This document shows, piece after piece, positions 1 through 62,091 of a stretch of 62,091 nt of DNA (the first letter of the stretch is position 1; the number at the start of each line of letters is the position of its first letter). The stretch is from a virus (taxonomy: Duplodnaviria > Caudoviricetes). The position numbers and the translations under genes are program-made. Below the pieces are notes generated by a model, which did no database searches, had not been told where the DNA came from, and saw nothing but the letters and a program-made list of their open reading frames with translations. Location of the stretch: positions 1 through 62,091 of the IMG/VR virus record IMGVR_UViG_3300031228_000005; one strand, given 5' to 3'.

Positions 1-112
1 CTTGTGGCAGGTACCGAGCGTCTCTGCCCCCTTGAAACGGGGGAACAGCCAGCGCTCGATGTCGGTGGTGTTGGCCTCCTCCCACTCACCGTTGCCGCCA
101 TTGCTATCGATG
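1..112. repeat. Terminal direct repeat / circular overlap, copy 1 (matches 61980-62091)
   Basis: Identical to 61980-62091 except A100 vs G62079. The AAA ATPase ORF reads through the junction. Confidence 0.97.
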
Positions 113-186
113 AGGGCGAAGGCGTCCTCGATGTCAGCGCCGGTCGTGCTGCTCGTGGGGGTGGGACCGAATGGTGTGGTCGGCAT
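1..186 (-). CDS. N-terminal part of MoxR/CbbQ-type AAA+ ATPase (continues across junction into 61979-61116)
   Basis: ATG at 186 after AGAAAGTGAGAGG gives MPTTPFGPTPTSS...GTCHK, in frame with GKTTGHRGVHGETKTC of the 61116 ORF. Confidence 0.85.
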   Translation of the reverse strand, partial: MPTTPFGPTPTSSTTGADIEDAFALIDSNGGNGEWEEANTTDIERWLFPRFKGAETLGTCHK

Positions 187-240
187 GACCTCTCACTTTC
201 TGCACCGTTTCTGGAAACGTGTGCTGTGTTGGATACCCAC

Positions 241-250
241 AGTGTAACAC
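241..250 (-). promoter_or_regulatory. Extended -10 promoter (TGtTACACT) upstream of AAA ATPase
   Basis: GTGTTACACT on - strand; the same 10-mer recurs at 51982 and 55902 upstream of other - strand genes. Confidence 0.6.
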
Positions 251-270
251 ATCATGGGTCAGGTGATGAT

Positions 271-349
271 GAGCCGGGTGACTCACACAGTGCTAGGCCT
301 AGCACTCGGGGGGTAGTGCTCGGCCTAGCACCATGCGTTACATCCGGGG
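271..349. repeat. Imperfect ~75-bp intergenic direct repeat, copy 1 (copy 2 at 4155-4227)
   Basis: Shared GAGCCGGRTGACTCACACRGTGCTAGGYCTAGCAC ... CCTAGCACCATGCGTTACATCCGGGG. Confidence 0.85.
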
Positions 350-354
350 GTGGT

Positions 355-1119
355 TCAGTAGCCCTCCTCCTTCACTACCTCGGTCGGCTGACCGGGAGTG
401 GTGAGCGGAGTCGGGGTGTTTCCAGAAACCGGCACGGTCCTGCATCGCTTGTGCCCGTTCTCGGTCGACGTGGACTTGCCGTCCGGGCCGTTGATCACGG
501 TGACCAGAGCGTTGCCGACACAGCGCACGGTCTTGGTGCTCTGTGCTCCCTCGGTCTCGATCTCCTCGGGGATCAGGACGAACGTGGACTCACCCTCCGT
601 GGTGCCGGTCGGCGTGACGGTCGGCTCCTCGGCCACAGTCGGCGTCGGCTCCATGGGTACGGTCGGAGGAAGGGTCTTGGTCGGGCTGTCCGTGGGGTCC
701 TCCGTGGGGTCCTCCGTGGGGTCCTCAGTGGGGTCCTCGGTGGGTGCCACACAGTTCGGCGGGACACCCGTCGTACCTTCGGGGCAGACCTCCGACTCAG
801 CCTCGATCAGCGTGATGGTGTAGTGGCTGATGTCCTTACCGGACGGGTGACTGAACGTGATGGACGACACGGGGTCGACGTCCACGTAGTGGGGCCCGTC
901 GCCCTGGTTGGCGCTGCCAGCCTTGACGCAGTACCCCACGATGAGCAGCCCATCGGGCGCGTTGTAGGTGTGCGTCGGGCCGACAGCGTCGAACTGGTGA
1001 TCGCTCTGCGGCTGACAGACACCGTCGTTGGTGGTCAGGCTGACCGTGGCGTACACCACGGTCGGGCCGACGAGGGCCGTGAGGAAGGCCGCGATGAACG
1101 CGACGATCAGGGTCTTCAT
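355..1119 (-). CDS. Secreted Pro/Thr-rich protein with PTED repeats
   Basis: Signal-peptide-like N-terminus, Cys-containing domain (YCVKAGS...ISHY), (PTED)4 tandem repeat, RBS GAAAGGA. Confidence 0.85.
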   Translation of the reverse strand: MKTLIVAFIAAFLTALVGPTVVYATVSLTTNDGVCQPQSDHQFDAVGPTHTYNAPDGLLIVGYCVKAGSANQGDGPHYVDVDPVSSITFSHPSGKDISHYTITLIEAESEVCPEGTTGVPPNCVAPTEDPTEDPTEDPTEDPTDSPTKTLPPTVPMEPTPTVAEEPTVTPTGTTEGESTFVLIPEEIETEGAQSTKTVRCVGNALVTVINGPDGKSTSTENGHKRCRTVPVSGNTPTPLTTPGQPTEVVKEEGY

Positions 1120-1158
1120 GGATGTGTCCTTTCGATTGGAGCCGGGCGGCTCAGGCAG

Positions 1159-1212
1159 AGAGCCCCGGTGCTAGGCGTAGCACGACTTGCACACCTAGCG
1201 TACCGGGGCTCT
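1159..1212 (-). terminator. Hairpin (terminator-like) containing a GTGCTA palindrome
   Basis: AGAGCCCCGGTGCTAGG ... CCTAGCGTACCGGGGCTCT between two - strand genes. Confidence 0.5.
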
Positions 1213-1229
1213 CACCTGTTCAGCCCGGA

Positions 1230-2069
1230 TCAGGCCTTGGCGGGCCGACGAACCGGGACGGCCCGGCGCACCGGCTTGGCGGCGACGGCCTGCTCGACAC
1301 CCTCGACCGCGCTCTCGACGGTCTCCTCGACCGACGCAGCCTTGACCGGCTTGGCCTTGGTGGTCGGCTTGGCCTTGGTCGCACCGGACTTCGGCGCGGG
1401 CTTGGCCTTGGTCGCGGAGGCGGTGGCCTTCTTCACCGTCTTCGGCTTGGCCGGTGCCTTCGGCGCGGGCTTCGGCTTCTTGGCCTGCACCCGAGCGGCG
1501 ACCTCCGTGGCGATGGCTCGCATGAACGCACGGTGCGCGGCCTCGTTGTCCTTGCCGAGCGAGTCGAGGATGGCGACGACCGCGCCGTCGATGCCCTTGG
1601 ACAGGAGCAGCAGGGCAGCCGACTCCGGGGTGCCCGCCGTCTTCGGCGCGGTGATGGACTCGACGGCCTTGTCAGCCGCGTCGTCCTCCTCGGCTTGCGC
1701 CTTGATCGTCTTGGTCAGGCGGGTCGCCTCGGCGTAGGCCTTGCTCAGGTTCGGGAAGGACGAGAGCACGAGCCCGTTGTTGCGCACGGCCACCGCGACG
1801 GTCTTGATCTTCGAGGCGTCGCCCTTGCGGGAGGTCCCGAGGATCGAGAGCACGGTGTTGTAGAACGACTCGCCGCTCACGTCGGTCGAGGACTCGGGCA
1901 GCCACTCCTCGATGCCGGTCACGGCACCCGACCAGAGCAGGTTGGATGCCTGCTTGCGGGCCTTGGTCGAGCGGTCGAGCAGGGTGGCGCTCTTGTTGAG
2001 GCTGTCCTGCCACGAGCCCTTCTCGAACGTGACGGGGGTGGTCTCGGTGGTGCTGTCGGTGTTCGACAT
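1230..2069 (-). CDS. Hypothetical protein with histone H1/HupB-like Lys-Ala-Pro C-terminal tail
   Basis: ATG 2069 with AGAAAGG RBS; tail KKPKPAPKAPAKPKTVKKATASATKAKPAPK. Confidence 0.85.
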   Translation of the reverse strand: MSNTDSTTETTPVTFEKGSWQDSLNKSATLLDRSTKARKQASNLLWSGAVTGIEEWLPESSTDVSGESFYNTVLSILGTSRKGDASKIKTVAVAVRNNGLVLSSFPNLSKAYAEATRLTKTIKAQAEEDDAADKAVESITAPKTAGTPESAALLLLSKGIDGAVVAILDSLGKDNEAAHRAFMRAIATEVAARVQAKKPKPAPKAPAKPKTVKKATASATKAKPAPKSGATKAKPTTKAKPVKAASVEETVESAVEGVEQAVAAKPVRRAVPVRRPAKA

Positions 2070-2430
2070 GGTGTGAACCTTTCTTGTTTCCGGAAACCGG
2101 GCGGTCCGGTTGTCTCGGGTTGGAGCCGAGTGGCCCAGTGAGGGGCTGGTGCTGGTGATCCAGCGCCAGCCCCTCAAGTGCGACTCGACCTACGGATACC
2201 GTATAACACTATGTGGCGCAGCGCAATACCTATCCGTGGTTGGGTTTGAGACGGTCCTTCTCACGAGCGTCGGCGCTCGCCGTGGTGTGGAGTTGAGCGA
2301 GCAGGGTGGCCGTCGTCGGCTCAGGTAGCCCTGCGCTATCAGTGCTAGGGCTAGCACCACAGCACCCGTCCTCATCGACATCACCGGACACCGAGACAGC
2401 GTCGGTGCCTGTGCCGTGCCAGTGCACGGC

Positions 2431-2562
2431 TCAGTCCTCTATGTAGTGGAGAGTCGCGCAGGACAGGGAGCAGAAGTTCACCGACGGCCCCTTGTGCTCG
2501 TGGACGGTGACGTAGGGGTCCTTCGTGGGCCTGAACCCCCGCTGGCACTCCGCGCAGATCAT
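2431..2562 (-). CDS. Small zinc-finger (TRASH-like) protein, 43 aa
   Basis: Read manually: MICAECQRGF...NFCSLSCATLHYIED; ATGA overlap with upstream gene. Confidence 0.65.
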   Translation of the reverse strand: MICAECQRGFRPTKDPYVTVHEHKGPSVNFCSLSCATLHYIED

Positions 2563-2894
2563 CGTGCACTCTCACGTGGGATCAGGTACAGGTTGCCCTG
2601 ATGCTTGGTCGTGGTCAGGCTGAACTTCTGCTCGACCACGTGCCAGCCTCGGCCCTCGGTGTACCACGCGATCGGCGTGGCGTAGGACCAGACGACGTAG
2701 GTGATACCGCCGCAGTCCTGTCGGAATCTGTCCTCGTCGGGACCTCGCAACCGGCCCGAGTCCCAGTAGCCGAGCCCGCCATCGGGCAGCACCCGACCGG
2801 ACAGGGAACCGCTGGTCGTGAACGCCTTGCGGTCGCGGATGTGCTCGGCGGTGCGGATGCTTCGGGTGGTGAGGCGGGGGATCGTGGTAGTCAT
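2559..2894 (-). CDS. Hypothetical protein
   Basis: ORF with AAGGAG RBS; VVWSYATPIAW segment. Confidence 0.75.
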   Translation of the reverse strand: MTTTIPRLTTRSIRTAEHIRDRKAFTTSGSLSGRVLPDGGLGYWDSGRLRGPDEDRFRQDCGGITYVVWSYATPIAWYTEGRGWHVVEQKFSLTTTKHQGNLYLIPRESAR

Positions 2895-2897
2895 GGC

Positions 2898-3701
2898 TCA
2901 GAACTCCTTCGTGTAGGTCATGGTCACAGCGAGCGTGTCGTAGCGCACGGACTCGGGCAGGTGCTCCATCGTGTCCTGCTCAACGGCAGCGGTAGCCAGT
3001 GCGGCCACGGCCACGGCAAGGTTGGCCCCCCGGTACATCCTGATCGCAACGGGAGGGTTGCTCAGGTCGCGAGACTGGATCGTCTGCGTCACGGTGTAGA
3101 TCATGCTTGTCCTTCTTCCTATCGGATGGTCGATCATGTGCTCAGCGGGGAACTCGGTTTCCGGAAACATCTCCACGAGCACGGCATCGGCGTTGTCCTC
3201 GCCGTACCACTCCTCGCACACGTCGTCGGCGGGAATCCAGTTGTTCTCGGTGTCCGGCAGGGCGTAGTCCCGGTACTCCTCGACCTCGCAGCGGTAGATG
3301 TCACCGTTCCACACGGCCTCAATCTCCCGTCGCCAGTCACCAGACGGGTCGCCGTCCCACGACAGCACGTAGAAGTCGGTGCCCCGGTCGAGCGAGACAT
3401 GGATGAAGTCCGCATCAGGGTTCTCCGTGAGCCGGACGGCCAGCCGCTTCATCGCACCCTCGGAACCGGGCAGGTTGTCCTGCTCCGTGGAGTAGGCCAC
3501 GGTGGCACGGCGTCCGTCCTCCTCGTCGCACCAGTCAGCGGAGCGGAGTCCTCGGAAGCCCTCGTCGTAGAAGGCGACGATGTCGGTGCCGTCCCAGTAG
3601 TAGCCCCACGAGTCGGAGTTGCCGACGTTATACATCCGGCCTCGGGTGATGATGGTGTGCCCGTTCACGTCGGTCACGGTGCTGTAGCGCCAGTCGTTCA
3701 T
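2898..3701 (-). CDS. Hypothetical acidic protein (possible internal start at 3104)
   Basis: 267-aa ORF with RBS; second RBS AGAAGGA before in-frame MIYTV. Confidence 0.7.
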   Translation of the reverse strand: MNDWRYSTVTDVNGHTIITRGRMYNVGNSDSWGYYWDGTDIVAFYDEGFRGLRSADWCDEEDGRRATVAYSTEQDNLPGSEGAMKRLAVRLTENPDADFIHVSLDRGTDFYVLSWDGDPSGDWRREIEAVWNGDIYRCEVEEYRDYALPDTENNWIPADDVCEEWYGEDNADAVLVEMFPETEFPAEHMIDHPIGRRTSMIYTVTQTIQSRDLSNPPVAIRMYRGANLAVAVAALATAAVEQDTMEHLPESVRYDTLAVTMTYTKEF

Positions 3702-3816
3702 GGCTGTACCTATCTTCCTGTTGGAGTGGATCGAGACTGTGCAGCCTCACCCGACACACGGTGCTGTACCTACACGTGCTAGGGGCTAGCACCATGTGAC
3801 GGAGCGGAGCACAGGG

Positions 3817-4116
3817 TCAGCGTGCGTACCAGAACACGGTCTTGCAGATCCGGTTCGGCAGTCGGTCCCAGCGGGCACAGGCCCGGTAGTTCGGGTAGCG
3901 CCACGCCGAGCCGTCGTTCAGTTCGAAGTAGTGGCGCGAGTGGAAGCGGTCGGAGGGGATCGGCTCGGCGTACGTCACCTGTAGACCGTGGATCACCTCG
4001 CGGTCGGGGCCCTCGATCAGTCCAGCGTCGGCCCTCTCGGACACGGCCAGCATCCCGAGCGTGACGATGAACAGGATCAGGAACGCGATGAGCGGGTGGA
4101 GGTGGTTCTTCTGCAT
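3817..4116 (-). CDS. Small secreted/membrane protein
   Basis: MQKNHLHPLIAFLILFIVTLGMLAVSERADAG: hydrophobic segment plus AxA site. Confidence 0.7.
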   Translation of the reverse strand: MQKNHLHPLIAFLILFIVTLGMLAVSERADAGLIEGPDREVIHGLQVTYAEPIPSDRFHSRHYFELNDGSAWRYPNYRACARWDRLPNRICKTVFWYAR

Positions 4117-4154
4117 GGGGGTTCTCCCTGAGGTTTCTGGAAACGGTTGGAATG

Positions 4155-4227
4155 GAGCCGGATGACTCACACGGTGCTAGGTCTAGCACGCAGCACTGGA
4201 CCTAGCACCATGCGTTACATCCGGGGG
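4155..4227. repeat. Imperfect intergenic direct repeat, copy 2
   Basis: Matches 271-349. Confidence 0.85.
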
Positions 4228-4590
4228 TCAGTCGAAGTTCTCGACCTGCGTGACGTCAAGCCACCAGTCAGCGTTGGCGTGGGTGCCATCGCGTCCTCGG
4301 GTGTCGGCCCGGAGCGTCATCCGGTAGCCGACAGCACCGGGTGAGGTGATGCCGTACTTGGCCGAGTCCCCGACGTGGGTGCCCGACGTGCGGACCACGA
4401 AGTCGAACGTCATCTCACCCTTGACGTTCTCGCGGAGCCACGTGCTGTCGTGGAACAGGTCGGAGTGGTACTCCTTGACCACGGGCAGGGACAGTTCGAC
4501 CATGACGCCGAACGTCCGGGCGAGGATTGCCGTGCTCAGGTCCTCGAACGTGCCCCAGCCGACGAGGCGGTGCTTGGTGGTGTTGGACAT
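4228..4590 (-). CDS. Hypothetical protein
   Basis: ORF from MSNTTKH with GC3-rich codons. Confidence 0.7.
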   Translation of the reverse strand: MSNTTKHRLVGWGTFEDLSTAILARTFGVMVELSLPVVKEYHSDLFHDSTWLRENVKGEMTFDFVVRTSGTHVGDSAKYGITSPGAVGYRMTLRADTRGRDGTHANADWWLDVTQVENFD

Positions 4591-4989
4591 GGGTCTCTCG
4601 CTATCTGGTGCTAGTGCTAGCACCTGTTGGATGGGTGGAGCAGGGTCAGTTCAGGTCGAGCAGGGAGATCGCGTCGGGGTGCATGAGGTACATCTCCATG
4701 CACGCCAGCCCGATCACACACAGGATGTAGACGAACAGGTTGACCAGCATCTTGTGCCGGATCTTCATGTCATGCCTTTCTCTCGGGTGCCGGGTGAGCC
4801 AGCAGCCACGTCGTCAGATCGTTGGTGGGCTCTCGGGTGCTAGGCGTAGCACCGAACAGAACCACCCGGAGCACGCGGGTCAGCATGGCGACACCGAGGA
4901 GCAGCCAGCCCACTCGATCATGCTGAGCACGATGAGCGCCCAGACAGCGAGGCAGAACAGGATGGCGAGGAGCCAGAACAGTCGCGGGC

Positions 4990-5262
4990 TCATCGGCGTG
5001 CCTTCTCGGACGGCCCGCCGCAACCTACGCAGCGGTCTCCCGGTGAGCCGGACCAGCCCTTGACGCGACAGCCCTTGCTCGGGCACGTGAGCAGGATCGG
5101 CCTGACCACGTGCCGAGCCTCGATCGTGTAGTCCTCGGGGTCATGCCGGGGGCACGCTTCCTCGACGCACATCTGGTCATGGCTGAAGCGCGTGTCGGTG
5201 CAACGGGCCAGTGGCGCACTGTCAATGCGTCGTGGTGCACGGTGCTGTGGTGTGCGGTTCAT
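4990..5262 (-). CDS. Small Cys/His-rich protein
   Basis: Several Cys pairs; overlaps adjacent small genes. Confidence 0.55.
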   Translation of the reverse strand: MNRTPQHRAPRRIDSAPLARCTDTRFSHDQMCVEEACPRHDPEDYTIEARHVVRPILLTCPSKGCRVKGWSGSPGDRCVGCGGPSEKARR

Positions 5263-5523
5263 CTACTTCACGGTCCTCTCAGGTTGTCTACTGGGTTTCT
5301 GGAAACCTCTACCGGTTGGTCGAGGGTCGATCGGAGTACGGCCTGCAACGGGGGCACCGGCAGTACGGGCCGTTGTGCTTCACGTTATCCAGCACGGTGC
5401 TATCACCTAGCACCGGAGGCATGGGCCTCTCGTCAAGGGGCCGCTCACCGAACGCGAGCATGAACAGGTACGCGCTCACGTCGTCGGCCCACTCCTGCAC
5501 CTCCGAGGCGGTGATCTTCCTGC

Positions 5524-5790
5524 TCATGACTTCTGCCCCCTCTCGTCGCGCTTGATGATCAGGTGCCGCAGGTATCCCGCGATTCGCTTCCCGCCGTCCG
5601 GTCCTTTCGCGACAGCCTCGGCGTCGAGCCGGTCCCACACCTCGACCGGCAGGCTGATGGTGAGTTTGCGCTGCGCGGTGCGGGGGCCTCCGTTGCGCTT
5701 GGCCCGAGAGGCGGCATCGCAGGCACGGCAGAGGTTCGAGTTCGCGCGGGTCGGCTCCTTGTCCTTGCCGCACTTCTTGCATGTTGTCAT
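5524..5790 (-). CDS. Zinc-finger + ribbon-helix-helix DNA-binding protein
   Basis: CKKC...CRAC followed by RKLTISLPVEVWDRLDAEA...IAGYLRHLI (RHH pattern). Confidence 0.75.
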   Translation of the reverse strand: MTTCKKCGKDKEPTRANSNLCRACDAASRAKRNGGPRTAQRKLTISLPVEVWDRLDAEAVAKGPDGGKRIAGYLRHLIIKRDERGQKS

Positions 5791-5887
5791 GCGGGTGGTT
5801 CCCTTCCTGTTGTGGTGCTAGGGCTAGCACTGTGACACAGCATACACGGGGCAGACCTGTGCGCACGGTGTTCGGCATACAAGCATG

Positions 5888-6200
5888 TGCTAGACTGTCT
5901 TACGCCAGTTCACCCCGACAGGGCATGAACGTGAGCCACGCTTCCCAGTGGAGTCGGCGGGGAGCCCGTAGCCCTTGCGGAGGGGGGTCCTCGCCCGAAC
6001 GCAACGTTGGGGAAGCCGGGCGACAAACGTCCGACTAGCCGGGACGGTCATGTCTCAAGCAATCTGATCAGGTGCTACGGCTAGCACTGGTGGATCGGAG
6101 TCTTGACAGATAGGTGTAGCCTCGGGTCGCAAAGAGCCAGCGAAGCGGTGAGCGAATCAGACCCGCACTGGTGGAGCGGAGTCCCGGAGCACTGACCGAA
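5888..6200 (+). ncRNA. Candidate structured non-coding RNA with extended -10 promoter
   Basis: TGcTAGACT at 5888-5896; nested helices found by eye; no convincing ORF. Confidence 0.4.
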
Positions 6201-6989
6201 TCAACTGCCTTGGGCTCGACCCCCCTCTACTGACTCCTGTTTCTGGAAACCACCGCAAGCCGTGACACGCCATAGACGTACGGCTTGAACGGCATCGCGT
6301 ATCGGCCCTCTTGTGTCACAGTCACCCGTAGGGATTGCTGGACGGTAGGTGTGTACGCCGCCGATCCGGTGCTCATCGGGACAGATCCCGCGCTCATCGC
6401 TGTGATCCCACCGTCTGGTCCCACTTCGGGTCGGTGAAGAAGTACGGGCTAGCCGCCCACGCCGACACCCTGCCGGTGCTGTCGCGCTGCATGGACGTGA
6501 GCGGTGCCGCAGTCGTACGCCGGACCGGACCGGTTGTGATCTGTGCCGTGTGAGGACGGAGCATCGGCACGTCGTTCGGCGTGCTACGGCTAGCACGGGC
6601 GGCAATGACGGAGCGGTTGTGAGACTTCCGCATCAGAGCACACCACCGATCGACAGGGCGATGATGGTTCCGTAGATGCCGGACAGAATCCCGATGACCA
6701 GACCGATCAGCAGGGCGAGGGTCTCGTCGCTCATCGTCCCCACCCGTTGCCCGAGTGGTAGCGCTCGGCGGAAGTCTGGTGCGGGATGCTGTCGGTCGCG
6801 TGCCTTGCCATGTTGTCGGCGTAGGCCGGAGCGTCATGCCTTGGGCAGACGCGGGTCTGCGGCTTGCACTCGCAGCCTGCCTGCGATGCCGGGTCGGTGT
6901 GCGATGCGTGGATGTGAGTGATGCGCTGGCGCTTGCCCATGACGGAGCCTTCCTGTCGGTTTCTGGAAACGGGGAGCCGGACGGCTCAC

Positions 6990-7026
6990 CATGAGCACCG
7001 TGCTAACCACTAGCACGGTGCTCATG
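6990..7026. repeat. Perfect 16-bp inverted repeat centred on GTGCTA palindrome
   Basis: CATGAGCACCGTGCTA-ACCAC-TAGCACGGTGCTCATG. Confidence 0.9.
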
Positions 7027-7039
7027 AGCGGAGTCCGGA

Positions 7040-7492
7040 TCAGGACAGCAGAGCGTCAACGTGCGACTGAACCGCCTTGAGGATGTCGGCCGCGTTCAAC
7101 TCGTGGTTGACACCGTTGTCGACAGCCTTGAGGACAGCGGCGAGGTAGTCGACGGTCTTGTCCTCGGACTCCGAGGGATTGGCCCGCTTGACCGCGTTGA
7201 CCAGACCGATGCGGACCGCGCGAGCCGCCTTCCAATAGGCACGGTGCGAAGCGTCGGCGCCCGGGTCGCGCCCGGTGAGCATGTCGGCGGTCACGGTCTT
7301 GCCGGTCGCGGTACCGTCGTTGTTGGCGCCGTCGACCACGATGGCCCGTGCGACCTCCGTCATGCGCTCGGACTCCGTGTCCGGGGTGAGGTTGGCGAAC
7401 GCGGCGAGCGCGTCATAGGTGGATTCCATGCGACCGCTCTTGCGCTCGTGATTGACGACAGCGACAGACGCGGCGATGTAGTTGAAAGACAT
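7040..7492 (-). CDS. Hypothetical protein, first gene of leftward arm
   Basis: Strong RBS TAAGGAGA before MSFNYIAA. Confidence 0.8.
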   Translation of the reverse strand: MSFNYIAASVAVVNHERKSGRMESTYDALAAFANLTPDTESERMTEVARAIVVDGANNDGTATGKTVTADMLTGRDPGADASHRAYWKAARAVRIGLVNAVKRANPSESEDKTVDYLAAVLKAVDNGVNHELNAADILKAVQSHVDALLS

Positions 7493-7537
7493 GGTGATTC
7501 TCCTTATTAGGTGTGGTGCTAGTGGATTAGCACTCAA

Positions 7538-8530
7538 GTGGTTCGGACCCCGTTGGCCCGAACCACTAGAGCACTAGGCGAGACTGTCACTCTCGCCCGG
7601 TCACTCTGCTAGGGATGGCTACCGTTCGCGTACCGGGTCAAGTTCCGCCCGTCCGTTCCGCTATTAGGTTTCCGCCAGATGTTTCACGTTCCCTGCCCTA
7701 GCCCTTCCTTGATCCTTGCCTGTCGAGTCACGATGTGCGCCCGTTGCTAGCGGGCGACCGCTCTTACTTTCCGTTGTTCGGGCACGAGAGGAGCGCCCGC
7801 CATGGTCTGCCATGGTCTGCACTGTTGAGTTATCACGGCCTAGCGCGGCAGCCCTTGACGCTGCGTCGCTCCGATCCCGCCCGTAGGCGAGGCTTCCCGC
7901 GTTGCACGCGGGGTCCGGCTCCTTCCTGTCTGCGACTGGGGGCCGCTCCCGGTGACCCCGCTTGATCCGGGGCCACTGGTGAGAACACTACCCCCCGGTG
8001 CCCACTCGCGCCACCCGCGTTCAGGTACATGGAGTAACGAACTCTGGATGACTGCATTGGCCTTGTTTCCAGAAACCAAGGTGTGACACAGTATGGGGTC
8101 AAGGTGTGTTACAATTGAGGTGGCACACCACTACTCAGAATTGGGGAGACCCCCACCGTTTCCAGAAACATCTGGACAACAGGCCCCCACAAGCGCACAC
8201 TGGCTGTATGAGTGACCGGCTGCACGACCACCTGACCCTCGGCTTTCGCCGTGGGTGTGTGGCCTGCGCCCAACTAGAGGCGGACCTCGCGCTGGCGCAG
8301 CGGGCAGCGCACGCACATCAGTGACAAACCCCTGCTGTCTAGTTCTTCCGCCCGCATCACGTTGTGGTACCGTATACGTACCGAAAGGGGCGCGAGGCCA
8401 GCGCGACAAGTCTGGGTGAGCCAAGGGGTGGGGAAGCCCCGTGAGCCTTGCAATCCCGGCCCCGAGTAGGTTGCTGCGGCTACCCTCCCGACATGCTGTG
8501 TTACCGTACACGGCAAGATGAGGAGGTGGG
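7538..8530. other. ~1-kb divergent control region between the two arms, hairpin rich
   Basis: No credible long ORF; many hairpins; two 12-bp motifs (8065, 8158); TGtTACAAT at ~8106 and TGtTACCGT at 8499-8507. Confidence 0.7.
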
Positions 8531-8534
8531 TGAT

Positions 8535-8765
8535 ATGTCATGGCCGACAACCAACGACCCACGTACGGAGTTCGTCACGCTGAGGTTCACTGTGAACGAG
8601 GCTGCTGACATCGACTGGCTGATCGGTGTGACGAATGCGAAGAACAGGTCCGTGGCGGTGCGTGATGCCGTGGAGCGGGTGATCGCTGCCGAGAAGCGCA
8701 GGGCGCGGAAGGCACGCACTGCCGGGGGCTCTGCGCCGAGCGAGGGGCAGCACGACGATGACTAG
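8535..8765 (+). CDS. Ribbon-helix-helix DNA-binding protein
   Basis: RBS GAGGAGG; TEFVTLRFTVNEAADIDWL...NRSVAVRDAVERVI. Confidence 0.7.
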   Translation: MSWPTTNDPRTEFVTLRFTVNEAADIDWLIGVTNAKNRSVAVRDAVERVIAAEKRRARKARTAGGSAPSEGQHDDD

Positions 8766-8981
8766 GGCACTGGCGGGCGCGGTGCTGCTGGTTGGCGCAC
8801 TGGCGCTGGGACCGGAGCAGACCAGCACCGGCTGGGAGATGCTGGCCGGTGCGATGATCGGGCTGGGTTTCGTGATCCTGCTGATAGGGGTGATCGATGA
8901 TGACTGAGCAGGCTGTGCCCCGCTGCGGGGTTGAGGGCTGCACCCAGTACCACGGCGGGCCACGCCCGGAGGAGGCTGACG

Positions 8982-9278
8982 ATGACTGAGGGCCACAAGC
9001 ACAGGCATGTCATGGTCCCGTCGTGGGACGTGTGGTACGTGCGCCTGCTGCGGGTGCAGTTGATCCACAGGCGTGACGTGGAGGCCGTGGACAAGAGTCC
9101 TTACCCGTACGGGATGTGCCGCGAGAAGTGCCCTCCGGGGTGTCAGGGCAGGCACGGGCCGTGCTACGCGCTGAGTCCGTTGGGTATCCTGCACAGGTGG
9201 ACTGGGCTGACGTTGGAGGTCCAGACCGAGGAGACGCTGGACTGCACGTATCTGGACACCGAGGGCTTGGAGGAGTGA
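8982..9278 (+). CDS. Hypothetical protein
   Basis: GGAGG RBS before MTEGHKH; abuts next gene. Confidence 0.5.
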   Translation: MTEGHKHRHVMVPSWDVWYVRLLRVQLIHRRDVEAVDKSPYPYGMCREKCPPGCQGRHGPCYALSPLGILHRWTGLTLEVQTEETLDCTYLDTEGLEE

Positions 9279-9991
9279 TGAGCGCCGCAGAGTACGAGGA
9301 TGAGTGGGACGACGAGGCCCTGCTGCCCGATGACCTGAAGAAGGGTAGGGCTGTGCCGCTTAAGCGGACGGCGAAACAGGAGGCAGCGGCCATCAAGGCG
9401 GCTGAGGAGCGCGCTGTCGCGACGGAACTGGCGAAGGCGCAGAGCGCCGCGCAGCAGCAGGCACAGCGCCTCGCGCAGATCGTGAACCTGCACATCGGGG
9501 GCTACTCGCTGGCGGACATCGGGGCGTCTATCGGGGCGACCGAGGCCGAGGTCGACCGGATGCTGGCGAACGAGACGCAGAGGTACGTGCGCAACCAGCC
9601 CGCCCTGCGAATCTACGTGCGCAACTACATCAGCGGGAAGTACAGCGAACTGCTGGAAGCCGTGTGGGACGGTGCTGTCGATCCGACGCACAAGGAGCAG
9701 TTGGAGCGGTTCGACCGGGCGCAGCGTGTGCTGGCGCAGATGGGCAGGCTCCACGGTGCGGAGGCCCCTGTGCAGTCCGAGGTCAAGGTCGAGGCCGCGC
9801 CCGAGGCCGTCGAGCGTCTGGTCAAGGCCCTGAGCACCGGGGCCGGGCTGGGCTACGACACCGACATCTTCGACGTGGAGTTCACGGAGGAGATGACCGA
9901 GGCTGTGCATGACGCTGTGGACCAGACACACAAGGCTCTAGAGGTTTCTGGAAACCGAGTCGAGGAGAGTGATGGGTATGACGAACTCTGA
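9278..9991 (+). CDS. HTH protein, probable terminase small subunit
   Basis: GYSLADIGASIGATEAEVDRML HTH; position upstream of TerL; GGAGGAG RBS. Confidence 0.6.
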   Translation: MSAAEYEDEWDDEALLPDDLKKGRAVPLKRTAKQEAAAIKAAEERAVATELAKAQSAAQQQAQRLAQIVNLHIGGYSLADIGASIGATEAEVDRMLANETQRYVRNQPALRIYVRNYISGKYSELLEAVWDGAVDPTHKEQLERFDRAQRVLAQMGRLHGAEAPVQSEVKVEAAPEAVERLVKALSTGAGLGYDTDIFDVEFTEEMTEAVHDAVDQTHKALEVSGNRVEESDGYDEL

Positions 9992-10199
9992 GGAGAACCG
10001 CGTGGTGCTGGGTGGGAGGCGTGCCGGGAAAACGGAGCGCCTTCGCAAGTGGCAGGAGGAGCACCGAGAGTCGACGGGTGAGGTTCTGGGTGTGCTGACC
10101 GGACAGGTGCCCATCCACGTCACCCCCTGCTGCCCCGGTGAGGGCACGATGGCGCACGTCCGTGGTTGCGAGAAGCACCCTGAGGCGGGCTCGTCGTGA
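9978..10199 (+). CDS. Hypothetical protein
   Basis: Overlapping start/stop with neighbours. Confidence 0.5.
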   Translation: MTNSEENRVVLGGRRAGKTERLRKWQEEHRESTGEVLGVLTGQVPIHVTPCCPGEGTMAHVRGCEKHPEAGSS

Positions 10200-10477
10200 A
10201 GCGCTACACGCTGGTGGTCGAGGTCGAGGATCATGCCGCCGAGGCGTTCGGGCGCGAGATCGAGCGTGGGCTTGGAGAGGATGGCAACCTTGAGATCGAT
10301 GGCTATGCCTACTACGACCGACTGATCAGTGTCGTGGGCGGACAGGCTCCCCCTGCGTGCCCCAACCACAAGGAGGTTCAGCACCGGGACCGGAAGCCCC
10401 CGTGGTGCAACAAGTGCGGCTGGTCGCACGGACAGGCCGCTGTGCCCGCGCGACCGCTAGGCTTCCCGCGTGACTAG
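10196..10477 (+). CDS. Hypothetical protein with Cys motifs
   Basis: CPNH...CNKC; GTGA coupling. Confidence 0.6.
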   Translation: MKRYTLVVEVEDHAAEAFGREIERGLGEDGNLEIDGYAYYDRLISVVGGQAPPACPNHKEVQHRDRKPPWCNKCGWSHGQAAVPARPLGFPRD

Positions 10478-12302
10478 TGAGCCCACCCCCGGTTCCAATG
10501 TGCCCGACTTCAACAGCCTCTCCGAGAGCGAGCAGCAGGCCGTAGCCCAACGCCTGCTGCGGCTTGAGGAGAGTGGCTGGAAGCCGTTCTGGTGCCCCCG
10601 TCCCGACTGCGACGGGATGCCGCACTGGTACGAGGAGGACGACGGGAACGGGCCAGTGAACGTGTTCGTGTCCGAGACCGACACGGTCGGACCCATCGGG
10701 CAGCCGCTCGGCCCGGTGCTGGTGGAGACCGAGGACGGGGAACTGGTCGAGCGCGACGACCCCGACATGAACTGGGCCGCTGACCTGCCTGTCGTGGGCC
10801 GTGCTGTGCTCGATCCCAACTGGGCACACAACCATGCACGGGTCGACCAGAGGCTCCCCTCGTGGCGGCGTCGATGGATTCTGTTCATCATGTCCGGGCG
10901 TGGTGCTGGCAAGACCCGTACCGGCGTCGAGTTCGTGACGCTGAACGCGCGCAAGGGGTTGGACGGGGCGATCCTCGGTCGTCGTGGCACCGAGTTGGTC
11001 AACACGCACGTGGCTGAGATCATCGCCAACGCGCACCCCGAGTTCGTGCCGATCCACTGGTCCTCGAAGGACATCCTCGAATGGCCGAACGGCGCGATCA
11101 CCTACCTGTTCTCCGCTGAGAAGCCCGAGAACATCCGCTCCGTCAACCTGTCGTACGCATGGGTGGACGAGGCCGCGTTCATGGACGAGATCGAGAAGGC
11201 GTGGCTGAACCTCACGCTCGCCACCCGTGTGAAGTCGCCGGGCAACCCGATCCACATGCTCATCACGTCGACCCCGACCGGCACCCCGTGGGTCATGAAG
11301 ATGGAGGACGACCCGGACGTTGAGGTCCGTCGTGTGTCGACCTACGCCAACAAGGCGAACCTCGACTCCGAGTGGCTGTCCGCTCTGAGGAAGGAGCACG
11401 AGGGCACCCGCATGGGTCGTCAGGAGATCCACGGCGAGGTACTGCGCGATGTCGAGGGCGCGCTGTGGAACGACTCAATGTTCAAGCACGTGCGTGCCGA
11501 GGTCGGTGCGTTCGAGGACCTGATCGACTCCATGGACGAGCGCGTGCTGGCCGTAGACCCTGCGGGCTCGAAGGGCAAGCGCTCGGATGCCACCGGCATC
11601 ATCGGTGTCGGGGCACAGCACAGTGATGAGGACGGTACCCGGCTGCCCGCCTCGCTGTTCTACGTCATGGCTCGCGCCACCATCAAGGGCTCCCCGACCG
11701 AGTGGGCCGAGCGTGTGTTCAAGGCCGCGCGCCTGCTGCGGGTGCACCGGATTGTGGCCGAGAAGAACTTCGGTGGCGACATGGTCAAGCAGGTGCTACA
11801 GGACTACGCCGCACTGAACCCGACCACCACGTGCGACGAGGACGGGATGGCGTTCAAGATCGAGGTCGTGCACGCCAGCGCCAACCAGTCCAAGGAGACC
11901 CGCGCCGAGCCCGTGGTCGGCCGCTACGAGCAGGGTCGGGTCACGCACGTCACGAGCCCCACCGCCTACGGGGACCTGAGCGAGTTGGAGAAGCAGCAGG
12001 TCACGTGGGTGCCCAAGAGCCGTGGCGGGCGCATGGCGAGCCCGAACGACATCGACGCACTGGTGTGGGCCATCCGGGCGTTGGAGACCGCCGTCACGTT
12101 CGCCGGTCAGGTGGCGACGCAGGCGGGGGTGCTGAGCAAGTTGAAGAAGACGCAGGCCCCGGTGCAGAAGGCTGCCGCACCCGGTCCTCGTGGACGCAAG
12201 GCGACGGCGTTCCCGGTCGCCATGACCAAGCGCCCCGCCGCTCGCGCCACGCCTGCCCGCAAGGACACCCGAGCCCATGTGGTGCGCAAGCGCGCGTCAT
12301 AG
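10470..12302 (+). CDS. terL: Terminase large subunit
   Basis: Walker A GRGAGKT, Walker B AWVDEAA, TSTP motif, nuclease AVDPAGS ... NDIDALVWA. Confidence 0.95.
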   Translation: MTSEPTPGSNVPDFNSLSESEQQAVAQRLLRLEESGWKPFWCPRPDCDGMPHWYEEDDGNGPVNVFVSETDTVGPIGQPLGPVLVETEDGELVERDDPDMNWAADLPVVGRAVLDPNWAHNHARVDQRLPSWRRRWILFIMSGRGAGKTRTGVEFVTLNARKGLDGAILGRRGTELVNTHVAEIIANAHPEFVPIHWSSKDILEWPNGAITYLFSAEKPENIRSVNLSYAWVDEAAFMDEIEKAWLNLTLATRVKSPGNPIHMLITSTPTGTPWVMKMEDDPDVEVRRVSTYANKANLDSEWLSALRKEHEGTRMGRQEIHGEVLRDVEGALWNDSMFKHVRAEVGAFEDLIDSMDERVLAVDPAGSKGKRSDATGIIGVGAQHSDEDGTRLPASLFYVMARATIKGSPTEWAERVFKAARLLRVHRIVAEKNFGGDMVKQVLQDYAALNPTTTCDEDGMAFKIEVVHASANQSKETRAEPVVGRYEQGRVTHVTSPTAYGDLSELEKQQVTWVPKSRGGRMASPNDIDALVWAIRALETAVTFAGQVATQAGVLSKLKKTQAPVQKAAAPGPRGRKATAFPVAMTKRPAARATPARKDTRAHVVRKRAS

Positions 12303-12304
12303 TG

Positions 12305-12313
12305 TGTTACCGT
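12305..12313 (+). promoter_or_regulatory. Extended -10 promoter, probably leaderless transcript
   Basis: TGtTACCGT ending 8 nt before ATG 12322. Confidence 0.55.
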
Positions 12314-12321
12314 CACACGGT

Positions 12322-12468
12322 ATGAGCAAGATGAGGCCCAAGCCGTACTGGTGGCAGTGGAAGGTCAGCGAGAGCCCGTGGAACAAGAACGCTCGTCGTA
12401 TCCAGCGCAAGGGCAACCGTCGAGTCCGTGACCGTCAGGTACAGCGAGAGATCAAGGAGCAGTCATGA
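12322..12468 (+). CDS. Small basic protein
   Basis: MSKMRPKPYWWQWK...; ATGA overlap with glycosyltransferase. Confidence 0.55.
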   Translation: MSKMRPKPYWWQWKVSESPWNKNARRIQRKGNRRVRDRQVQREIKEQS

Positions 12469-13370
12469 CCAGCCGAGTAGGGGTGGCTATCTCCACCACA
12501 GGTGACGAGCACCGTCTCGGGTTTCTGGAAACCTGCGTCGCCTACTGGGACGCCGCGCTGGGAGCGAGCAGTTCGCTGTTCGTGACCGTGGACGGCTCCG
12601 CTGAGGACACCCGGCGCGTGCAGGATGTGGTACGGGACTTCACAGAAAGTGTGTATCAGGTCGGGCAGCCGCACCCAGACTTGATCCATGCACGACCGGC
12701 TGGTCCTCGTATGGGTGTGGCCGTGAACAAGAACACCGGCCTCGAACTCTTGATGGACAACACTCAGGTCGAGCACCTGTTCCTGAGCGATGACGACACG
12801 TGGCCGCTGTTCCCGCAGAGCCTGAGCAAGCACATTGACTTCGAGTACCCACACTCGATGGTGTGCTGGGGGCAGAGCCGTCTCGACTACACCCAGAGGT
12901 CCTACGCGGCGTGGAAGTGGCCCCGAGGTGTACTGCTCTACCAGCACCGTTCCGTCGTGGACAGGGTGGGGGGCATGGACGAACGCTTTGGCCCCGGCGG
13001 GCACGAGCACGTGGAGTACAGCCAGCGCATCCACAATGCCGGACTCACTGCTGAGCCCTTCGTCACCCCGGCCTCCTACGCCACCCGTACCGGCAAGGGC
13101 GCACGTATGGTGTGGCACGCCGAGGACATGCGCAAGCCGGGGGAGACGTTGGGTCAGCACGCAGAGCGCAAGAGAGCACTGACCAGCATCAGGAAGACCG
13201 CCGCAGACCGCCGAAACATGAACGAACTGCTGGACCGACAGGCAGGCAGTGACGCCTTCGTGCCCTACCGAGCGCACGATAATGGCCGGGCATCGGCTAC
13301 TCTGTGCGAGAACCTGATGAGCCAAGGAGACTGTGCCGTGGAGCCAGCGATGCCGAGGAGCGAGAAGTGA
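12465..13370 (+). CDS. GT-A fold glycosyltransferase
   Basis: GVAVNKNTGL, FLSDDD (DxD), VGGMDERFGPGGHEHVEYS. Confidence 0.85.
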   Translation: MTSRVGVAISTTGDEHRLGFLETCVAYWDAALGASSSLFVTVDGSAEDTRRVQDVVRDFTESVYQVGQPHPDLIHARPAGPRMGVAVNKNTGLELLMDNTQVEHLFLSDDDTWPLFPQSLSKHIDFEYPHSMVCWGQSRLDYTQRSYAAWKWPRGVLLYQHRSVVDRVGGMDERFGPGGHEHVEYSQRIHNAGLTAEPFVTPASYATRTGKGARMVWHAEDMRKPGETLGQHAERKRALTSIRKTAADRRNMNELLDRQAGSDAFVPYRAHDNGRASATLCENLMSQGDCAVEPAMPRSEK

Positions 13371-13735
13371 GCACGGAATTCTACTGGGTGGCTGTGGTCC
13401 TGACCACGGTCATCAGCGCCTCTCGACTGACCCGGCTGGCGACCGTCGACAAGTTCCCTCCGATCAAGGCCGTTCGGGTCTGGTACGAGGACAAGACCGA
13501 TGGCTCCGACTGGCAGTGGCTCACCCTGTGCGGCTACTGCTTCTCGTTCTGGGTCACATGGCCGATCGTCATGTGGGGCCTGCTCGCGGGCGTCTACGAC
13601 AGCACGCCCCCGTCGTGGGGCACACAGGGCAACGAGCCCTTCCTCGCGTGGTGGACCTTCAACGGGATCTTCGCCATGACCTACCTCGCAGGCATCTTCA
13701 TGGCCTACGACGGCTCTGACGGAGAGGACGACTGA
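13367..13735 (+). CDS. Membrane protein (DUF1360-like)
   Basis: RLTRL...CGYCFSFWV with three hydrophobic segments; pre-portal position. Confidence 0.7.
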   Translation: MSTEFYWVAVVLTTVISASRLTRLATVDKFPPIKAVRVWYEDKTDGSDWQWLTLCGYCFSFWVTWPIVMWGLLAGVYDSTPPSWGTQGNEPFLAWWTFNGIFAMTYLAGIFMAYDGSDGEDD

Positions 13736-15681
13736 TGGCCCGTCCCACGAGGAACCGCGCACCCGCCGCAATGGCTGCCTCCCCGAGCATGGAGGTGGTT
13801 TCTGGAAACCCCTCCTCTCGTGGCGCTCCCGCCGCGCTCGCAGGCTCGGCATCCGTGTTCCGGCATGGACGCAAGATCGACACCAAGGACGACCGCCGCA
13901 CCATCGCCAAGCCGTGGCAGATCGAGGTCTACCGGCACCTGAACATCTGTGGTGAGGCGCGCTACGCCGCCACCCTGTTCGCCAACATGGCGGCTCGCGC
14001 CGAACTGGGTATCTCCGAGGGCAACGCACTGGGCCGCAAGGCCGTGTGGGTCGAGAAGGGCCCCGAGGTCGAGGTTCTGTCGGAACTCTGCCCCACGGTG
14101 CGTGAGCGCAAGAAACTCATCCGCGACTACATGCTGCACTACGTCACTGCTGGCGAGTGCTACCTGATCGCCCGTGACCGTCGCGACACCGACGTGGACC
14201 CCCACAACGCGGCTCCCATCTGGGAGATCGTCGCTGTCACCGAACTGCGCAAGACCGGGGCGGTGGACTCGCAGGGCAACCCCGTGTGGCAGGTGCGGTT
14301 CGACAACGAGAACTACATCGACCTCGCCACTGGTGACCCCGTCATCCGGCTGTGGAACCCGGACCCGGACAACCGCCGTGAGGCATGGAGCCCGTACCGC
14401 TCGATGCTCCCCACCCTGCGGGAGATCGAGTGGCTGACGCAGCACATCTTCACGCAGGTCCGTAGTCGTCTCATGAGCGCGGGCGTCTGGTTCCTGCCTG
14501 AGAACGTGACCTTCCCGCCACCGCCTCCTGACGCCGTTGAGGGTGGGGCCGAGGCCATCGCGGAGATGAACGAGGCCGAGAAGTTCATGATCAGCCTCGC
14601 GGCATCCTCGATGAACATGCTCGAAGCCGACGAGGTGTCGTTCCCGACCGTCGTCATGGCCGACGCTGCCGCACTGGCGGCTGTCGATCAGGACAAACTG
14701 ATCAAGTTCTGGTCCGAGATCGATGACAAGGCGATGCTGCTGCGCTCGGACGGTGTGCGCCGGTTCGCGCTCGGTATGGACCTACCGCCTGAGCAGGTGC
14801 TCGGATCGTCTGGACTCGCCGTCACGGGCTCTGGCGGGTCGGCTGGCTCGGTCAACCACTGGGGGGTGTGGGCCAACGAGGAGCAGACCATCTCGAACCA
14901 CATCGAGCCCGCTCTCGACACACTGGTGGCCGTGCTCACCACGGCTGTAGTGCGTGAGGTGGTCGAGCAGACCACCAAGATGGTCGCCTACGACACCGCC
15001 AGCCTGCGACTTCGGCAGGATCGCTCCAAGGAAGCCGCCGAGTGGTACGACCGGGGCGTCCTGAGCGCGGATGTCGCACTGCGGGAGAACGGTTTCGATC
15101 CGCAGAACGACATGATGGACGACAAGGAGTGGACCAAGTGGATTCTCACCAAGATCGCGGGTGGGTCCGCCACCCCTGAGCAGGTTCAGGCCGCGCTGTC
15201 CATGCTCGGCGTCGTGCTGAACATCCCGGCACCCGCTGTTTCTGGAAACCGACCCCCGGAATTGAAGCCCGCACCGGGTCAGCCGGGGCGCAACGAACCC
15301 CCGACCCTTGAGGATCACCCCTACGAGGGGCCCCCTAGGGTGCAGCACGACCAGTCCCCGGCCCCGTTCAGCGCCTTGCATGCCTCAGCCGAGGTACTGG
15401 TGCTCCGAGCCCTTGAGAAGGCGGGGAATCGCCTGCTGAACGACGGCAAGCGGGGCCGTGACCGGGATCGGACCACCCCGGCCCACCTCGCGCACCTCAC
15501 GGCGGCGGGATCGAGCGCCACGTTCGACTTTGATCTGCTCCCGACCGTGCTCGGGGACCTCCCGGCAGGGAAGCAGGCGCGGATCGAGGGTGCATTGACC
15601 CGATTCTGCAACGAGATGTACGCCGAGGGCACCGCATACACCCGAGATGGCCTGATCGCCGTCATGAAGGGACTGTCATGA
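13735..15681 (+). CDS. Portal protein
   Basis: 648 aa after terminase; RSRLMSAG, LGMDLPPEQVLG, NHWGVW motifs resembling mycobacteriophage cluster B-type portals. Confidence 0.85.
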   Translation: MARPTRNRAPAAMAASPSMEVVSGNPSSRGAPAALAGSASVFRHGRKIDTKDDRRTIAKPWQIEVYRHLNICGEARYAATLFANMAARAELGISEGNALGRKAVWVEKGPEVEVLSELCPTVRERKKLIRDYMLHYVTAGECYLIARDRRDTDVDPHNAAPIWEIVAVTELRKTGAVDSQGNPVWQVRFDNENYIDLATGDPVIRLWNPDPDNRREAWSPYRSMLPTLREIEWLTQHIFTQVRSRLMSAGVWFLPENVTFPPPPPDAVEGGAEAIAEMNEAEKFMISLAASSMNMLEADEVSFPTVVMADAAALAAVDQDKLIKFWSEIDDKAMLLRSDGVRRFALGMDLPPEQVLGSSGLAVTGSGGSAGSVNHWGVWANEEQTISNHIEPALDTLVAVLTTAVVREVVEQTTKMVAYDTASLRLRQDRSKEAAEWYDRGVLSADVALRENGFDPQNDMMDDKEWTKWILTKIAGGSATPEQVQAALSMLGVVLNIPAPAVSGNRPPELKPAPGQPGRNEPPTLEDHPYEGPPRVQHDQSPAPFSALHASAEVLVLRALEKAGNRLLNDGKRGRDRDRTTPAHLAHLTAAGSSATFDFDLLPTVLGDLPAGKQARIEGALTRFCNEMYAEGTAYTRDGLIAVMKGLS

Positions 15682-18170
15682 CGTTTCGGAACGTGGACAC
15701 GGACGAGCGCAAGCGTCTCGCGGACGCTGGCAAGGCGCTGCCGGACGGTTCCTTCCCGATTGCGACCGAGGAAGACCTTCGCAACGCGATTCAGGCCATC
15801 GGGCGAGCCAAGGACCCCGAGAAGGCCAAGAGCCACATTAAGAAGCGGGCCAAGGCGCTGGGCAAGGACGACCTGATCCCCGAGACGTGGAGTGCCAGCC
15901 CGTTTCTGGAAACGGTGATGCGTGAGTTCGACCGGATGCGGGCACGGCGCTTCGCCGGGGGCTATGAGGGGGTCACCCATGCGGGGCTGGCTATCGTGGC
16001 GCTCAGTACGGGGCGGGTCCTGCTCGCGCAGCGTGCGTACGACGAGACCGACGCCGATGATGTGGCGGAGACGTGGGAGTTCCCCGGTGGGGGGCTCAAC
16101 CCCGACGAGGAGCCCTATGCCGGGGCACTGCGGGAGTTCTCCGAGGAGGTCGGGTGGGATCTTCCGACTGATGCACAGGTCGTGAACGGCTGGCGCTCTC
16201 CGGAAGGCAACTACCAGTTGTTCGTGGTCACGGTGCCCGGAGAGGGCGAGTACGAGGTCTTCGAGCCGACAGCCGAGGTTCAGGCTGTTCGCTGGTTGGA
16301 TGCCGCTGCTGTGGACACCGAACTGGCCCACGGTAGGCTTCGACCTGAGATGACCGAGATGGACTGGTCCCTGATCTGGGGCGTTTCTGGAAACGAGGAC
16401 ACGATGACCGAACTGGCTGTAGAGCCTGACTTGACGATGGTTGACCTCGCGGTCGACTCGATCCCGGTGCACGGTGTGCTGGCCCCCGAGGAGGCTGCGA
16501 CGGGTGATGGTCGCGCCTTCAACGACGGGTCCATGACGGCTCGCCCTGGTCGCCTGCCCTTCTCGTGGCAGATCGAGTCCAACCCCGGCCATGACAAGTC
16601 CGTGGTTGTCGGCTCGGTGGACAGGCTCATGCGCAAGGACGGGCTCATCCACTGGGAGGGTCGTCTGATGAGCAGTGAGGTGGCGTGCGACTTCGCAGAA
16701 CTCCTCGCGTTCTTCGGGCGCTTCGGTGTCTCGGTCGACGGCGACAACGGCTCGCTCGACAAGGCCAAGAGCGATGCCACGGGCATCACGTGGTTCGAGG
16801 CCGTGCGTGCGTCCGGCCTGACCGCCGTCGCCATCCCCGCCTTCCAAGAGGCGTACGTCGCCTTCGGGCCGCACCCGGACATGCCAGCCAACGACGACTC
16901 CGTGATGACCGCTGCGCTGGTGGCGTCGGGGGACCTCGTGACGTTCGACCGTGGTCCGGGCTGGGTGACCAACCCCACCGAGACCCGGCGTCTCCATGCC
17001 TACTGGACCAAGAAGGGTGAGCCCGGCTACGCCAAGATCGGCTGGGGCACCCCCGGCGACTTCACGCGGGCCAAGAAGTTGATCGGTGCGAAGATCGCCG
17101 CCAACTCCCCCGAGGACATGAAGTACCTCAACCAGATCATCGCCCGCTGGCACCACGACGCGCTCGGCTACTGGCCCGGTGAACTCGGCAAGCCGGGGAA
17201 CGCGCCCGACACCCCGGAGAATCGCAAGCGTGCCGCGATCCACGCCGGGGGCGAGACCCGCGAGTTCGACAACCCCGCCATCGAGGCCACCGACGACGGG
17301 TGGGAGGCGGTGCTCGTCTCGTCGGTTTCTGGAAACGCCGTCCGACCGCCACTGTCCTACTTCCATCGTCATGAGGACATGGGCGCGATGGTGGTTGAGG
17401 AGCCGGATGCGAACGGCTTCCGCCGCACCTACGGCTACGCAGGCGAGTGGGGCGTGTGCCACATCGGCATGGCCGGTCGCTGTGTCGAGCCGCCCATGAC
17501 CGGCAGCGACGACTACCCGCGCTTCCACCTCGGTATCACCCGCACTGACGAGGGCATCATCAACACGGGTGTGCTGACCTACGGGGTAGGCCACCGCGAC
17601 GCCGACACGATCCTCCGGGAGACCGCCGAGCAGGCGTACTTTGACAACGTCAACAACGCATGGGCAGCCGTGCGGGTCGGTGAGGACGAGCGGGGAATCT
17701 GGTTCGCTGGCGTCGTGCTTCCGGGCGTGCCCGAGGACCACATCGTCAAGATCGAGGCGTCCGGTCAGGTCTCTGGTGAGTGGCTCTACGGTCAGATGTC
17801 CGCCTGCCTGACCGTCAACGTACCCGGCTACGCCGTGGAGCGCGCATCGGCCTCCTACGACGAGGATGGCAACGTCATCGCACTGGCTGCGAGCGCCTTC
17901 AACAACATCGAGGACGCCCCCTGCGCCGAACCCACCCCGGCTGAGCGGATGCAGGCTCTCGCCCGTATCGATGCTGAGGTTCGTATGGATGCCCTGCGCG
18001 AGCAGTTCAACTGGACTGACATCGCGGAGGAACTGGTCACCGAGGCTCAGGAGGACGGGCGTGTCGAGCCGGTCGGCCTGCGTGAGGATGGCGCTGTCGT
18101 CTATGAGATGGACGGCGAGATCCCCGGCACGGACACCATCGTTGAGCCGTACCCCTCGGACGGTGCCTGA
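15678..18170 (+). CDS. Capsid maturation protease fused to Nudix hydrolase
   Basis: N-terminal ALPDGSFPI domain; Nudix box GGLNPDEEPYAGALREFSEEVG; protease-like TGDGR...GHDKSVVVG; position after portal. Confidence 0.8.
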   Translation: MTFRNVDTDERKRLADAGKALPDGSFPIATEEDLRNAIQAIGRAKDPEKAKSHIKKRAKALGKDDLIPETWSASPFLETVMREFDRMRARRFAGGYEGVTHAGLAIVALSTGRVLLAQRAYDETDADDVAETWEFPGGGLNPDEEPYAGALREFSEEVGWDLPTDAQVVNGWRSPEGNYQLFVVTVPGEGEYEVFEPTAEVQAVRWLDAAAVDTELAHGRLRPEMTEMDWSLIWGVSGNEDTMTELAVEPDLTMVDLAVDSIPVHGVLAPEEAATGDGRAFNDGSMTARPGRLPFSWQIESNPGHDKSVVVGSVDRLMRKDGLIHWEGRLMSSEVACDFAELLAFFGRFGVSVDGDNGSLDKAKSDATGITWFEAVRASGLTAVAIPAFQEAYVAFGPHPDMPANDDSVMTAALVASGDLVTFDRGPGWVTNPTETRRLHAYWTKKGEPGYAKIGWGTPGDFTRAKKLIGAKIAANSPEDMKYLNQIIARWHHDALGYWPGELGKPGNAPDTPENRKRAAIHAGGETREFDNPAIEATDDGWEAVLVSSVSGNAVRPPLSYFHRHEDMGAMVVEEPDANGFRRTYGYAGEWGVCHIGMAGRCVEPPMTGSDDYPRFHLGITRTDEGIINTGVLTYGVGHRDADTILRETAEQAYFDNVNNAWAAVRVGEDERGIWFAGVVLPGVPEDHIVKIEASGQVSGEWLYGQMSACLTVNVPGYAVERASASYDEDGNVIALAASAFNNIEDAPCAEPTPAERMQALARIDAEVRMDALREQFNWTDIAEELVTEAQEDGRVEPVGLREDGAVVYEMDGEIPGTDTIVEPYPSDGA

Positions 18171-18322
18171 TGGCCTGCGCGTGCAAGGGCCGCAAGAAGG
18201 CCACGTACGTGTGGACCAGCGCTGACGGCGTGGTGACCATGACGTACAACACCGAACTTGAGGCGAAGGCCAAGGTCATGCGCAAGGGTGGCACGTACAA
18301 GACGCTGACTGTCGGCGGGTGA
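18170..18322 (+). CDS. Small Cys-start protein (MACACKG...)
   Basis: Manual translation, 50 aa, TGATG coupling. Confidence 0.7.
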   Translation: MACACKGRKKATYVWTSADGVVTMTYNTELEAKAKVMRKGGTYKTLTVGG

Positions 18323-18325
18323 CGG

Positions 18326-19156
18326 GTGAGTACCGAGTGCTATGAGATGGTTCGGGGCTCGGCCATCCGGGTTACTGAACTCGGTCGCCGGGGGCAGGTT
18401 CTGGACTCCATCCGCTACGCAACCTCCAAGGCGGTCGCCAAGGTCACGATCAACGAGGTGACCGAGACCGCCAAGAACGAGATCCTTCGCAACCCGGAGG
18501 AGGAGAAGCGCCTGCGCTTCGTTAGGTCTGCGCAGACGATCCGGTACACCGCTGGCATCGAGTTCCTTCGTGTGGACCCCGGAGTGCTTGGTCTCGTGGC
18601 CGGGGTGTCGCAGACTTCGAAGGGGGCGGCGGGCTTTGGAGAGGGTGCCTTCGGAGAGTTCCCGTTCGGTGATGGCATCGAAGGTACGGCGATCGGCTTC
18701 GACTCTGGCACCCGGCTTCCTACTACTGCCTTCGCGTTGGAGGTCTGGTCCAAACTGGCTGGGCAGCGGTGTGTGGATGGCAGCCCTATGTGGGGCTACA
18801 CCCTGTTCCCCTACCTACGGGGCGGTCGCTTGGGGGGATTCAAGTTCCACAACGGGCGCATATCCTTCAATCTCGTGGGCGCACAGACCCGGCGAGCGTC
18901 GCGGTGGGGTGTGGGGCCGTACGATCTTGGAGGCTCGTTCGAGCGGCTGATCGAGCCGGTTTCCAGAAACACGTCATGGAAGACGTTCATGACCCCCGCT
19001 GCACCACCAGCGGAGGTGTGTGGAATTCAAGAGACCGTCGATGTGCTGGACAATGGCACGGCGGCAGACCCGATGCCCCCGCCGAGTACGCTGCTCAGTG
19101 TGGATGGCGGCGGTGCAGTGACAGGATCATTCATCATCGACGGAGGACGAGCATGA
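18326..19156 (+). CDS. Major tail (tube) protein paralog
   Basis: Aligns by eye with 23346 ORF: MSTECY.VRGS.IRVT, FALE.WS, WGYT.FP.L.GGRLGGF, WGVGPYD. Confidence 0.8.
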   Translation: MSTECYEMVRGSAIRVTELGRRGQVLDSIRYATSKAVAKVTINEVTETAKNEILRNPEEEKRLRFVRSAQTIRYTAGIEFLRVDPGVLGLVAGVSQTSKGAAGFGEGAFGEFPFGDGIEGTAIGFDSGTRLPTTAFALEVWSKLAGQRCVDGSPMWGYTLFPYLRGGRLGGFKFHNGRISFNLVGAQTRRASRWGVGPYDLGGSFERLIEPVSRNTSWKTFMTPAAPPAEVCGIQETVDVLDNGTAADPMPPPSTLLSVDGGGAVTGSFIIDGGRA

Positions 19157-20124
19157 CGCACATCCAGCAACGACGAGACGACTCCGCTGTCTGGACCTCT
19201 GAGGACCCTGTGCTGTTCGAGGGCGAGGCCGGTCACGAGACGGACACTGGCAAGTGGAAGATGGGCGACGGCGTCACCGCGTGGACGGCCCTGCCGTACA
19301 AGAACGGCGTCGACTCCATCGACGGCGAGGTTGGTGTGGTCACGGGCTTCGCCAAGTTGGCGAGCCCAGCGTTCACCGGCAACCCCACCGCGCCCACCCC
19401 CTCCGCCGCTGACAACGACACATCCATCGCCACTACAGCGTTTGTTCAGGCGCAGAAGGCGAGTCCGGTTTTCACAGGCAACCCAACAGCCCCGACCCCG
19501 GCCACATCGGATGATGACACGTCCATCGCAACCACTGAGTATGTGCAGAATCAGATTGGGAGCGGTACCCGGCTCGACCCTGTCGCCACCCCCACCGTCG
19601 TTGACTACGACACTCTTACGTCGTCCGGTTGGTACTCCTTGGCCTCCGGGTCCGCCAACTCCCCGGACGGCGCGGTGTCGCACTACCTAGAGGTTCGCGC
19701 GTACAACGCCACGTACGTCGAGCAAACTGCCCGTGCTACGACTGCGGGGGATCAGTACCGGCGCACAATGGTTGCCGGGGTGTGGGGTGCGTGGATCTCC
19801 ATGGGCACCCCGTTCCCCGAAAGTGATGCGGGTTTCATAGGTGCTCCGAACGTGACCTCCACGGAGGGGCGGGTCTACCGGAGAGATGGGCAGGCTACCT
19901 TGCACATCGAGTTCACCACTACCGCCGCTATCTCGGCTGGGACGACACTGTTCACAGTCCCCAGTGGGTACCGACCACCCAAACGAATATTCCCGCTTGT
20001 CATGGGGGCGGGTGTGATTTACCTCGTGCAGATCAACACCGCCGGGGTGGCTGCCCTTGCCGGGGGCGCGCTTTCTAGTGGTGTTCAGCACCTAGGTTCT
20101 GTTTCTTACCGGCATGTGTTGTAA
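19153..20124 (+). CDS. Fibre/receptor-binding protein (Mtd_N-like N-terminus, GNPTAPT repeats, knob-like domain)
   Basis: IQQRRD...W...PVL.EGE.G.ETDTGK.K.GDG..W..LPY; two FTGNPTAPTP..DTSIATT repeats; TLFTVPSGYRP. Confidence 0.8.
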   Translation: MTHIQQRRDDSAVWTSEDPVLFEGEAGHETDTGKWKMGDGVTAWTALPYKNGVDSIDGEVGVVTGFAKLASPAFTGNPTAPTPSAADNDTSIATTAFVQAQKASPVFTGNPTAPTPATSDDDTSIATTEYVQNQIGSGTRLDPVATPTVVDYDTLTSSGWYSLASGSANSPDGAVSHYLEVRAYNATYVEQTARATTAGDQYRRTMVAGVWGAWISMGTPFPESDAGFIGAPNVTSTEGRVYRRDGQATLHIEFTTTAAISAGTTLFTVPSGYRPPKRIFPLVMGAGVIYLVQINTAGVAALAGGALSSGVQHLGSVSYRHVL

Positions 20125-20155
20125 GACCCTGCCCTAGCGGGTTTCCAGAAACGTG

Positions 20156-20164
20156 TGCTACATT
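20156..20164 (+). promoter_or_regulatory. Extended -10 promoter for major capsid gene
   Basis: TGcTACATT, 3 bp downstream of the 12-bp motif at 20141-20152. Confidence 0.6.
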
Positions 20165-20256
20165 CTCGCGTGTAGGTAGCCTAGGTGCCCTCGACCACGC
20201 AACACCGTGTACTTCATCCAGTCCAGAACACACAAGGTCAGAAGGGACCACCTACC

Positions 20257-22098
20257 GTGAAGATCAAGTTCTCCACTCTCTCCGATGAGGAGCGCGCCAC
20301 CCAGTTCGCCGGGATGGACAACGACGCACTCACCGCCAGCATCACCGAGGCCCGCACCGAGGCCGCAGCGCTGTTCGCGCTCGACGCCCCGACCATCGAG
20401 CAGGTCAACGAGGCCGAGGCGCTGGTCGCCTCCATCGGCCTCATCGAGGCCGAGCAGACCACCCGCGCCGCCGCCGTCAAGGAGGCAGCCGACCGGTTCG
20501 CCGCCGCCAAGGCCACGTTCGCCGACAACCCCTTCGAGAAGAAGAAGGACGAGGACGACGAGGAGGTCGAGGCCAGCGTCGAGTCCGAGGAGTCCGAGGA
20601 GGGTGACGACGCCGAGTCCGAGGGCGACGCCGCCGAGTCCGAGGGCGACGCCGCCGAGGAGGGTGAGGGTGAGGCCGTGGTGACCGCCGCGAGCGTCAAC
20701 CACACGACCTCGCAGAAGGTCACCGCCGCGTCCAAGGTCGGTCGCAAGGCCAAGCGCCCCAACGTGGCCGCAGCGCAGGATGTCGTCATCACGGCAGCCG
20801 CCGACGTGGAGGGCTTCTCCACCGGGCAGTCGCTCACGGGCATGGGTCAGGTGGCCGAGGCCGTCCTCGCTCGCGTCAAGGGCTTCCCCAAGTTCAACGC
20901 CCGCGCCGCCGAGATGAACCACGAGCAGTCGGGTGGCGCTCCGGTGCTGTCCAAGTTCGGGGCCGCGTCCTTCGGCGTTCAGATCGACGCCGCTCTCACC
21001 GCCTCGAAGCGCGGCGCGGTGGACGAGGACCACTCGGCGGTCAAGGAGTCCGTGAAGCGCCACGTCGAGCGCGTCACGGCCAGCCTCAGCACGTCGGGTC
21101 AGCCCGCCGTCCAGACCGCCGCGATGGCGTGGTGCTCGCCGTCCGAGGTCGTCTACAACTGGATCGCGGACTTCGTGGTCGACGGTCTGTGGGACGCCCC
21201 CGAGGTCGCCGCCCCGCGTGGTGGTCTGATGATGACCGAGGGTCCGCGCCTGTTGCAGACCACGTACGCCGAGGACGCCGTGGACGACTTCGGCTTCGGC
21301 GGCACCGAGGCCGAGATGGAGGCGGGCTACGTCAAGACCTGCGAGACCATCGAGTGCCCGGACTTCGTGGACCACCGTCTCGACTTCGACGGCTACTGCT
21401 GGAAGATCCCGATTCTCACCGAGACCACGTTCCCCGAACTGGTCGCGGACGCACTGCGGGTCTCGGACGTGGCCTACGCCCACAAGATGAACCGTCGGTT
21501 CATCAACGACGTGATCGCGGGTTCGACCGCCATCAATGCCACGAACGCGCTCGGCGGGTCCATGCAGGACACGCTGGAAGCGTTCACGCAGGTCGCGATC
21601 AAGGAGCGTCGCTGGTGGAACGTCGGCGTCAACGCCGTCATGGAGGTCAAGTTGCCGCAGGAGGCGCTGGACATCTTCAAGTTCGACATGGCACGTCGCT
21701 CGGGCCTCGCGCTCAACGACATCGCCACCGAGCAGAAGGTCGCGGCCCACTTCGCCAACCACAACCTCGCGGTCCAGTACCTGTCGGACTTCGACCAGCG
21801 CTACGGCGCGGCCACGCCGACCGCTGACTGGCCCGAGACCATCCGGGGTCTCATGTACCCGGCTGGCACGTGGCTCAAGTCGGTGAAGCCGGTCATCAAC
21901 CTGTCGGCTGTCTACGACGCGGCCAGCCTGTCGGAGAACGAGTACACCGGCGTGTTCTTCGAGCAGGGCGTCATGACGATCCGTCGTGGCTACCGCAGCC
22001 ACATTATCGAGGTGCCGGTCTGCGCCTCCGGTCGCACCGGGGCCAACGACCTCACGTGCACCGGGTTCGAGACCCCGGCGTTCGACGGCTCGTTCTGA
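20257..22098 (+). CDS. Major capsid (hexamer-type) protein with N-terminal scaffold-like region
   Basis: Acidic helical N-terminus, AWCSPSEVVY motif, very high GC3 codon bias, flanked by promoter and terminator. Confidence 0.85.
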   Translation: MKIKFSTLSDEERATQFAGMDNDALTASITEARTEAAALFALDAPTIEQVNEAEALVASIGLIEAEQTTRAAAVKEAADRFAAAKATFADNPFEKKKDEDDEEVEASVESEESEEGDDAESEGDAAESEGDAAEEGEGEAVVTAASVNHTTSQKVTAASKVGRKAKRPNVAAAQDVVITAAADVEGFSTGQSLTGMGQVAEAVLARVKGFPKFNARAAEMNHEQSGGAPVLSKFGAASFGVQIDAALTASKRGAVDEDHSAVKESVKRHVERVTASLSTSGQPAVQTAAMAWCSPSEVVYNWIADFVVDGLWDAPEVAAPRGGLMMTEGPRLLQTTYAEDAVDDFGFGGTEAEMEAGYVKTCETIECPDFVDHRLDFDGYCWKIPILTETTFPELVADALRVSDVAYAHKMNRRFINDVIAGSTAINATNALGGSMQDTLEAFTQVAIKERRWWNVGVNAVMEVKLPQEALDIFKFDMARRSGLALNDIATEQKVAAHFANHNLAVQYLSDFDQRYGAATPTADWPETIRGLMYPAGTWLKSVKPVINLSAVYDAASLSENEYTGVFFEQGVMTIRRGYRSHIIEVPVCASGRTGANDLTCTGFETPAFDGSF

Positions 22099-22104
22099 TC
22101 CAGT

Positions 22105-22141
22105 GGGGCTGGGTTTCTGGAAACCCCGGAGACCCAGCCCC
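22105..22141 (+). terminator. Hairpin terminator after capsid gene, built around a 12-bp motif
   Basis: GGGGCTGGGTTTCTGG-AAACC-CCGGAGACCCAGCCCC, 16-bp stem with G-U pairs. Confidence 0.7.
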
Positions 22142-22183
22142 CTCTGAACTAGAGCGAATCAGTGAAACCCACAAGGAGACAAG

Positions 22184-23062
22184 ATGACCGCGCAGATCAT
22201 TGAGGGCACCGAGGTTCGCCGCCCCGAGCCCACCGCACTCATCTCGACTGTGCTGGACCACGCGACCGTCGTGGACAACGCCCGGTTCGGGTACCGCAAC
22301 AACGAGGGCCTGTGGCCCTCCTACAACTGCCTCGACCTGCTCGTGCCCACGCCGACCTGTGCCAAGCCGGTCGCGGAGTTCGAGTTCAAGGACTTCAAGG
22401 TGGCGGGCTGGGTGCCCGGCTTCGAGTTCGGCGTCCATGGTGGCGTCCAGTGCTCGGTCATCGGCCTCGACACCGCTGACCAGAAGTCTGAGGTCGAGCG
22501 GGTGTTCAGCCGCAGCGAGGCCAAGGGCGTCGAGATGGCTCTGCTGCTCAACCGCTTCGTCGCCAACACCGACCCCCTCACCCCGAACAGCCCGTACGAC
22601 GCGCAGTGGGACGCTCCCGTCGATCTCAGTGTGGCGGGTATGAACCTCGCGGGGGCCATGGGCGCGTTGGAGTCCTACGCCGCCGCTGTCTACGCGGGGG
22701 TACCCACGCTGCACATGCCCCGAGGCGCGGTGCTGATCGCCTTCGGGCTGGGGCTGATGGTCGAGCGAGGTGGGAAGTTCTTCACCAAGACCGGGGCCAA
22801 GGTCGCTGCCGGTGGCGGCTATGACGACCCGGACACCCTGCCGGACGGCTCCTACGACATCTACGTGACCGGTGAGGTCTACGTCGAGCGGTCCAAGCGG
22901 CTCTCCTTCCAGACCTACACCCTGCCCGGTGACGGCTCGGGCGTCGGATCGGACGAGAATGGACTGGCCGACAACACCAGCATCGCTCTGGTCGAGCGGC
23001 TGTTCCGCGTCGGTGTCGACTGCTTCGTCGCGAAGGCAACGGGTCAGGTGTGGTCCGCGTGA
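22184..23062 (+). CDS. Minor capsid / capsid pentamer-type protein
   Basis: Directly follows the major capsid as in cluster B-like actinophages; PTLHMPRG, TKTGAKVAAGGGY, YVTGEV. Confidence 0.6.
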   Translation: MTAQIIEGTEVRRPEPTALISTVLDHATVVDNARFGYRNNEGLWPSYNCLDLLVPTPTCAKPVAEFEFKDFKVAGWVPGFEFGVHGGVQCSVIGLDTADQKSEVERVFSRSEAKGVEMALLLNRFVANTDPLTPNSPYDAQWDAPVDLSVAGMNLAGAMGALESYAAAVYAGVPTLHMPRGAVLIAFGLGLMVERGGKFFTKTGAKVAAGGGYDDPDTLPDGSYDIYVTGEVYVERSKRLSFQTYTLPGDGSGVGSDENGLADNTSIALVERLFRVGVDCFVAKATGQVWSA

Positions 23063-23343
23063 TTGAGCACAAAATCTTCGTCCAGAACGACGCGGCGGGC
23101 TCCCGCAAGGAGACCGCGACGCTGCTCGTGGGTACCGCTCGCGAGTTCGGCATCCACCAGCGCTCCATCAAGTCCACGTACAGCGGCTTCTGGATCACAG
23201 AGGAACTGGCGACCGTGCTCTACGATGAGAGCGAGCCCGAGCCCGAACCTGAGCCCGAGCCTGAGCCTGCGAAGGCTACCAAGAAGACTTCCGGCAAACG
23301 GGCCGCGAAGACCACCGGCACCAGCCGTACAGAACAGGAGTAA
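23059..23343 (+). CDS. Small virion-region protein with PE repeat and basic tail
   Basis: EPEPEPEPEPEPAKATKK. Confidence 0.7.
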   Translation: MIEHKIFVQNDAAGSRKETATLLVGTAREFGIHQRSIKSTYSGFWITEELATVLYDESEPEPEPEPEPEPAKATKKTSGKRAAKTTGTSRTEQE

Positions 23344-23345
23344 GC

Positions 23346-24038
23346 ATGTCCACCGAATGTTACGCGCAGGTCCGGGGAAGCGTCATCCGCGTCACCCGGC
23401 TCGATTCCTGCGGAGACCCCGACCCCGGCTCGTCCGCCGTGGTCGTGTCCAAGCGCATCTCCACCGTCACCATCGAGGAGGTGACCGACGACGGCACCAA
23501 CGTCCGTGAGCGCAACTTCGCGGACGAGTTGTGCATCGTGGATGACGCCTTCACGTCGGTCATCGGCTACACCGCCGACATCGCCCTCTGCGGCGTCGAC
23601 CCCGGCCTGATCTCGCTCCTGACGGGTCAGCCGACCGTCACGAACGCGGCGGGCGACATCGTCGGCTTCGATGCCAACACCGGCATCGACCTCGACTCGT
23701 TCGGGTTCGCGCTGGAAATCTGGTCCCGCATCGCGGGCTCGGCGTGTGACCCGTCCGGCAACCGCAAGTGGGGTTACACCCCCTTCCCGTTCCTCAAGGG
23801 TGGTCGCCTCGGCGGCTTCTCCTTCGAGAACGGTGCGGTGCAGTTCACCATCTCGGGTGCTCAGACCCGCGACGGCAACGGCTGGGGCGTCGGCCCGTAC
23901 GACGTGGACCGTGACGAGTTGGGCGACCCCGCCCCGCTGCACACGCCGCTCGATGTCAACACGCACTACCGCAACATCGTCGTCTCGCTCGACCCGCCCG
24001 AGGCGTCCTGTGGGGCCTTCGCGCTGGCCTCGGCCTGA
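23346..24038 (+). CDS. Major tail (tube) protein
   Basis: IRVTRLDSCG, LCGVDP, WGVGPYDV; strong codon bias; followed by terminator. Confidence 0.85.
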   Translation: MSTECYAQVRGSVIRVTRLDSCGDPDPGSSAVVVSKRISTVTIEEVTDDGTNVRERNFADELCIVDDAFTSVIGYTADIALCGVDPGLISLLTGQPTVTNAAGDIVGFDANTGIDLDSFGFALEIWSRIAGSACDPSGNRKWGYTPFPFLKGGRLGGFSFENGAVQFTISGAQTRDGNGWGVGPYDVDRDELGDPAPLHTPLDVNTHYRNIVVSLDPPEASCGAFALASA

Positions 24039-24052
24039 CGCACGAGACCTAT

Positions 24053-24088
24053 CACGTGGGCCGCTCGGTTCTCCGGGTGGCCCACGTG
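24053..24088 (+). terminator. Hairpin terminator after major tail gene
   Basis: CACGTGGGCCGCTCGG-TTCT-CCGGGTGGCCCACGTG. Confidence 0.7.
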
Positions 24089-24130
24089 TCGGTCAGACAG
24101 AGTTTCCAGAAACCTGAGGAGATGTAGAGC

Positions 24131-24841
24131 ATGGGTACGTGGCCGGTACGAGGGCAGCAGAACCCCAACTTCTGGGACGACCAGTTGCGGGAGTACATCG
24201 ATGATGTTGATGCCAGCAAGGCCCCGCTTGATTCTCCTGTCTTCACGGGCAACCCCACCGCGCCAACACCAACCACCCTTGACGACGACACGAGCATCGC
24301 CACGACGGCCTTCGTGAGGGATCAGGGCTACGCCACCGAAACCTTCGTTACAGATGTTGTAGACGACTACGCACCACTGGCAAGCCCAGCGCTGACGGGC
24401 AACCCCACCGCGCCGACCCCGGACGTCGCTGACGACGACACGAGCATCGCCACGACTGCGTTTGTCAAGGACGCTATTGGCGGAAGTGCTATCGGCGGTG
24501 TGTGGGCGACTTGGGTTCCAACTATCACAGCCTCCTCGGGTACGTTCACCACGGTCAGTGGTGCGGGTCGGTATACCGTAATTGGGAAGATGCTTTTCTG
24601 GACATGCCAGATCGACATGACCACCATTGGGACCGCGAGTGGGGCGGTATTCATGACTCTCCCGATGGATGCCCGAGCAACGGTCACCCTCGTCGGTACT
24701 GGTCGAAGCCTCAACACCGGGGCGACTCTGAACGCCAAGAACGACACCTTCGACAAGGCCACCATCTTCAAATACGACTTGACTTCGGCCATCGGCGCGG
24801 GGCACTCCCTCATCCTGAGTGGCTTCTACGAACTTCCTTGA
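24131..24841 (+). CDS. Second fibre-like protein with GNPTAPT repeats
   Basis: Two SP..TGNPTAPTP..DDDTSIATTAFV repeats; C-terminal W.P...GRYTVIGK beta domain. Confidence 0.75.
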   Translation: MGTWPVRGQQNPNFWDDQLREYIDDVDASKAPLDSPVFTGNPTAPTPTTLDDDTSIATTAFVRDQGYATETFVTDVVDDYAPLASPALTGNPTAPTPDVADDDTSIATTAFVKDAIGGSAIGGVWATWVPTITASSGTFTTVSGAGRYTVIGKMLFWTCQIDMTTIGTASGAVFMTLPMDARATVTLVGTGRSLNTGATLNAKNDTFDKATIFKYDLTSAIGAGHSLILSGFYELP

Positions 24842-24889
24842 GGTATCGTGTGACGTAACACGAGTTTCCAGAAACGACAGGAGAGCAAC

Positions 24890-26161
24890 ATGAGCGTGCT
24901 CACGCTTGCAGGCAAACCGATCGACTGGGCGAACCCGCCCAAGGCTACGGACAAGGTGCTGTGGTCGCGCAAGACCACGTCAGGCAAGGCTGTCATCGGA
25001 TCGCTGCGCACCATCGCACACCTCGACCGGCTCGACAGCCTCGCCTTCAAGAAGTACGGCGTGCACATCGATGTCATGCAGGGGCCGTTCAACACGTCAG
25101 TCTCGGCCAGCGCAGGCACGCATGACTTCGACGCCTGCCTCGACGTTCGCATCCCTGGTGTCGACTGGATGGAGCAGCAGAGGTTCTTCCGGGCCAACGG
25201 CGCGGGTGCCTACGCTCGCACGGCGGCGCAGGGGTTCACTCCGCACATCCACTACTTCACCCTCCCAGAGCGCGAGGGAGCCGATGTGAGCGACGACTAC
25301 CGCTCGGGTGGGTTCAGGGTCGGTAAGTACGTGGACGGCGGTTGGAGCACACTCGGAGCACGTGCGGCGTCCTCTCAGATCGAGGACTACTACCTGCACA
25401 AGACTGCTTTGGCCGGTCACGCGCACGATCCGTCGTGGTTCCCTGCCAGCATCGCGGCCTCGATCTTCGACCTTGAGGCGTACATCGCGCGTCAGAGGAA
25501 GGCCACCGCGCCGAAGCCGACAGACAAGCGTCTCGTCGTCCAGACCACGAACATCGAGGGTATGAAGAAGCCCCCTCTCGGTGAGGGGCTGGCAGAGATC
25601 CAGCCCGACGTGGCCGTGCTGCAACAGGCGGCACAGTCCGGTGCGCACCTTGGCAGGTTCGGTAAGTACAAGGTGTATGGCTTCCGGGGCAGCGCAGAAG
25701 CCCGAGGGGTCAAGGCTCTGGTTTCCAGAAACAGCAAGGTTGTCCGCGTGCGTCGTCTCCGCATGACCTTGTCGTGGATCGGACCCAAGGCCTCTCGCGC
25801 TCACACACCAAGGGTCTTCCAAGCGATTCAGGTGCGGACCCCGTTCTGGGTGTGGGTCGTCAACGTCCACTTCCCCACGGGAGGCCCGGACGGACCCAAC
25901 GCCAAGGCGTGGGCCGAGTCGTGGCGGCGAACGGTCAAGTTCCTCAAGAAGCGCCGAGGTGTCGTCATCGGTGACTTCAACGCTACGGCTGTCCAGTTGC
26001 GCCCCCTGTGTGAGGCAGAGGGCTTCGAGTTGACCATGCTCGGCAAGGTCGATCACGCCGTCTCGAATCGGCTGCACCGTGTCAAGAAGCAGTCTGTCCC
26101 CGGTAGGCCGACCCGTGCGCACGGCTGGGGTGCCGTCACATACGCGCCCCTCAAGAAGTAG
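24890..26161 (+). CDS. Endolysin: Zn-peptidase (M15-like) + EEP-fold domain
   Basis: SAGTHD..CLD and PHIH metal motifs; C-terminal TTNI, PDVAVLQQ, VNVHF, IGDFN, KVDH; precedes holin. Confidence 0.75.
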   Translation: MSVLTLAGKPIDWANPPKATDKVLWSRKTTSGKAVIGSLRTIAHLDRLDSLAFKKYGVHIDVMQGPFNTSVSASAGTHDFDACLDVRIPGVDWMEQQRFFRANGAGAYARTAAQGFTPHIHYFTLPEREGADVSDDYRSGGFRVGKYVDGGWSTLGARAASSQIEDYYLHKTALAGHAHDPSWFPASIAASIFDLEAYIARQRKATAPKPTDKRLVVQTTNIEGMKKPPLGEGLAEIQPDVAVLQQAAQSGAHLGRFGKYKVYGFRGSAEARGVKALVSRNSKVVRVRRLRMTLSWIGPKASRAHTPRVFQAIQVRTPFWVWVVNVHFPTGGPDGPNAKAWAESWRRTVKFLKKRRGVVIGDFNATAVQLRPLCEAEGFELTMLGKVDHAVSNRLHRVKKQSVPGRPTRAHGWGAVTYAPLKK

Positions 26162-26190
26162 TTTCCAGAAACACCGACAAGGAGAACACG

Positions 26191-26469
26191 ATGAACACAC
26201 GCACCGTCACCAGCAAGAGCAACCCGCTGGCCTACCTCAAGGCCATCGCCACGTTGATCGGCACCATCGCTACCGCCCTGCTCGGCGTCTACACCGCCGA
26301 CACGGAGATCGGGAAGGTGCTGACCATCGTCGCCATCATCGCCACCGCCGTTGCCACGTGGGTCGTCCCCAACGCTGACGTGGTGCCGAAGGACGATGGC
26401 CTGTCGTACGAGGAGGCCGGGGGCAATCCGTACCCCTCCGACGAGCCCCGGAATGACTACGGCTACTGA
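26191..26469 (+). CDS. Holin
   Basis: Two TM segments, KAIA...WVVPN pattern, follows lysin. Confidence 0.75.
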   Translation: MNTRTVTSKSNPLAYLKAIATLIGTIATALLGVYTADTEIGKVLTIVAIIATAVATWVVPNADVVPKDDGLSYEEAGGNPYPSDEPRNDYGY

Positions 26470-26521
26470 TCGTCGGCTACCCTAGGGTAGATAGCGCGCT
26501 GATCGTGGAGAGGGTTTCAAG

Positions 26522-27298
26522 ATGACATGCACATGGGAGCCGGACCCGGCTTGCCTGAGCGACGCTTGGGCCGCGTACGACTTGGAGGACCAAGAGCGAG
26601 CACTGATGCTGGCTACGTCATCCTTGCAGACGCTCACGTACGGGAGGGTGGGTACCTGCCCCATCACGATCCGCCCGTGCCCGGAGACCCCCCGTTGCGG
26701 ATGTGGTTGGAACCCCCACATCCGCGACGGGCTCTGGTACAACGACTGCCCCTGCAAGGCCAAGTGCAAGCCTCTGTCGGAGATCGACATTCCCGGCCCG
26801 GTCGGCTACATCGACACACTGCTCATCGACGGGGTCGAGCAGGATCTGTGGTCTGGGGACTGGCGACTGGACAACGGTCACCTTCTCGTGTGGCAGGGTG
26901 CGGGCACGAGCCCGATCCCCGAGACGCAGAATCTCAACCTCCCCGACACTGAGCCCGGTACGTGGTCCATCACGTACTCCCGGTCGTACCCGGTCAACGA
27001 TGACGCCAAGTTGGCCGTGGCCTATCTCGCGATGGAGTTCGCCAAGGCGTGTGCCCCCAAGGGCAAGTGCTCTCTGCCGCGCGGCGTCACGAACGTCACG
27101 CGCAACGGTGTGTCGTTCACCATCGAGGCGGGCCTGTGGCCCGGTGGCCTGACCGGCATCGACATCGTGGATCAGTTCATCCTCAAGTGGGCACCGGCTG
27201 GATCTCCGGTGCGTACGGCTGTCGTGTTCGACCCGAGCAAGCGCTCCCCCCGGCGCACGTCTGGTGTCCCTGCTCGGGCCCCTCTCGGATCGGTTTGA
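26522..27298 (+). CDS. Head-to-tail adaptor
   Basis: G.CP.TIRPC, LAMEF.KAC, C.LP.GVT.VTRNGVS motifs typical of actinophage adaptors. Confidence 0.75.
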   Translation: MTCTWEPDPACLSDAWAAYDLEDQERALMLATSSLQTLTYGRVGTCPITIRPCPETPRCGCGWNPHIRDGLWYNDCPCKAKCKPLSEIDIPGPVGYIDTLLIDGVEQDLWSGDWRLDNGHLLVWQGAGTSPIPETQNLNLPDTEPGTWSITYSRSYPVNDDAKLAVAYLAMEFAKACAPKGKCSLPRGVTNVTRNGVSFTIEAGLWPGGLTGIDIVDQFILKWAPAGSPVRTAVVFDPSKRSPRRTSGVPARAPLGSV

Positions 27299-27308
27299 GG
27301 TATCCCCA

Positions 27309-27632
27309 GTGAGTGAACCCACCCTTGGAGAAGTCCTGCGTCGTCTGGACGCCGTCTCGACCACCATGGTCAATCTCGCTGCTGAGATGCGCCAAGACCG
27401 GATGGACACGGCGAAGACCTACGTGCGCAAGGACGTGTACGACAGGGACCACAAGACGCAGACTGACGACATCGAGGATCTACAGATATACAACAAGGAC
27501 AGAGAGAAAAGGGACGCTGACACCCGTCGTCAGTTGGTGTTTCTTTTGCTCGGAATCGCTGTTCCCGCAATCCTTGGACTGCTTCTGGCAGTCAACAACT
27601 TCATAACCACTGCCGGGGGGCAGATTCCATGA
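27309..27632 (+). CDS. Membrane protein
   Basis: EPTLGEVLRRLD coiled coil plus C-terminal TM helix. Confidence 0.7.
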   Translation: MSEPTLGEVLRRLDAVSTTMVNLAAEMRQDRMDTAKTYVRKDVYDRDHKTQTDDIEDLQIYNKDREKRDADTRRQLVFLLLGIAVPAILGLLLAVNNFITTAGGQIP

Positions 27633-28366
27633 TGACCTTTCGTGGCCGAGAATTCATTCCGAGTACGAGGGCTCTCCACATCCTCGTTGTCAGCGTTACG
27701 TTGCTCCTGCTGCTAGGAGGTGCGTGGCTCGTTTGGGTCATGTCCCAAGTGCAAGCGGAAAACTACGAGCAGAATGCGAAGATCGATCAGTCCGTGTTGG
27801 ACAGAGCCGATCTTCGTGACGCCGTGGTGGAGCAGGAGGCCACTCTCCGAGCACAGAAGGAGGCCATCCAGAAGGCGAACGAGCGGCTTGAGAAAGCCGG
27901 GAAGAACCCTGTCGTCGTCCCACCTCCAAGCCCGATCCCCGGAGCGACGGGTTCCACAGGTGCCACAGGTGCCACAGGCGCGCGTGGTCCCATCGGCCCT
28001 CCCGGTCCTCGGGGCTTGCGAGGGTTCCGTGGCCTGCCCGGTGACAGCATCGTCGGCCCCAAGGGCGACAAGGGTGACAGCGTCGTTGGGCCCAAGGGCG
28101 ACAAGGGCGAGAAGGGTGACAAGGGTGACAAGGGTGACAAGGGTGACAAGGGTGACAAGGGTGACAAGGGCGACTCTGTCACCGGCCCCTCAGGTCCAGA
28201 GGGGGCACCGGGCGCGGCTGGCGCAGACGGTACAGACGCGGTGCCCTTCACGTTCCTGTTCACGATTCCAGCCGACGAGACGCTGCCGGACACCTCGCCT
28301 GCCCAGACCTACCGCTGTGTCATCCCCGAGCCGGGTGGCCCCTTTACCTGCGTGCAGGAGGCATGA
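27629..28366 (+). CDS. Membrane-anchored collagen-like protein
   Basis: N-terminal TM, coiled coil, Gly-X-Y run including tandem (AAGGGTGAC)n at ~28112-28170. Confidence 0.85.
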   Translation: MMTFRGREFIPSTRALHILVVSVTLLLLLGGAWLVWVMSQVQAENYEQNAKIDQSVLDRADLRDAVVEQEATLRAQKEAIQKANERLEKAGKNPVVVPPPSPIPGATGSTGATGATGARGPIGPPGPRGLRGFRGLPGDSIVGPKGDKGDSVVGPKGDKGEKGDKGDKGDKGDKGDKGDKGDSVTGPSGPEGAPGAAGADGTDAVPFTFLFTIPADETLPDTSPAQTYRCVIPEPGGPFTCVQEA

Positions 28367-28369
28367 CCC

Positions 28370-28873
28370 ATGAGTATCGGATCAGACGAGTTTCCAGAAA
28401 CGGGGGCCGACCGCTTGAACGAGGCCCTGATCTCGTTCGCGGGGTGCGTTGGGGAGTCCATCGATGACATCTGCTCCTATGGCCTGACCATCGGAGAGAC
28501 CTACGTCCCCTTCGACCCGGACCCGGACGACGACTGTGAGGCTGACGATGTCGCCTGCTCGCAGATATGGGTGCGCGTCATGAGCGTCAACCCTGTCAGC
28601 ACCCCCTCGTGGGAAGGAGACTGCGCCACCGTCATGCGGCTCGAACTCGAAGTGGGTGTGCTCCGCTGCATCGAGATCGCTGAGGATGGGGAGGCCCCCA
28701 CCGCCAGTGAGGTGCTGGCGGCTGCAACGCTGGCGATGAGCGACATGAATGCGATCTACTGTGCCGCCATGGGCTGCGAGGTCTGGGACTCCATCACCGT
28801 TGGCTCGTGGTCTCCTGACGGCCCGCTGGGTGGACAGCACGGCGGTATCTGGACGTTCACGGTTGAGGTCTGA
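28370..28873 (+). CDS. Tail terminator-like protein
   Basis: Q.WVR, ELEVGVLRC, GP.GG..GG.W motifs; synteny. Confidence 0.6.
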   Translation: MSIGSDEFPETGADRLNEALISFAGCVGESIDDICSYGLTIGETYVPFDPDPDDDCEADDVACSQIWVRVMSVNPVSTPSWEGDCATVMRLELEVGVLRCIEIAEDGEAPTASEVLAAATLAMSDMNAIYCAAMGCEVWDSITVGSWSPDGPLGGQHGGIWTFTVEV

Positions 28874-28876
28874 GCC

Positions 28877-29803
28877 ATGCTCGTTCGGAAGATCCGTCGC
28901 CGTGGCGCGAACATCGTGGTCGAGGCTCACGGCGAGGTGCTGTTCGCCGCGACAGGTGACGTAGGCCGGTGGCAGAATCGGTTCAGCCACCGTGTTCGCG
29001 CGTTCGCTATGCAGGCGGCTCCGACCAACAAGCGCCCTAGGTGGGCGCACTACGGCAAGCCCCTCAAGTCGACGTTCACCGCCACCACTAAGTATCAAGA
29101 GGGGCGGATGCGGGTCTACAGCGCCATCGGCTCGTCGGCACCCCACGCCTACTACGTGGATCAGGGCACGGGCATCTATGGCGGGGGCGGTCCGTATGAG
29201 GCCAAGGTGCTCCCTCCGTGGACTCGTGGGGGTGCGAGCCTGTACGAGCACACGTGGCGTCCCACAGGTCCGGGTGGGCGCAAGGTCAAGCCGGTGATGA
29301 TCAAGGGGCAGAAGGGTCAGTTCTTCTTCGACAAGGGACTTCAACGAGCCTTCCAGTCCATGCGGATGCGTGCCTTTCAGGTCCCCGGTGATGCGAAGAT
29401 CACGAATGCGATCAACTCGATGCCGACAGGGATGGACAACTTTGCAGGTAACACTGTTTCGGATGGTGCTTTCACTGCACAGTTGAACGAGTGGCGTGCG
29501 TGGCGTGACGAGGCGTGGAGCAGGAATGACACACTTGGTAAGAGCGGGGGTCCACGGCCCGCTAAGCCCAAGAAGCCCAAGGCTGCGCCCAAGCCGAAGC
29601 CTGCCAAGACGACCAAGCCCACACGACCGAAGGGGTACCCGACCGTTGCGGCCAAGTGGGCGGCGGGGCTCAAGGTGTTCAAGAAACAGAACCCCGGCAT
29701 CAAGGTTCTTCCTGTCAGCACGGTTAACGGGCTGCACGTGCGGCTGCCGGATGGGCGCACCTTTGTCATCCCCCGCTCGAAGATTCTCAACCTCGCTCCG
29801 TAA
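28877..29803 (+). CDS. Neck/tail-completion (HK97 gp10-like) protein with basic extension
   Basis: HAYYVDQGTG, KGQKGQFFFDKGL; PKKPKAAPKPKPAK tail. Confidence 0.6.
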   Translation: MLVRKIRRRGANIVVEAHGEVLFAATGDVGRWQNRFSHRVRAFAMQAAPTNKRPRWAHYGKPLKSTFTATTKYQEGRMRVYSAIGSSAPHAYYVDQGTGIYGGGGPYEAKVLPPWTRGGASLYEHTWRPTGPGGRKVKPVMIKGQKGQFFFDKGLQRAFQSMRMRAFQVPGDAKITNAINSMPTGMDNFAGNTVSDGAFTAQLNEWRAWRDEAWSRNDTLGKSGGPRPAKPKKPKAAPKPKPAKTTKPTRPKGYPTVAAKWAAGLKVFKKQNPGIKVLPVSTVNGLHVRLPDGRTFVIPRSKILNLAP

Positions 29804-29866
29804 GCGGTTTCCAGAAACCGTGTTACTGTATAACCTCAAGGGTTCCCACTAGAGAAGGAGGCTCCG

Positions 29867-30280
29867 ATGAAGGAGTTCATCAGTTCTGTCGAAGAAGTTC
29901 AGGCCGAGGACGAGCGCGAGGCCAAGATCCTCGCTCTCGTGGAGGAGGGTAAGTCCCGAGAGGAGGCCGAGGAGGAGGTCGATGACGAGCGTTTCGTGGC
30001 CTTCCTGCTGGATGGTCGCGAGATGCGCGCGTACCTGCCCACGGAGGGTCAGTTGGCGTTCATGCTGGCGACTCTCGGTCGGGGTCAGACCGCGGACCAG
30101 CGCTTCGCGGGCATCCTCAACATCATGTTCGAGTCGCTGCGTGACGACGACAAGGATCACCTCGAATCGCGCCTGCTGACGCGCGACCCCAAGAAGCGCC
30201 TCTCCATGAAGAAGGTCGAGGGTATTTTCGAGTACCTTGTGGAGGAGTGGTTTCGCCCGTCCGTATCCGATGGCAGTTAG
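29867..30280 (+). CDS. Tail assembly chaperone
   Basis: Two genes before tape measure; RBS AAGGAGG. Confidence 0.75.
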   Translation: MKEFISSVEEVQAEDEREAKILALVEEGKSREEAEEEVDDERFVAFLLDGREMRAYLPTEGQLAFMLATLGRGQTADQRFAGILNIMFESLRDDDKDHLESRLLTRDPKKRLSMKKVEGIFEYLVEEWFRPSVSDGS

Positions 30281-30542
30281 GCTCTGTGGCCTAGCAGCCG
30301 GTCGGTGGCCTGAGATAGACGCGGCATATCACGCCAGTCCCACCCCCCTGTTGAGGATGCCACCGCATCGATACCTCAACATGGTCTACTCTTGGTGCGT
30401 CGAGCGTGTCGCATCAGACAAACTTGATGACTGGCTGACCGAACTGAATGACCTCCTGCCGTGGCAGGACATCGACAGTGAAGCCGCAGTGAATCTGGAA
30501 TCGGAATCGTTCTTCGCCGCTCAGGCGAAGGGAGGCGGGTAG
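30252..30542 (+). CDS. Tail assembly chaperone second ORF (frameshift partner in +1 frame, or own ATG at 30270)
   Basis: Overlaps chaperone 3' end and ends before tape measure. Confidence 0.65.
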   Translation, partial: FARPYPMAVRLCGLAAGRWPEIDAAYHASPTPLLRMPPHRYLNMVYSWCVERVASDKLDDWLTELNDLLPWQDIDSEAAVNLESESFFAAQAKGGG

Positions 30543-30545
30543 CGA

Positions 30546-33500
30546 ATGCTGCGAGGCACACGGGTCGGCAACGCATACGTATCCGTCACCGCTGACGGCG
30601 ACGGCATCAATGAGGACATCGTTGATGCCGTCGATGAGGCCGGTCCCGGCGTCAAGAAGAAGGGCGAGGAGCATGGGGAGGGGTACGGGGACAACTTCTC
30701 CAAGGGCTTCTTCAACCGCATCCGGTCCAAGATGGGCGCGGGTTCGTCTCAGTGGGACAAGTATTGGGACAAGGTCGACCGCCGAGCCGGTGAGGGTGGT
30801 GAGGATGCCGGTAAGTCCTTCGTGAACCGCATGTCGGACAAGGTCAAGGATCTGGGTGACAAGGTCGGGGCTGAACTGGGCGACCGTATGGCCTCGAACC
30901 CGGAGCAGGTCCGTCGAGGGATCGACCGAGCCTTCGATGACGACTTCGCTGATCGACTCGGGGATCGGGTCGGTCAGAGGTTTATGTCGAGCCTGTCCGA
31001 GGAGATCGACCGAGAGGGCAGCAAACTCGGTGCCCTTGTCGACCGGGTGCTCAACAACGCGGTTTCTGGAAACCGGGGTCGCAGAGGTGGCATCAGCGAG
31101 GCCATCGGTCGCATGTTCGGCAAGGGGTCTCGCAACAATGCGCTGAACCTCCTCGGAAGCGCGATGGGTAACGTCGCCCGACTGACGGAGGGGGCCAGCA
31201 GGTTCGCGGGCTCTTTCGCCAAAAGCATCTTTTCCGCGTTCAAGAACGCCAGCAGCCTCTCGGATGTGTTCGCTTCGCTCGGCAAGAGTGCGTCCGGTGC
31301 GGGCGGCGGGATTGCGGGTTCTATCGCGGCGTTCGCTGCGTCTGCTCCGTTGATCGTTGCGATGGTGGCTGTCCTCGGTGCGACCGTCTCCGCGTTCGCG
31401 TCTGTGGCTAGTGCGATCACGGCCATCGCGGTTGCTATGGCGGCGACCATCACATCCGCGCTCACGGGAATGGCTATCGTGGGTGGTGGGGCTCTCGCGG
31501 CGCTCGGTATCGCGGCGGGTCTGGCAGCGGTGGCCTTCACGTCGATGACGGACAAGCAGCGGGCGGCGGCAGCGGAGACCTTCGAGCCCATTCACGCGAT
31601 GGCGGCGGGTCTGGGTCAGATCATGATTACAAAGATGATCCCGGCCTTCGAGAAGTGGTCCCGTAACCTGCAAGTCGCTCTCGCACTGGTTAAGCCGCTG
31701 GCAGAGGTGATGGGCGGTGCGTTCGCCCGAGCCGGGACCATCCTGACGCAGTCCCTGTCCGGCCCCGGTATCAGGAACCTCATCGATGCGCTGGGGTCCA
31801 CCCTCCCCAACATCGTCAAGAACATGTCCAGCGCGCTCGGTGACTTCCTCAATGGTGTTGCCGGTTCGCTCGCGGCGGTCATGCCCTCCGTCGAGCGGTT
31901 CTCCTCGTATCTAGCGAATGTCGCAAGGGACTTCTCCAAGTGGGCGAACTCCGGTAAGGGTCAGAACTCCATCAAGGACTTCGTAGACCGTGCCGTCGAG
32001 TCTTTGAAGTCTCTGTGGGGCGCGGTCAAGGAGGTCAGTGGATTCATCTCCGACGTGCTGTTTAACCCGAAGTCGCAGGAGGCAGGCAACACGATCTTCG
32101 ATGGGATCAAGAACTCGTTCGAGCGGTTCCGTAAGGCGGTCGAGAAGCACACCAAGAATGGTGATCTTGAGCAGTGGTTCAAGGACGCCATCAAGTTCGG
32201 TAAGGACCTGCGCGATGTCGTTTCGAAGTTGAAGGATACGTTCAAGATTCTCGATGACTCCGGGGTCTTGGCGGCTGTGGGGAAGGGCCTGCAAGGGATC
32301 GCGGACACCATCGAGATCATCAACCCGATACTCAAGCCACTGATCAAGGCTCTGGGTGTAGGGCTCCCTGCGGCCATTGGTGTTGTGACCTCTCCTCTGG
32401 GCATCATGAAAATAGGATTCGACAATCTGGGGTACGCCATCAGTTTCGTGGTGGACAAGGCTGAGGCAGCCATCGGCGCTTTGCAGCGACTCAAGGACAT
32501 GGGTCCGAGCGGCATCCTCTCGTCGGTGGGTGGGAAGATCGCTGACGTGGGCAGGAATCTGGTCCCTCCGAACCTGATCAACCCTCGTGGGTTCTCTGGG
32601 GGGTCTGTGCTGTCCAACACCGTCTCACCTCGCGTGGTGAAGAAGGCGTCAGACGAACTGGACGACATGTTCCGTCGCCGCAATCGTGGGATCAACGACA
32701 CAATTGACGACCTCGTTGCGTCTGGAACGGCGACCCTCGCTGCGACCTCGGAGTCCGCTGGTGGGCACAAGGCTGAGCCGTCTGACTCGTCGGGCTCGAA
32801 GTCCGGCTCGAAGTCCGGCTCGAAGTCCAAGGGTGAGAAGGAAGCCAAGAAGAAGTGGAAGAATCCTTACATCGCGCTCGCCAACTCCTACTTGGCGTGG
32901 GCTGCCACGATGGCGGACGAGATCGACAAGTCCATCAAGGATGCCCGCGAGACTGTCGCTGCGTCCATCAAGGAGGGAGAGCGGTCGCTAGCCACCCTCA
33001 TCACCGAGACTGGCAAGTCGCTCGTCGCGGGCGTGATGGAGGCGGCGAAGTCGACGGACTCGGCAGGTATCGCAGCGGCGTTCACGGCGATGATCGAATC
33101 CGCTTCCGCGAGCGCAGCGGCAGCGGTCAGTCAGGCTGAGGGCAACGCGCAGAACGTCATCGAGTCTGCGAAGGCCACCCGTGATCAACTGGTCGCGTCG
33201 GCGGAAGCCGCTGTGCAGTCGGCGGCGCAGGCGCTCAAGTCTGCGAGTGGCCCGAAGGAGGCCAAGAAGGCGCTGGCTACCCTGCGAGCCGCCGAGGCTG
33301 ATCTGGTGACCGCACGGATGCGGGGCGAGCGTCTGGTTCAGGACGCGATGGCCGCAGGCGAGCAGATGATCACTAACGCGATGGCTTCGCGGGAGCAGAT
33401 CAAGGCCGCGACCGACATCTTGGACTGGCACAAGATCGTCAACATGGACCGGGTGCACAACCTCATCAACGGGATCATGGACACGAACTCGACGATGGCT

Positions 33501-34373
33501 GACTACGCTGAGGCTCGGAAGATCGTGGGCGAGCAACTCGCCGCCGCGAACCAGAAGTTGGTAGATGCCCTCGCGCTCCGCGACAACTACCGTACGAGCG
33601 TGGCAGACTCGATCCGGTCGTTCGGCTCCCTGCTGACAGCGGAGGCCAAGACTCTCGATGGGGTCGCGCAGGCGCTCACGTCTGGTGACATCACGGATAA
33701 CCTCCGCGACCGGCTTGAGAAGATCAAGAAGTTCCAGAGCAACCTGCGCGTCCTGTTGGCGCAGGGTCTCTCCGACGCGGCCTACAAGCAGTTGGTGGAT
33801 GCTGGGGTGGAGGGCGGTAGCGCCTACGCGCAGGCGCTTGTCGATGGTGGGCAGGGGTCCATCTCGGAGGTCAACCACCTGACGGAGGAGATCGGCAAGG
33901 CTGCTGACGGCCTTGGGGACGCTGCGGCCTCACATCTGTACCAAGCCGGTGTCGACGCCGCTCAGGGGCTCGTGGACGGTCTCCTGAGCCTGTCTGCGGA
34001 ACTGGACTCCGCTGCCGCCGCCTTGGGTGCGGCCATCGCGGATGCCATCAAGCGCTCGCTCGGTATCGCGTCGCCCTCTAAGGTGCTGCGGGCCATGATG
34101 GGGCCTGTCGGTGATGGCACGGTGCTCGGCCTCGATGACCAGCACGTCAAGGTCAGCGCCGCCGCCGCTCGGCTGTCGAGTCAGATCGCTGTCAGTCCTG
34201 AGGTTGCGGCCTACGCGGCTCAGCAGGCAGTCTCCCGCACCGCAGTCACGGATGACTCGGTTTCTGGAAACGACCCGAAGTTCCTGTGGACTGGTGACAT
34301 CGTCACCCCCACCGAAGACCCCCACGCCGTCGCCACGGAAGTGCTGGACGAACTGACTGGAAGGCTGACCTGA
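30546..34373 (+). CDS. Tape measure protein
   Basis: 1275 aa Ala/Gly-rich; VGNAYVSV start; LGIASPSKV near C-terminus. Confidence 0.92.
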   Translation: MLRGTRVGNAYVSVTADGDGINEDIVDAVDEAGPGVKKKGEEHGEGYGDNFSKGFFNRIRSKMGAGSSQWDKYWDKVDRRAGEGGEDAGKSFVNRMSDKVKDLGDKVGAELGDRMASNPEQVRRGIDRAFDDDFADRLGDRVGQRFMSSLSEEIDREGSKLGALVDRVLNNAVSGNRGRRGGISEAIGRMFGKGSRNNALNLLGSAMGNVARLTEGASRFAGSFAKSIFSAFKNASSLSDVFASLGKSASGAGGGIAGSIAAFAASAPLIVAMVAVLGATVSAFASVASAITAIAVAMAATITSALTGMAIVGGGALAALGIAAGLAAVAFTSMTDKQRAAAAETFEPIHAMAAGLGQIMITKMIPAFEKWSRNLQVALALVKPLAEVMGGAFARAGTILTQSLSGPGIRNLIDALGSTLPNIVKNMSSALGDFLNGVAGSLAAVMPSVERFSSYLANVARDFSKWANSGKGQNSIKDFVDRAVESLKSLWGAVKEVSGFISDVLFNPKSQEAGNTIFDGIKNSFERFRKAVEKHTKNGDLEQWFKDAIKFGKDLRDVVSKLKDTFKILDDSGVLAAVGKGLQGIADTIEIINPILKPLIKALGVGLPAAIGVVTSPLGIMKIGFDNLGYAISFVVDKAEAAIGALQRLKDMGPSGILSSVGGKIADVGRNLVPPNLINPRGFSGGSVLSNTVSPRVVKKASDELDDMFRRRNRGINDTIDDLVASGTATLAATSESAGGHKAEPSDSSGSKSGSKSGSKSKGEKEAKKKWKNPYIALANSYLAWAATMADEIDKSIKDARETVAASIKEGERSLATLITETGKSLVAGVMEAAKSTDSAGIAAAFTAMIESASASAAAAVSQAEGNAQNVIESAKATRDQLVASAEAAVQSAAQALKSASGPKEAKKALATLRAAEADLVTARMRGERLVQDAMAAGEQMITNAMASREQIKAATDILDWHKIVNMDRVHNLINGIMDTNSTMADYAEARKIVGEQLAAANQKLVDALALRDNYRTSVADSIRSFGSLLTAEAKTLDGVAQALTSGDITDNLRDRLEKIKKFQSNLRVLLAQGLSDAAYKQLVDAGVEGGSAYAQALVDGGQGSISEVNHLTEEIGKAADGLGDAAASHLYQAGVDAAQGLVDGLLSLSAELDSAAAALGAAIADAIKRSLGIASPSKVLRAMMGPVGDGTVLGLDDQHVKVSAAAARLSSQIAVSPEVAAYAAQQAVSRTAVTDDSVSGNDPKFLWTGDIVTPTEDPHAVATEVLDELTGRLT

Positions 34374-34374
34374 G

Positions 34375-35640
34375 ATGGCGTACGACGGCTGGATCAAGTT
34401 CAACGACATCGAACTTGTCAACCTGTCCCGCACCGCGCAACTCGCGGAGGTGCTGGGGATTGACGCCCTGTGGACCGACCCCGAGTCGGTGCAGTGGATT
34501 CAGGACGCGCTCGGTGGTGTTGACTACGACGTGGTGTCGGAGGCTCCGTGGTACGACCCGGAATACCCGGCGAGCGCGGAGTTTGCCGGTATCGTCCCGC
34601 TGTCCATCGCGGGGCTGGATGACTCGACACTGGAAGCGCGCACCATCGAGTACATCACCAACGGGGGGTCATCGAGCAAGGCGCGGAACGCCACGCTCAC
34701 ACTCCCGGCCAACGTCTCTGTCGTGGCTAGCACCAACCGAGGGGCTGACTACGGCAAGCGGTGGTTGGACAGGATGCTCCGAGCGGGCGGGGCACAGACG
34801 TTCTGTTCGGGCTCGGAGTTGCGCTACTTCCAGTTCAAGCAGGGGGATGGCGAGCCGGTTCCTCCGCAGGCGCACCGTCGTGATGTGACCCTGTCGAAGG
34901 GGACGACAGTCACCCGCAAGCGTGACACCTACTGCTCGGCCACATGGCTTGTCACCTACACGTGGACGGCGAACGACCCCTTCGAGTATGGCGATCCGGA
35001 GGTGCAGTTCCTCAACCTCGGAAGTGGGGCTGTCAGTGCTCCTCCGGGGTTCGTCATTGACGAGGGCGCGCAGTCGATGGTCGAGGTGGACTGCCCCGCC
35101 TACGACTACTCACCCATTTACGACCCGCTGTATCCCGCACTGGTGCCCCCGCCCGTTGCGCCAGACTTCTACCCAGCCGGTTGGGATCTCGTGCCCGGAG
35201 TGCCGTTCGACAGGTACTGGGTTCGCATCCCTGCTCCCGAGCCGAGCCTGTTGAACTTCATTCCTCTGGTGACACTCACTACGACCGTGGAGGCCCGGCT
35301 GCTACGGGTGTCCATCTGGCCTTCCACCGCTACGGAGGACTCGGTCTGCGAGCCTCTGTGGACCGCGATTGTCTCGTACCTCCCTGCGGGGTTGAGCGCA
35401 GAGTTCGTGATCGATGCAGAGCAGGAAGTGTCCTATTGGTGGGACGGGGCGAGCGCGCGAGTACGGCGCACGGACAGTCTCGTCTACGGCACCGGGGCTC
35501 GTCCGATAGAGTGGACCGCCTTCAACGATCCAGACAACTTGCTGGTGACGCTCGACATCATGGATGACATCGGATCGGGTGAGTACGATGGCGACGGGCA
35601 GGTTCGACTGGCGTTGTCGTTGATCCCGAAGTCAGATTAG
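34375..35640 (+). CDS. Minor tail protein (distal-tail-like)
   Basis: Follows TMP; ELVNLSRT, APWYDP, A.DPF.YG. Confidence 0.8.
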   Translation: MAYDGWIKFNDIELVNLSRTAQLAEVLGIDALWTDPESVQWIQDALGGVDYDVVSEAPWYDPEYPASAEFAGIVPLSIAGLDDSTLEARTIEYITNGGSSSKARNATLTLPANVSVVASTNRGADYGKRWLDRMLRAGGAQTFCSGSELRYFQFKQGDGEPVPPQAHRRDVTLSKGTTVTRKRDTYCSATWLVTYTWTANDPFEYGDPEVQFLNLGSGAVSAPPGFVIDEGAQSMVEVDCPAYDYSPIYDPLYPALVPPPVAPDFYPAGWDLVPGVPFDRYWVRIPAPEPSLLNFIPLVTLTTTVEARLLRVSIWPSTATEDSVCEPLWTAIVSYLPAGLSAEFVIDAEQEVSYWWDGASARVRRTDSLVYGTGARPIEWTAFNDPDNLLVTLDIMDDIGSGEYDGDGQVRLALSLIPKSD

Positions 35641-35670
35641 GGTTTCCAGAAACGATAGAAGGAGAACAGA

Positions 35671-38600
35671 ATGGTTTCGTGGCTTGCCCCCGGCGCAGTC
35701 GGTGGAGTCATCCGCACCAAGTGGGCCGGGGGCGGTGCTAGTGACCCTTGGCTCCTCCTGTTCGACCCTAAGGCGTACAGCCTCGCGTCACCCGGAACGG
35801 TGGATTTGAATGGCGCTACGCGGAACCAGTATGCGATTGCGGGTGTGACTACCTTCCCCGCGTCGGGGTCTTTCTCCTATGACTCAGCGGATGTCGACGA
35901 AGCCCTTTTCTCGCCCATGGGAGCGGCGGCTTTCCTCGTCCGGGCCGACACCATGATCATCGATCCCGAGGTAGTACCCACGCCGACGCAGATCCGAAAC
36001 GCGGCTGGCGCTCTCTACGTCGGTGGTACGGGTGTTGGAGGCAGTGCATCCACGCTAACCGCAACAACCGGCACCCTGAACTTGGAGTTCGAGTTCCCCG
36101 CCGCCGCCGTGGATCCGAACAAGAAGTATTGGATCGCGGTAATACCTTCCTACTTCAACACGTACCCCCCGACTAGCAAGGCGCAGATCACGTCTTTGGG
36201 GGATGCCAACATAAACGGTCGGGCACTCTCGCTGTGGACGAACCGTTCCCCGGGAACCCCTGTTATCACGAGTCCGACAGAGAACGTGATCTTCTCTGGG
36301 GCAACAACACCTGTCGTGTTTGGGTCAGGAGACCCGGATCGCGTCACATCCTTCCCCACTGATTGGTTCAGATCCTCGTTCGCTGACATTGCTGGTGTGC
36401 ATATTCAGTACGCGCCTGCGTCCGTGACGGACCCGCTCGATCCCCTGTGGGATGACTTGCCCATCGTCAGCACGGATGGCAGCAAACTGGGGCGGGGGTG
36501 GCATATCGTTGCCGCGAACCCGGAAGCCGGATTCGCCATCGGAGAGGATGGGGCGGAAAACTTCTGGGCCAACCGCGAGATCAGCATTCAGTGTGGGGGC
36601 TCCTTCATCCCAATGGCTGGGTATCTCCCCGTCGGGGAGTGGCAGGTCCGTATCCGCACGTTTGACTACGGTCATTCACGGTCAACAGGCGACATAGCGG
36701 ACCCGGATATCCCGACACCCCCTTTGAATGACGCCACAGGGAACTACACGCCGGACACCTACCCCGCCGTCAACACCTCCCCGTGGTCAGAGTCGGTGTT
36801 CATCGCGTCTGCGCCACAGGTCTTGAAGCCTTTGGCGATTAGCCCGAGAGACAACGCGGCGGTTGTCGAGGGGGCGGCTACCACCTTGACGTGGCGATAC
36901 AGGAACACTTACTCGCCGCCCTTCCCTCAGAAGTATCGGACAGTTCAGATTCGTCGGGTGGGCGATGCTGAGTGGACCACCCTGACGGGTGACAACGACT
37001 GGGATCTTCTGGCCGACAACCCCGACTTCACCACCGACGGTGATGGGTGGACAGAAAGACCGTTCGAGAGTTCGTGGACGTGGTCGGCGGGCGCCCTCGA
37101 AAACGCCGTTGGCAATGGCCTGCGGCGGTCGGATGCTGATGTTCCCGCTAGGCCCTTTGGCACGTCGGCCTACCGCATCCGTACGACGTTCACCAACACT
37201 GTCCCGGTTCAGTCCATCCTCGAATACTCGTTTGGCACATGGCAGGGCGCAGCCTCGAAGGGCGCGTTCTGGGAGCCTGCGACGGCTGTGGACTCACCAG
37301 TTAGGGTCTCGGAGGTCTATGCCCCCGGTACGCATACACACGAGGAGGTGTGGGTCGCCTCGGAGACCGACCCAGACGGGACATACGTGTGGGTCAGCCC
37401 ACGAGCGGCGTGGAGTGGAGGGGCCAGCACGATCTCCGTGGACAGCGTGCACTTCGAGGCCGCTGCGGAGACGACAGACACATCGTACCTAGTGACAGGA
37501 TTCGATCTGGTTTCTGGAAACCAGTACGAGTGGCGGGTGATGGTCACCGACGCCGATGACGAGTCGTCGGAGTGGAGTGATCCGGCTCGGTTCTGGGTGA
37601 TCCCCGTGCCTGCGTCTGGGGCTGTCATCCCATCCCCTGAGGAACTCATCGAAGGGGCTACTCTCGGGTGTGGGACCCACCGCGTCTTCGTCTACCGAAG
37701 GGGTGGCAGGGAGCGCGTCGGAGAGATCACCGACATCTCCTCCCTTGACTGGAACCGTGTGCGGGACGACATCAGCACAGCCAAGATCAATGTCTCGGGG
37801 TGGGGCATCGATTGCGGGAATCTGCTGTCGGAGTTGCAGACGTGGGCATACGAGGTCGTCATCTTCCGTGACAACGGCTTCGGCGCCGAGCGTGTGTGGG
37901 AGGGCCCGATCACCCTGCTCACCTACGAGCGTGACAAGGTGGTCATCCATGCCAAGGACGTGATGGTGTATTCCTACCGTCGCATCATCAAGCAGGCTCT
38001 ATCGGACTTTGGCAACAGTCCTACGGCTGGCGCATCCGTTACCAACCGCGCGATGCGGGTGTTGCAGAACGCCTTTGCCCCGGACGATCCGAATGTGCTG
38101 GCCTACCTGCAAGACCTTGAACAACCCGACGATGCGAAGCAGTACCGCTCCACCCCGGCATACGGGCGCACCGCGTTCGAGGAGGTGGACGACATGGCTG
38201 CCAACGCTGGACTGGACTACACCGTCGTTGGCAGAGCGATCCTCCTGTGGGGGACCAAGCACCGCATTGGTACCTTGCCTGAGTTCCGAGACAAGGACTT
38301 GGGCTCGTCGCCCATCGTCAGTGAGTACGGCATGAGCATGTCGAATTCCTACGCCATCTCTGACGGAAATGGCGTCTACGGCGAAGCGACTCGGCTGGAT
38401 GAGAACGACGAGGACCCGGTGTATGGGCTGGTCGAGATGCTGTCCAGCACGTGGGCCTCTGAGTCGGCGGATGAGACCGGGACCTACACGGAGGCAGGGC
38501 TCGCCACGCTCAGGCAATCGTTCGCTGACGCATCCGAGCGCTCCATCTCGGATCGGTACCCACCGCCTGTCGTCGTTCGCGTCCCAGACAACACTCGTCT

Positions 38601-38802
38601 GAACCCCGACACGGTGCTATCGATCCAGCACCTTGTGCCCGGTGTCGTCGTTCCCCTGCGCTCGACAGGTACGCTACGTACCGTGGTCGCCACCCAGAAA
38701 TTGGACGCTATCAAGGTGGTAGAGGCCGAGGGTCAAGAGAGCATCACGATCACACTGTCCCCCTTCTCCCGCGATGATGTAGAAGTCGAGGAGGGCGAAT
38801 GA
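35671..38802 (+). CDS. Large minor tail protein (Ig/FN3-like domains + baseplate hub-like C-terminus)
   Basis: YEWRV.V.D...SEWS FN3 ends; WNRVRDDIS.A, RVWEGPI hub-like motifs. Confidence 0.8.
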   Translation: MVSWLAPGAVGGVIRTKWAGGGASDPWLLLFDPKAYSLASPGTVDLNGATRNQYAIAGVTTFPASGSFSYDSADVDEALFSPMGAAAFLVRADTMIIDPEVVPTPTQIRNAAGALYVGGTGVGGSASTLTATTGTLNLEFEFPAAAVDPNKKYWIAVIPSYFNTYPPTSKAQITSLGDANINGRALSLWTNRSPGTPVITSPTENVIFSGATTPVVFGSGDPDRVTSFPTDWFRSSFADIAGVHIQYAPASVTDPLDPLWDDLPIVSTDGSKLGRGWHIVAANPEAGFAIGEDGAENFWANREISIQCGGSFIPMAGYLPVGEWQVRIRTFDYGHSRSTGDIADPDIPTPPLNDATGNYTPDTYPAVNTSPWSESVFIASAPQVLKPLAISPRDNAAVVEGAATTLTWRYRNTYSPPFPQKYRTVQIRRVGDAEWTTLTGDNDWDLLADNPDFTTDGDGWTERPFESSWTWSAGALENAVGNGLRRSDADVPARPFGTSAYRIRTTFTNTVPVQSILEYSFGTWQGAASKGAFWEPATAVDSPVRVSEVYAPGTHTHEEVWVASETDPDGTYVWVSPRAAWSGGASTISVDSVHFEAAAETTDTSYLVTGFDLVSGNQYEWRVMVTDADDESSEWSDPARFWVIPVPASGAVIPSPEELIEGATLGCGTHRVFVYRRGGRERVGEITDISSLDWNRVRDDISTAKINVSGWGIDCGNLLSELQTWAYEVVIFRDNGFGAERVWEGPITLLTYERDKVVIHAKDVMVYSYRRIIKQALSDFGNSPTAGASVTNRAMRVLQNAFAPDDPNVLAYLQDLEQPDDAKQYRSTPAYGRTAFEEVDDMAANAGLDYTVVGRAILLWGTKHRIGTLPEFRDKDLGSSPIVSEYGMSMSNSYAISDGNGVYGEATRLDENDEDPVYGLVEMLSSTWASESADETGTYTEAGLATLRQSFADASERSISDRYPPPVVVRVPDNTRLNPDTVLSIQHLVPGVVVPLRSTGTLRTVVATQKLDAIKVVEAEGQESITITLSPFSRDDVEVEEGE

Positions 38803-39179
38803 GTAACCAGAACTGGCGTACCGATATAGACGCGGGCGACTACTTCGGGCAGCAGAAGAAGACGCTGGCTATGGCTGACCGGCGTCCTGTCATCCGCAGG
38901 GCGGCGGATCTTGTCGGCCCTGGCATCGGGGCCAACACCGTGCGTATCACCGACTACAACAACCTGCTCGCCACGTTCAACGGGTTCTACTCATCCGCGT
39001 CCGGAGCGGATAACGCCCCGAACGCGGATGAGAACTTCGTCGGTTACGTGGTGTCGGACGCAGAGTTCGGTGGACGACAGGTGTTCACAGGCTTGACGAG
39101 CGGGGCCACGTACTCCCGCTTGTTCAACAGGAGCCTTGCCGATCCGGAACTTATAGGGTGGAGTGCGTGGGTGCTCTAA
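38799..39179 (+). CDS. Minor tail protein
   Basis: Last rightward gene; FNGFYSS...NAP...WSAW knob-like pattern. Confidence 0.65.
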   Translation: MSNQNWRTDIDAGDYFGQQKKTLAMADRRPVIRRAADLVGPGIGANTVRITDYNNLLATFNGFYSSASGADNAPNADENFVGYVVSDAEFGGRQVFTGLTSGATYSRLFNRSLADPELIGWSAWVL

Positions 39180-39188
39180 CCGACGCGG

Positions 39189-39893
39189 TTAGCCCCGTTC
39201 CCACCGAGAGGGTTTCTGGAAACGCTTCTTGATGGCCGAGGAGTACCGACGCCATGACTGGTCCGATGTGCTGATCCACGGGGTGCCAATGCCCGGTTGC
39301 TTGGTGCTGAGTTTGGCATCGTGGATCGGGTACGCCTCGATCTTGTTGAGCACCCCGTAGGCGGTCCTCCACTGCGGGACCGTGTCCGACATGCCCCCGT
39401 CCCACCTAGACAGGGCCTCCAACATGCCGTCAGGCTTGCAGACGAGCGGTCTGTGGGCCTCGTAGGAGTCTGGGTGGGGGAATCCTAGGCCGTCGAGCCA
39501 TGAGGCCGTCAGACGGAGACTCTTGGGCCACCACAGACCCACGTTGGGCGGGAAGTGCGCGATCTGCTCGGCCAAGGTGCAGTTGCGCTTGACCGGGAGG
39601 ATCGAACCTACGGGGTCGAGGCAGAAGAAGTCGTCGTTCATGTAGACGGCTTCTCCTGCCCCCATGTCAACGGCACACTCGGCTCCGAGCATCACGTTGT
39701 CGAACACAGCGAGCGGCATGGACTTGTAGTGGTTGCCGGGTAGGTGAACATCGGGCAGTAGCCACGACGGCTCGTAACCCACCGTCATCAGTTCGAGTCC
39801 ACCGGGTAGATGGAGGTTCGTCTCCCACGAGCGCAGTGCGTAGCGCAGTTCCTCGTTCACGTCTCCCGGTCGTACCGGGCAGATGAGCAGCAT
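39189..39893 (-). CDS. Stealth-family-like sugar-phosphate transferase
   Basis: NEELRYALRS and VYMNDDFF resemble Stealth CR2 motifs. Confidence 0.6.
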   Translation of the reverse strand: MLLICPVRPGDVNEELRYALRSWETNLHLPGGLELMTVGYEPSWLLPDVHLPGNHYKSMPLAVFDNVMLGAECAVDMGAGEAVYMNDDFFCLDPVGSILPVKRNCTLAEQIAHFPPNVGLWWPKSLRLTASWLDGLGFPHPDSYEAHRPLVCKPDGMLEALSRWDGGMSDTVPQWRTAYGVLNKIEAYPIHDAKLSTKQPGIGTPWISTSDQSWRRYSSAIKKRFQKPSRWERG

Positions 39894-40125
39894 GTCAGCC
39901 CTCCTCCTTCGGCAGGATGTTGAAGTACACCGTGGCTCCGTGACGCTCCCAGAGCATGACGTGGTTGCCGTCGAGGGTGTTTGTAACTCCTATGTCGTCC
40001 ATGTCAGCCTCCTATCTTGGTGTGCCACGCAACGTGGACTTCTGTGTCACCTGAGACCAGCAGAGCGGCGCAGGACAGGCAGCGGAGCAGGTCCGAGCCT
40101 GCGTGATACCACGGCATGAACTCGA

Positions 40126-40335
40126 TCATGCGGTCCTCCTCTCTCCATGTGGCATACGAGCGGCTTGGATCAGACGGAGGTCGGCGGGGATCTGATCCAC
40201 CTCGCGCACCATCAGGACGCGGCGTGACGAGCACCCGGCGCATAGAGGCTCACCGGGCTCACGGACTTTGCTGCCCTTGCGCAGGGCGGCGGGGGTCATG
40301 TGTCTCGACGGAGCGCCACAGTCTGCACACTTCAT
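40126..40335 (-). CDS. Small zinc-finger protein
   Basis: MKCADC...LCAGC. Confidence 0.55.
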   Translation of the reverse strand: MKCADCGAPSRHMTPAALRKGSKVREPGEPLCAGCSSRRVLMVREVDQIPADLRLIQAARMPHGERRTA

Positions 40336-40556
40336 AGTCTGATCCCTCTCCCGTTGTGCTTCTTGGTGATGTGCTTGTCGATCCGGTCCTCGATCACCTT
40401 CGAGCGTTGGTGGATGAACGTCGCGCCACACGAGCAGGCGGCTGCGTTTGACACCGGGTAGGAGATGATCGCCAACCCGACAGCCTTGGTACCGGGCTGG
40501 CTCAACTTGGCCTGCCGGTCAGCGGGTGTTGGTCGGTTTCCAGAAACCTCCATCAC
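40332..40556 (-). CDS. Small protein with C-x-C...H-x3-H motif
   Basis: ACSCG...HITKKH; coupled to neighbours. Confidence 0.6.
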   Translation of the reverse strand: MMEVSGNRPTPADRQAKLSQPGTKAVGLAIISYPVSNAAACSCGATFIHQRSKVIEDRIDKHITKKHNGRGIRL

Positions 40557-41134
40557 ACGTGCCTTGTCTGCGAGAGAACGAACGCGGCCTCTTGGGCGTG
40601 CTTACCCGAACCCTCTGCGATGAGATCAGCCTCGATGCTGTACTTGTGCAACCACTCTTTGAACGCCTTCTCCTCGTGGTCCTCCGCACCGGGGTAGGAA
40701 TGGAACTCATCGAACACGATGATGGTCCCGTCATGCACAGCGTCGGTGACCCCCTCCAAGGCCGTGACCGTACTGCTGTAGAGATCACAGTCGATGTGGA
40801 CCAGTCCCAGCCGGGGGAAGGGGAACGAGGGGACGGTATCCTCGAACCAACCCGGCACGATCATGGATTTGGGTGGCGGGAACCCCGCTCGGATACCGGG
40901 AGCCTTGGCGAGGCTGAACTTCCCCTTGGAGAATCCCTCGCGCCAGTCCTCGGGCAGGCCCTCGAACGAGTCGAAGCCGATGACTGGCATGTGACTGGCG
41001 ATGAGCCCCAAGGAGTACCCGGTGTAGACACCGAACTCGACGGCCCATCCCTCGGGCTCGGGTGCGATGGCGAGCGAGGGGCCGCGCCCCGTCAGCACGC
41101 TTCGCAGCGTGGCGTAGTCGGTCTCGATGCTCAT
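40553..41134 (-). CDS. SAM-dependent sugar O-methyltransferase (TylF/MycF-like)
   Basis: EFGVYTG, GFDSFEGLP, GWFEDT, VHIDCDLYSST, IVFDEF. Confidence 0.85.
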   Translation of the reverse strand: MSIETDYATLRSVLTGRGPSLAIAPEPEGWAVEFGVYTGYSLGLIASHMPVIGFDSFEGLPEDWREGFSKGKFSLAKAPGIRAGFPPPKSMIVPGWFEDTVPSFPFPRLGLVHIDCDLYSSTVTALEGVTDAVHDGTIIVFDEFHSYPGAEDHEEKAFKEWLHKYSIEADLIAEGSGKHAQEAAFVLSQTRHV

Positions 41135-41502
41135 ACGTTCTCTCCTGACAGTGTGATGAGATTGGTGGTCTCGGTCGGTGGGTCGAGCCTGTCGGCCTGC
41201 TCCATCAGCCACAGGGACGGGATGGACGGGCCGTCCTGTACCCACGTCTTGCGAAGCCGTTGCAGGACCGCCTCCTCGCGCACGGTGCTGTAGCGATCAG
41301 CCGCGTCACGGAAGGCGATGGCGACAACCCGGTTGCTCGTGTAGTCCGCGATGTGCGCGATGCACTTGGCGTGGTTGGTGTCCTGCTGGTCTGCGAAGTC
41401 ACGCTCGACGTCGAGGACCCACGAGACCAGCCAGACCACGATCAGGGCCAGAGCGATCACAGCCAGCACGAGGCCGATGATGAGCCACCCTGCGGCGGTC
41501 AC
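41131..41502 (-). CDS. Membrane protein
   Basis: N-terminal TM helix. Confidence 0.7.
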   Translation of the reverse strand: MTAAGWLIIGLVLAVIALALIVVWLVSWVLDVERDFADQQDTNHAKCIAHIADYTSNRVVAIAFRDAADRYSTVREEAVLQRLRKTWVQDGPSIPSLWLMEQADRLDPPTETTNLITLSGENV

Positions 41503-41999
41503 AGCGATCCCTCCGCAGCCAGAAACTCAGCGTCGGTCCATGGTGCATCGCCCACCATCGCGGTCAAGAACCCGTCTTCTCCGCTGTCGTCGTCGTCGTC
41601 GCCATCGGTCAGGACCCCCCACGCCTCAGCCAGCCCGAACGACTCACGGCTGTCCTGAGTGCGTGGGTTGGCCTTCATGGAGACGAGGACACGCTGGCCC
41701 TCCGCGATGATGGCCTCGATCCGGGGATCGGCGTTGAAGTCGAACAATGTGAACAGCGCGATCAGGGTGCTTCGGTCCTCGTCGTCCAACACGGACAGGT
41801 CGAAGGTCACGTCGAGCGCGGTGTTGCGCCCGTCGTGGTTGCTGTACTCGACGGGGGTTTCTGGAAACAGATCCGCCATCTCCGCGACGAGAGTCTTGAT
41901 GGCCCAGCACACCCGCTTGCTGTTGGTTGCGACGATCCCGTTCTGGCGCTCCCGGATGGTCGCGTCCATGGGCTGCATCTTGTCGGTCTTCTCGCTCAT
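41499..41999 (-). CDS. Hypothetical acidic protein
   Basis: RBS AGAGGAGA before MSEKTDK. Confidence 0.75.
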   Translation of the reverse strand: MSEKTDKMQPMDATIRERQNGIVATNSKRVCWAIKTLVAEMADLFPETPVEYSNHDGRNTALDVTFDLSVLDDEDRSTLIALFTLFDFNADPRIEAIIAEGQRVLVSMKANPRTQDSRESFGLAEAWGVLTDGDDDDDSGEDGFLTAMVGDAPWTDAEFLAAEGSL

Positions 42000-42092
42000 C
42001 TTGTGTCTCCTCTTTTGGCAAGGCAGTGGTTGTGTTGATCGTTTTCGCAGGCCGAGCACACAGGGCCTAGGTGCTCAGTCCAGCAGCAGCAC

Positions 42093-42503
42093 TCACCCAT
42101 CGAGGCCCAACTCCTTTCGCACCCGAGCGGCCTCAGCCTTGACGAACGCGAGACCAATCTTGCGCTCCCTACGGATGCGCTGTTCATATCGGTCTTGCGA
42201 CAGGCGCTCAGACTGTTCCGGGGTTCGCTTCGCCTTCATCTTCGCGAACGCAGTCTCGAAGTTCGCCATCGCTTTCTTCATCGCACTAAGGAAGTCTGGT
42301 GGGTCCGATGGTGCGTACGGGTTGCGCTCCTGTGTGTACACAGCGATCTCCCGCAGGCTGTGCTCAAGAATCACCATCGGATCGTCAATGGGCAGACCGG
42401 CCCTGCCACACGCCCGGATGTGCAGCGTCAGGGCGTGGATCTGTTCGATGTGCCGAACCAGCGGGCCTCTCGGCAGGGTGGGGACGAACTCCTCTGTCCT
42501 CAT
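42093..42503 (-). CDS. Hypothetical protein
   Basis: ORF coupled to glycosyltransferase stop. Confidence 0.65.
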   Translation of the reverse strand: MRTEEFVPTLPRGPLVRHIEQIHALTLHIRACGRAGLPIDDPMVILEHSLREIAVYTQERNPYAPSDPPDFLSAMKKAMANFETAFAKMKAKRTPEQSERLSQDRYEQRIRRERKIGLAFVKAEAARVRKELGLDG

Positions 42504-43273
42504 GACCGAACCCCCATCAGGTTGCGCACGTGGGTGTACCCACCGCCCCGGATGTCAGCGCGCATTCTGACCAGTAGGGCTTTGTTGGCCCGCGTGGCAG
42601 CCACGTCAGCGTCGCTCAGATGGTCTCCCTTGTGTCCGGGGAGGTGGTACAGGTGGACGGCGGGGCCGTCAACGTACCGGGTCTCGTGCCCCGTGAGGAA
42701 GGCGAACCCCTCCTCAATGATCCTGTCGTCGTACCAGTTGCCGGACGTGGCCTCGGTGAACCCACCGACCTTCTCCAACGTGTCGGCGCTGATCACGTTG
42801 ACAGCCCCGATGGACTTGCCGTTGTCCATGGTGGACTCGGCTGTGATCTTGAAGATTGAGTCCGACCTGTCACGTGGGATGTCCCACCACGCGGCGATGG
42901 ACTCCGTCGACTTGTCGTGGTAGATGTTCCGGAGAAGCGAGGTGTTGTAGTCGGACCAGTACCGGTACTGCGTGAACGGCACGACCAGACCCGGCCTGTG
43001 CTCTGCCATCAACGCGGCGTCCACGATCTGGCTTGGGTGGATGAGCATGTCCGCCTCGGTGAACACGAACACGTCGGCGTCCGGGTTTCCAGAAACCGCT
43101 CGGTTGTAGGCGCGGTGCCGGTTGAACTGGGTGTCGCCCCTGAGCCCGTCACTCCATATCTGGGGCTCGAATCCGTGGGCGTACCACCACGCCTGTACGA
43201 TTTCGAGGTTGGCCGCTCTACGGGGGTCTGCACCCTCACGCAGGCGGAACGGGATGATGACTGCGATCTTCAT
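42500..43273 (-). CDS. GT-A fold glycosyltransferase (GT2/GT7-like)
   Basis: IAVIIPFR, FNRHRAYN, FTEADM, VGGFTE..GNWYDD, HLYH. Confidence 0.8.
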   Translation of the reverse strand: MKIAVIIPFRLREGADPRRAANLEIVQAWWYAHGFEPQIWSDGLRGDTQFNRHRAYNRAVSGNPDADVFVFTEADMLIHPSQIVDAALMAEHRPGLVVPFTQYRYWSDYNTSLLRNIYHDKSTESIAAWWDIPRDRSDSIFKITAESTMDNGKSIGAVNVISADTLEKVGGFTEATSGNWYDDRIIEEGFAFLTGHETRYVDGPAVHLYHLPGHKGDHLSDADVAATRANKALLVRMRADIRGGGYTHVRNLMGVRS

Positions 43274-43295
43274 GTGCTGCTCCTTTTCTGTCGGT

Positions 43296-43556
43296 CTATC
43301 GGGACGTGCTTGGGGTCTTCTCAGCGAGGAAGCCGATCTCCCCGAGAATCCACTCCAAGGCGACTACCTCCCACTCTGCGTACGCTGCGCCGCCAGAGCC
43401 GCCGCCGTTCTCCAAGCCCCCGGTCTCTTGGACCTGCGCCTCTAGGAAGCGCAGTCGCCGCAGGAGAAGGCGGGCGCTGCGCAACTCCTGCCGGGTGAAC
43501 TCACTGCGGGCGTCAGGGGCCTCGTGGTACTCACTCTTGCTCGGGTCGACCCTCAT
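43296..43556 (-). CDS. Hypothetical protein
   Basis: ORF coupled to helicase stop. Confidence 0.6.
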   Translation of the reverse strand: MRVDPSKSEYHEAPDARSEFTRQELRSARLLLRRLRFLEAQVQETGGLENGGGSGGAAYAEWEVVALEWILGEIGFLAEKTPSTSR

Positions 43557-44596
43557 AGGTCATCTTCCTCTCCGTCATCACTTTCGAGGTCTGCTTCTTC
43601 GTTGATGTCTGGCATGGACGTGAACGCCGCTGCCGCTGCGCCTGCCGGTAGGTGCATCCCTGCCAGTGTCATCGCACCGAGATCGAGGTCGACTAGGTGT
43701 GTCACACTATCAGGTGCGGTGACGACCACGGGTGTCATCATCGTCTGTCCGATTGCGGCGCGGTACTTCACCATCCGCAACTTCCTCTCCTCCAAGCCCG
43801 TACCCTCCACTGACACAATGCTATCGGCTACGTCATGGTGCACCGACGATCCACGAGCCTTGCCGGGGGTATTCTCGGTGGAGTGGACGATCACGATGAT
43901 CGCCTTGGCCCCCACCTCCGTGAGCGCGAACTTGATCAGATCGCGGTAGTGGGCCTGCGTCAGACCGGCGTCGTTCTGGTCGTGTGCGAAGAACGATGCG
44001 CTGAACGAGTCAATCATCACGACCTCGACGTTGCTGGCCTGCCATGCCGCCACGATCTGTGCACGCATCGCGGGCACCCCGAGCGGGTTGCCCCGCTTAT
44101 AGGCGTTGACGACGCTGACCTTGGCCGGGTCGATGTTCGGGAACCCGCTCATCCAGTCGAGCACCATCGCGGCGTCCATGTCGTAGGACATGATCCCGAC
44201 GCTGCCCATGATCGGCTTCGCCGGTTGGCCCAACCAGTCCTCCCCGGTCATGAGGCTGTTGAACATCTGCAAGCCCAGCGTGGACTTACCGGAGCCGGAC
44301 GGCCCGAGCATCAGGCACAGGCCGTTGGCCTTGACCACACCTTCGATCAGGTCGAGCGGGGCTGTTGCGGGGTTCGTCTTGTAGTTTGCCAATGTCACCA
44401 TCTCCAATACAGGGGTGCTATCTGCGTCGAGTTCTTGCTGGAATGTGAGTGCTGCCTCGTGCCTGACTCGAAGCCGCGCGGTCTCGTGTTCAACTTCTGT
44501 GTCGTGCTTGATCTTCTTGCGTAGCCTGTGCTCTGCCTCTGCTGCATCGGCTGCCACCTCCCACTCGACTCGCGCGGTTTCTGGAAACTGGATCAC
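43553..44596 (-). CDS. RecA/RepA-like AAA helicase
   Basis: Walker A GPSGSGKST, Walker B VVMIDS, VH...ARGSS. Confidence 0.85.
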   Translation of the reverse strand: MIQFPETARVEWEVAADAAEAEHRLRKKIKHDTEVEHETARLRVRHEAALTFQQELDADSTPVLEMVTLANYKTNPATAPLDLIEGVVKANGLCLMLGPSGSGKSTLGLQMFNSLMTGEDWLGQPAKPIMGSVGIMSYDMDAAMVLDWMSGFPNIDPAKVSVVNAYKRGNPLGVPAMRAQIVAAWQASNVEVVMIDSFSASFFAHDQNDAGLTQAHYRDLIKFALTEVGAKAIIVIVHSTENTPGKARGSSVHHDVADSIVSVEGTGLEERKLRMVKYRAAIGQTMMTPVVVTAPDSVTHLVDLDLGAMTLAGMHLPAGAAAAAFTSMPDINEEADLESDDGEEDDL

Positions 44597-44638
44597 ATTC
44601 GTTCACCTCCCCTCATCTGTTCCTTATCTATCTGGGGC

Positions 44639-45487
44639 TCAGTCCTTGCCGAACAGCGCCTCCGCTTCGGTGTCGAGATCATCGACAGTCACCCCGGCCC
44701 TGCGTAGGGCGCTGTCGATCGTCAGCGACACCTCGTCCTCGGTCAGGCCCAGCATGGTTGCGACATCGAACAACTCGTGCGGGTCGATCCCGTTGTCGAT
44801 GCACCGGCACACGGCCCAGTGCAGTGCGTTGTTGCGCTCGCCTGACTGACGCTCGGAGAGCCAGCCCTTGAGCGACGCGACCGAGGCCTGTCGTTCGTAG
44901 CCCAGCAGTTCGATGGGCTTCTTGGTCAGTTCGTTCATAGGGGCCAGCGACTTGACGATCAGGTCCCACAGCAGAGGCTCGTCCGTGGAGTTGGTCGTCT
45001 CGCCCATGTGCTCGTACGCACCCACCGACTTGTCCTCGTCATCGATCCACGAGGGGGGAGCCAGTACGTAGCCACCCTTGGAGCGCACATCGAGCCCGAG
45101 CAGGGCGTGGGCCTTGTTGGTGAGCCCCGGAGCGGCCTTGAAGTACAGGTGCCACCCGCCAGAGGGGGTCTTGACGACGTGCTTACAGCCGTTCAGGAGC
45201 CCCAGACGGTGCAGGCGGGGCAGATGGACCCTGCCGTCCGCGTCACCCTTAGAATCCACGTCCAGCACGTCCCAGACGATGCCTGTGGGGATGCCGATGG
45301 CCGCGTCACCGTGGTTGCGCCACCAGTTCTTGATCCTTTCCCTGTCGAGTGTCGCGTCGTGGAGCCCGTTCTTGGTCATCGGAGCCTTGGCCTTGACGCC
45401 TGTCGGGCGGCAGGGGAAGATGGGCTGACCGGACTTGACGAGCGCCTGCGCGGCGCGGTAGTAGGTGTTGGCAGAGGGGGCGCTCAC
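44639..45487 (-). CDS. Bifunctional primase/polymerase (Prim-Pol)
   Basis: PIFPC, IGIPTG..VLDVD, TPSGGWHLYF, DVRSKGGYVLAPPS, GERNN. Confidence 0.9.
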   Translation of the reverse strand: MSAPSANTYYRAAQALVKSGQPIFPCRPTGVKAKAPMTKNGLHDATLDRERIKNWWRNHGDAAIGIPTGIVWDVLDVDSKGDADGRVHLPRLHRLGLLNGCKHVVKTPSGGWHLYFKAAPGLTNKAHALLGLDVRSKGGYVLAPPSWIDDEDKSVGAYEHMGETTNSTDEPLLWDLIVKSLAPMNELTKKPIELLGYERQASVASLKGWLSERQSGERNNALHWAVCRCIDNGIDPHELFDVATMLGLTEDEVSLTIDSALRRAGVTVDDLDTEAEALFGKD

Positions 45488-46008
45488 CCTCGTGCTCGAT
45501 CAGCGAGCAGGACGTTGATCAGTGTGATCAGGTCACCGTTGGTCGGGCCGTACATCGCCGCCGCGCTATCGACCGCCGCTCGTTCTCGCTCGGTGAGGTC
45601 TGTGTTTCCAGAAACCTCGTGGACCTGAGACACCCGCTTGTCCTGCAACTCACGCTTCATCTTCTCGCCCATGGGCAGGTAGGCCAGCGGACTCATCAGG
45701 TCCATCTCGTGGGGCTCGATGCCCATGAGCGCTGCATTGTTCGCCAGCGCCTCGGCTGCCTTCTGGGACAACGTCGTCTTGCTGCGGGAATCGAGACCGA
45801 TGGCGCGCATCTTCTTGCGCACGGTGCCGGGTGAGACACCCAGCGCTGTCGCGATGTCGCGGTCGCTCATGAAGTTGGCCGCACCCTCATGTACGAGTCG
45901 AGTGAGCACCGCCTCGTAGCCAGAGAAGAACTCACTGCGGGCCTTGCCCCACTTCTCTCGTGCCTCGCGCAGACCTTCAAGCGCGATCACCACGTCGAGT
46001 CTCTTCAT
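45484..46008 (-). CDS. HTH DNA-binding protein
   Basis: MSDRDIATALGVSPGTVRKKM. Confidence 0.75.
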   Translation of the reverse strand: MKRLDVVIALEGLREAREKWGKARSEFFSGYEAVLTRLVHEGAANFMSDRDIATALGVSPGTVRKKMRAIGLDSRSKTTLSQKAAEALANNAALMGIEPHEMDLMSPLAYLPMGEKMKRELQDKRVSQVHEVSGNTDLTERERAAVDSAAAMYGPTNGDLITLINVLLADRARG

Positions 46009-46181
46009 CAGACCAGTCCTCTCGTAATGACATCGACCGTGACGTGGGCGCTCGGGGCGCATCCGCACGCATTGCACCGAATCTCGTTCATGAGGTCGAT
46101 CTGATCCTCGTCCTCGAAGACCTCACAGGTCTCACACCACCAGCCGGTGGCGACAGTACGCATCATCTTGTCTTCCTATCT

Positions 46182-47765
46182 CTAGCCGCGCGCGAACGTG
46201 CGGATGTGGTCGAGCAGGGCTTTCTCTAGATCACCCTTGTCCTTGTGCCTATCCAACATGATGTTGCCGATCAGCCCCGGAACGAAGCAGTTCCAGAACG
46301 TGACGTGCTTGCCCACCTGACCGTTGCGGTCAAGCCTACCCCGTGACTGCACCCAGTCGTTGCGTCGCTCGGACATAGACGCATAGACCGCGTTCTGTGC
46401 CGTGATCAACTCGTTGACCGACACGCTCATGGTGCGCTGCTGAGCCACGAGGATCGTGCGCTTCGGGTTTCTGGAAACGTCACCGAACCGGCGTCGGATG
46501 TCGAGCCTGTCGTTGGCCTTGGTCGCCCCAGTGATCAGGTCCACGTTGGTGTTCTTGTCGCGACGGAACAGGTCGGCCAGCATTGCGCACTCGGACTTGA
46601 AGTACGCGAACACCACGACTCGCTTCTCACCGGCCAGTTGGGTCTCCACCACCTCGCGCACGGTCTTGCGCATTGTGTCCCCGACGATGTGCACCTCACC
46701 GGACTCGGTGTCCTTGAGGAAGCCGCCGTGGATCTGGCGCAACTTCATCAACTTGGCGAGCACGTTGGGGACTTCGAGCAGTTCCCCGCTGTCGAGTTCA
46801 GCCGCCAAGTCCTCGGCCATCTCCTTGTACATCTTCGCTTCCTTGGGGCTCAGCGCGAAGTGCACGTCGATGTCTGTCACGGGTGGGAGATCGGGCAGCG
46901 CATCCTCCTTGCGCACCACGTGAGAGCGCTCAGCGATGCGGTCGTTCATCTCGTCTGCGTAGTCGTCATTCACACCGACAAGGGCCTTGCCCTTGTGCCC
47001 GCCCTTCTCTCCGTACCGCTGCTCGAACCTGCCGATGGGCCACGGGCGGATGCTCGCCTGCTGCGCCTTGGTCATCGTCAGCGGGTTCAGCGTGAACGCC
47101 TCGTGGTACTCATCGGAGAACGTCCACGGTGCGAGGAACCGCCACTGCCCGTACACGTCGAGGGGGGAGTTCGGGGCCACGGTCCCGGTCAGAATGATCC
47201 GGTGCGCGGACAACTGCCCCAACTGGTACATGACCTTCGACACGTTCGAGGTCGCAGCCTTGATGATGTGGCTCTCGTCCACCACGATCACGTGCGGGGC
47301 ATACTTGCGCACAGCCCGGAGCACGCGGATGGTGTCGGTGCGCTCCTTGCAGTAGGACGAGAGTGCGCCCGCGCTCATGGACAGGATGGTGACCTTGTTC
47401 CCGGCGATCTGCCGGGCCGTGGTGCCCTTGTGGTTGGCCTTGATCCCGGCGTCCGGTACGCCTGCCCAGTCGCGGGCCTTGGCGATCTTGAGCAGGAGGT
47501 CTCGCGTCGTGCCCTGCAACATGCGGGCCTTGACGGGTGAGTCCATGAACGGCGGGGCTTGGAAGACCCACGTGTCGGCGGCGGTCAGCGGTGCTACGAC
47601 CAGCACCCGGACCTCCTTCTGGCGTGCGGCCAGCGTATCGATCCATGCCAGTGTGGTGCCGGTCTTGCCGACACCGGGGTCGTAGAGCAGTGCGCCGATG
47701 CCATCAACGGATTCGAGGAACTTCACACCCTCGGCTTGGTGAGACATCAACTTGAACTTCGGCAT
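46182..47765 (-). CDS. SNF2-like (SF2) helicase
   Basis: DPGVGKT, VVDESH, LTGT, QSRGRLDRNGQ. Confidence 0.9.
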   Translation of the reverse strand: MPKFKLMSHQAEGVKFLESVDGIGALLYDPGVGKTGTTLAWIDTLAARQKEVRVLVVAPLTAADTWVFQAPPFMDSPVKARMLQGTTRDLLLKIAKARDWAGVPDAGIKANHKGTTARQIAGNKVTILSMSAGALSSYCKERTDTIRVLRAVRKYAPHVIVVDESHIIKAATSNVSKVMYQLGQLSAHRIILTGTVAPNSPLDVYGQWRFLAPWTFSDEYHEAFTLNPLTMTKAQQASIRPWPIGRFEQRYGEKGGHKGKALVGVNDDYADEMNDRIAERSHVVRKEDALPDLPPVTDIDVHFALSPKEAKMYKEMAEDLAAELDSGELLEVPNVLAKLMKLRQIHGGFLKDTESGEVHIVGDTMRKTVREVVETQLAGEKRVVVFAYFKSECAMLADLFRRDKNTNVDLITGATKANDRLDIRRRFGDVSRNPKRTILVAQQRTMSVSVNELITAQNAVYASMSERRNDWVQSRGRLDRNGQVGKHVTFWNCFVPGLIGNIMLDRHKDKGDLEKALLDHIRTFARG

Positions 47766-47947
47766 CTCTATCCTCTCTGTCTATCTCCGTGGTTTCTGGA
47801 AACGGTCTGCTCAGGTGAACCAGACGAGCCCCAACTTGATGAGCCCCATCACCATGAGAATGATGATCAACACCCCGACCATGCCCCAGAAGACGTTGGG
47901 GCCTTCGGTGCTGCCGTTCTCGATCGGTTCGTTCAGGTCCATGACTC

Positions 47948-50146
47948 CTACTTTCCGTATCTCTCCATGATCCCGCCAGCCCCTTGAACGGGGAGGTCGG
48001 GTGCCCAGTCGGGCGGTACTGCCATGAGTCCTAGCGTGTCCGCGAGCACCTGATCGGCGTGCTTCTCGGGGACCTCCAATACTACCTCGTCGTGCACGTG
48101 CAGGACGATGCGTCCGGGCCAGCCAACGGCGGTCTTGACCTCGATCTTCATGATCAGATCGAACAGCACATCGCGGGCTACGGCCTGCGTCACGTTCTCC
48201 GTCAACTTGCCACCGTGGGTGTCAGTGCGGATGTGCCCGACACCCACGCCCTTGCCGATGAACGTGCGCCGGTCGACGTAGTCCGGGCGGTCGGCACTGC
48301 GGTGCGCCTGAGCGAAGCGGTACCAGATCGAGCGTCCGCTGGGGAGCACGAGTCTGTTGTGCTTGCCGTCGCGCACCATGGCGAGCATCTGGTTGTTCCC
48401 GAACCGCGCACCGTTGCCCGTGGTGGCCGCGATGTCCCACGCCTTGGCGCACAGTTTCCAGAAACGTACCGTCATCGGGGACGCCTCGCGGTACAGGTCA
48501 CGGAGCCTGAGCAGTTCGTCGTAGTCGTGCGCCTCCCGGTTCCATTCCCAGAACTTCCCCGGCATCCCAAGCGCCTTCCACTCGGCGTTCAGTTCCTTGT
48601 AGTTGCCGCAGTCGATACCAGCGTCCTCCGCACCCATGGTGACCAGTGCACCCGCACCACCGTTGTAGCCGAGTGCGAGGTTCGAGACCTTGCCTCGGGC
48701 TCGCAACTCGCAGGGTAGACAGCCGGGCTTGCCGCACTTGCCGCAGCGTTTCAGATCCTCGATCAACGTGGCCTTGTCGACACCGAACATCGTGGACGCG
48801 GTGGCCTCGTATATCTTGCCCTGCCCCTTGGTGAACTCGTCCAGCACCCACTGCTCGCCACACAGCCCGGCCAGCACGCGAGCCTCGATGGCGTTGTAGT
48901 CGGGGACCACGAACACATGACCCTTGGCCGGGACGATGGCTGCACGGACGGTGCCCTTGGCTGCCTCGGCCACGCTCACCCCGTTCAGGGCGGCGATGGT
49001 GCCCAGCAGGAGTGCCTTGCGGTGCGCGGGCGGGGCCTCATACCGGGGGAGGTTCTGCGGCTGGAAGCCACGACCGGCCTCACGCCCTGTGTGAGCCCCG
49101 TAGAAGCGCAGCGAGCCACGGATGCGACCGTCAGCACACCGGGTGTCCAGCATCGCCTTGTGCTTGGTCACGGAGGTCATGGCGGTCATGCCCTTGAGGA
49201 CGAGGGCTTGTGCCACCTCCTCGGGGATGAACGGATCGTCCATCGCGTCGGCTCGATGGGCCTTGTCGAGCGACACCATCGGGTAGCCCTGCGCATCGAG
49301 CCAGCCCTTGAACTGGGGACCGGAATTCGGGTTGTCCAGCCCGGTCATGACCTTGAGTTCGCCCATGACACGGTCGGCCTCGATCTTGACCTGTCGGACG
49401 GCTTGGGTACTGAGCCCCTTGAAGTGCCGCACGCCTCGGTCGTTGATCCGTTGGTCGGCCTCGTACTCAGCCTGTATGTCAGCGGGGATGTCGGCTAGTG
49501 CACCAGCCACCACGGCCTCGGTGAGCACGTCGCGCTCGCAGTAGGTCTCGTACTTCTTGAAGTCAGTCGCGTGATCGGCGCCGCACCCACAGCCGGTGAC
49601 CGTGTGGAACTGCCCGAAGATCGGGGACTTCTTGTTCTTCTCGGGGACGGAGAACAACTTGATGAGCCGCTTGCCCTCTGGGTCCTTGGCGATGGGGGAT
49701 CGTACGGCTCGGGCCACCTCATCGAGGGTGCCGAACACACCGTTGACGTTGGCCTTGACCGCCGAGCAGTGCCAGTTCTCCGGATCGATGAACTCACCGT
49801 TCGGCATACCGAGCCACTTGCTCAGGGTCACGCGCTCGAAGTTCGCGTTGAATGCGTGTTTCTGGAAACGGGGATCTTGGATCACCCGCTTGAACTCATC
49901 GACCTTGGCTCGGTCATGCCAGATGCCATCGGGGTCGTGCATCCCCGGAGGCGGGAGATCGAGCCGACGCACAGCACCCAACTTGGTTGCCCCACCGGGG
50001 TAACGCCAGATGGGGGAGTACGCGACGATGAGCACCTCGAAGTCAGGGTCCTCAGCGTAGCGATAGGAGCCGTACTTGATGTCGGTGCTGGACTTGGTCT
50101 CGATGTCGATGCGGAATCCTGCGAACTTCTTAGCCTGCGTGCTCAT
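47948..50146 (-). CDS. polA: DNA polymerase, family A
   Basis: DIET exonuclease, motif A DYNAIEARV, motif B KVSNLALGY, motif C VHDE. Confidence 0.93.
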   Translation of the reverse strand: MSTQAKKFAGFRIDIETKSSTDIKYGSYRYAEDPDFEVLIVAYSPIWRYPGGATKLGAVRRLDLPPPGMHDPDGIWHDRAKVDEFKRVIQDPRFQKHAFNANFERVTLSKWLGMPNGEFIDPENWHCSAVKANVNGVFGTLDEVARAVRSPIAKDPEGKRLIKLFSVPEKNKKSPIFGQFHTVTGCGCGADHATDFKKYETYCERDVLTEAVVAGALADIPADIQAEYEADQRINDRGVRHFKGLSTQAVRQVKIEADRVMGELKVMTGLDNPNSGPQFKGWLDAQGYPMVSLDKAHRADAMDDPFIPEEVAQALVLKGMTAMTSVTKHKAMLDTRCADGRIRGSLRFYGAHTGREAGRGFQPQNLPRYEAPPAHRKALLLGTIAALNGVSVAEAAKGTVRAAIVPAKGHVFVVPDYNAIEARVLAGLCGEQWVLDEFTKGQGKIYEATASTMFGVDKATLIEDLKRCGKCGKPGCLPCELRARGKVSNLALGYNGGAGALVTMGAEDAGIDCGNYKELNAEWKALGMPGKFWEWNREAHDYDELLRLRDLYREASPMTVRFWKLCAKAWDIAATTGNGARFGNNQMLAMVRDGKHNRLVLPSGRSIWYRFAQAHRSADRPDYVDRRTFIGKGVGVGHIRTDTHGGKLTENVTQAVARDVLFDLIMKIEVKTAVGWPGRIVLHVHDEVVLEVPEKHADQVLADTLGLMAVPPDWAPDLPVQGAGGIMERYGK

Positions 50147-50516
50147 GTCTCACCTCCTCTATCCATCGTCTGATCGTCAGGTTGTCCGTGAACCACTCAC
50201 CGATCACGTGGAACTCGGCGAAGCGGGCGTGCGTCTCGTGCTCTAGGAAGCCGCCGCCGATGAGCAGTGCGTGCTTGTGCAAGGGTGCGTGCCAGTCCAT
50301 CCCCCTTGGGTAGAGGATGTGCTTGCTCCATGCGGGCCGGGCCAGTTCATTGACGCGGCGACGCAGGTTGTCCGTCGTGCCTATCTTGACCCAGACCTGA
50401 CGCTGCACCACGTACATGTGGGAGTGCACGACAGACAGAGCACCTCCGCACACCTCGCACCGACGCCGGACCATCAGGTGGTCGACATCGAACAGAGTCG
50501 GGCCGGGGTCTCTCAT
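50130..50516 (-). CDS. GIY-YIG / T5orf172-like protein
   Basis: YVV...VKIGTT.NLRRR...LE...H.RF...GEWF. Confidence 0.75.
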   Translation of the reverse strand: MRDPGPTLFDVDHLMVRRRCEVCGGALSVVHSHMYVVQRQVWVKIGTTDNLRRRVNELARPAWSKHILYPRGMDWHAPLHKHALLIGGGFLEHETHARFAEFHVIGEWFTDNLTIRRWIEEVRHEHAG

Positions 50517-50809
50517 TCGTCAGGCAGGTTGTCGTGTCGGTCGAGGAGGTCAGCGCCGACGTGCTCGTAGAGGAACTTGCACTCCTCGCACACGGGCAGG
50601 CCGGTCGCCTGCTTGTTTGGCACCCACGTGTAGCCGCACAGGGCAGTGACGGGGAAGCCCTCGACGCGGGCACGCATGACATACGCCTGCGGGGTCTGGT
50701 CAGGCTCACCGGGAGGGACCATGACGATGTGCGCCTGCTCGGACTTGGCAGTCTCGTTCAACTCGAACGACTGCTGGTCGATGTCGACCCAGTCCTTGAC
50801 GATGGTCAT
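50513..50809 (-). CDS. DUF3039-like protein
   Basis: H.V...V.G.PV.ALCG..WVP...PVCEECK. Confidence 0.7.
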   Translation of the reverse strand: MTIVKDWVDIDQQSFELNETAKSEQAHIVMVPPGEPDQTPQAYVMRARVEGFPVTALCGYTWVPNKQATGLPVCEECKFLYEHVGADLLDRHDNLPDE

Positions 50810-51026
50810 GCGCTTCTCCTATCGGTAGTTTCTGGAAACGGTGTTGGATGGGCGGGACTGCGGGAGCAGGTACATCGCGGTTCTCGTCTAAGGCAGGTCG
50901 TGGGCCACCTTGGTGTACGCCGCTATGGATGTCCTTCACCACGAGGTAGTCATGACGCGCCCACATTCGCATGGCGTTGACTCCCGCAGTCCAAGTCTCT
51001 TGAGTTGTGAAGCCGGTGTTGTGGCA

Positions 51027-51063
51027 CCCGGCCCCTGTCCAAGGGAGGAGGACAGGGGCCGGG
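51027..51063 (-). terminator. Hairpin terminator after SSB
   Basis: Perfect 14-bp stem CCCGGCCCCTGTCC / GGACAGGGGCCGGG. Confidence 0.75.
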
Positions 51064-51083
51064 GCTCAGGGTGAGTCTAGACC

Positions 51084-51857
51084 TCAGATGTCATCGAGGT
51101 CGTCGTACAGGTCTTCCTCGTCCTCCTCGATCTCGACCTCCTCGACGGGGGCGGGCTTCTTCGCCGCCGCCTTCTTGGCCGGGGCCTTCTTGGCAGCCGC
51201 CTTCTTGGCCGGGGCCTTCTTGGCGGGGGCCTCCTCGACCTCCTCCTCCTCGATCTCGTCCTCGAAGCCGTCCTCGTCCAGCCCGAGGTCTTCGTCCTCG
51301 TCCAGCATGTCGAACATGGACTCGACGGACGGAGCGGCGTTGCCGAACGACTCGCCATCCGCGATCTTCTGGACGCCGTTGAGACCGACGCCGATCCCGT
51401 GGTTGCCCTGCTGGCTGTACGGGTAGAAGGTCACGGCGATCTTGGCCTTGCACCCGCCGTAGACCACGTCGGCGTCCGAGATGGGGTTGCGCAGACGGTC
51501 GTAGACGCCGACCGGCTTCTGGCTCCGAGCGTTGATGAAGTAGCAGCCGAGGCGCTCGGGGTACTTCTCGCCCTTGGTCGAGCCGTCCTCGGTGAGGTCA
51601 CCGGCCTCCTTGTCGCCGTCGCGGAGCGGCGTGCGGACCTTCTTCCAGTTGTCGCCCCACTTGGCCTCACCCACCTCCTTGATGGCCCGGAGGATGGCGC
51701 GGATGTCCTCGCGCTGGGTCTTGGGGATGATGAACTGGACTTCGTACGAGTCCGAGCCGTCGTCCTTCTTGGCGACCGTGGACTTGAACAGGTGGGGGAA
51801 CGAGATGGTGCCGATCCCGGTGGTCAGATCCTTGGTGACGCGGGCCTTGTCAGTCAT
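51084..51857 (-). CDS. ssDNA-binding protein (DUF2815-like) with acidic tail and PAKKA insert
   Basis: SFPHLF, PLRDGD, FINARS, VYGGC, GLNGVQK..DGE. Confidence 0.85.
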   Translation of the reverse strand: MTDKARVTKDLTTGIGTISFPHLFKSTVAKKDDGSDSYEVQFIIPKTQREDIRAILRAIKEVGEAKWGDNWKKVRTPLRDGDKEAGDLTEDGSTKGEKYPERLGCYFINARSQKPVGVYDRLRNPISDADVVYGGCKAKIAVTFYPYSQQGNHGIGVGLNGVQKIADGESFGNAAPSVESMFDMLDEDEDLGLDEDGFEDEIEEEEVEEAPAKKAPAKKAAAKKAPAKKAAAKKPAPVEEVEIEEDEEDLYDDLDDI

Positions 51858-51981
51858 GTGCTGGTCCTGCTTTCTTGTGAGGTTTCACGAGGTGTCCCGG
51901 TTGGGACGGTTGAGGGTTCAATGCGTGCCCAGTTGGGCGTTTCCAGAAACCTATCCGCTATATGACTGGCTTCCGGGGTCC

Positions 51982-51991
51982 AGTGTAACAC
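51982..51991 (-). promoter_or_regulatory. Extended -10 promoter for SSB
   Basis: GTGTTACACT on - strand. Confidence 0.6.
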
Positions 51992-51992
51992 A

Positions 51993-52229
51993 CTATGCGA
52001 ATGGATCATGGTGCATCCCAGCCTGCTCGATCAGGAATGCCTTGAGAGTGGGGCGTGGGTTGGCTAGTGCATACTCCTCCATCTCTGTCTGGTATCCGAG
52101 GGCGACAGCCTCGCGGTCGTTGAGCCATACCGTCTCCGCTGCGAACAACAGGTCGCAGATGTGCTCGCGCCACCAGTTGTAGCCGATGCGTCTGCCCCGC
52201 TTGTCGCGTCGTACCGGACGGTCAGGCAT
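51993..52229 (-). CDS. Hypothetical protein
   Basis: GGAGGAG RBS before MPDRPVRR. Confidence 0.6.
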   Translation of the reverse strand: MPDRPVRRDKRGRRIGYNWWREHICDLLFAAETVWLNDREAVALGYQTEMEEYALANPRPTLKAFLIEQAGMHHDPFA

Positions 52230-52710
52230 CGAACTCCTCCAACATGGCGTCAATGTCGGCACCGGCTGTGGGCTGCCATCCTACGGAGGGGCTCAGTGAG
52301 TGAGCACGCTTCGGTGCTACGGCTAGCACCGGCTCAGGCTCGGGCTCAGTCTCCTGAACTACCCACTTGGTCTGCCTTCGCCAGTTGCCCCACGTGGATG
52401 TATCCATGATGTCAAGCGGCTTGGGTTCAGGTGGCGGGGGTGGTTGGTATACATGTCGTGGCGGCTTGGGCTTGCGTCGCTTGCGCTTCTTGGGCTTGGG
52501 TGGTGCTACGACAGCCACCACCTCCACGTCATACTGGTCGTAGCCCTTGCCCCGGTAGACGTACGGCTTGAAACGTGAGTGGTCATCCAGCGTGGCCGCT
52601 GCCAGAGCCATACCGCCCACCGAGCCCCGGTGGACCGGCATGTCGAGGAGAGCGTGAGCACTCCGTGGGGCGAGGGGTGGGAACTTCGGTTCTGGGGCTA
52701 GTCGCCTCAC
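52222..52710 (-). CDS. Hypothetical basic/Pro-rich protein
   Basis: RBS AAGGAGA; KPKKRKRRKPKP. Confidence 0.6.
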   Translation of the reverse strand: MRRLAPEPKFPPLAPRSAHALLDMPVHRGSVGGMALAAATLDDHSRFKPYVYRGKGYDQYDVEVVAVVAPPKPKKRKRRKPKPPRHVYQPPPPPEPKPLDIMDTSTWGNWRRQTKWVVQETEPEPEPVLAVAPKRAHSLSPSVGWQPTAGADIDAMLEEFDA

Positions 52711-52738
52711 GGTTTCTCCTTCCTGTCGGTTGCTCCTG

Positions 52739-53299
52739 TCAGTCGTCCAGATCGAACTCGGAGAGTAGGTCGTCCCACTCGTCCTCGGGTACGGCGGGGG
52801 TTCCCCGCTCGAACTGCTCCTCGGGTGTGAGCCCCAACCGAGGGGGCAGTATCACCTCAGCGGTGCACTCCTCGCAGAGCGTGGCACTGTCGTCGGCATC
52901 CAGTTCAAGACCACAGCCCTCGCAATCGTGGAGCCCCGACACTTCCTCCTCGGGCTCAGCCTCCTGTTTCTGGAAACCCCGAGCCGGTGTGCCGCACTCC
53001 TCACCCGTGGCCCAGCCCTTCTCGTCCACGTGGGTGTAGTGCAGGTCGCCGTCCACATCGAACGGCCATGCCAGACACTCCACGATGGGACGGCCACAGC
53101 CACCACACTCGAACTCCTCGCCGTAGTGGCAGGCACACGGGCAGGGGGTGAACACCTTCTTGGGGTTGGCTCTGCTGCCTCCCCCGTTGCGGGCACACCT
53201 GTCGTGGCTGGACTGCGGATCGCTGGTCACCGGGAACGAACAGTGCCCCGATGGGATGAGCGCGCCGATGGGCTCGGCTACTACCTGTGTCTCAGTCAT
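52739..53299 (-). CDS. Cys-rich zinc-binding protein
   Basis: CPCACH, CGGC, CEGC...CEEC. Confidence 0.7.
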   Translation of the reverse strand: MTETQVVAEPIGALIPSGHCSFPVTSDPQSSHDRCARNGGGSRANPKKVFTPCPCACHYGEEFECGGCGRPIVECLAWPFDVDGDLHYTHVDEKGWATGEECGTPARGFQKQEAEPEEEVSGLHDCEGCGLELDADDSATLCEECTAEVILPPRLGLTPEEQFERGTPAVPEDEWDDLLSEFDLDD

Positions 53300-53562
53300 G
53301 GTCGGTATGTCCTCTCCATGAAGTGCGAGTAGTCCTTGAACAGCACATCGGTGCCCCTTGGGCTGCGAGTGATGTTGGACAGGATCACCTTGGCCACGAC
53401 CACCCCGTCATCGTTCACGAGGTCCAGCGAGGCCCCCGGCTTGGCAATCAACCGGGCGTGGTTGGGTGTGGTCGGCGCTGCCCTCCCGAACCGGAGGATC
53501 ATCGCTATGACGATCGTGGCGGGGATCACCACGCACACGACCGCGATCACTAGGTACGTCAT
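53296..53562 (-). CDS. Small membrane protein
   Basis: N-terminal TM; coupled ends. Confidence 0.65.
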   Translation of the reverse strand: MTYLVIAVVCVVIPATIVIAMILRFGRAAPTTPNHARLIAKPGASLDLVNDDGVVVAKVILSNITRSPRGTDVLFKDYSHFMERTYRP

Positions 53563-53828
53563 GACTGGGGCTCCCGCTTCAACTCGTTGCGACGCCTGAG
53601 GTTGGCCTTGTTCGCGTCGCCTGCCCCATAGGTCTCCTCCTCCTCGTGGGTCATGACGAACAACGCCAGTCTCAACCGACGGGCCTCGTCATCCAGAGCC
53701 GTCACCTTGAGTTGCTTGCGGCGGTACTGCTGTTCGTAGTCACGCGCGTCAGCCTCGGCGTCGTTCTGCCTGCGCAGCACGACGTCCAGTTCTTCCTCCA
53801 TGCGCTCGGTCAGGTTCTTCTCGCTCAT
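53559..53828 (-). CDS. Coiled-coil hypothetical protein
   Basis: MSEKNLTERM; ATGA coupling. Confidence 0.65.
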   Translation of the reverse strand: MSEKNLTERMEEELDVVLRRQNDAEADARDYEQQYRRKQLKVTALDDEARRLRLALFVMTHEEEETYGAGDANKANLRRRNELKREPQS

Positions 53829-55855
53829 GCTTCCTCCTCGATGTCGAACATGGCCTCGGGCGGCTTGCCCTCCCAAGTCTTGCGGCGGTCACCCTCGGGT
53901 GCGATGACCGGGACCTTGTCGGGCTTGATGACCAGCGACTCGATCTGCGGGTAGACCTCCTTGCCCAGCACCTTCTCTGCCACGGTGGGACTGACCAGCG
54001 TGGGGTTGGTCCACAACTGGGTTAGCGTCTCGTCAGGCAGGGCAACACGCCCCTCCTCCACGGTGAGGGCGGGATCGAGTCGGTTGATGGCGTCACCCTT
54101 CCACGTACGACGCGGGGTGTAGTTGACCAACTGGTAGCCGGGCACGGACCCGCCCCGGTGCAGTCGGCGCTGCGCCTCGGCCTTGAGGTCCTTGTAGATG
54201 CTGTGCAGACCAGCGACCATGGTGAGCAGTTCGCCCAACTTGTCGTCCGGCAGTAGCGTGGTTTCTGGAAACGCACCCGGACCATCGGTGAACTCGGCGT
54301 CCACGATGGTGTCGAACAGACCCGCCGCCGACTCCACCCGCTGCTCAGTCAGTGCAGGGCACGAGCCACGAGCCGGGCACCACTGGCAGGCCAACTCACT
54401 CGGCTCGAAGGTGGCCCCCTCGTGTTGCCCGTACAGAGCCTTGGTCAGGGCCGGGGCCAGCACCTCGTCCCGCCACGTGAGCAGGTCGTCGATGGTCTCG
54501 GTCCACGTCTTGATGCCACCGAGCCGGGGCTGGATGATGTGGTAGACCACGTCCTCCACCCACATTGGAAGTTCGCCGGTCTCCTCGTCAGCCAGCAGTT
54601 CCAGCATGGCGAGCGCGTAGAGGCGGATCTGTGGGTTCTCATCCACGTCCACATCCTTGCCCTCGCCGTACTTGAGGTCGCCCACCACGAGCGACTTGGT
54701 CTCGGGGGTGCCGCCCTTGACGGGCAGACCCACGAAGTCAGCCGATCCACGCACGACGTAGACCTCACCCTCGTGCATGTCGGTGAGCGGGATGCCCGCC
54801 TCGCCACGTGACTCGATCAGGATGTGATCGTTGCCCCGCTCCTGTGCGTAGGACTTCACGAGGTCGACGTACTCCGCGACGTACTCTGCCATCTCGTCGT
54901 CGTACGCCTCACCCTCATCCTCGGGCAGGACGGACAACTCCATGAGCGTGTACTCGACCTCCTCGGCTGAGACACGACCTAGCACCATGTTCGCCTCGAC
55001 CTCGCCCACCGCGTGAGCCGTGGTCCCTTGCCGCGCAGCCGTGGTGCCGGATGCGAACGCCCGCTGCTGGTTGGGCGAGAGGGTTTCCAGAAACTCCCGG
55101 CTCAGGCTCAGGCTCATGGTGCAGTTCATCCAGCGCTCGGCACCGGACGGGCCAGCACCAGCGTGGTTGTCAAAGACGTAGTCCTTGACACCGGGGATAC
55201 CGAGGAACAGCGGAGGCGGGGTGGCTTCCTCACGGGCAGCCGCCATCTCCGCGAACATCTGCTCGGGGTCGAGCACGTCGCTGTCCACACCGGCATCATG
55301 CAACACCTCCTCGACCACGGCAACGGGAGCGCCATCGAGTTCGGTCAGCAGTCGCTCGATCTCGTCCGGGTGGTCAGCCTCGAAGCCTGCGTCCTCCCGC
55401 TCGTCGTACCCCTGCGGGACGAACGAGTGCGGCGGGTCAACCCTGTCGTGGGCCGACTCCTCGGTTCCGCACTTGCACGCGGGGTCGTCGTAGACCACAC
55501 CGTCAGGCAGTTCCTCCTCATCGAGGATGTCAAACATGGACTCACCCATCGGCTCGAAGGGGTTGGCGTAGTCCTCCTCGTCGGCCATGATGTCGAGGTC
55601 GTTGCGAACTTCAGGCTCCGCCTCGATGCGCTCGGTGTCGTCAGCGTCGTCGGGCTCGGGGCGCTCCTCTGCCTCACGAGCCAGCCGCTCCTCGCACACC
55701 ATGTCGATGAGGTCGGGCCACGAGACCTGAGCCCATGCCTCGGGGTCGGACTCGTAGCCGTGCGTGTTCACGAGTTCCTTGATCAGGTTCTTCTTGCTCA
55801 TGCCACCGGGCGCGGTGGGGTGAGCGTCGGGGTAAGCCGGATTCTGGCTGGTCAT
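53825..55855 (-). CDS. Cas4-like PD-(D/E)XK exonuclease (DUF2800-like) with long acidic N-terminal extension
   Basis: GPSGAERWMNC, GTTAH, GSAD, DLKYG, QIRLYA, CQWCPARGSC. Confidence 0.85.
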   Translation of the reverse strand: MTSQNPAYPDAHPTAPGGMSKKNLIKELVNTHGYESDPEAWAQVSWPDLIDMVCEERLAREAEERPEPDDADDTERIEAEPEVRNDLDIMADEEDYANPFEPMGESMFDILDEEELPDGVVYDDPACKCGTEESAHDRVDPPHSFVPQGYDEREDAGFEADHPDEIERLLTELDGAPVAVVEEVLHDAGVDSDVLDPEQMFAEMAAAREEATPPPLFLGIPGVKDYVFDNHAGAGPSGAERWMNCTMSLSLSREFLETLSPNQQRAFASGTTAARQGTTAHAVGEVEANMVLGRVSAEEVEYTLMELSVLPEDEGEAYDDEMAEYVAEYVDLVKSYAQERGNDHILIESRGEAGIPLTDMHEGEVYVVRGSADFVGLPVKGGTPETKSLVVGDLKYGEGKDVDVDENPQIRLYALAMLELLADEETGELPMWVEDVVYHIIQPRLGGIKTWTETIDDLLTWRDEVLAPALTKALYGQHEGATFEPSELACQWCPARGSCPALTEQRVESAAGLFDTIVDAEFTDGPGAFPETTLLPDDKLGELLTMVAGLHSIYKDLKAEAQRRLHRGGSVPGYQLVNYTPRRTWKGDAINRLDPALTVEEGRVALPDETLTQLWTNPTLVSPTVAEKVLGKEVYPQIESLVIKPDKVPVIAPEGDRRKTWEGKPPEAMFDIEEEA

Positions 55856-55901
55856 GTTGGACCTGTCCTGTCTGTGTTGGAACGGAAGCGTCACACCTCA
55901 T

Positions 55902-55911
55902 AGTGTAACAC
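55902..55911 (-). promoter_or_regulatory. Extended -10 promoter for nuclease operon
   Basis: GTGTTACACT on - strand. Confidence 0.6.
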
Positions 55912-55919
55912 GGTATGTG

Positions 55920-56309
55920 CTAGTCGTCCTGCCCGTTCAGGTTGTGCCCGACACACGGGCCGAACCCTTGAGCCACACTGGCAGCACAGGCCAGCATGAC
56001 CATGAACCCCTCGACATCGGCAGTGAACCCCCCGCATCCGCCAGCCGCCAGCACACGCCCGACGAACAGCCGCTGCTTGACGGTCGGCCCCTTGAGCAGG
56101 GCCTTCTCGACGGACTTGCCGTAGGTCTCGGGTGCCTTCACCTCGTTAGCGATGAACACACCATCGAGCACGCACAGCAGGTCGGACACACCGGCCTCCC
56201 CGAACTGCGAGCCGTGGTACTTCACGGTCACGAGCCGGTCGCCGTACTTGTCACGGCCAGCGTCGCGCTGCTTCTTGATCAGTTTGGTCTCGGGTCCTTC
56301 GCGTCCCAC
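55920..56309 (-). CDS. VRR-NUC / Holliday junction resolvase-like nuclease
   Basis: ET, K.HGS..AGVSDL, NEVK, Q..F. Confidence 0.8.
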   Translation of the reverse strand: MGREGPETKLIKKQRDAGRDKYGDRLVTVKYHGSQFGEAGVSDLLCVLDGVFIANEVKAPETYGKSVEKALLKGPTVKQRLFVGRVLAAGGCGGFTADVEGFMVMLACAASVAQGFGPCVGHNLNGQDD

Positions 56310-56494
56310 TACAGATCATCCTCCTCGAAGCATTCAGGGAGAGGCTTGTCCTGCTCCCACTTGGGTCCGGTCTTCCTTCCGGGGTTTCCAGAAACGGTGC
56401 TACGCCTAGCACGGCGTACAGCCCAGCCGATGATCAGGAAGATCACAGCCCATTCGATCAGACCGATGACCACCGGGCCGGTGAGCCCCTCCAT
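56309..56494 (-). CDS. Small membrane protein
   Basis: TM helix after MEGLTG. Confidence 0.55.
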   Translation of the reverse strand: MEGLTGPVVIGLIEWAVIFLIIGWAVRRARRSTVSGNPGRKTGPKWEQDKPLPECFEEDDL

Positions 56495-56495
56495 G

Positions 56496-56894
56496 TCACT
56501 CGTGCCACGGGCCGAAGTGACCAGACAGGACCATGTTGATTGCGACCGCCGTCTCGGAGTAGGTCTCCACGTTGACACCACGGGTGTACTCGTAGAAGGT
56601 CTCCGGGTCGCAGAGCGTCATGCTGATCGGCTCCCAGATGGCACCGTCCGACAGCACCACCCAAGCATGCCCGATAGCCACGGGCTCCGGTCCCTGCCAC
56701 ATGCCGTGGACCAGAGTGACCGGGGTCGGGAGACCCAGATACTCGATCTGCTCAGCCTTGTCCGGCCAGTCGGTGAATGCCCAAGCCGCGAGTTCGTAGC
56801 AGTGGGTCAGTCGTTCCCTGAGTACCGGCTTGTCGTCGGCCCCTGCATAGTCGAAGACGCACCGAGCACCCATCGAGAGCAGTACGTCGTTCAT
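56496..56894 (-). CDS. Hypothetical protein
   Basis: CYE...LVHG...GHAWV motif. Confidence 0.65.
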   Translation of the reverse strand: MNDVLLSMGARCVFDYAGADDKPVLRERLTHCYELAAWAFTDWPDKAEQIEYLGLPTPVTLVHGMWQGPEPVAIGHAWVVLSDGAIWEPISMTLCDPETFYEYTRGVNVETYSETAVAINMVLSGHFGPWHE

Positions 56895-57358
56895 CACAGC
56901 ACCCACTCCGCGAGGGAGAACGAGATGATTGCCACGATCAGCGCCACGAAGGCGAGACCACAGCACCACAGTGCTACTACCTCCCAGTCGACGCGCTGCC
57001 AGATCGTCGGCTTGGGCAGTCCGCCGTATCCCCGTCGAATCTCTCGCCGCTTGAGTGTGATCTTGAGACGGCGCGGCACCCAGCGCCACCACCACGGGCG
57101 AGGCTTGAACCGGGCCCCACCCGTGAGCAAGGCGAGCAGGTTGGGGTCGACATCAGACAGGCACATGTCCAGTGTGTACGTGTTCCTGATTCTGTCCCAC
57201 CCCTCGATGACTAGATCCTCGTCAGGGTCCGGGTGGATGTTCAGCGACACGGCGGTGCTGTCGAGCGTCAGCCCTTCCCCGATGGGGTTGCCCTGCTCAT
57301 CGAGTCGCCACACGGTGATCCCGTTTCCAGAAACCGTGATCTTCGGTTCGTCAGTCAT
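56894..57358 (-). CDS. Tail-tube-protein-like fragment fused to C-terminal TM helix
   Basis: ITVWRLDEQGNP and YTLDMCLSDVDPNLLALLTG match the major tail IRVTRLDSCGDP and YTADIALCGVDPGLISLLTG. Confidence 0.65.
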   Translation of the reverse strand: MTDEPKITVSGNGITVWRLDEQGNPIGEGLTLDSTAVSLNIHPDPDEDLVIEGWDRIRNTYTLDMCLSDVDPNLLALLTGGARFKPRPWWWRWVPRRLKITLKRREIRRGYGGLPKPTIWQRVDWEVVALWCCGLAFVALIVAIISFSLAEWVL

Positions 57359-57815
57359 GTTGCTTCGGTCCCTTCTCCTTCTGAATCCACGGAAGCCTCA
57401 CGGATGTGAAACCTCGGGCGATGCTGGCAGAGGCATAACCCCACTCGATCACACCCGCGTCGGCCAGTGCCGTGAGCAGGGTGGTGTACTTCTCGTTTGT
57501 GATCCCCTCAGGCACGTCCACGTACAGGTGGAAGTGGCCGGGGGTGGTGCTCGGCATCAGCCACGCGGGGTGGTCGATGTCCAGCACCAGTGCGTGACGT
57601 GCCTGTCCGTCTGGCGCGGTACTGTGCTGGCTCGTCACCACGTTGGCGTCTTGCAGGTCAGTGACGAATGCTCGGTCACCCGGTCGGTTATCATCCTTGG
57701 TCTGGCTGTCATCGTTGCCCCAGTCGAGCACGCGATACAGCCGCAACTTCAACGTGATCAGTTCGAGGAACTGCGAGCCGTAGGTGGAACTGCCAAGTCG
57801 CTGCTTGGTGATCAT
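57351..57815 (-). CDS. Hypothetical protein
   Basis: H..VLDID...PSTTPGHFHLY motif. Confidence 0.7.
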   Translation of the reverse strand: MITKQRLGSSTYGSQFLELITLKLRLYRVLDWGNDDSQTKDDNRPGDRAFVTDLQDANVVTSQHSTAPDGQARHALVLDIDHPAWLMPSTTPGHFHLYVDVPEGITNEKYTTLLTALADAGVIEWGYASASIARGFTSVRLPWIQKEKGPKQHD

Positions 57816-57993
57816 GGCTCGCACCTCCCACTCGGCAGAGCGTGGCCCGCGCACCACGTGTCATCGCAGTAGTACCAGCCCTCGTCGTAGTCCATGTCCT
57901 CGTCCTCGAACACAGTGGCCTCGTCCAACTCGGTGTCCTCGCCGTCGAGGTCCGCCCCGTGCTGTGCCTTGAGGTTCGCGTCGTAGTCCCTCA

Positions 57994-58266
57994 TCACACA
58001 CTCGCCTTGATGCGGTTCTCGCGCTCGGGTGCGTCGTACACCAGCACGAGGTTGCGGTACCTGAGCATGTGCTCCCACGTCTTGCCGTTGCCCCCGCCAG
58101 TGGAGTGCCACAGCCTGTCATCGAACCTGCGCTGCCACGCCTGACCGAAGGGGCCGTTGATCAGCACGATACTGCCGGGGTGCGGCTCGAACAGTTCAGC
58201 GGTGGGGAGTATGCATCGGGCTCGGTCGTCGGTCATGGGGATCAGGCGGCTGTTCATGGTGGTCAT
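57994..58266 (-). CDS. Hypothetical protein
   Basis: ORF in - strand operon. Confidence 0.6.
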   Translation of the reverse strand: MTTMNSRLIPMTDDRARCILPTAELFEPHPGSIVLINGPFGQAWQRRFDDRLWHSTGGGNGKTWEHMLRYRNLVLVYDAPERENRIKASV

Positions 58267-58335
58267 CTCTTGTCTCTCGTCTCTGTGTGGTGGGGTGTGA
58301 CGGGGATGCGGGTCGAAGACACCCCCGCCACACGT

Positions 58336-58593
58336 TCAGGTGGGGTCGGGCAGGCTCCGAAGAACCCGCTCGACCAGTTCGGGCTGATCGGTTTGGAAGC
58401 CGAGCAACAGGGCCGTCATGTCCAGCACTGCTTTGTTGTGCGCCCGCTTCTGGTCATTGCCCCCGTCCGTCAGCATGTCGGCTGCCAGATACAGCAGGCC
58501 CGTCGCCGGGATCGTGGTAGCCACAGCCCGGAGCAGGATCGCGAAGTCGCTGATCCTCGCGGGCTCCGGGTTTCCAGAAACTGCGCCGCTCAT
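58336..58593 (-). CDS. Hypothetical protein
   Basis: ATGA overlap with VWA stop. Confidence 0.6.
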   Translation of the reverse strand: MSGAVSGNPEPARISDFAILLRAVATTIPATGLLYLAADMLTDGGNDQKRAHNKAVLDMTALLLGFQTDQPELVERVLRSLPDPT

Positions 58594-60665
58594 AGCAGTG
58601 CCCTCGCCGCTTCGTCCCACACCTGCTCGGGGTGCTTCGCGTTGTAGCGCAGCACCTTGGAGGTACCCCGCTGGATCACGCAACCCCGCAGGATCTCGGG
58701 GAGGTTCGAGCCCCGGTCGGTGTAGTCGTGCGGTGCGACCGTGACCATGTTGACCCCGGCTGCCATCGCCTGACTGATCCTCGGACCCGAGTGCCGGGCG
58801 CCGAACAACTGCCAGTCGGTGAACTGCACCAGCAGGCGGTGCTCCGGTCGCTCCCCGATGTCGAAGAAGCCGGGCATCTGCTCCTCCACCAGATCGAGGG
58901 CCTCGGCCATGGCGCTCGTGCCCTCGGCGCACGGCACCTCGCGGATACCGGGGAGCGTCTGCCCGTTCTTCTGGATCACCCGAGCGTCGTTGCCCCAGTG
59001 GATCAGCGTCGACTCCAACTGCTGGCCTCGACCCGCGAAGTTGCGCAGGTCCAGAGCCGCGCTCGCCAGCGCCCAAGACAGCAGGGCACTCGGCTTCTGC
59101 AACTCGTTCATCGAGGACGACACATCCACGAGGATGGCGACCTTGACCGGAGGACTGGACTCGACCTCGCGGCGGGTGCGCTTGAAGAACCTCGGCTCAC
59201 GTGTTCCGCCGTCTGCCTTCCACGCGGCCAGCGCAGCGGCATCGACCGTCGCGCTCGGTGACTCGGACAGGGACACCACGCTCGTCTCCGTGGGGGAGAT
59301 GAGGTCGCGAAGGAATCGCTCGGCACCCTTCTGGATGTTGCGCTCCTCCTTGGTCGGGGCACGCCAGCCGCCACCCCTGTTGCCCTCGCCGCCAGCACCA
59401 CCGGACAGGCCACCCGTCTCCATCGGGGGAGTCTTGGCCTCCTCGTCCTTGGCCTCACCCTTGGCGTCGAACTTGGACCGGGCCTCCATCTCAGCCAGTT
59501 CCGCAGCCAGTTCCTCATCAGCCTCGGAGGGCTCGGTGCTATCGCTAGCACCGTCCTCATCCTCGCCCCCCTCGCTGTCCTCAGAGCCGTCTCCCGGCTC
59601 CTCGTCCTCGGGCTGGCCCTCTGCCCCACCGGACTCCTGCTCGGCGCTCTCGCCCCCCTCCTCGCCAGCCTCAGCCTCTGCGTCGAGGGTGCACTCATCG
59701 AACTCACACCCGGAGTTGGGCTGGGGCATGTCGTCGGCATCGGTTTCTGGAAACAGCAGGGCCAGCACGTCGCGAGCGTGGTCGATCATGGTTGACCCCT
59801 TGTCATCCTCGCACCGGAGCATGGCGATGAGCAGGTCCATGACGTGCTTGGTGTCGGCGTGTGCGTCACCGAGGACTCCGAGACCACCATCGTCCCGTTC
59901 AGACATGTGCTTCACCAGCGTCATGTGAAGCAGGGTCGTGAAGTCCTGCACCCAGTCACGCGGGGTGTGGCTGTTGTCGTGTGCGAACACCGCGATCTGT
60001 CGCCCGGCTCGCAGTGCCCACGAGGTGATCAGGTCCATGATCTTCTGGTTGGCATCGGTGATGGTGAGCACCGTGGTCGGGATCAGGTGGGCCGCGCTCG
60101 CACGCATGGTCCAGTCCAGCCCAGCCGCGCCGATCTTCGCAGCGTCGCGAGCCTGCAACCCCTCGATGCGCGGCTCCTCCATCATCCGGGCCAGTGCGAT
60201 GATCGCCTTGGTCGGCACGGCCCCGTCGCTGTGACGGGCGGGCGTGACCCTCGCCTGCTCGGCGGTGCGGGGCAGCCAGTGCGAGTGCCGTGCGTGGCCC
60301 GCCTCGTGCAACATGCACCCGGTGAGCACCGCCTCCTGCCGCAGCCGGAACGGGGTCACCGTGTTGAGCACCCGGTGCGGGTTGAGGATCAGCGACTCGT
60401 GGAACGTGAAGGTCCGGGTCGTGTGGTCCACGTCCGCGAACGGGCTGGCGCTGGGGGTGCCGAACACCAGCGTGGCGTCGGACCAGCCACTCCACTCGCG
60501 GATCTTCTTGTTCAGTGCTCGGATCGCGTCACCGGAAATCTGCACTGGCTGTACCTCGACAGGCGCGGGCTTCTCAGGTGCAGCCGGGGTGGTGCTAGGC
60601 GTAGCACCGGCTGCCTTGGTGGACGGGGTGCCGAGTGCGTTGGAGACATCTTGCTTGAGACCCAT
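58590..60665 (-). CDS. VWA-domain protein (CobT-like) with HExxH motif
   Basis: HEAGH...EEPRIE, acidic linker, MIDAS DVSSSM, GT, QFTD. Confidence 0.85.
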   Translation of the reverse strand: MGLKQDVSNALGTPSTKAAGATPSTTPAAPEKPAPVEVQPVQISGDAIRALNKKIREWSGWSDATLVFGTPSASPFADVDHTTRTFTFHESLILNPHRVLNTVTPFRLRQEAVLTGCMLHEAGHARHSHWLPRTAEQARVTPARHSDGAVPTKAIIALARMMEEPRIEGLQARDAAKIGAAGLDWTMRASAAHLIPTTVLTITDANQKIMDLITSWALRAGRQIAVFAHDNSHTPRDWVQDFTTLLHMTLVKHMSERDDGGLGVLGDAHADTKHVMDLLIAMLRCEDDKGSTMIDHARDVLALLFPETDADDMPQPNSGCEFDECTLDAEAEAGEEGGESAEQESGGAEGQPEDEEPGDGSEDSEGGEDEDGASDSTEPSEADEELAAELAEMEARSKFDAKGEAKDEEAKTPPMETGGLSGGAGGEGNRGGGWRAPTKEERNIQKGAERFLRDLISPTETSVVSLSESPSATVDAAALAAWKADGGTREPRFFKRTRREVESSPPVKVAILVDVSSSMNELQKPSALLSWALASAALDLRNFAGRGQQLESTLIHWGNDARVIQKNGQTLPGIREVPCAEGTSAMAEALDLVEEQMPGFFDIGERPEHRLLVQFTDWQLFGARHSGPRISQAMAAGVNMVTVAPHDYTDRGSNLPEILRGCVIQRGTSKVLRYNAKHPEQVWDEAARALL

Positions 60666-60697
60666 GGCGAGCCTCCTCTCTGTTGGATGGAGTGGTG

Positions 60698-60997
60698 CTA
60701 CTGGTTTCTGGAAACCTCGGTCTGTCTGAGGATCGCGGCGATCTGAACGATCGCGTTGTAGTCGTCGCCAAAGTCGTCATCGAACAAGGCCCTCATCCGC
60801 TCGATGCTCTGCTCGAAGGTGAGCGGTGCGGGTGGGGGCTCGACCTCGAAGTAGATGGTGTCCGGGAACAGGGTCGCGGACTTGGCTACGTGCTCGGCTG
60901 TCCACACATCCACGCTGTCACCCATCTGATCGATGCAGAGCACACCGTTCTCGTCGGTCGCGGCGTAGTAGAACGTCATCAGATGTTCCTCTCCCAT
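60698..60997 (-). CDS. Hypothetical protein
   Basis: ORF between AAA and VWA genes. Confidence 0.55.
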   Translation of the reverse strand: MGEEHLMTFYYAATDENGVLCIDQMGDSVDVWTAEHVAKSATLFPDTIYFEVEPPPAPLTFEQSIERMRALFDDDFGDDYNAIVQIAAILRQTEVSRNQ

Positions 60998-61115
60998 GAG
61001 TGATCAACGATCCGATAGCGGCCTTTGTCCACGATGACCTTGGCCCTCTTGTACCCGTGCAACCTGTTGATGGAGGTGGCGTAGCCCAGAGCGGGGATGA
61101 GATACCTGTAATGCA

Positions 61116-62091
61116 TCACGACACCACCAGTCGACCGTCGTCACGGATGACACCGCCGATGTAGGCGATGACCTGATCCCGAACCTGCTTGCGCTGGGAC
61201 TCGGGGCAGTGCTCGGGCAGGAACGCGGACACAGCCTGAGCCGCGTCGACACCCAGCCAGTAGTCAGCCAGCCGCATCTCACGGATGGCCGGACGCCACA
61301 GGCCAGCGGTACCCAGCGCCTCCCACGCAGCGACCACCGACTCATCGATGGACAGGTCACGCAGCATCGCCGCGCTCGTCTCGATGGTCAGCGTGGTCGA
61401 CGCACACCGCGAGGCCACCGGCTCGGGCAGGCTGGCACCACGGACCATCGGGTTCGAGGACAGGATCAGCCGGAAGTTCGGGTGGATCTCCAAGGCCGAG
61501 CCATCCACATTCCCCTCGGGCAGGAACCTGCGACCGTCAGCGAGCGGGTAGATCAGCGGCTTGACACCGTCGACCAGCAGCATCGCCTCGTCCAAGTACA
61601 GCCAGTGCCCGTGCTTGGCGGCGTACGGGATGGGGCCGAGCGTGTACGGGGTGCCGTCATCGCCGCGCCCCTCGCCCATGAACCGGAGGAACAGAGCGTC
61701 CTTCGTGTGGTCCGGGGTGCAGACCACGGTCGTGACCTCGGCCTCGGCGTGCGTGGCACCCGCCTCGACCAGTGCGGTCTTGCCAGTGCCGGGGTCACCG
61801 AGCAGGAGGACGGCGCCGACCATGTTGCGCGGCGCTGCCATCCATGCGACGACGGTCTCCACGTCGGTGTCGTAGTCACCGATGCCGGACCGGGACAGGT
61901 ACATGTTGCCCATGTCCGGGGAGAAGGACTTGCACGTCTTGGTCTCCCCGTGCACGCCCCTGTGACCAGTGGTCTTGCCCTTGTGGCAGGTACCGAGCGT
62001 CTCTGCCCCCTTGAAACGGGGGAACAGCCAGCGCTCGATGTCGGTGGTGTTGGCCTCCTCCCACTCACCGTTGCCGCCGTTGCTATCGATG
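61116..62091 (-). CDS. MoxR/CbbQ-type AAA+ ATPase (start at 186 across junction)
   Basis: Walker A GDPGTGKT, Walker B LYLDEA, IHPNFRLILSSNP, LPEPVASR. Confidence 0.9.
   Translation of the reverse strand, partial: IDSNGGNGEWEEANTTDIERWLFPRFKGAETLGTCHKGKTTGHRGVHGETKTCKSFSPDMGNMYLSRSGIGDYDTDVETVVAWMAAPRNMVGAVLLLGDPGTGKTALVEAGATHAEAEVTTVVCTPDHTKDALFLRFMGEGRGDDGTPYTLGPIPYAAKHGHWLYLDEAMLLVDGVKPLIYPLADGRRFLPEGNVDGSALEIHPNFRLILSSNPMVRGASLPEPVASRCASTTLTIETSAAMLRDLSIDESVVAAWEALGTAGLWRPAIREMRLADYWLGVDAAQAVSAFLPEHCPESQRKQVRDQVIAYIGGVIRDDGRLVVS
61980..62091. repeat. Terminal direct repeat / circular overlap, copy 2
   Basis: Matches 1-112 with one mismatch. Confidence 0.97.

Follow-up and report, generated by a model that had tools for sequence, protein, structure and literature searches.

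A 12-base near-palindrome in 50 perfect copies along a 62-kb phage genome: candidate binding sites for a dimeric phage protein

Here we report that a 12-base near-palindrome, GTTTCYRGAAAC, has 50 exact matches (exact pattern search) in a 62-kb phage genome, and that these copies are, with slightly better than even probability in our estimation, sites at which a sequence-specific protein encoded by the phage, a dimer with two-fold symmetry, binds double-stranded DNA. The stretch analysed (IMG/VR record IMGVR_UViG_3300031228_000005; 62,091 nucleotides, hereafter the window) is the whole genome of an actinophage-like virus, which is apparently lytic. The copies may jointly form a genome-wide operator-like array that is evenly spread and has expanded into genes.

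The motif consists of two inverted arms of 5 bp around a 2-bp centre, and its outermost copies lie at 207-218 (first) and 60704-60715 (last). The centres (27 TG, 21 CA, 2 CG, 0 TA) and the total reproduce the counts given for the same span in a preliminary description of this DNA. In 100 dinucleotide-preserving shuffles the motif never appeared (mean 0.00, maximum 0). The window holds no degenerate copies with one mismatch over the ten arm positions, and nine sites with two arm mismatches; the half-sites GTTTC and GAAAC total 68 and 62, respectively. Apart from a weak G ahead of each half, no conserved sequence flanks the motif. The lattice is not an artefact. Predicted RNA folds of three intergenic copies reached 0 to -0.7 kcal/mol, and shuffled sequences do as well. 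Two-fold symmetry combined with the lack of a stable RNA fold suggests that the DNA duplex is bound by a dimer, and a dimeric protein is what the preliminary description had proposed.

The distance between copies averages 1235 bp with a coefficient of variation (CV) of 0.44-0.45; none of 20,000 random placements was as even (lowest simulated CV 0.62), and the CV in the relatives G002-G005 is 0.33-0.50. Such even, genome-wide spacing is compatible with a role at the level of the whole chromosome. The tightest pair in the window (8065-8076 and 8158-8169) is 93 bp apart.

Beyond the window, at least seven phage contigs in IMG/VR contain the same 12-mer, at 0.57-0.87 copies per kb. At approximately 70% nucleotide identity, the share of aligned copies that are position-matched with the window is 22/27 for G002 (24/27 if 1-nt alignment offsets are admitted), 22/23 for G003, 13/15 for G004 and 5/7 for G005; the preliminary description had expected positions to turn over among relatives, and they are mostly kept. 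Five related genomes contain 29-53 perfect copies each vs 0-2 copies with one mismatch, and the centre of homologous sites switches among TG, CA and CG. As supporting evidence, this pattern suggests purifying selection acting site by site. The candidate host genomes, in which a count had been proposed, contain 0-4 copies apiece (401 sampled genomes of one phylum), and the 12-mer is not a host chromosomal motif within this sample.

The motif sequence is under selection at the DNA level. By crude gene models, 35 of the 50 copies (70%) lie wholly within coding sequences, close to the two thirds estimated earlier. In 500 synonymous-codon shuffles, which kept proteins and codon usage, the mean was 0.138 copies (maximum 2) vs these 35, far below the observed number in the codon-preserving control proposed earlier. 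Across the whole proteome, every VSGN (14/14), VSRN (5/5), FPET (8/8) and FLET (3/3) is encoded via the motif. The codons it imposes had been described as rare, and in the window TCT (100 vs 330 TCC), TTT (40 vs 530 TTC), AAA (33 vs 713 AAG) and GTT (125 vs 598 GTC) are all scarcer than the synonymous partners counted. Within genes the orientation depends on the reading frame, with the centres TG (44), CA (19) and CG (6) in frame 0; for an identical peptide in that frame, the rare TCT-GGA was found 44 times vs 6 for the commoner TCC-GGA. Shuffles and codon usage together back the earlier view that selection acts on DNA rather than on peptides.

In the left part of the window, copies are located within hypothetical genes at 418-429 (CA; gene 355-1119, minus strand), 2086-2097 (CG; conserved, 1230-2177, minus; matched in G003 and, as TG, in G002) and 3157-3168 (CG; 2898-3701, minus). 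Those at 207-218 (TG; non-coding or doubtful ORF; position-matched in G003), 5295-5306 (TG) and 6239-6250 (TG) fall into regions of doubtful ORFs. Among the plus-strand genes, the motif encodes VSGN at 9944-9955 in the 3'-terminal part of a small-terminase-like gene (9116-9991; matched in G003) and is found at 12521-12532 in a glycosyltransferase gene (12465-13370; common to G002 and G003). The portal gene (13735-15681) carries it at 13798-13809 in the N-terminal part (common to G002, G003 and G004, with flanks that are barely alignable) and at 15238-15249 (in G003 and G005, not in G002). The gene of an 830-aa head protein with a NUDIX domain (15678-18170) has copies at 15902-15913 (common to G004), 16383-16394 (common to G002, G003 and G004) and 17325-17336; the last is restricted to the window and absent in G002, G003 and G004, and the aligned bases of G002 differ at 6 of 12 positions without an indel. 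Further plus-strand copies are at 18959-18970 (gene 18326-19156; common to G002 and G003), 25721-25732 (gene 24890-26161), 28390-28401 (codons 7-11 of gene 28370-28873; common to G002), 31062-31073 and 34260-34271 (tape measure gene 30546-34373; the second in its 3'-terminal part and common to G002, G003 and G004) and 37510-37521 (minor tail gene 35671-38802; common to G002).

On the minus strand, copies lie at 39212-39223 (3'-terminal part of gene 39189-39893; common to G002 and G003, not in G004), 40536-40547 (5'-terminal part of small gene 40332-40556), 41857-41868 (gene 41499-42059; common to G002 and G003), 43085-43096 (glycosyltransferase gene 42500-43273; common to G002 and G004) and 44577-44588 (5' end of, or just before, the AAA_25 ATPase gene 43553-44596; common to G002, G003 and G004). 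The SNF2 helicase gene (46182-47765) contains the copy 46467-46478 (common to G003, G004, G005 and, as CG, G002), and the DNA polymerase A gene (47948-50146) those at 48454-48465 (common to G002, G003, G004 and G005) and 49858-49869 (common to G002, G003 and G004). They are followed by 52966-52977 (gene 52739-53299) and by two copies in a DUF2800/PD-(D/E)XK nuclease gene (53825-55894), namely 54261-54272 (in G003 and G004; not in G002 and G005, without an indel) and 55083-55094 (common to G002, G003 and G004; not in G005). The remaining ones are at 56384-56395 (weak ORF 56309-56581), 57323-57334 (5'-terminal part of gene 56894-57358), 59743-59754 (CobT-like VWA gene 58590-60665; common to G002 and G003), 58570-58581 (directly 3' of the CobT-like gene; non-coding in the gene models used) and 60704-60715 (3' end of gene 60698-60997).

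Many intergenic copies stand just ahead of genes. Such copies are found approximately 16 nt 5' of a minus-strand ATG with a Shine-Dalgarno-like run (4133-4144; start assigned by eye; matched in G005), 18 nt 5' of the start of small ORF 6731-6940, minus strand (6959-6970), 59 nt 5' of gene 22184 and 3' of the capsid gene (22113-22124; common to G002, G003 and G004), 17 nt 5' of the start of gene 24131 (24102-24113; common to G002) and 14 nt 5' of the start of gene 24890 (24864-24875; common to G002 with the centre flipped to TG). The first G of copy 26161-26172 is the last stop-codon base of gene 24890-26161, and this copy is 18 nt 5' of gene 26191 (common to G002). Others are located 48 nt 5' of gene 29867 (29807-29818; common to G002, G003 and G004), 17 nt 5' of the start of minor tail gene 35671 (35642-35653; common to G002 and G003), 26 nt 5' of the SNF2 helicase start (47792-47803; common to G005), 18 nt 5' of the start of the DUF3039 gene 50513-50809, minus strand (50828-50839), and 81 nt 5' of a gp2.5-like SSB gene (51939-51950).

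In five related genomes, analysed with crude gene models, orientation was scored for the 59 intergenic copies whose downstream gene was unambiguous. On the coding strand, GTTTCCAGAAAC occurred 39 times vs 15 for GTTTCTGGAAAC among these copies, whose homologous sites are not independent. The same orientation was favoured 20 vs 3 among the 25 copies located 10-30 nt 5' of a start (again with non-independent homologous sites); the earlier statement that there is no orientation bias relative to transcription therefore fails for start-proximal intergenic copies.

Some copies accompany putative promoter-like elements, recognised by a pattern derived from the window. The element GTGTGTTACAAT (8104-8115, plus strand; extended -10 type) lies between the copies 8065-8076 and 8158-8169. 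Ahead of the major capsid gene, GTGTGCTACATT (20153-20164, plus) follows immediately 3' of the copy 20141-20152 (common to G002 and G003) and 20 nt 5' of the start at 20185; G002 and G003 have the same layout, so that word and motif abut in three genomes. The element GTGTGTTACACT (51982-51993, minus) reads leftwards to the copy at 51939, which is 3' of it. In four genomes, 13 of 18 matches to the word GTGTGnTAYnnT are within 60 bp of a motif copy, an association that is partly circular because the word was derived from motif-adjacent copies.

The lead candidate for the motif binder is a 76-aa ribbon-helix-helix (RHH) protein encoded at 8535-8765 (plus strand); no conserved gene precedes it in the rightward operon. 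It has 71 homologues, four with Pfam RHH_1 on record; the G003 orthologue scored 20.7 bits vs a cut-off of 20.5, which the window's own protein did not reach. The AF2 model (pLDDT 83.6) has an extended N-terminus and two helices, and the top Foldseek rows were RHH domains, namely NikR (probability 0.97 and 0.95; rmsd 1.1-1.5 A), ParD, PrpA and ArtA; the model thus predicts an RHH fold, though every row had an E-value of 0.3 or weaker. Among 54 sequences (52-79% identity), T15 and R17 never vary and T19 is conserved in at least 90%; all three are strand residues presumed to face the DNA. In five of seven genomes (window, G002, G005, G413 and G415), the copies are most tightly paired or clustered 5' of the RHH gene; in the window, the copies at 8065 and 8158 are 458 and 365 bp 5' of it in a divergent non-coding region. 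In G005, G414 and G415 a copy precedes the RHH start by 33-42 bp; the distance to the nearest copy is 231-365 bp in the window, G002 and G003, which counts against this candidate. Three of three further IMG/VR contigs found via the RHH alignment are dense in the 12-mer (10, 24 and 37 copies), but this co-occurrence lends weak support because the contigs are kin by common descent. In the syntenic small proteins OneinaGillian gp14 (annotated as RHH) and Kithara gp15 the strand residues are different, and the dyad motifs of these phages differ from that of the window, which favours the candidate in a comparison of n = 3 only.

A second, weaker candidate is a conserved protein of 174 aa that may contain a helix-turn-helix (HTH; 45484-46011, minus strand); its gene includes the copy 45604-45615. 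It has 148 homologues, but its matches to HTH families (E 0.002-0.009) fell short of the cut-offs and no fold match had an E-value below 0.1. A ParB N-terminal domain was found in none of four genomes (the window and three complete relatives). The 58-kb G006 contains 17 12-mers, 24 11-mers of the form GTTTC-N-GAAAC and one canonical parS, and G409 carries the same half-sites as the window motif; tblastn, jackhmmer, HMM, hhalign and regular-expression searches found no relative of the RHH protein or the HTH candidate in either. A rigid dimer is not expected to accept 1-bp and 2-bp centres alike. Therefore, either another protein reads the half-sites in G006 and G409, or the RHH protein is not the motif reader at all.

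The lattice had been put forward as the best candidate for an undescribed system, a view that does not hold, since comparable dyad arrays are published. Cluster O mycobacteriophages have a 17-bp dyad-symmetric repeat with 34 copies in Corndog (PMC4351075), and Cluster EG Microbacterium phages an 18-bp dyad repeat of two inverted motifs 2 bp apart, placed 14-22 bp 5' of starts (PMC7302621). Both are of the same kind as the window lattice and sparser, and the structural genes of the Cluster EG phages are relatives of those of the window phage. Compared with these arrays, the density, even spacing, in-gene embedding and all-or-none conservation are new. As noted earlier for the half-sites, the outer five bases per half are identical to the corresponding ones in parS of M. 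smegmatis, GTTTCACGTGAAAC (PMC7022226).

If the RHH protein is the reader, its dimer would span the dyad with a two-stranded beta-ribbon inserted into the major groove, reading GTTTC in each half, with any pyrimidine-purine step sufficing at the centre. Copies that abut promoter-like elements, at the capsid gene and at the RHH gene in some relatives, might set transcription initiation, and those at the RHH gene could provide autoregulation. The operators of regulators are usually degenerate, and the absence of degeneracy (0 of 50) in the window counts against an operator-type reading; most copies (35/50) are genic and distant from any promoter-like element, which likewise counts against it. 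With copies every 1.2 kb or so, both genic and intergenic, the RHH protein may cover the chromosome by roadblock, bridging or spreading; the coating, looping, protecting or positioning proposed earlier are further possible roles. The loss of any single copy would then leave a gap in coverage, and we propose that this is why the copies are evenly spaced and none has decayed.

The near-palindromic 12-mer GTTTC-2 bp-GAAAC (forms GTTTCYRGAAAC and GTTTCCAGAAAC) occurs 50 times in the window and not once in 100 dinucleotide shuffles. Its centre is TG in 27 copies, CA in 21, CG in two and TA in none; around this centre, which is free among TG, CA and CG, both five-base arms are invariant in 50/50 copies. 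Over the ten arm bases, there are no copies with one mismatch and nine with two. The constituent pentamers are rare, with totals of 68 for GTTTC and 62 for GAAAC. Neighbouring copies lie on average 1235 bp apart (range 93-3198 bp; CV 0.44-0.45). None of 20,000 random placements was as even (lowest simulated CV 0.62), and the largest observed gap is smaller than that of 99.75% of random placements. No tandem array bearing the motif was found in the window. The lattice noticed in the preliminary description is thus real, and its even spacing, which had not been part of that account, strengthens the observation.

Exact counts were also compared with synonymous-codon shuffles (n = 500) that kept the proteins and the codon usage. 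Thirty-five of the 50 copies (70%) lie wholly within CDS models, whereas the shuffles held 0.138 on average and 2 at most. Every VSGN (14), VSRN (5), FPET (8) and FLET (3) of the window proteome is written through the motif, so these peptides exist because of the DNA word and not the reverse, and six FQK/FWK cases also bear the motif core. By the codon usage of the window, the motif is spelled with rare codons. VSGN is spelled TCT-GGA 44 times in the phages versus six times with the commoner TCC-GGA, and therefore even the centre is under choice at the DNA level. Codon usage and encoded peptides bear out the earlier view that rare codons are used and that selection acts on the DNA.

The window spans its entire record, one contig of 62,091 bases with 64% G+C, and about 75-82 genes (crude gene model based on third-position G+C), which run leftward at 1-7.5 kb, rightward at 8.1-39.2 kb and leftward at 39.2-62.1 kb. 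The rightward block encodes the large terminase (Terminase_6N/6C), portal, an 830-aa head protein with a NUDIX domain, major capsid, tape measure and tail proteins. The leftward block encodes DNA polymerase A, SNF2 helicase, Prim-Pol (PF09250, E 4e-28), an AAA_25 ATPase and a gp2.5-like single-strand binding protein (SSB), and in addition a DUF2800/PD-(D/E)XK nuclease, a CobT-like VWA protein at 58590-60665(-) and a CobS-like AAA_5 ATPase at 61116-61955(-). The last two form a pair also present in G006, a largely unrelated carrier of the 12-mer, and the CobS-like ATPase is the best-conserved non-structural protein (76-79% identity in relatives). Two glycosyltransferases, at 12465-13370(+) and 42500-43273(-), and a TylF-like O-methyltransferase, at 40553-41245(-), are encoded as well, one of them between terminase and portal; the available part of the paper on Cluster O mycobacteriophages describes the same glycosyltransferase/O-methyltransferase gene set and suggests virion glycosylation (PMC4351075). 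Tyrosine integrase (PF00589) and serine recombinase (PF00239) were each found in 0/5 complete genomes (the window and four relatives), and no repressor was recognized in the window and its relatives by an inspection short of a strict test.

Among named phages, the nearest are Kithara, a Curtobacterium phage with the best terminase match (40%), and Microbacterium phages of Cluster EG, for example OneinaGillian; only structural genes are in common with them (25-41% identity). Megablast of 20 kb against 50,697 phage records returned no nucleotide-level kin. In the same collection, tblastn with the 76-aa candidate ribbon-helix-helix (RHH) protein of the window gave no match, and the CobS-like ATPase matched only at 26-32% identity. 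The phage family is without a cultured member among these 50,697 records.

Relatives carrying the motif were retrieved from IMG/VR by three routes. A capsid-protein search yielded the complete contig G002 (63,954 bp, 48 copies) and one fragment with six copies. Exact 14-mer scans yielded G003 (60,930 bp, 53 copies), G004 (49,370 bp, 37), G005 (41,160 bp, 29) and at least six dense fragments, numbers that are a lower bound, as more motif-bearing relatives exist. A search with the RHH alignment yielded G413 (14.0 kb; 10 copies and one 13-mer), G414 (30.6 kb; 24 copies) and G415 (64,945 bp; 37 copies). G002-G005 hold 0.70-0.87 copies per kb at a CV of 0.33-0.50, with 0-2 one-mismatch copies per genome. 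IMG/VR records direct terminal repeats in G415 and in G006. The contigs of the window and G002 are circularly permuted (24.8 kb of the window aligns to 0.6 kb of G002), a relation that would fit terminally redundant or permuted genomes assembled as circles.

The window and G002 are syntenic, with 71% identity across 37.5 kb aligned, an identity at which neutral survival of a 12-mer is about 1.6% by arithmetic. Among the blastn-aligned window copies, 22/27 are in place in G002 by strict comparison and 24/27 when 1-nt alignment offsets are allowed, and all 24 aligned G002 copies have a counterpart in the window. Aligned window copies are likewise in place in G003 (22/23), G004 (13/15) and G005 (5/7; blastn, about 70% identity). 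The preliminary description had asked whether relatives keep the motif while its positions turn over; the positions proved to be mostly kept. The copy at 13798 is perfect while its flanks barely align. Those at 17325 and 54261 differ from G002 by 5-6 bases with no indel, which indicates that copies are gained or lost by plain substitution, and at homologous sites the centre switches among TG, CA and CG.

G414 carries a tandem iteron-like array (L263:1345-1471) of four copies 34, 34 and 47 bp apart, each unit with a GTTTCC half-site, which may be an origin or nucleation centre. Such an array, the spacing of about 1.2 kb in the window and the presence of genes for Prim-Pol and an AAA_25 ATPase would all suit priming or replication-initiation sites for Prim-Pol and the helicase-like ATPase, set at Okazaki-length intervals and serving either strand through the palindrome. 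This explanation is nonetheless scarcely probable: no Prim-Pol relative was found in G006 by tblastn or jackhmmer, and to our knowledge primases read 3-nt words, so that a 12-nt requirement would be without precedent.

Restriction avoidance was considered as the source of the CA/TG centre and is suggestive at most. CCGG occurs 493 times versus 502 expected and is not avoided. TCCGGA is low in the window (9 versus 19 expected) and in G005 (0 versus 7), not in G003 (34 versus 32), and genomes with few TCCGGA also have few CG-centred copies; judged by these counts, the CA/TG centre may partly reflect avoidance of a palindromic hexamer. CTAG is low in all genomes compared (0.42-0.80). AGCT is missing from the window (0 versus 173 +/- 12 in shuffles), occurs once in G002 and not at all in G003 and G005, reaches 71 of 155 expected in G004 and is normal in G006. 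The missing AGCT suggests that a restriction site of AluI type is avoided altogether; an AluI-like restriction system is predicted from it, which may be a lead to the host.

An adapter or assembly artefact, a concern raised at the outset, is ruled out because independent contigs from several IMG/VR source datasets bear copies in frame at homologous places in conserved genes. The 12-mer was also counted in 401 genomes, an even sample of the phylum to which an Acidimicrobiales MAG belongs; this MAG had been reached via the DUF3039 protein. The genomes hold 0-4 copies each, with at least one in 91, in a sample outside which the phage's host may lie and which includes four unpublished genomes (G026, G128, G344 and G351, with 1, 1, 1 and 2 copies) that bear no conclusion of their own. 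A Chi-like or uptake-sequence-like tag was rejected on the features of host enrichment and oriented asymmetry, given these low counts and the symmetry of the motif. Neither 12-mer was found in a phage context in the literature searched, and the occurrences met were all unrelated.

Across the five related genomes, 81/217 copies are intergenic and 136/217 lie in genes, while the non-coding share of each genome is only about 8-15%. Nineteen of the 59 intergenic copies with a clear downstream gene sit 14-22 nt before the start codon, where they fall after the preceding stop and immediately 5' of the Shine-Dalgarno sequence of the ribosome site; in the window this holds for six of ten such copies at 14-18 nt upstream (14, 17, 17, 18, 18 and 18). 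Orientation among the 59 is 39 CA versus 15 TG, and among the 25 located 10-30 nt upstream it is 20 CA (GUUUCCAGAAAC) versus 3 TG (GUUUCUGGAAAC), counts that depend on crude gene starts and include non-independent homologous sites. Inside genes, orientation tracks the reading frame (frame 0, TG 44 and CA 19; frame 1, CA 16 and TG 8; frame 2, CA 19 and TG 18), as expected if the less harmful peptide is chosen. Beyond the 12 bases nothing is conserved save a weak G preceding each half (54%), and flank complementarity is no greater than this preference predicts. Terminase and capsid, the two most constrained large genes, have no copy inside and copies on both sides.

The copies near starts raise the idea of a signal at the mRNA level, a start-associated element that sets translation or marks inter-cistron processing sites. 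The 19 start-proximal copies and the 20 to 3 orientation bias favour it, as do Cluster EG repeats, which lie at the same distance from starts in the available part of their description (PMC7302621). We consider it highly improbable, however, because 136 of the 217 copies are in genes, many of them mid-gene and in either orientation according to frame, and because dyad symmetry is useless in RNA without pairing. No stable hairpin is formed: the RNA folding energies of three intergenic copies (0 to -0.7 kcal/mol) do not surpass those of shuffles, and one coding copy reaches -10 kcal/mol solely via its flanks. Moreover, intergenic gaps are only about 30 nt, so start-proximal placement follows anyway, and the orientation bias may be mere avoidance of a GGA run upstream of the true ribosome site.

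A promoter-like word of extended -10 type, GTGTGnTAYnnT, occurs 4-5 times per genome in four genomes and is nearly always intergenic; in the window it is located at 2198-2209, 8104-8115(+), 12302-12313, 20153-20164(+) and 51982-51993(-). Thirteen of the 18 occurrences in the four genomes have a motif copy within 60 bp. At the capsid gene of the window, G002 and G003 a copy abuts the word, at roughly -30 to -19. Two motif plus promoter-like units, 51 bp apart, lie upstream of the RHH gene in G415, and the related word TGTG(T/G)TAC(C/G)GT precedes the RHH gene in most relatives. These promoters are putative, and their association with the motif is partly circular because the word was derived from motif-adjacent sequence.

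Family searches with 60 window proteins returned few DNA-binding matches. The RHH pattern of the small protein at 8535-8765(+) was exposed by core-family alignment. Pfam RHH_1 (PF01402) is on record in 4/71 homologues, and its cut-off is passed by the G003 orthologue, while the window's own protein has no Pfam match. The AF2 model (pLDDT 83.6) shows two helices after an extended N-terminus, and its best Foldseek rows are RHH domains (NikR, ParD, PrpA, ArtA), all at E 0.3 or weaker. Conservation across 54 sequences (52-79% identity) is greatest in the N-terminal arm and strand, with T15 and R17 invariant and T19 nearly so. Recognition of short palindromes by the beta-ribbon of a dimer is an established property of RHH proteins. 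In the window (8065/8158), G002, G005, G413 and G415, not in G003 and G414, the tightest pair or cluster of copies is located upstream of the RHH gene, and a copy is found 33-42 bp before the gene in G005, G414 and G415. The syntenic small proteins OneinaGillian gp14 (annotated as RHH) and Kithara gp15 have other strand residues, and both phages have other dyad motifs, which fits co-variation of residues and motifs in a comparison of n = 3 only.

The second candidate, a 174-aa protein at 45484-46011(-), has helix-turn-helix (HTH) matches only below threshold, and the best fold match of its model has E 0.17 and a TM of about 0.2. A T5orf172/MUG113 nuclease-like protein (50130-50516) and a DUF3039 protein (50513-50809) were set aside as unlikely partners because they are conserved in no relative. 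Our best reading, held with a little more confidence than doubt, is that a dimeric protein binds the DNA at the copies, with the RHH protein as a concrete candidate. Confidence in a symmetric protein on duplex DNA is higher than confidence in this particular reader: that the RHH protein itself reads the sites is, on sequence and model, a tentative proposal well short of an even chance.

It is the case of G006 that holds confidence in the RHH protein at this level. The genome of G006 (58,059 bp, complete, with terminal repeats; loci L136-L138) has only four proteins in common with the window, the gp2.5-like SSB, the DUF2800 nuclease, the CobS-like AAA_5 ATPase and the CobT-like VWA protein. It contains 17 12-mers (CG 7, CA 5, TG 4, TA 1), 24 11-mers of the form GTTTC-N-GAAAC and one canonical parS, GTTTCACGTGAAAC, at 4936. 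Combined, these sites have a spacing of 1.4 kb and a CV of 0.60, sorted for the most part into 11-mers in the non-structural (replication-type) genes that run rightward and 12-mers in the structural block that runs leftward. G409, a further carrier of the half-sites, has the same mix of 11-mers and 12-mers and one parS at 7594. No RHH or HTH relative was detected in G006 by tblastn, jackhmmer, an RHH regular expression or Pfam on 20 G006 proteins; hhalign with four small core families gave a best probability of 5%, and RHH, HTH and TerS-like HMMs a best E of 0.27. It follows that either another protein reads the half-site in G006 or the reader is a shared protein or one derived from the host.

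A shared protein would agree with an enzyme recognition site, which is nicked or cut, or which acts as a Chi-like signal that tames the phage PD-(D/E)XK (DUF2800) exonuclease and feeds the gp2.5-like annealing protein, phage DNA being marked as self while motif-free host DNA is degraded. The DUF2800 nuclease and the gp2.5-like protein are among the sole four proteins common to the window and G006, along with the CobS-like and CobT-like proteins; strict enzymes give an all-or-none pattern such as 50 perfect copies and none with one mismatch; a processive enzyme could well use evenly spaced sites about 1.2 kb apart; and the sampled host-phylum genomes hold only 0-4 copies. We regard this explanation as decidedly unlikely all the same. 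The palindrome suggests a symmetric dimer on duplex DNA, whereas known Chi-type signals are asymmetric and read on one strand, and DUF2800 has no recorded sequence specificity in the sources searched. The T5orf172/MUG113 nuclease-like gene is of little help, being unconserved in relatives, and the clustering of copies upstream of the RHH gene and at promoter-like elements is left unexplained.

A host-derived reader would instead be a DNA-binding protein, ParB or another nucleoid protein, hijacked via decoy or loading sites built from parS-like halves. The preliminary description had equated the half-sites with those of actinobacterial parS, with a spacer of 2 bp rather than 4, and this is confirmed: the outer five bases match, and GTTTC halves with a 4-bp centre number 0 in the window and in G002-G005. 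In the available part of the report on Mycobacterium smegmatis, parS is GTTTCACGTGAAAC and has 3 sites (PMC7022226), and the outer five bases of each half are those of the 12-mer. G006 and G409 each hold one canonical GTTTCACGTGAAAC beside their 11-mers and 12-mers, a half-site common to two lineages sharing four proteins is what a common host factor would predict, and the genomes searched encode no ParB_N domain (PF02195; 0 matches in the window, G002, G003 and G006, and one sub-threshold match of 13.6 bits in G004). Yet the 2-bp centre is fixed in 217/217 copies of the window's family (five genomes), the base before the half is G in 54% and T in 11% versus the T of TGTTTCAC, and the canonical parS is absent from the window and G002-G005, which makes a hijacked host protein very unlikely. 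As far as the available parS descriptions go, dyad symmetry and the outer five bases are shared, whereas parS, a 16-bp site (TGTTNCACGTGAAACA), has 4 bp at its centre and occurs as a few copies close to the origin, and the window has a 2-bp centre in 50/50 copies, an even spread and no encoded ParB.

The preliminary description saw in the array the best candidate for an undescribed system, which is too strong, since arrays of this kind are in print for Clusters O (Cresawn et al. 2015, PMC4351075) and EG (Jacobs-Sera et al. 2020, PMC7302621). The available text on Cluster EG Microbacterium phages describes an 18-bp inverted repeat, 5'-GATCAACCNNGGTTGATC, in 8-10 copies 14-22 bp upstream of starts. 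Its two inverted half-sites are 2 bp apart, lie in short intergenic gaps and are conserved amid diverging flanks in phages with no integrase or repressor; the repeat is limited to the leftward genes of the right end, where every copy save one is associated with a start (PMC7302621). The window resembles this description in its two inverted halves 2 bp apart, its start-proximal copies at 14-22 nt, the conservation amid diverged flanks and the lack of an integrase, and also in genome layout, with terminase, portal, capsid and tail proteins 28-41% identical to those of OneinaGillian. It differs in having 50 copies genome-wide, about five-fold more, with 70% in genes, even spacing, a shorter motif and another sequence.

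Cluster O mycobacteriophages, according to the available part of their report (PMC4351075), carry a 17-bp dyad, 5'-TGTTCGGNNNCCGAACA, in more than 30 copies throughout a genome of about 70 kb. The arms are invariant (in Corndog, 34 perfect copies and 3 one-off) and the centre is variable and asymmetric; about a third of the dyads are coding, and most are not at promoters. The report predicts that a dimer binds them and describes the phages as non-temperate (PMC4351075). Invariant arms, a free centre, dispersed copies partly in genes, a non-temperate setting and genes for glycosyltransferase and O-methyltransferase are thus common to that description and the window. Unlike the Cluster O dyads, with a 3-bp spacer, 0.5 copies per kb and greater density towards one genome end, the copies of the window have a 2-bp spacer, 0.8 copies per kb and an even spread. 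Gene content is otherwise unrelated, and the available part of the Cluster O report mentions no orientation bias, in contrast to the bias near starts found here.

Stoperators of Cluster A phages are dozens of short sites in and between genes for one phage protein, asymmetric and oriented with transcription, in temperate phages with an immunity repressor, as summarized in the same available source (PMC4351075). The spread of dozens of short sites in and between genes is shared, whereas stoperators are asymmetric sites of 13-14 bp and the site of the window is symmetric, only its 2-bp centre being oriented. The earlier separation of the motif from stoperators stands as regards this symmetry and the absence of integrase and resolvase genes from five complete genomes; its further argument, that orientation bias is lacking, fails near starts, where CA outnumbers TG by 20 to 3.

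The KorA operator OA of plasmid RK2 holds GTTTAGCTAAAC, a 12-bp palindrome GTTT-N4-AAAC for a small dimeric repressor, and the KorA/KorB operators, scattered along a mobile element some 60 kb in size, silence over long range in concert with a sliding clamp, as the available part of that report describes (PMC11790492). The palindrome has the same length and shape as the 12-mer and shows that dispersed sites can control a whole replicon; unlike the window, RK2 is a plasmid of Gram-negative bacteria, and its operators all lie at promoters or close to them. A search for kinship with KorA or KorB identified none. The KorA/KorB sites of RK2 are far fewer than the 50 copies here. Kithara has 0 copies of the window's 12-mer; its genome (PQ868964.1; L001, L008) contains 13 perfect copies (15 at up to 2 mismatches) of a 16-bp perfect palindrome, GTTCAGTGCACTGAAC, mostly between leftward genes of the right arm and with an RNA hairpin of -8.9 kcal/mol.

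The array of the window is a striking form of an already described, unexplained kind of dyad repeat. For lytic actinobacteriophages, such arrays were published in 2015 for Cluster O and in 2020 for Cluster EG, without an assigned function or binder. Compared with what the available parts of those reports describe, the present array differs in sequence, copy number, gene embedding, even spacing and orientation bias near starts. The window's family is the most extreme case found, with a perfect copy about every 1.2 kb, a cost in rare codons and essentially no decayed copies. This pattern, with in-place conservation at about 70% identity, implies that every individual copy counts. Simple promoter control accounts neither for this nor for conservation that is all-or-none and spacing that is even; the pattern suggests a process that covers the whole chromosome. 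With the 76-aa RHH candidate and the second lineage represented by G006, with its 11-bp and 12-bp sites, the role of the array becomes directly testable, uncultivated as these phages are.

One form of such a process, which we put forward as unlikely, is a self-barcode: a protein would load or nucleate at the evenly spaced copies and, by spreading or sliding from them, cover the phage chromosome only. This protein would be phage-encoded or a hijacked host ParB-like clamp, the latter being considered because the halves resemble parS and because G006 and G409 each have one canonical parS. If this is true, the same half-site, with a 1-bp or 2-bp centre, would have been adopted by at least two phage lineages with only four common proteins, and phage DNA would be set apart from host DNA for nuclease protection, selective packaging or genome-wide timing of transcription.

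Follow-up and report, generated by a model that had tools for sequence, protein, structure and literature searches.

A 12-bp palindrome spaced evenly along a soil phage genome as a possible docking site for a dimeric DNA-binding protein

The window analysed here, a complete 62,091-bp record of an uncultured soil phage (G000 in comparisons), carries 50 exact copies of the 12-bp palindrome GTTTC-YR-GAAAC (GTTTCYRGAAAC at the coordinates of the initial annotation), one per ~1.2 kb through genes and gaps alike, and our data support the view that the site-to-site distance itself is selected, not the presence of a site per gene or transcription unit. Dinucleotide-preserving shuffles gave an expectation of 0.00–0.03 copies. 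The ten arm bases are invariant, even between very divergent phages, and near-copies in G000 numbered zero with one arm mismatch and nine with two. On the plus strand the centre is TG in 27 sites, CA in 21 and CG in 2, and it switches among the three at homologous places. Since TA centres are also common in the phage contigs of MAG G011, the centre can be any YR step.

The evenness, already described in the initial annotation, was confirmed on recomputation. Its 19 gaps between 39212 and 60704 were all correct and its 720–1162 bp range for the gaps from 2086 to 8065 matched exactly, as did the arithmetic that ~30% of exponential gaps fall within 662–1492 bp (0.29 at the mean gap of 1235 bp). 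For all gaps together the circular coefficient of variation (CV) came to 0.448, whereas random placement averaged 0.98 (sd 0.13), and none of 200,000 simulations with uniform placement was as low. Within 39212–60704 the CV was 0.197, a value reached in 0 of 20,000 random sets when the post hoc choice of region was allowed for by taking the best 19-gap run from each (minimum CV 0.346). The largest gap, 3198 bp (random mean 5590, P=0.002), falls in a 1275-aa ORF whose product shows weak similarity to a protein annotated as tape measure (E=3e-8), and the 2577-bp gap assigned to the terminase does span that gene. The capsid gene lies between the sites at 20141 and 22113 and is not interrupted; its product shares 30% identity with an annotated major capsid protein (E=1e-57). 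The smallest gap is 93 bp, between sites 8065 and 8158 of the same divergent non-coding region. Bases within 1 kb of a site make up 96.8% of the window versus 80.8% at random (0/300 simulations), and no base is further than 1599 bp from one. When 212 gaps from five genomes were pooled, both short and long gaps were depleted: 14 were below 500 bp versus 69 expected, 7 exceeded 2500 bp versus 29.6, and none exceeded 4000 bp versus 9.1. Four further large relatives were equally regular (CV 0.34–0.50; 0/5000 or 0/50,000 simulations).

Gene organization did not account for this spacing. Two gene-aware nulls were used, one with every site at a random gene start and the other with 17 sites in random intergenic gaps and 33 in genic DNA, and in each of G000, G002 and G003 neither was as even in any of 20,000 sets. 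In addition, 33 of the 50 sites are genic, with every reading frame and either orientation represented, and long genes hold two or three. The initial claim of selection on distance was therefore upheld by the failure of the gene-boundary nulls and the depletion of short and long gaps, but its corollary that the sites are not per-gene operators was too strong. Intergenic sites are four-fold enriched (17 versus 4.1 expected); 33 of 87 intergenic sites stand 10–25 nt upstream of a start codon versus 17.9 expected; and on the sense strand relative to transcription they read CA in 58 cases versus TG in 17. These three features indicate that an operator-like component exists beside the spacing rule, whereas per-gene operators as the whole explanation are at odds with 50 sites for ~88 genes.

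Table 1 Palindromic sites and candidate or shared proteins in the window (columns are those of orthologue alignments).
Feature	Coordinates	Strand	Description
Site	207..218		TG; intergenic, 20 nt upstream of MoxR start codon (186, - strand)
Site	418..429		CA; within ORF 355-1119 (-), read VSGN
Site	2086..2097		CG; intergenic, 16 nt upstream of ORF 1230-2069 (g3); TG at G002 homologous place
Site	3157..3168		CG; within ORF 2898-3701 (-)
Site	4133..4144		TG; intergenic, 16 nt upstream of ORF 3817-4116 (-)
Site	5295..5306		TG; intergenic
Site	6239..6250		TG; intergenic (non-coding 5791-6433)
Site	6959..6970		TG; intergenic, 18 nt upstream of ORF 6731-6940 (-)
Site	8065..8076		CA; 1042-bp divergent non-coding region 7493-8534
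Site	8158..8169		CA; same region, 93 bp after site 8065
Site	9944..9955		TG; 3' end of ORF 9275-9991 (+)
Site	12521..12532		TG; within ORF 12465-13370 (+); kept in G002
Site	13798..13809		TG; within 648-aa ORF 13735-15681 (+); same column in 6/7 orthologues (column 39 in G002)
Site	15238..15249		TG; within 648-aa ORF 13735-15681 (+); missing at G002 homologous place (VSGN vs PSAT)
Site	15902..15913		TG; within 830-aa ORF 15678-18170 (+, NUDIX domain)
Site	16383..16394		TG; within 830-aa ORF 15678-18170 (+); same column in 6/7 orthologues
Site	17325..17336		TG; within 830-aa ORF 15678-18170 (+); missing in G002
Site	18959..18970		CA; within ORF 18326-19156 (+)
Site	20141..20152		CA; intergenic, upstream of capsid gene
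Site	22113..22124		TG; intergenic, 14 nt downstream of capsid gene
Site	24102..24113		CA; intergenic, 17 nt upstream of ORF 24131-24841
Site	24864..24875		CA; intergenic, 14 nt upstream of ORF 24890-26161; TG at G002 homologous place
Site	25721..25732		CA; within ORF 24890-26161
Site	26161..26172		CA; overlaps stop codon of ORF 24890-26161
Site	28390..28401		CA; 5' end of ORF 28370-28873
Site	29807..29818		CA; intergenic, 48 nt upstream of ORF 29867-30280
Site	31062..31073		TG; within 1275-aa tape-measure-like ORF; same column in 4/4 orthologues
Site	34260..34271		TG; within 1275-aa tape-measure-like ORF, 3198 bp after site 31062; same column in 4/4
Site	35642..35653		CA; intergenic, 17 nt upstream of ORF 35671-38802
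Site	37510..37521		TG; within 1043-aa ORF 35671-38802; other columns in G003, G004
Site	39212..39223		TG; 3' end of ORF 39189-39893 (-)
Site	40536..40547		CA; 5' end of ORF 40332-40556 (-)
Site	41857..41868		TG; within ORF 41499-41999 (-)
Site	43085..43096		CA; within ORF 42500-43273 (-); TG in G002
Site	44577..44588		TG; 5' end of AAA_25 helicase-like ORF 43553-44596 (-); same column in 6/6 orthologues
Site	45604..45615		CA; within HTH ORF 45484-46008 (-)
Site	46467..46478		TG; within SNF2 ORF; same column in 6/6; CG in G002
Site	47792..47803		TG; intergenic, 26 nt upstream of SNF2 start
Site	48454..48465		CA; within family A DNA polymerase ORF; same column in 6/6
Site	49858..49869		TG; within family A DNA polymerase ORF; same column in 5/6
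Site	50828..50839		TG; intergenic, 18 nt upstream of ORF 50513-50809 (-)
Site	51939..51950		CA; intergenic, 81 nt upstream of SSB gene
Site	52966..52977		TG; within ORF 52739-53299 (-)
Site	54261..54272		TG; within DUF2800 nuclease ORF; missing in G002
Site	55083..55094		CA; within DUF2800 nuclease ORF; same column in 5/5
Site	56384..56395		CA; within ORF 56309-56494 (-)
Site	57323..57334		CA; 5' end of ORF 56894-57358 (-)
Site	58570..58581		CA; 5' end of ORF 58336-58593 (-)
Site	59743..59754		TG; within VWA/HExxH ORF
Site	60704..60715		TG; 3' end of ORF 60698-60979 (-)
Prim-Pol primase-polymerase	44639..45487	-	one of six proteins common to lineage B; candidate reader if sites are priming signals
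174-aa helix-turn-helix protein	45484..46008	-	directly upstream of Prim-Pol; retained in lineage A; candidate reader
SNF2-family ATPase	46182..47765	-	common to lineage B at Pfam level
DUF2800 / PD-(D/E)XK nuclease	53825..55855	-	230-aa N-terminal extension; common to lineage B
Enc34-type ssDNA-binding protein	51084..51857	-	Lys/Ala/Pro tail; common to lineage B
MoxR-type AAA_5 ATPase, 3' part	61116..62090	-	5' part at 1-186 (-); common to lineage B
691-aa protein	58590..60665	-	HEAGH motif, acidic linker, C-terminal VWA-like DxSxS motif (from sequence); common to lineage B
279-aa early protein	1230..2069	-	8-helix N-domain, disordered Lys/Ala/Pro tail; site 16 nt upstream; candidate coat or reader

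The sites are retained in relatives. In G002, which is ~70% identical, 24 of the 27 sites in alignable DNA are found at the homologous place; since the flanks are only ~74% identical, retention of ten bases by chance would be ~5%. In a 3.1-kb gene the site is relocated, not lost, falling at alignment column 791, 528, or 486 and 1093 depending on the genome, and at places where just one genome has a site, the peptides encoded there are different (VSGN versus PSAT or AAGK). This lattice of sites is present in all 13 loci whose terminase is at least 57% identical and in 0 of 3 at 31–38%, and is thus a clade trait. A lattice also occurs in almost unrelated phages (lineage B), where 1- or 2-bp centres are tolerated and interchange at a homologous place. 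Lineages A and B have only six proteins in common, all of them replication/recombination or MoxR/VWA proteins.

The 30 sites of a 3.4-Mb Nocardioides MAG are confined to seven contigs, one of which, C642 (= L264), carries a phage terminase and another, C629, has 16 sites in 23 kb; we read the seven as phage fragments, C642 alone having been checked. The motif was near-absent from 150 other genomes of the candidate host family (Nocardioides-like; 0–5 sites each), with a single outlier whose control count was equally high. Because these genomes are without the motif, the part of the initial annotation that invoked Chi-like protection is excluded insofar as Chi-like signals would be the host's own. 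The 5-bp arms of the motif are identical to those of the hosts' GTTTCACGTGAAAC, which we take to be the parS consensus.

We give about even odds to the sites being docking sites for a dimeric DNA-binding protein that acts at a distance of ~1 kb or less; what we observe directly is the sites with their exactness, spacing, conservation and absence from candidate host genomes, and what we infer is protein binding, the dimer state and action at a distance. A symmetric, probably dimeric, sequence-specific protein would dock on double-stranded phage DNA, recognizing a pair of inverted gGTTTC half-sites separated by a deformable pyrimidine-purine centre. With ten invariant bases, the site would be so long that a few-Mb host chromosome has essentially no copies, so that phage DNA could be labelled as 'self'. 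Selection would hold sites neither crowded nor far apart, and since every base is within ~1–1.6 kb of one, the bound factor may act over that range by sliding, spreading, bridging or blocking, chromosome-wide and not on single genes. Non-coding DNA would be preferred, typically just upstream of the ribosome-binding site, and where there is none the site would be written into a reading frame at some protein cost. Against such a protein, one would not expect a rigid dimer to tolerate centres of both 1 and 2 bp, and invariant arms are unlike fast-evolving phage regulators and their operators. The CA/TG polarity of intergenic sites is left unexplained by a purely symmetric reader, and the proteins common to the two lineages include no recognisable regulator. 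Alternatively, the sites could be priming signals, with Prim-Pol, which is common to both lattice lineages, as the candidate reader; Chi-like signals and operators are the other competing readings.

Among published phage repeats, the one nearest to this lattice is the Cluster O 17-bp repeat. In Cluster EG Microbacterium phages (PMC7302621), 8–10 copies of arms around a 2-bp YR centre lie 14–22 bp upstream of start codons, the same architecture as that of the sites described here; it was confirmed in bases 30000–61703 of the OneinaGillian genome. KorB, a sliding clamp of the ParB family, is loaded at palindromic operators and can reach promoters as far as 1.5 kb from them (PMC11790492), a range that matches the one proposed for the factor bound to the lattice.

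Scans of ~70 G000 proteins against Pfam and PHROGs identified no reader protein and gave one weak HTH match, the 174-aa protein (45484-46008). Six-frame HMM searches found no ParB_N or HTH_ParB domains in five lattice genomes, and none of 572 profile comparisons attained 40% probability, so that any dimeric regulator common to both lineages would have to be diverged beyond detection. The N-domain of the 279-aa early protein was predicted confidently, yet has no recognised fold; fold searches lent no support to a coat or reader role, and no homologue was found in lineage B. The MoxR gene is split between 61116..62090 and 1-186, indicating that the record ends cut it. The product of ORF 9275-9991 (+) resembles a 'DNA binding protein' adjoining the terminase gene of phage Kithara.

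The palindrome GTTTC-YR-GAAAC is present in 50 exact copies in the window, where dinucleotide-preserving shuffles expect none, and copies with a single mismatch among the ten arm bases number zero. On the + strand, the two central bases are TG at 27 sites, CA at 21, and CG at two. The flanks show a preference for G at position -1 only, and flank analysis revealed no extended hairpin beyond the arms. Avoidance of orphan half-sites was considered and rejected, as the 30 found in the window are similar in number to other TTT-containing pentamers (14-26). The 62,091-bp record has an IMG/VR completeness rating of 100%, and its ends cut the gene of a MoxR-type AAA_5 ATPase, indicating that the map is circularly permuted, or the genome terminally redundant, and was opened inside this gene; gaps between sites were treated as circular in the spacing statistics. 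Our own gene calls gave about 88 genes, among them a structural arm and a set of early and replication genes running the other way (table). Three sequencing runs, all of soil metagenomes, are available as assembled contigs. No near-identical phage record was found in a collection of 50,697 records, and the nearest cultured phages by terminase share only 35-41% identity with this phage.

The initial annotation had proposed that the sites are spaced more evenly than chance allows, and every gap that it listed proved correct on recount. The circular coefficient of variation (CV) of the gaps is 0.448, compared with 0.98 ± 0.13 for random placement, a degree of evenness that was never reached in 200,000 simulations. 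No gap exceeds 3198 bp, whereas the maximum gap in random sets averages 5590 bp (P=0.002). A site is present within 1 kb of 96.8% of bases, compared with 80.8% under random placement, and no base is farther than 1599 bp from one. Within 39212-60704, the stretch singled out originally, the CV falls to 0.197, and no run of 19 gaps was as even in any of 20,000 random sets, a comparison that allows for the post hoc choice of the stretch. Placement at gene boundaries does not reproduce this evenness: a null with sites only at gene starts fails in each of three genomes (0/20,000 in each), as does a second gene-aware null with 17 intergenic and 33 genic sites (again 0/20,000 in each). When 212 gaps were pooled from five related genomes, which have common ancestry and are therefore not independent samples, both short and long gaps were depleted, with 14 gaps below 500 bp where 69 were expected, seven above 2500 bp where 29.6 were expected, and none above 4000 bp where 9.1 were expected.

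Thirty-three of the 50 sites lie within genes, where they occur in each reading frame and in either orientation and are translated as VSGN, VSRN, FLET, FPET, FQK or FWK. The related phage G002 (63,954 bp) is collinear with the window at about 70% nucleotide identity, with 60% identity in the capsid protein, and carries 48 sites with a CV of 0.50. Within alignable DNA, a homologous site was present in G002 for 24 of 27 window sites; the flanks of the sites are about 74% identical between the two genomes, and the chance survival of ten bases would be about 5%. The centre differs (TG, CA or CG) in four of the homologous pairs, indicating that its orientation is dispensable. Where a site is unique to one genome the peptide is changed, the window encoding VSGN and G002 encoding PSAT or AAGK. 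Among orthologues the in-gene sites usually occupy the same alignment column, as in the tape-measure-like ORF (both sites conserved in 4/4 orthologues), the polymerase (5/6 and 6/6), the helicase (6/6) and the SNF2 protein (6/6). In a 1043-aa ORF, the site lies at column 791, at 528, or at 486 plus 1093, depending on the genome, and is relocated between genomes rather than lost.

Comparable arrays were detected in further relatives, namely G003 (60,930 bp, 53 sites, CV 0.48), G004 (49,370 bp, 37 sites, CV 0.43) and G005 (41,160 bp, 29 sites, CV 0.34), in each of which none of 5000 simulations was as even. The lattice is present too in G007, G010 and several fragments, and mean site spacing in this lineage, lineage A, is 1.1-1.45 kb. 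Carriers were found by pattern scans of viral contigs together with whole-record counts, so that there are at least as many as were counted. In a terminase-alignment search, all 13 loci with a terminase identity of at least 57% carried the lattice (0.37-1.02 sites per kb), whereas none of three loci at 31-38% identity carried sites. For the early protein encoded in the window at 1230-2069, metagenomes yielded 212 homologues, the longest of their contigs reaching 62 kb, which indicates that the lineage is common. Curtobacterium phage Kithara, a distant cultured relative, has no lattice. Kithara (L012/L013) contains another perfect palindrome of 16 bp, GTTCAGTGCACTGAAC, in 13 copies that are mostly intergenic and clustered in the right arm at intervals of 0.7-3.5 kb; it is absent from the annotation of the record. 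No lattice was found in the first 50,000 of the 50,774 bases of Brevibacterium phage LuckyBarnes, and in the first 50,000 of the 56,789 bases of Clavibacter phage CN1A no palindrome with 5-bp arms exceeded three copies. Two non-palindromic repeats were noted in lattice-free phages, CGAAAGGAAC (13 copies in 21 kb of L404) and AAGGAACCGAAATGA (7-9 copies in LuckyBarnes), and both may be start-associated sequences.

The same arms recur in a second lineage, lineage B (G006, G008, G009 and L163), whose structural genes differ from those of lineage A. The genome of G006 (58,059 bp) has direct terminal repeats and is rated complete. BLASTP, phmmer and family profiles detected only a DUF2800 nuclease, an Enc34-type SSB, the MoxR ATPase, a VWA/HExxH protein and Prim-Pol as common to G006 and the window; a SNF2-type ATPase is common to both at the Pfam level, and two small G006 ORFs match ORFs of other lineage A genomes. 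Remote homology among small proteins was not detected, as none of 572 profile comparisons between 11 of 12 chosen lineage A families and 52 G006 proteins reached a probability of 40%. The motif takes two forms in G006, 24 copies of GTTTC-N-GAAAC, located in the non-structural regions at 0.5-20 kb and 54-57 kb, and 17 copies of GTTTC-NN-GAAAC at 21-54 kb, mainly in the structural arm. The combined array of 41 sites is regular (CV 0.61, P=0.0006). One intergenic site of the 2-bp form in G006 corresponds to a 1-bp form at the homologous place in G008 and G009, indicating that the two forms are interchangeable. No new lineage with the 1-bp-centre form was found among the 120 stretches listed in the pattern scan.

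Terminase alignment placed a 7.9-kb contig with 62% identity in the bin of a Nocardioides sp. metagenome-assembled genome (MAG), and from this one binned contig a host of the Nocardioides family is tentatively suggested. All 30 motif copies in this 3.4-Mb MAG are on seven contigs, one of which is the terminase contig and another of which has 16 copies in 23 kb; the seven are read as fragments of one lineage A phage, the terminase contig having been checked. On contigs C94, C247, C534, C629 and C642 of the MAG, most listed centres are TA (GTTTCTAGAAAC), a centre that is rare or absent in other lineage A genomes. Elsewhere in the candidate host family, motif copies were counted in 150 genomes and number 0-5 in each, compared with control counts of 0-2, except for one outlier in which the control count is equally high; three of these genomes are flagged as unpublished, and the conclusion holds without them. 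The near-absence of the motif from these genomes indicates that the word marks phage DNA and not the candidate host family.

We propose that the sites would be docking points for a symmetric protein that recognizes them in duplex form and has a reach of about 1 kb, a reading that we hold to be evenly poised between right and wrong. The exactness and symmetry of the sites, their deformable YR centre, their absence from candidate hosts, their conservation and their bounded spacing all point to such a protein, which would dock on the duplex sites and, once docked, would act over about 1 kb of phage DNA. According to the accessible part of a report on plasmid RK2, KorB uses palindromic operators as loading sites and then slides over as much as 1.5 kb (PMC11790492), which makes a length scale of about 1 kb realistic. 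The lattice resembles KorB and ParB systems in that palindromes are spread across a replicon of some 60 kb, KorB sites being described in that part of the report as read by a dimer acting at a distance. It differs from them in that no ParB-family domain is detectable, since six-frame profile searches for ParB_N and HTH_ParB (PF02195, PF17762; E<=1), which a very divergent member could escape, matched in 0/5 lattice genomes; the controls gave matches in 11 and 14 of 14 known genomes. Sites of the ParB/KorB/Noc type are palindromes of 13-16 bp with half-sites about 8 bp apart, the centre of parS is 4 bp, and the OB operators of KorB on RK2 number about 12. The window, in contrast, has 50 sites, and the lattice combines the arms of parS with a centre of 2 bp in lineage A or 1-2 bp in lineage B, flanked by G and not by T or C. 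Against simple docking, no reader was found among about 70 proteins, centres of 1 and 2 bp are both tolerated, and the arms do not vary between lineages whose common genes are limited to those for replication, recombination and MoxR/VWA proteins. These three points keep alive the readings by priming, by a Chi-like signal and by a host ParB.

The motif could instead be a single-strand signal at which Prim-Pol and helicase would start lagging-strand primers or would be loaded, an explanation that we consider improbable. The palindrome would put the motif on either strand, and the bounded spacing would set the length of Okazaki fragments. Consistent with this, Prim-Pol is among only six proteins common to the two otherwise unrelated lattice lineages, and the mean spacing is of the same order as the length of bacterial and T4 Okazaki fragments. 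An obligatory start signal would agree with the exactness of the sites and with the scarcity of short as well as long gaps, the occurrence of both 1- and 2-bp centres is more easily reconciled with a single-strand reader than with a rigid dimer, and the polarity of unconstrained sites, which follows gene direction, could equally follow the direction of replication if forks leave the divergent region. On the other hand, known primase recognition sites are about 3 bases long, and we know of no primase that requires a 12-base palindrome. Half-signals on both strands would be possible without a palindrome, and the potential hairpin, with 5-bp arms and a centre of 1-2 nt, is very weak. Furthermore, LuckyBarnes has a related module of nuclease, polymerase and primase but no lattice, and GC skew gives no sign of a replication origin.

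The initial annotation had also argued that the sites are not per-gene operators. This holds insofar as the gene-start null fails and most sites lie in genes, but not for the intergenic copies, which number 17 of 50 in the window where 4.1 would be expected, a four-fold enrichment. Of the 87 intergenic sites in five lineage A genomes, 33 precede a start codon by 10-25 nt, where 17.9 would be expected, as do 12 of the 42 located in gaps of at least 100 nt. When the centres of intergenic sites in the same genomes (G000, the window, and G002-G005) were read in the direction of the flanking genes, CA outnumbered TG by 58 to 17 (P=2e-6), and by 37 to 7 within 30 nt of a start. The in-gene centres lean the opposite way, with 71 TG and 48 CA on the sense strand, likely because GTT-TCT-GGA-AAC (VSGN) is the most tolerated reading. 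An operator-like component coexists with the lattice at intergenic sites.

Dense operators or roadblocks for a phage transcription regulator, with the in-gene copies stopping read-through or spurious transcription everywhere, are nevertheless unlikely to account for the array as a whole. Such elements would be of the same kind as the upstream palindromes of Cluster EG and Cluster O or the stoperators of Cluster A, and the enrichment, the proximity to start codons and the transcription-oriented centres of the intergenic sites all agree with them. However, two thirds of the sites are in genes, at conserved columns of essential polymerase, helicase and tape-measure-like genes, gene-boundary models fail, and the in-gene sites are oriented unlike the intergenic ones. 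In addition, no integrase, partition protein or repressor was recognized with Pfam or PHROGs among about 70 window proteins, which were all but some 18 small ORFs, and this makes lysogenic silencing unlikely. A mainly transcriptional role fits the intergenic copies, not the in-gene ones. Cluster A stoperators are 13-bp sites, present in dozens per genome at about one per 1.5-2 kb, and are bound by one phage protein with genome-wide action; they are asymmetric, oriented with transcription and mostly intergenic, and occur in temperate phages that encode a repressor. The lattice is like them in having dozens of short sites at comparable density across a phage genome, and unlike them in that its site is symmetric apart from the centre, lies mostly in genes, is biased in orientation only at its intergenic copies, and belongs to a phage in which no lysogeny genes were found among the proteins scanned.

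The architecture of the motif matches that of the inverted repeat of Cluster EG Microbacterium phages, whose terminase is distantly related to that of the window (35% identity). As described in the available portion of the report on these phages, the repeat is 18 bp long and has 8-10 copies, located 14-22 bp upstream of start codons (PMC7302621). In bases 30000-61703 of OneinaGillian we found the EG repeats to be ATCAACC-(CG/CA/TG)-GGTTGAT, so that inverted arms surround a variable 2-bp YR centre (CG, CA, TG) in both cases, and in both many intergenic copies lie just before starts. Unlike the lattice, the 8-10 EG copies are, in the same portion of the report, all intergenic and confined to the right arm, so that they form no lattice, and the arms of the repeat are ATCAACC instead of GTTTC. 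As far as the accessible text of its description goes, the closest case in print is the repeat of Cluster O mycobacteriophages, a 17-bp inverted repeat, TGTTCGG-NNN-CCGAACA, in genomes of about 70 kb (PMC4351075). In that text, Corndog has 34 invariant copies, about one third of them in coding regions, the asymmetric centre has no meaningful orientation, and lysogeny genes are lacking; the function of the repeat is given as not known, a dimeric binding protein is predicted, and the distribution of the repeats is likened to that of stoperators (PMC4351075). Judged by this description, both cases concern an actinobacteriophage with tens of invariant short palindromes throughout the genome. The window differs in motif sequence and in spacer (7-bp arms and a 3-bp centre in Cluster O), and its copies lie two thirds in genes and regularly genome-wide; even spacing is not described for the Cluster O repeat in the text available to us (PMC4351075). 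No proteins common with Cluster O were detectable, a MoxR search giving no Cluster O match. The window thus has the invariant inverted arms, the short variable centre and the many copies of the Cluster O and EG repeats, but only 17 of its 50 copies are intergenic and the distribution is regular and genome-wide.

Less probable again is a reading of the lattice by a ParB of the host. Of five complete genomes from the candidate host family, four have one or two copies of GTTTCACGTGAAAC, which we take to be the canonical parS, and the fifth has a one-base variant. Since GTTTCACGTGAAAC shares the GTTTC and GAAAC arms, the phage arms equal those of parS, but are separated by a centre of only 1-2 bp in place of 4 bp; they are flanked by G in the phage and by T or C at the host GTTTCACGTGAAAC sites. 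The phage would have copied the parS arms, shortened the centre and written the product every 1.2 kb, and ParB would be captured or loaded along the viral chromosome, where it would coat or position the phage DNA, or be drained from the host. A host ParB as reader would explain the identical arms in two lineages with almost no common genes, why the arms never drift, and the lack of a detectable phage reader or ParB gene.

Returning to enzymes of the phage itself, a Chi-like stop signal for its own processive nuclease-helicase, the DUF2800 nuclease with the SNF2 ATPase, appears quite improbable. Such an enzyme would destroy the motif-free host DNA and halt within about 1 kb on phage DNA in either direction. 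The nuclease and SNF2 proteins are common to both lattice lineages, the motif is absent from candidate host genomes, a palindrome is identical from both directions, and the bounded spacing puts a site nearby everywhere in the genome. Known Chi sites, however, are 5-8 bases long, asymmetric and owned by the host, no such phage system is described in the literature searched, LuckyBarnes has a related nuclease without the lattice, and a link of the nuclease or SNF2 protein to any DNA sequence has no biochemical basis. It is very unlikely that a phage enzyme nicks or modifies each site, as in phages with site-specific single-strand interruptions. Exact palindromes are the targets of many restriction or modification enzymes, an even distribution is not explicable by gene expression, and a small T5orf172 (GIY-YIG-like) ORF is present in the window; however, this ORF is missing from the lattice-bearing relatives, tolerance of 1- or 2-bp centres would be unusual for such enzymes, and no DNA methyltransferase or base-modification gene was detected in the window, the only methyltransferase being TylF-like, of a sugar O-methyltransferase family. 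A word imposed by the host, like uptake sequences, HIP1 or a host Chi, would suit the occurrence of one word in two unrelated phage lineages. For the family searched, whose assignment as host comes from one binned contig, such a word is largely refuted and highly improbable, since the MAG copies are all on contigs read as phage fragments and the 150 other family genomes have 0-5 copies against control counts of 0-2. The uptake sequences (USS/DUS) of Pasteurellaceae and Neisseriaceae are, in the available part of their description, likewise significantly evenly spaced (PMC1939737), and share with the lattice an exact word of about 10-12 bp, largely in genes, at about one per 1.1-1.2 kb; there they are non-palindromic, belong to the cell's own genome and serve DNA uptake, whereas the lattice word is viral and absent from candidate hosts.

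In the literature searched, covering evenly spaced or genome-wide phage palindromes and Nocardioides phages, there was no description of this motif or of a regular phage lattice, and the motif strings occurred only in papers on mammalian subjects. Repeated actinophage palindromes have been in print since 2015 without an assigned function. Three properties are added here that turn this curiosity into a testable rule: the distance between sites is bounded even at the cost of changes in protein sequence, the word is absent from candidate hosts and could tell viral from cellular DNA, and the same word is used in two lineages sharing little besides replication and recombination genes. If the proposed docking protein, the reader of the sites, were found, a small virus would be seen to reach all of its chromosome through a sequence code with a length scale of about 1 kb, whether to protect, compact, replicate or silence it, and such phages could also be engineered or detected by means of the sites. 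The phenomenon may be general among phages.

Positions of gene regions, ORFs and a second palindrome in the window
Feature	Position	Strand or direction	Remarks
MoxR-type AAA_5 ATPase gene	1-186, continuing at 61116-62090	-	Split by the record ends
279-aa protein	1230-2069		Candidate reader
Palindrome GTGCTA-N4-5-TAGCAC	~4170-4200 and 7000-7030	-	~25-45 nt upstream of sites 4133 and 6959
Early and replication genes	7.5 kb through the record ends to 39.2 kb	leftward	
Structural arm	8.5-39.2 kb	rightward	
830-aa head-region protein	15678-18170	+	NUDIX domain at residues 105-215
174-aa HTH protein	45484-46008	-	Adjoins Prim-Pol
T5orf172/MUG113 (GIY-YIG-like) ORF	50130-50429	-	Directly downstream of the polymerase gene
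691-aa protein	58590-60665	-	HEAGH (HExxH) near residue 120, ~100-aa acidic linker, C-terminal DVSSS (MIDAS-like)

As to candidate readers, all 212 homologues of the 279-aa protein are unnamed. Its structure is predicted as a confident eight-helix domain with a disordered Lys/Ala/Pro tail (pLDDT 79.6). Foldseek returned no match at E<=0.001 and a wide search only helical matches (Z<=6.6), so that the predicted fold supports neither recognition of DNA sequence nor its absence. Profile comparisons detected no counterpart in lineage B. The model of the HTH protein, built from 6 sequences, has a pLDDT of 71.3, and its best Foldseek rows are MntR/DtxR-type regulators (E=0.07-1, not significant). 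In this protein and its orthologues the HTH is followed by the unvarying sequence SPLAYLPMG, for which lineage B ORFs gave no match; a replication partner may dock there. The 691-aa protein matches no Pfam or PHROGs family, and judged from its sequence elements it looks, together with the MoxR ATPase, like a pair of the CobS/CobT or MoxR/VWA type. The small T5orf172 ORF, which among the relatives compared is present only in the window, may be a homing-endonuclease-like insert. The palindrome GTGCTA-N4-5-TAGCAC is likely an early promoter or operator element, and one protein of the head region contains a NUDIX domain.

What the first reader, a model, noticed from the sequence alone, without database searches (positions are those of the whole stretch)
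56894..57358. Membrane-anchored truncated tail-tube homolog in the non-structural arm
Seen: VSGNGITVWRLDEQGNP vs VRGSVIRVTRLDSCGDP, and YTLDMCLSDVDPNLLALLTG vs YTADIALCGVDPGLISLLTG, in the same order and at similar spacing. These are followed by a basic Trp-rich stretch and a TM helix in place of the second half of the fold. Inference: a dominant-negative decoy that traps tail subunits of competing phages, a superinfection-exclusion factor, or a membrane nucleator for tail assembly.
Basis: partly seen in the sequence, partly recalled or inferred. Interest (0 to 1): 0.72.

Follow-up and report, generated by a model that had tools for sequence, protein, structure and literature searches.

The report
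Membrane-anchored half tail-tube protein family
An uncultured soil phage carries, among its early replication genes, a small membrane-anchored protein whose front half is an old, diverged copy of the front half of the phage's major tail protein; it belongs to an undescribed family that may mimic the tail subunit, but its function has not been tested.

Summary
ORF 56894-57358 (minus strand, 154 aa) is a real, translationally coupled gene in the replication arm of a complete 62-kb phage genome. Residues about 6-84 are homologous to the N-terminal 100 residues of the phage's phrog_792 "major tail protein" (23346-24038). BLASTP gives E 2e-5, and profile-profile comparison rises to 97.8% probability, E 9e-13. 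An HMM of the small family gave 53 matches in 46 of 50 related phage records searched: 46 on the tail-protein N-terminus, 4 on a likely paralog and 3 on small family genes. After the domain come a Trp/Arg-rich stretch (net charge +12) and a C-terminal transmembrane helix, which predicts a tail-anchored protein with the domain in the cytoplasm. It is not a recent partial copy of this phage's tail gene. It belongs to a family of 31 small proteins from metagenomes that has no Pfam, PHROG or NCBIfam family and no match in cultured phages, and this family forms its own clade. It is an accessory gene: the three closest complete relatives lack a full-length copy. Function is inferred only. It keeps strands β1-β3 and helix α1 of the canonical tube fold and lacks β4-β6, which fits a non-polymerising mimic or "poison subunit" (about 0.3). 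Rivals are a decoy for host sensors and an unrelated role for a reused domain. The tube fold itself could not be verified here. Complex prediction gave no verdict.

The parts
56894..57358 (-). ORF154: 154-aa gene encoding the tail-protein-like domain, a Trp/Arg-rich segment and a C-terminal TM anchor
   Evidence: ORF list. Codon-position GC is 0.60/0.47/0.80, like neighbouring genes. Stop/start overlaps with both neighbours. 30 homologues in metagenomes.
57107..57343 (-). Residues 6-84: domain homologous to the N-terminal half of the major tail protein (predicted beta1-beta3 plus helix alpha1, with a shortened beta2-beta3 loop)
   Evidence: BLASTP E 2e-5. hhalign 97.8%, E 9.3e-13. HMM matches to tail-protein N-termini in 46 of 50 related records. 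AF2 strands 7-9, 14-19, 25-32, 39-41 and helix 72-79.
56987..57118 (-). Residues 81-124: Trp/Arg-rich basic segment (net +12, 5 Trp), predicted helical, containing the family motif that ends in ...RRGYGG
   Evidence: Composition. AF2 helices 89-93 and 96-110. The segment is conserved across the family alignment.
56897..56986 (-). Residues 125-154: C-terminal transmembrane helix (tail anchor); the basic flank is on the N-terminal side, so the domain is predicted to be cytoplasmic
   Evidence: Kyte-Doolittle maximum 2.92 at residues 127-145. AF2 helix 125-153, pLDDT 94-96. The topology is inferred from the positive-inside rule.
23346..24038 (+). Major tail protein (phrog_792, Rosebush gp21-like), the full-length homologue; residues about 7-97 (23364-23636) align with ORF154
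   Evidence: phrog_792 E 3e-67. BLASTP to Rosebush gp21 'major tail protein' E 2e-21. 862 phage records match, and the listed ones are annotated as major tail protein.
18326..19156 (+). Second full-length phrog_792 paralog (40% identical to 23346-24038), a weaker relative of ORF154
   Evidence: phrog_792 E 2.9e-30. BLASTP to the tail protein E 7e-51. BLASTP to ORF154 E 0.028, second motif only.
57812..57994 (-). 60-aa gene two genes upstream. Its two short modules are fused to the N-terminus of the tail-protein-like domain in other family members.
   Evidence: BLASTP to P0124 E 2e-8, P0138 E 3e-6, P0133 E 2e-4. Its start overlaps the stop of the gene before it by one base, and its stop overlaps the next gene's start by four bases.
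57351..57815 (-). 154-aa gene (phrog_10893, unknown function) directly upstream; its stop overlaps the ORF154 start by 8 nt
   Evidence: PHROG E 7.8e-22 (scanned from the upstream GTG). Start reassigned from the sequence.
56496..56894 (-). 132-aa gene of unknown function directly downstream; its ATG shares one base with the ORF154 stop codon
   Evidence: Sequence. No Pfam, PHROG, PADLOC or NCBIfam family.
56309..56494 (-). 61-aa small TM protein that ends the variable cassette; conserved in the relative L003
   Evidence: Sequence. A homologous C-terminal part is in L003 ORF 4356-4688.

Best explanation
Shown: ORF154 is an expressed-type gene, tightly coupled within the minus-strand replication operon of a complete, probably lytic, soil actinophage-like genome. 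Its product has three parts. The first is an acidic N-terminal domain (net charge -11) homologous to the first half of the phrog_792 major tail protein. The second is a Trp/Arg-rich helical segment (net +12). The third is a C-terminal TM helix. It belongs to an undescribed family of small proteins that split from the full-length tail proteins long ago and is scattered sporadically among related phages. Inferred: the protein is tail-anchored in the cytoplasmic membrane with the tail-protein-like half-domain facing the cytoplasm. There it acts as a non-polymerising mimic of the tube subunit. In the canonical tube fold it would keep beta1, beta2, beta3 and alpha1, that is, the beta2 edge that pairs with beta5.2 of a neighbour in the ring. 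It would lack its own beta4-beta6 and much of the beta2-beta3 loop that makes ring-to-ring contacts. It could therefore dock onto a free tube subunit or a growing ring without allowing the next subunit to add, and would hold the complex at the membrane. The likely use of such an accessory, early-expressed gene is interference with tail assembly of a co-infecting or superinfecting related phage, or dampening of premature tube polymerisation.
For: Homology to the tail-protein N-half. The residues most conserved in the family (R18, L19, D20, G23, P25, G27, P72, L78, G80) match positions that are invariant or nearly invariant in tail proteins (R15, T17, L19, D20, G23, V84, P86). Absence of the C-terminal half: the tail-protein invariants W126, G143, Y144, W180, G181, G183 and P184 have no counterpart, and the alignment ends at family column 86. 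Canonical fold order and the roles of beta2-beta5.2 and the beta2-beta3 loop: review PMC8718954, passages read. Secondary-structure order agrees in both AF2 runs, though the tail-protein model has low confidence. Membrane anchor and charge asymmetry. Accessory status: the relative L003/G002 has one unrelated gene at the syntenic site, and 0 of the 3 closest complete relatives (G001, G002, G005) have a full-length copy. Operon coupling and absence of an internal promoter or terminator.
Against: No binding to the tail protein has been shown. The tail-tube identity and fold of phrog_792 were not verified: the AF2 model of the tail protein had pLDDT 33, and there is no PDB relative by sequence. 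The domain is only about 31-35% identical to this phage's tail protein and sits in a separate clade, equally far from all tail proteins sampled, so no target specificity is visible. Early expression of a tube poison would also threaten the phage's own tails. Many family members have no TM helix and carry only a very basic tail, which would equally suit nucleic-acid or membrane-surface binding unrelated to tails. Half of a beta-sandwich may not fold as in the parent; N-domain pLDDT was 57-89.
Confidence: 0.3

Rival explanations
1. Reused domain with a role unrelated to tails. The half-domain is only a scaffold, and the conserved Trp/Arg-rich or Arg-rich tail is the working part. It would tether something, such as DNA, RNA or a replication protein, to the membrane surface, or act on the membrane itself, as part of the early replication programme.
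For: The gene lies inside the replication operon. The basic segment is the second conserved feature of the family. Members without a TM helix end in strongly Arg-rich tails: G030 101 aa, G036. Other members sit next to terminase or regulatory genes rather than in one fixed context. Short Cys/His modules are fused N-terminally in several members.
Against: The family keeps exactly the most conserved tail-protein motifs over a long divergence. No nucleic-acid-binding or membrane-active family was detected. The membrane-anchored replication organiser of phage phi29 (p16.7) is an analogy from memory only.
Confidence: 0.25
2. Anti-defence decoy. The tethered half-domain imitates the tail protein towards a host immune sensor that detects tail-tube proteins. 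It would occupy or mislocalise the sensor before the late genes produce the real trigger.
For: Tail-tube proteins are triggers of several defence systems: DSR2 (abstracts seen in the listing), HigBAC, which senses lambda gpV through its flexible 50-78 loop (passages read), and Avs16, which contacts the tube protein's beta-hairpin (passages read). ORF154 is early, accessory and sporadically distributed, as anti-defence genes often are.
Against: The part shortened in ORF154 relative to the tail protein is the beta2-beta3 region, which is the epitope used by the two sensors whose contact site is described. No known anti-defence or defence family matched. No such sensor is known here for the unknown host.
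Confidence: 0.15
3. Assembly factor for the phage's own tail: a membrane nucleator, or a holdase that keeps the tail protein monomeric until the initiator complex is ready.
For: Homology to the tail-protein N-half and membrane tethering.
Against: It is encoded about 33 kb from the tail genes on the other strand, inside the replication operon. The closest complete relatives, which have 77-85% identical tail proteins, lack it, and 862 cultured phages with this type of tail protein have no copy detectable by tblastn.
Confidence: 0.1
4. Non-functional remnant or spurious ORF in GC-rich DNA.
For: High-GC DNA gives many long chance ORFs, for example the 672-aa plus-strand ORF over the same region.
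Against: Codon-position GC is typical of coding sequence. 30 homologues show a domain-wise conservation pattern. Start and stop are coupled to the neighbours. The N-terminal residues are conserved across most of the family.
Confidence: 0.03

Closest known systems
phrog_792 major tail protein (Mycobacterium phage Rosebush gp21, Microbacterium phage Squash gp30 type)
   Same: Homologous over the first 80-100 residues, with the same order of motifs from the same N-terminal offset.
   Different: ORF154 lacks the whole C-terminal half with its invariant Trp/Gly/Pro positions and has about 17 fewer residues in the predicted beta2-beta3 region. It carries a basic Trp/Arg segment and a TM anchor, is encoded in the replication arm, and forms a separate clade.
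Canonical siphophage/GTA tail-tube fold (beta-sandwich + alpha-helix + long beta2-beta3 loop; review PMC8718954)
   Same: The predicted order strand-strand-(loop)-strand-helix matches beta1, beta2, loop, beta3, alpha1.
   Different: Only half of the fold is present. The fold of neither protein was verified here.
Membrane superinfection-exclusion proteins of phages (for example HK97 gp15, T4 Imm, P22 SieA; recalled, no call)
   Same: Small phage-encoded membrane proteins outside the structural module that may act against other phages.
   Different: Those block DNA entry at the envelope. ORF154's domain is predicted to be cytoplasmic, it resembles a tail subunit, and it shows no sequence relation to any known family.
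Structural-protein paralogs used for interference (for example capsid-like Ccm of PICI satellites; recalled, no call)
   Same: The idea of a diverged copy of a virion subunit that meddles with assembly.
   Different: ORF154 is only a half-domain, it is membrane-tethered, it is carried by a phage rather than a satellite, and its effect on assembly is unproven.
Phage counter-measures to tail-tube sensing (DSAD1 against DSR2; abstracts in the listing)
   Same: An early accessory phage protein connected with recognition of tail-tube proteins.
   Different: As recalled (no call), DSAD1 is not a tail-tube homologue. No sensor is known for this host.

Membership tests
phrog_792 / Rosebush gp21-type major tail protein | Full-length match to the family profile | tested here: not met
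   PHROG scan: E 0.27, 11.4 bits, residues 54-81 only. The true tail protein scores E 3e-67 over residues 2-228.
phrog_792 / Rosebush gp21-type major tail protein | N-terminal conserved motifs (R-x-T-x-L-D...G-x-P; V-D-P...L...T-G) at the N-terminus | tested here: met
   hhalign 97.8%, E 9.3e-13. Conserved columns compared.
phrog_792 / Rosebush gp21-type major tail protein | C-terminal half with invariant W126, G143-Y144, W180-G181-x-G183-P184 | tested here: not met
   The alignment ends at ORF154 residue about 84. The rest is a basic segment and a TM helix.
phrog_792 / Rosebush gp21-type major tail protein | Encoded in the virion structural module between the capsid genes and the head-tail adaptor | tested here: not met
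   ORF154 lies in the minus-strand replication operon. The tail protein and its paralog lie at 23346 and 18326 among capsid genes, as in Squash and Rosebush.
Canonical tail-tube fold | Beta-sandwich flanked by a helix, shown by structure comparison | tested here: inconclusive
   The AF2 model of the tail protein had pLDDT 33. The VIA-align wide search of the ORF154 model was dominated by the long helix, best Z 4.5. Foldseek against BFVD found nothing at E<=0.001. There are no PDB relatives by sequence. The language-model neighbours of the tail protein include tube families PF27173 and PF04630 at 0.93-0.94 (a lead only).
New family of small tail-protein-N-half proteins (31 members at 50% clustering) | Core domain of about 75 residues plus a following Trp/Arg-rich basic segment; total length 87-207 aa | tested here: met
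   Exhaustive HMMER search: 31 small proteins among 45 hits at E<=1e-3. Alignment A3. ORF154 is 30-67% identical to the others.
New family of small tail-protein-N-half proteins (31 members at 50% clustering) | C-terminal TM helix | tested here: met
   Present in ORF154. By eye it is present in only 4 of 31 members (P0001, P0124, P0128, P0142), so it marks a subgroup rather than defining the family.
Superinfection-exclusion / known defence or anti-defence families | Sequence match to a described family | tested here: not met
   PADLOC: 0 families for ORF154 and 5 neighbours. Pfam, PHROG and NCBIfam gave none.
Superinfection-exclusion / known defence or anti-defence families | Protection against a second phage | not testable with these tools
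   Needs expression in a host and phage challenge.

The most novel reading that the evidence does not exclude
Phages of this lineage carry a dedicated, fast-evolving family of 'poison subunits'. These are membrane-tethered halves of the tail-tube protein, made early in infection, that cap or sequester tube subunits of rival phages, or blind host sensors of tube protein. That would be a new class of inter-virus or anti-immune weapon built from a fragment of a virion protein. The conserved ...RRGYGG end, which is the natural C-terminus in 8 of 31 members and is followed by the TM extension in ORF154, might mark a processing or release site.
Probability: 0.2. Interest if true: 0.8.

Novelty: new variant of a known kind. 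Interest (0 to 1): 0.55.

Why it matters
Fragments of virion proteins reused as accessory factors are rarely documented. Here the homology is statistically solid, the family is undescribed (no Pfam, PHROG or NCBIfam family, and no copy in 50,697 cultured-phage records), and the architecture suggests a testable mechanism: a docking edge retained, the propagating half lost, and a tether to the cytoplasmic face of the membrane. If the mimic idea holds, it would add a new way in which phages interfere with each other's assembly or evade sensors of structural proteins. It would also give a handle on which surface of this widespread actinophage tail protein drives polymerisation. If it fails, the family is still a clear case of reuse of half a tail-protein domain.

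Tried and rejected
Cultured-phage searches found nothing for ORF154 (megablast of 55800-58300; tblastn), for family members P0144 and P0124, or for the 308-aa ORF 28877-29803.

The search for related loci found no relative with A1, with A4 in viral contigs or in metagenome contigs, or with the upstream 168-aa ORF. Genomic context is therefore known for only three further members, all reached through the genome search.

The word-index search found only one homologue, P0002. The exhaustive search was needed to find the rest.

The 13 long multi-stretch hits were set aside as artefacts of summed repeats. Of the 3 long hits scanned, P0135 and P0150 are MucBP repeat proteins and P0126 matched only scattered domains. 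P0165 (219 aa, two stretches), the fourth protein scanned, had no family and was also left out of the family.

The N-domain could therefore not be folded alone, and the tail protein could not be re-folded with the deeper alignment A5.

Several searches were uninformative. The VIA-align wide search of the ORF154 model matched only the long helix (best Z 4.5). Foldseek against BFVD had no match at E<=0.001. The ESM Atlas gave no usable hit for ORF154. PDB sequence searches with A2, A3 and A5 found nothing meaningful.

Complex prediction of the tail protein (A5) with ORF154 residues 1-88 (A3) returned 'no answer' (score 0.00, controls not run). This is no evidence either way.

PADLOC and NCBIfam gave nothing for the cassette. 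The consensus scan found no promoter-like site, and no terminator-like site on the gene's strand, in 55800-58700; its one terminator-like match lies on the opposite (+) strand at 56258-56270, no more than the shuffles give.

No RNA holder is listed among the sequencing runs. Laying contigs showed only that the sample's own runs, and three identical 151-bp contigs of a second soil study, hold parts of ORF154; parts without cover mean nothing.

The search of earlier findings by sequence returned nothing.

Rosebush gp17 (the capsid decoration protein of PMC7150772, passages read) was considered as the true identity of the 23346 protein and rejected: BLASTP E 5.1 to gp17 against 2e-21 to gp21. That paper's supplementary mass-spectrometry tables, which might show gp21 in virions, were not seen.

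The 308-aa ORF 28877-29803 was considered as the real tube protein. It shows no relation to phrog_792 (hhalign 0.1%) and has no family, so it remains unresolved.

Searches for prior description were tail tube / superinfection exclusion / decoy / paralog; major tail protein / N-terminal domain / truncated homolog / phage. No paper describing such a family was listed. One search found 0 papers.
Full report
What the window is. The window is a whole IMG/VR virus record of 62,091 bp, rated 100% complete, with 63.8% G+C. The plus-strand arm holds the following genes:
- terminase, portal and a MuF/protease fusion;
- a phrog_792 protein (18326-19156) followed by a fibre-like gene;
- a phrog_777 capsid protein and a phrog_779 protein;
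- a second phrog_792 protein (23346-24038) followed by a fibre-like gene;
- the head-tail adaptor, chaperones, tape measure and minor tail proteins.

This is the gene order of Mycobacterium phage Rosebush and Microbacterium phage Squash, where the phrog_792 gene is annotated as the major tail protein. The minus-strand arm holds an AAA_5 ATPase, a large acidic 691-aa protein, a DUF2800/PD-(D/E)XK exonuclease, an endonuclease-like protein, a gp2.5-like SSB, DNA polymerase, helicase and primase. The finding lies in this replication arm.

The gene is real. ORF154 (56894-57358, minus strand) has the codon-position G+C pattern of coding DNA in this genome, 0.60/0.47/0.80, matching its neighbours. 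Its ATG overlaps the stop of the upstream gene by 8 nt, and its stop shares one base with the ATG of the downstream gene. The whole stretch from 58266 to 55920 is a chain of such overlaps. It has no promoter-like site and no terminator-like site on the gene's strand. The 199-aa ORF that overlaps ORF154 in the list is the downstream 132-aa gene extended to an upstream GTG.

BLASTP of ORF154 against the 230-aa phrog_792 protein gives E 2e-5 for residues 1-80 against 1-94. Significance rises as the profiles deepen:
- 94.6%, E 6.6e-8 with two small proteins against 27 close tail proteins;
- 96.9%, E 1.5e-10 with the 31-member family;
- 97.8%, E 9.3e-13 against a 50-row tail-protein alignment spanning 35-89% identity.

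The family profile also finds the N-terminus of Rosebush gp21 (77%, E 2e-5 against that single sequence). As an independent and specific test, an HMM of the family was searched through 50 of the 80 related IMG/VR records found. It matched 46 of the 50, with 53 matches in all. Of these, 46 start 0-13 residues from the start of the tail-protein match. Four lie on a second 281-354 aa frame about 5 kb away, the relative position of the window's own paralog. Three lie on small family genes. None lies anywhere else. The best PHROG hit of ORF154 alone is also phrog_792, though weak (E 0.27).

Residues 81-124 carry 14 Arg+Lys and 5 Trp (net +12). Residues 125-154 form a strongly hydrophobic helix (Kyte-Doolittle 2.92; AF2 pLDDT 94-96). 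The N-domain has net charge -11. With the basic flank before the TM helix and only a few residues after it, the positive-inside rule predicts a tail-anchored protein with its domain in the cytoplasm. This topology is inferred.

ORF154 belongs to an old family and is not a recent partial copy.
- The word-index search found one homologue.
- The exhaustive HMMER search over 1.84 billion representatives found 45 hits at E<=1e-3. Of these, 31 are small proteins of 87-207 aa and form one family.
- The other hits are 13 long multi-stretch proteins and one 219-aa two-stretch protein, all set aside. Four of them were scanned against Pfam: two are MucBP repeat proteins, one matched only scattered domains and the 219-aa protein had no family.
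- The family shares the core of about 75 residues and a following Trp/Arg-rich segment.
- Eight of the 31 end exactly at ...YGG.
- Four of the 31 (by eye) go on to a TM helix.
- Several carry short acidic or Cys/His-rich N-terminal modules.
- Two of those modules occur in the window as a separate 60-aa gene (57812-57994) two genes upstream (E 2e-8, 3e-6 and 2e-4). This link between the two genes is of the gene-fusion kind.

In a tree of the N-domains (83 rows, 95 columns, quick search), the 33 small proteins and the 50 tail proteins fall on opposite sides of one branch (SH-aLRT 94). With so few columns the inner order is unresolved, and the root is unknown. The family has no Pfam, PHROG, NCBIfam or PADLOC model and no tblastn match in 50,697 cultured-phage records.

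ORF154 is an accessory gene. In the relative L003/G002 (exonuclease 56% identical, tail protein 82% identical), the stretch between the conserved 87-90 aa gene and the conserved small TM gene holds one unrelated gene. In the window the same stretch holds four genes: the 60-aa gene, the phrog_10893 gene, ORF154 and the 132-aa gene. Of the three closest complete relatives (G001, G002, G005), none has a full-length copy. G001 has a 95-aa fragment-like member downstream of its exonuclease that keeps only the second motif and the Trp/Arg segment. Two more distant records carry members near their terminase genes, both with Arg-rich tails and no TM helix.

How it may work. According to the review of major tail proteins (PMC8718954, passages read), the shared fold runs beta1, beta2, a long beta2-beta3 loop, beta3, an alpha-helix, then beta4 to beta6. 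Rings close through beta2-beta5.2 pairing, and rings stack mainly through the beta2-beta3 loop and the N-terminus. The predicted secondary structure of the phrog_792 protein (strands 12-19, 25-35, 37-46, 53-58, 61-66 and 74-82; helix 86-93; low confidence) and of ORF154 (strands 7-9, 14-19, 25-32 and 39-41; helix 72-79) fits this order. The roughly 17 residues missing from ORF154 fall in the loop/hairpin region. ORF154 would therefore keep one docking edge and lose the other, together with much of the stacking loop. That is the logic of a capping or poison subunit, here tied to the membrane. This is my leading reading at about 0.3, and none of it is shown.

Several points count against it. The fold is unverified. 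The domain is about equally distant from all tail proteins sampled. The phage's own tails would be at risk. Many members have only a basic tail.

The rivals are as follows:
- A reused domain with a membrane or nucleic-acid role in the replication programme (0.25).
- A decoy for host sensors of tube proteins (0.15). Such sensors exist: DSR2, HigBAC and Avs16. However, the two with described contact sites use the loop that ORF154 has shortened.
- An assembly factor for the phage's own tail (0.1), which fits poorly with the gene's sporadic distribution.
- A non-functional ORF (0.03).

Comparison with known things, and verdict. ORF154 is not a member of phrog_792. It fails the full-length profile match, lacks the C-terminal half and lies outside the structural module. 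It is a partial homologue of that family. It resembles known superinfection-exclusion proteins only in being small, membrane-bound and phage-encoded, and its predicted topology argues against blocking DNA entry from outside. The nearest concept is a virion-protein paralog used for interference (recalled from the satellite literature, no call). I rate it a new variant of a known kind, interest 0.55. The observation and the homology are solid and the family is undescribed, but the mechanism is open.

I confirmed these and used them in reading the HMM matches.

Noticed in passing
family alignment A3; window 57019-57036 (ORF154 residues 108-113): Eight of 31 family members end exactly at the motif ...RRGYGG, while ORF154 and P0124 continue past the same motif into a TM-bearing extension. 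Whether this is a processing site, two isoforms, or a split into two genes is unexplained; the contigs could not be fetched.
   Followed up: no
window 57812-57994 (-): A 60-aa gene made of an acidic N-terminal module and a Cys/His module. Both occur fused in front of the tail-protein-like domain in other family members, which suggests that the two window genes work together.
   Followed up: partly
window 57351-57815 (-): A phrog_10893 protein of unknown function sits between the 60-aa gene and ORF154. Its sequence shows an acidic D-x-D stretch followed by a Gly-His-x-His stretch, reminiscent (from memory) of primase-polymerase motifs. No family hit supports this.
   Followed up: no
window 28877-29803 (+): A 308-aa ORF directly upstream of the tail chaperones has no PHROG, Pfam or NCBIfam family and no tblastn match in cultured phages. 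It is unrelated to phrog_792 by hhalign. Squash and Rosebush have no gene of this size at that place. It could be an additional tail component.
   Followed up: partly
window 18326-20124 and 23346-24841 (+): There are two phrog_792 paralogs (40% identical), each followed by a fibre-like gene that matches tail-fibre PHROGs. The same two-copy spacing of about 5 kb recurs in 4 related records.
   Followed up: partly
L116:4307-4594 (G001): A 95-aa gene downstream of the exonuclease in a close relative keeps only the second motif of the domain and a Trp/Arg-rich segment. It is a further-truncated family member.
   Followed up: partly
window 56309-56494 (-) and L003:4356-4688: A small TM protein with a conserved acidic C-terminal tail is shared by the window and its relative, and marks the downstream edge of the variable cassette.
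   Followed up: no
window 56744-57331: Three 151-bp contigs from a soil run of a second study are identical to parts of ORF154 and its downstream junction. The gene therefore occurs outside the source sample, at low depth.
   Followed up: no
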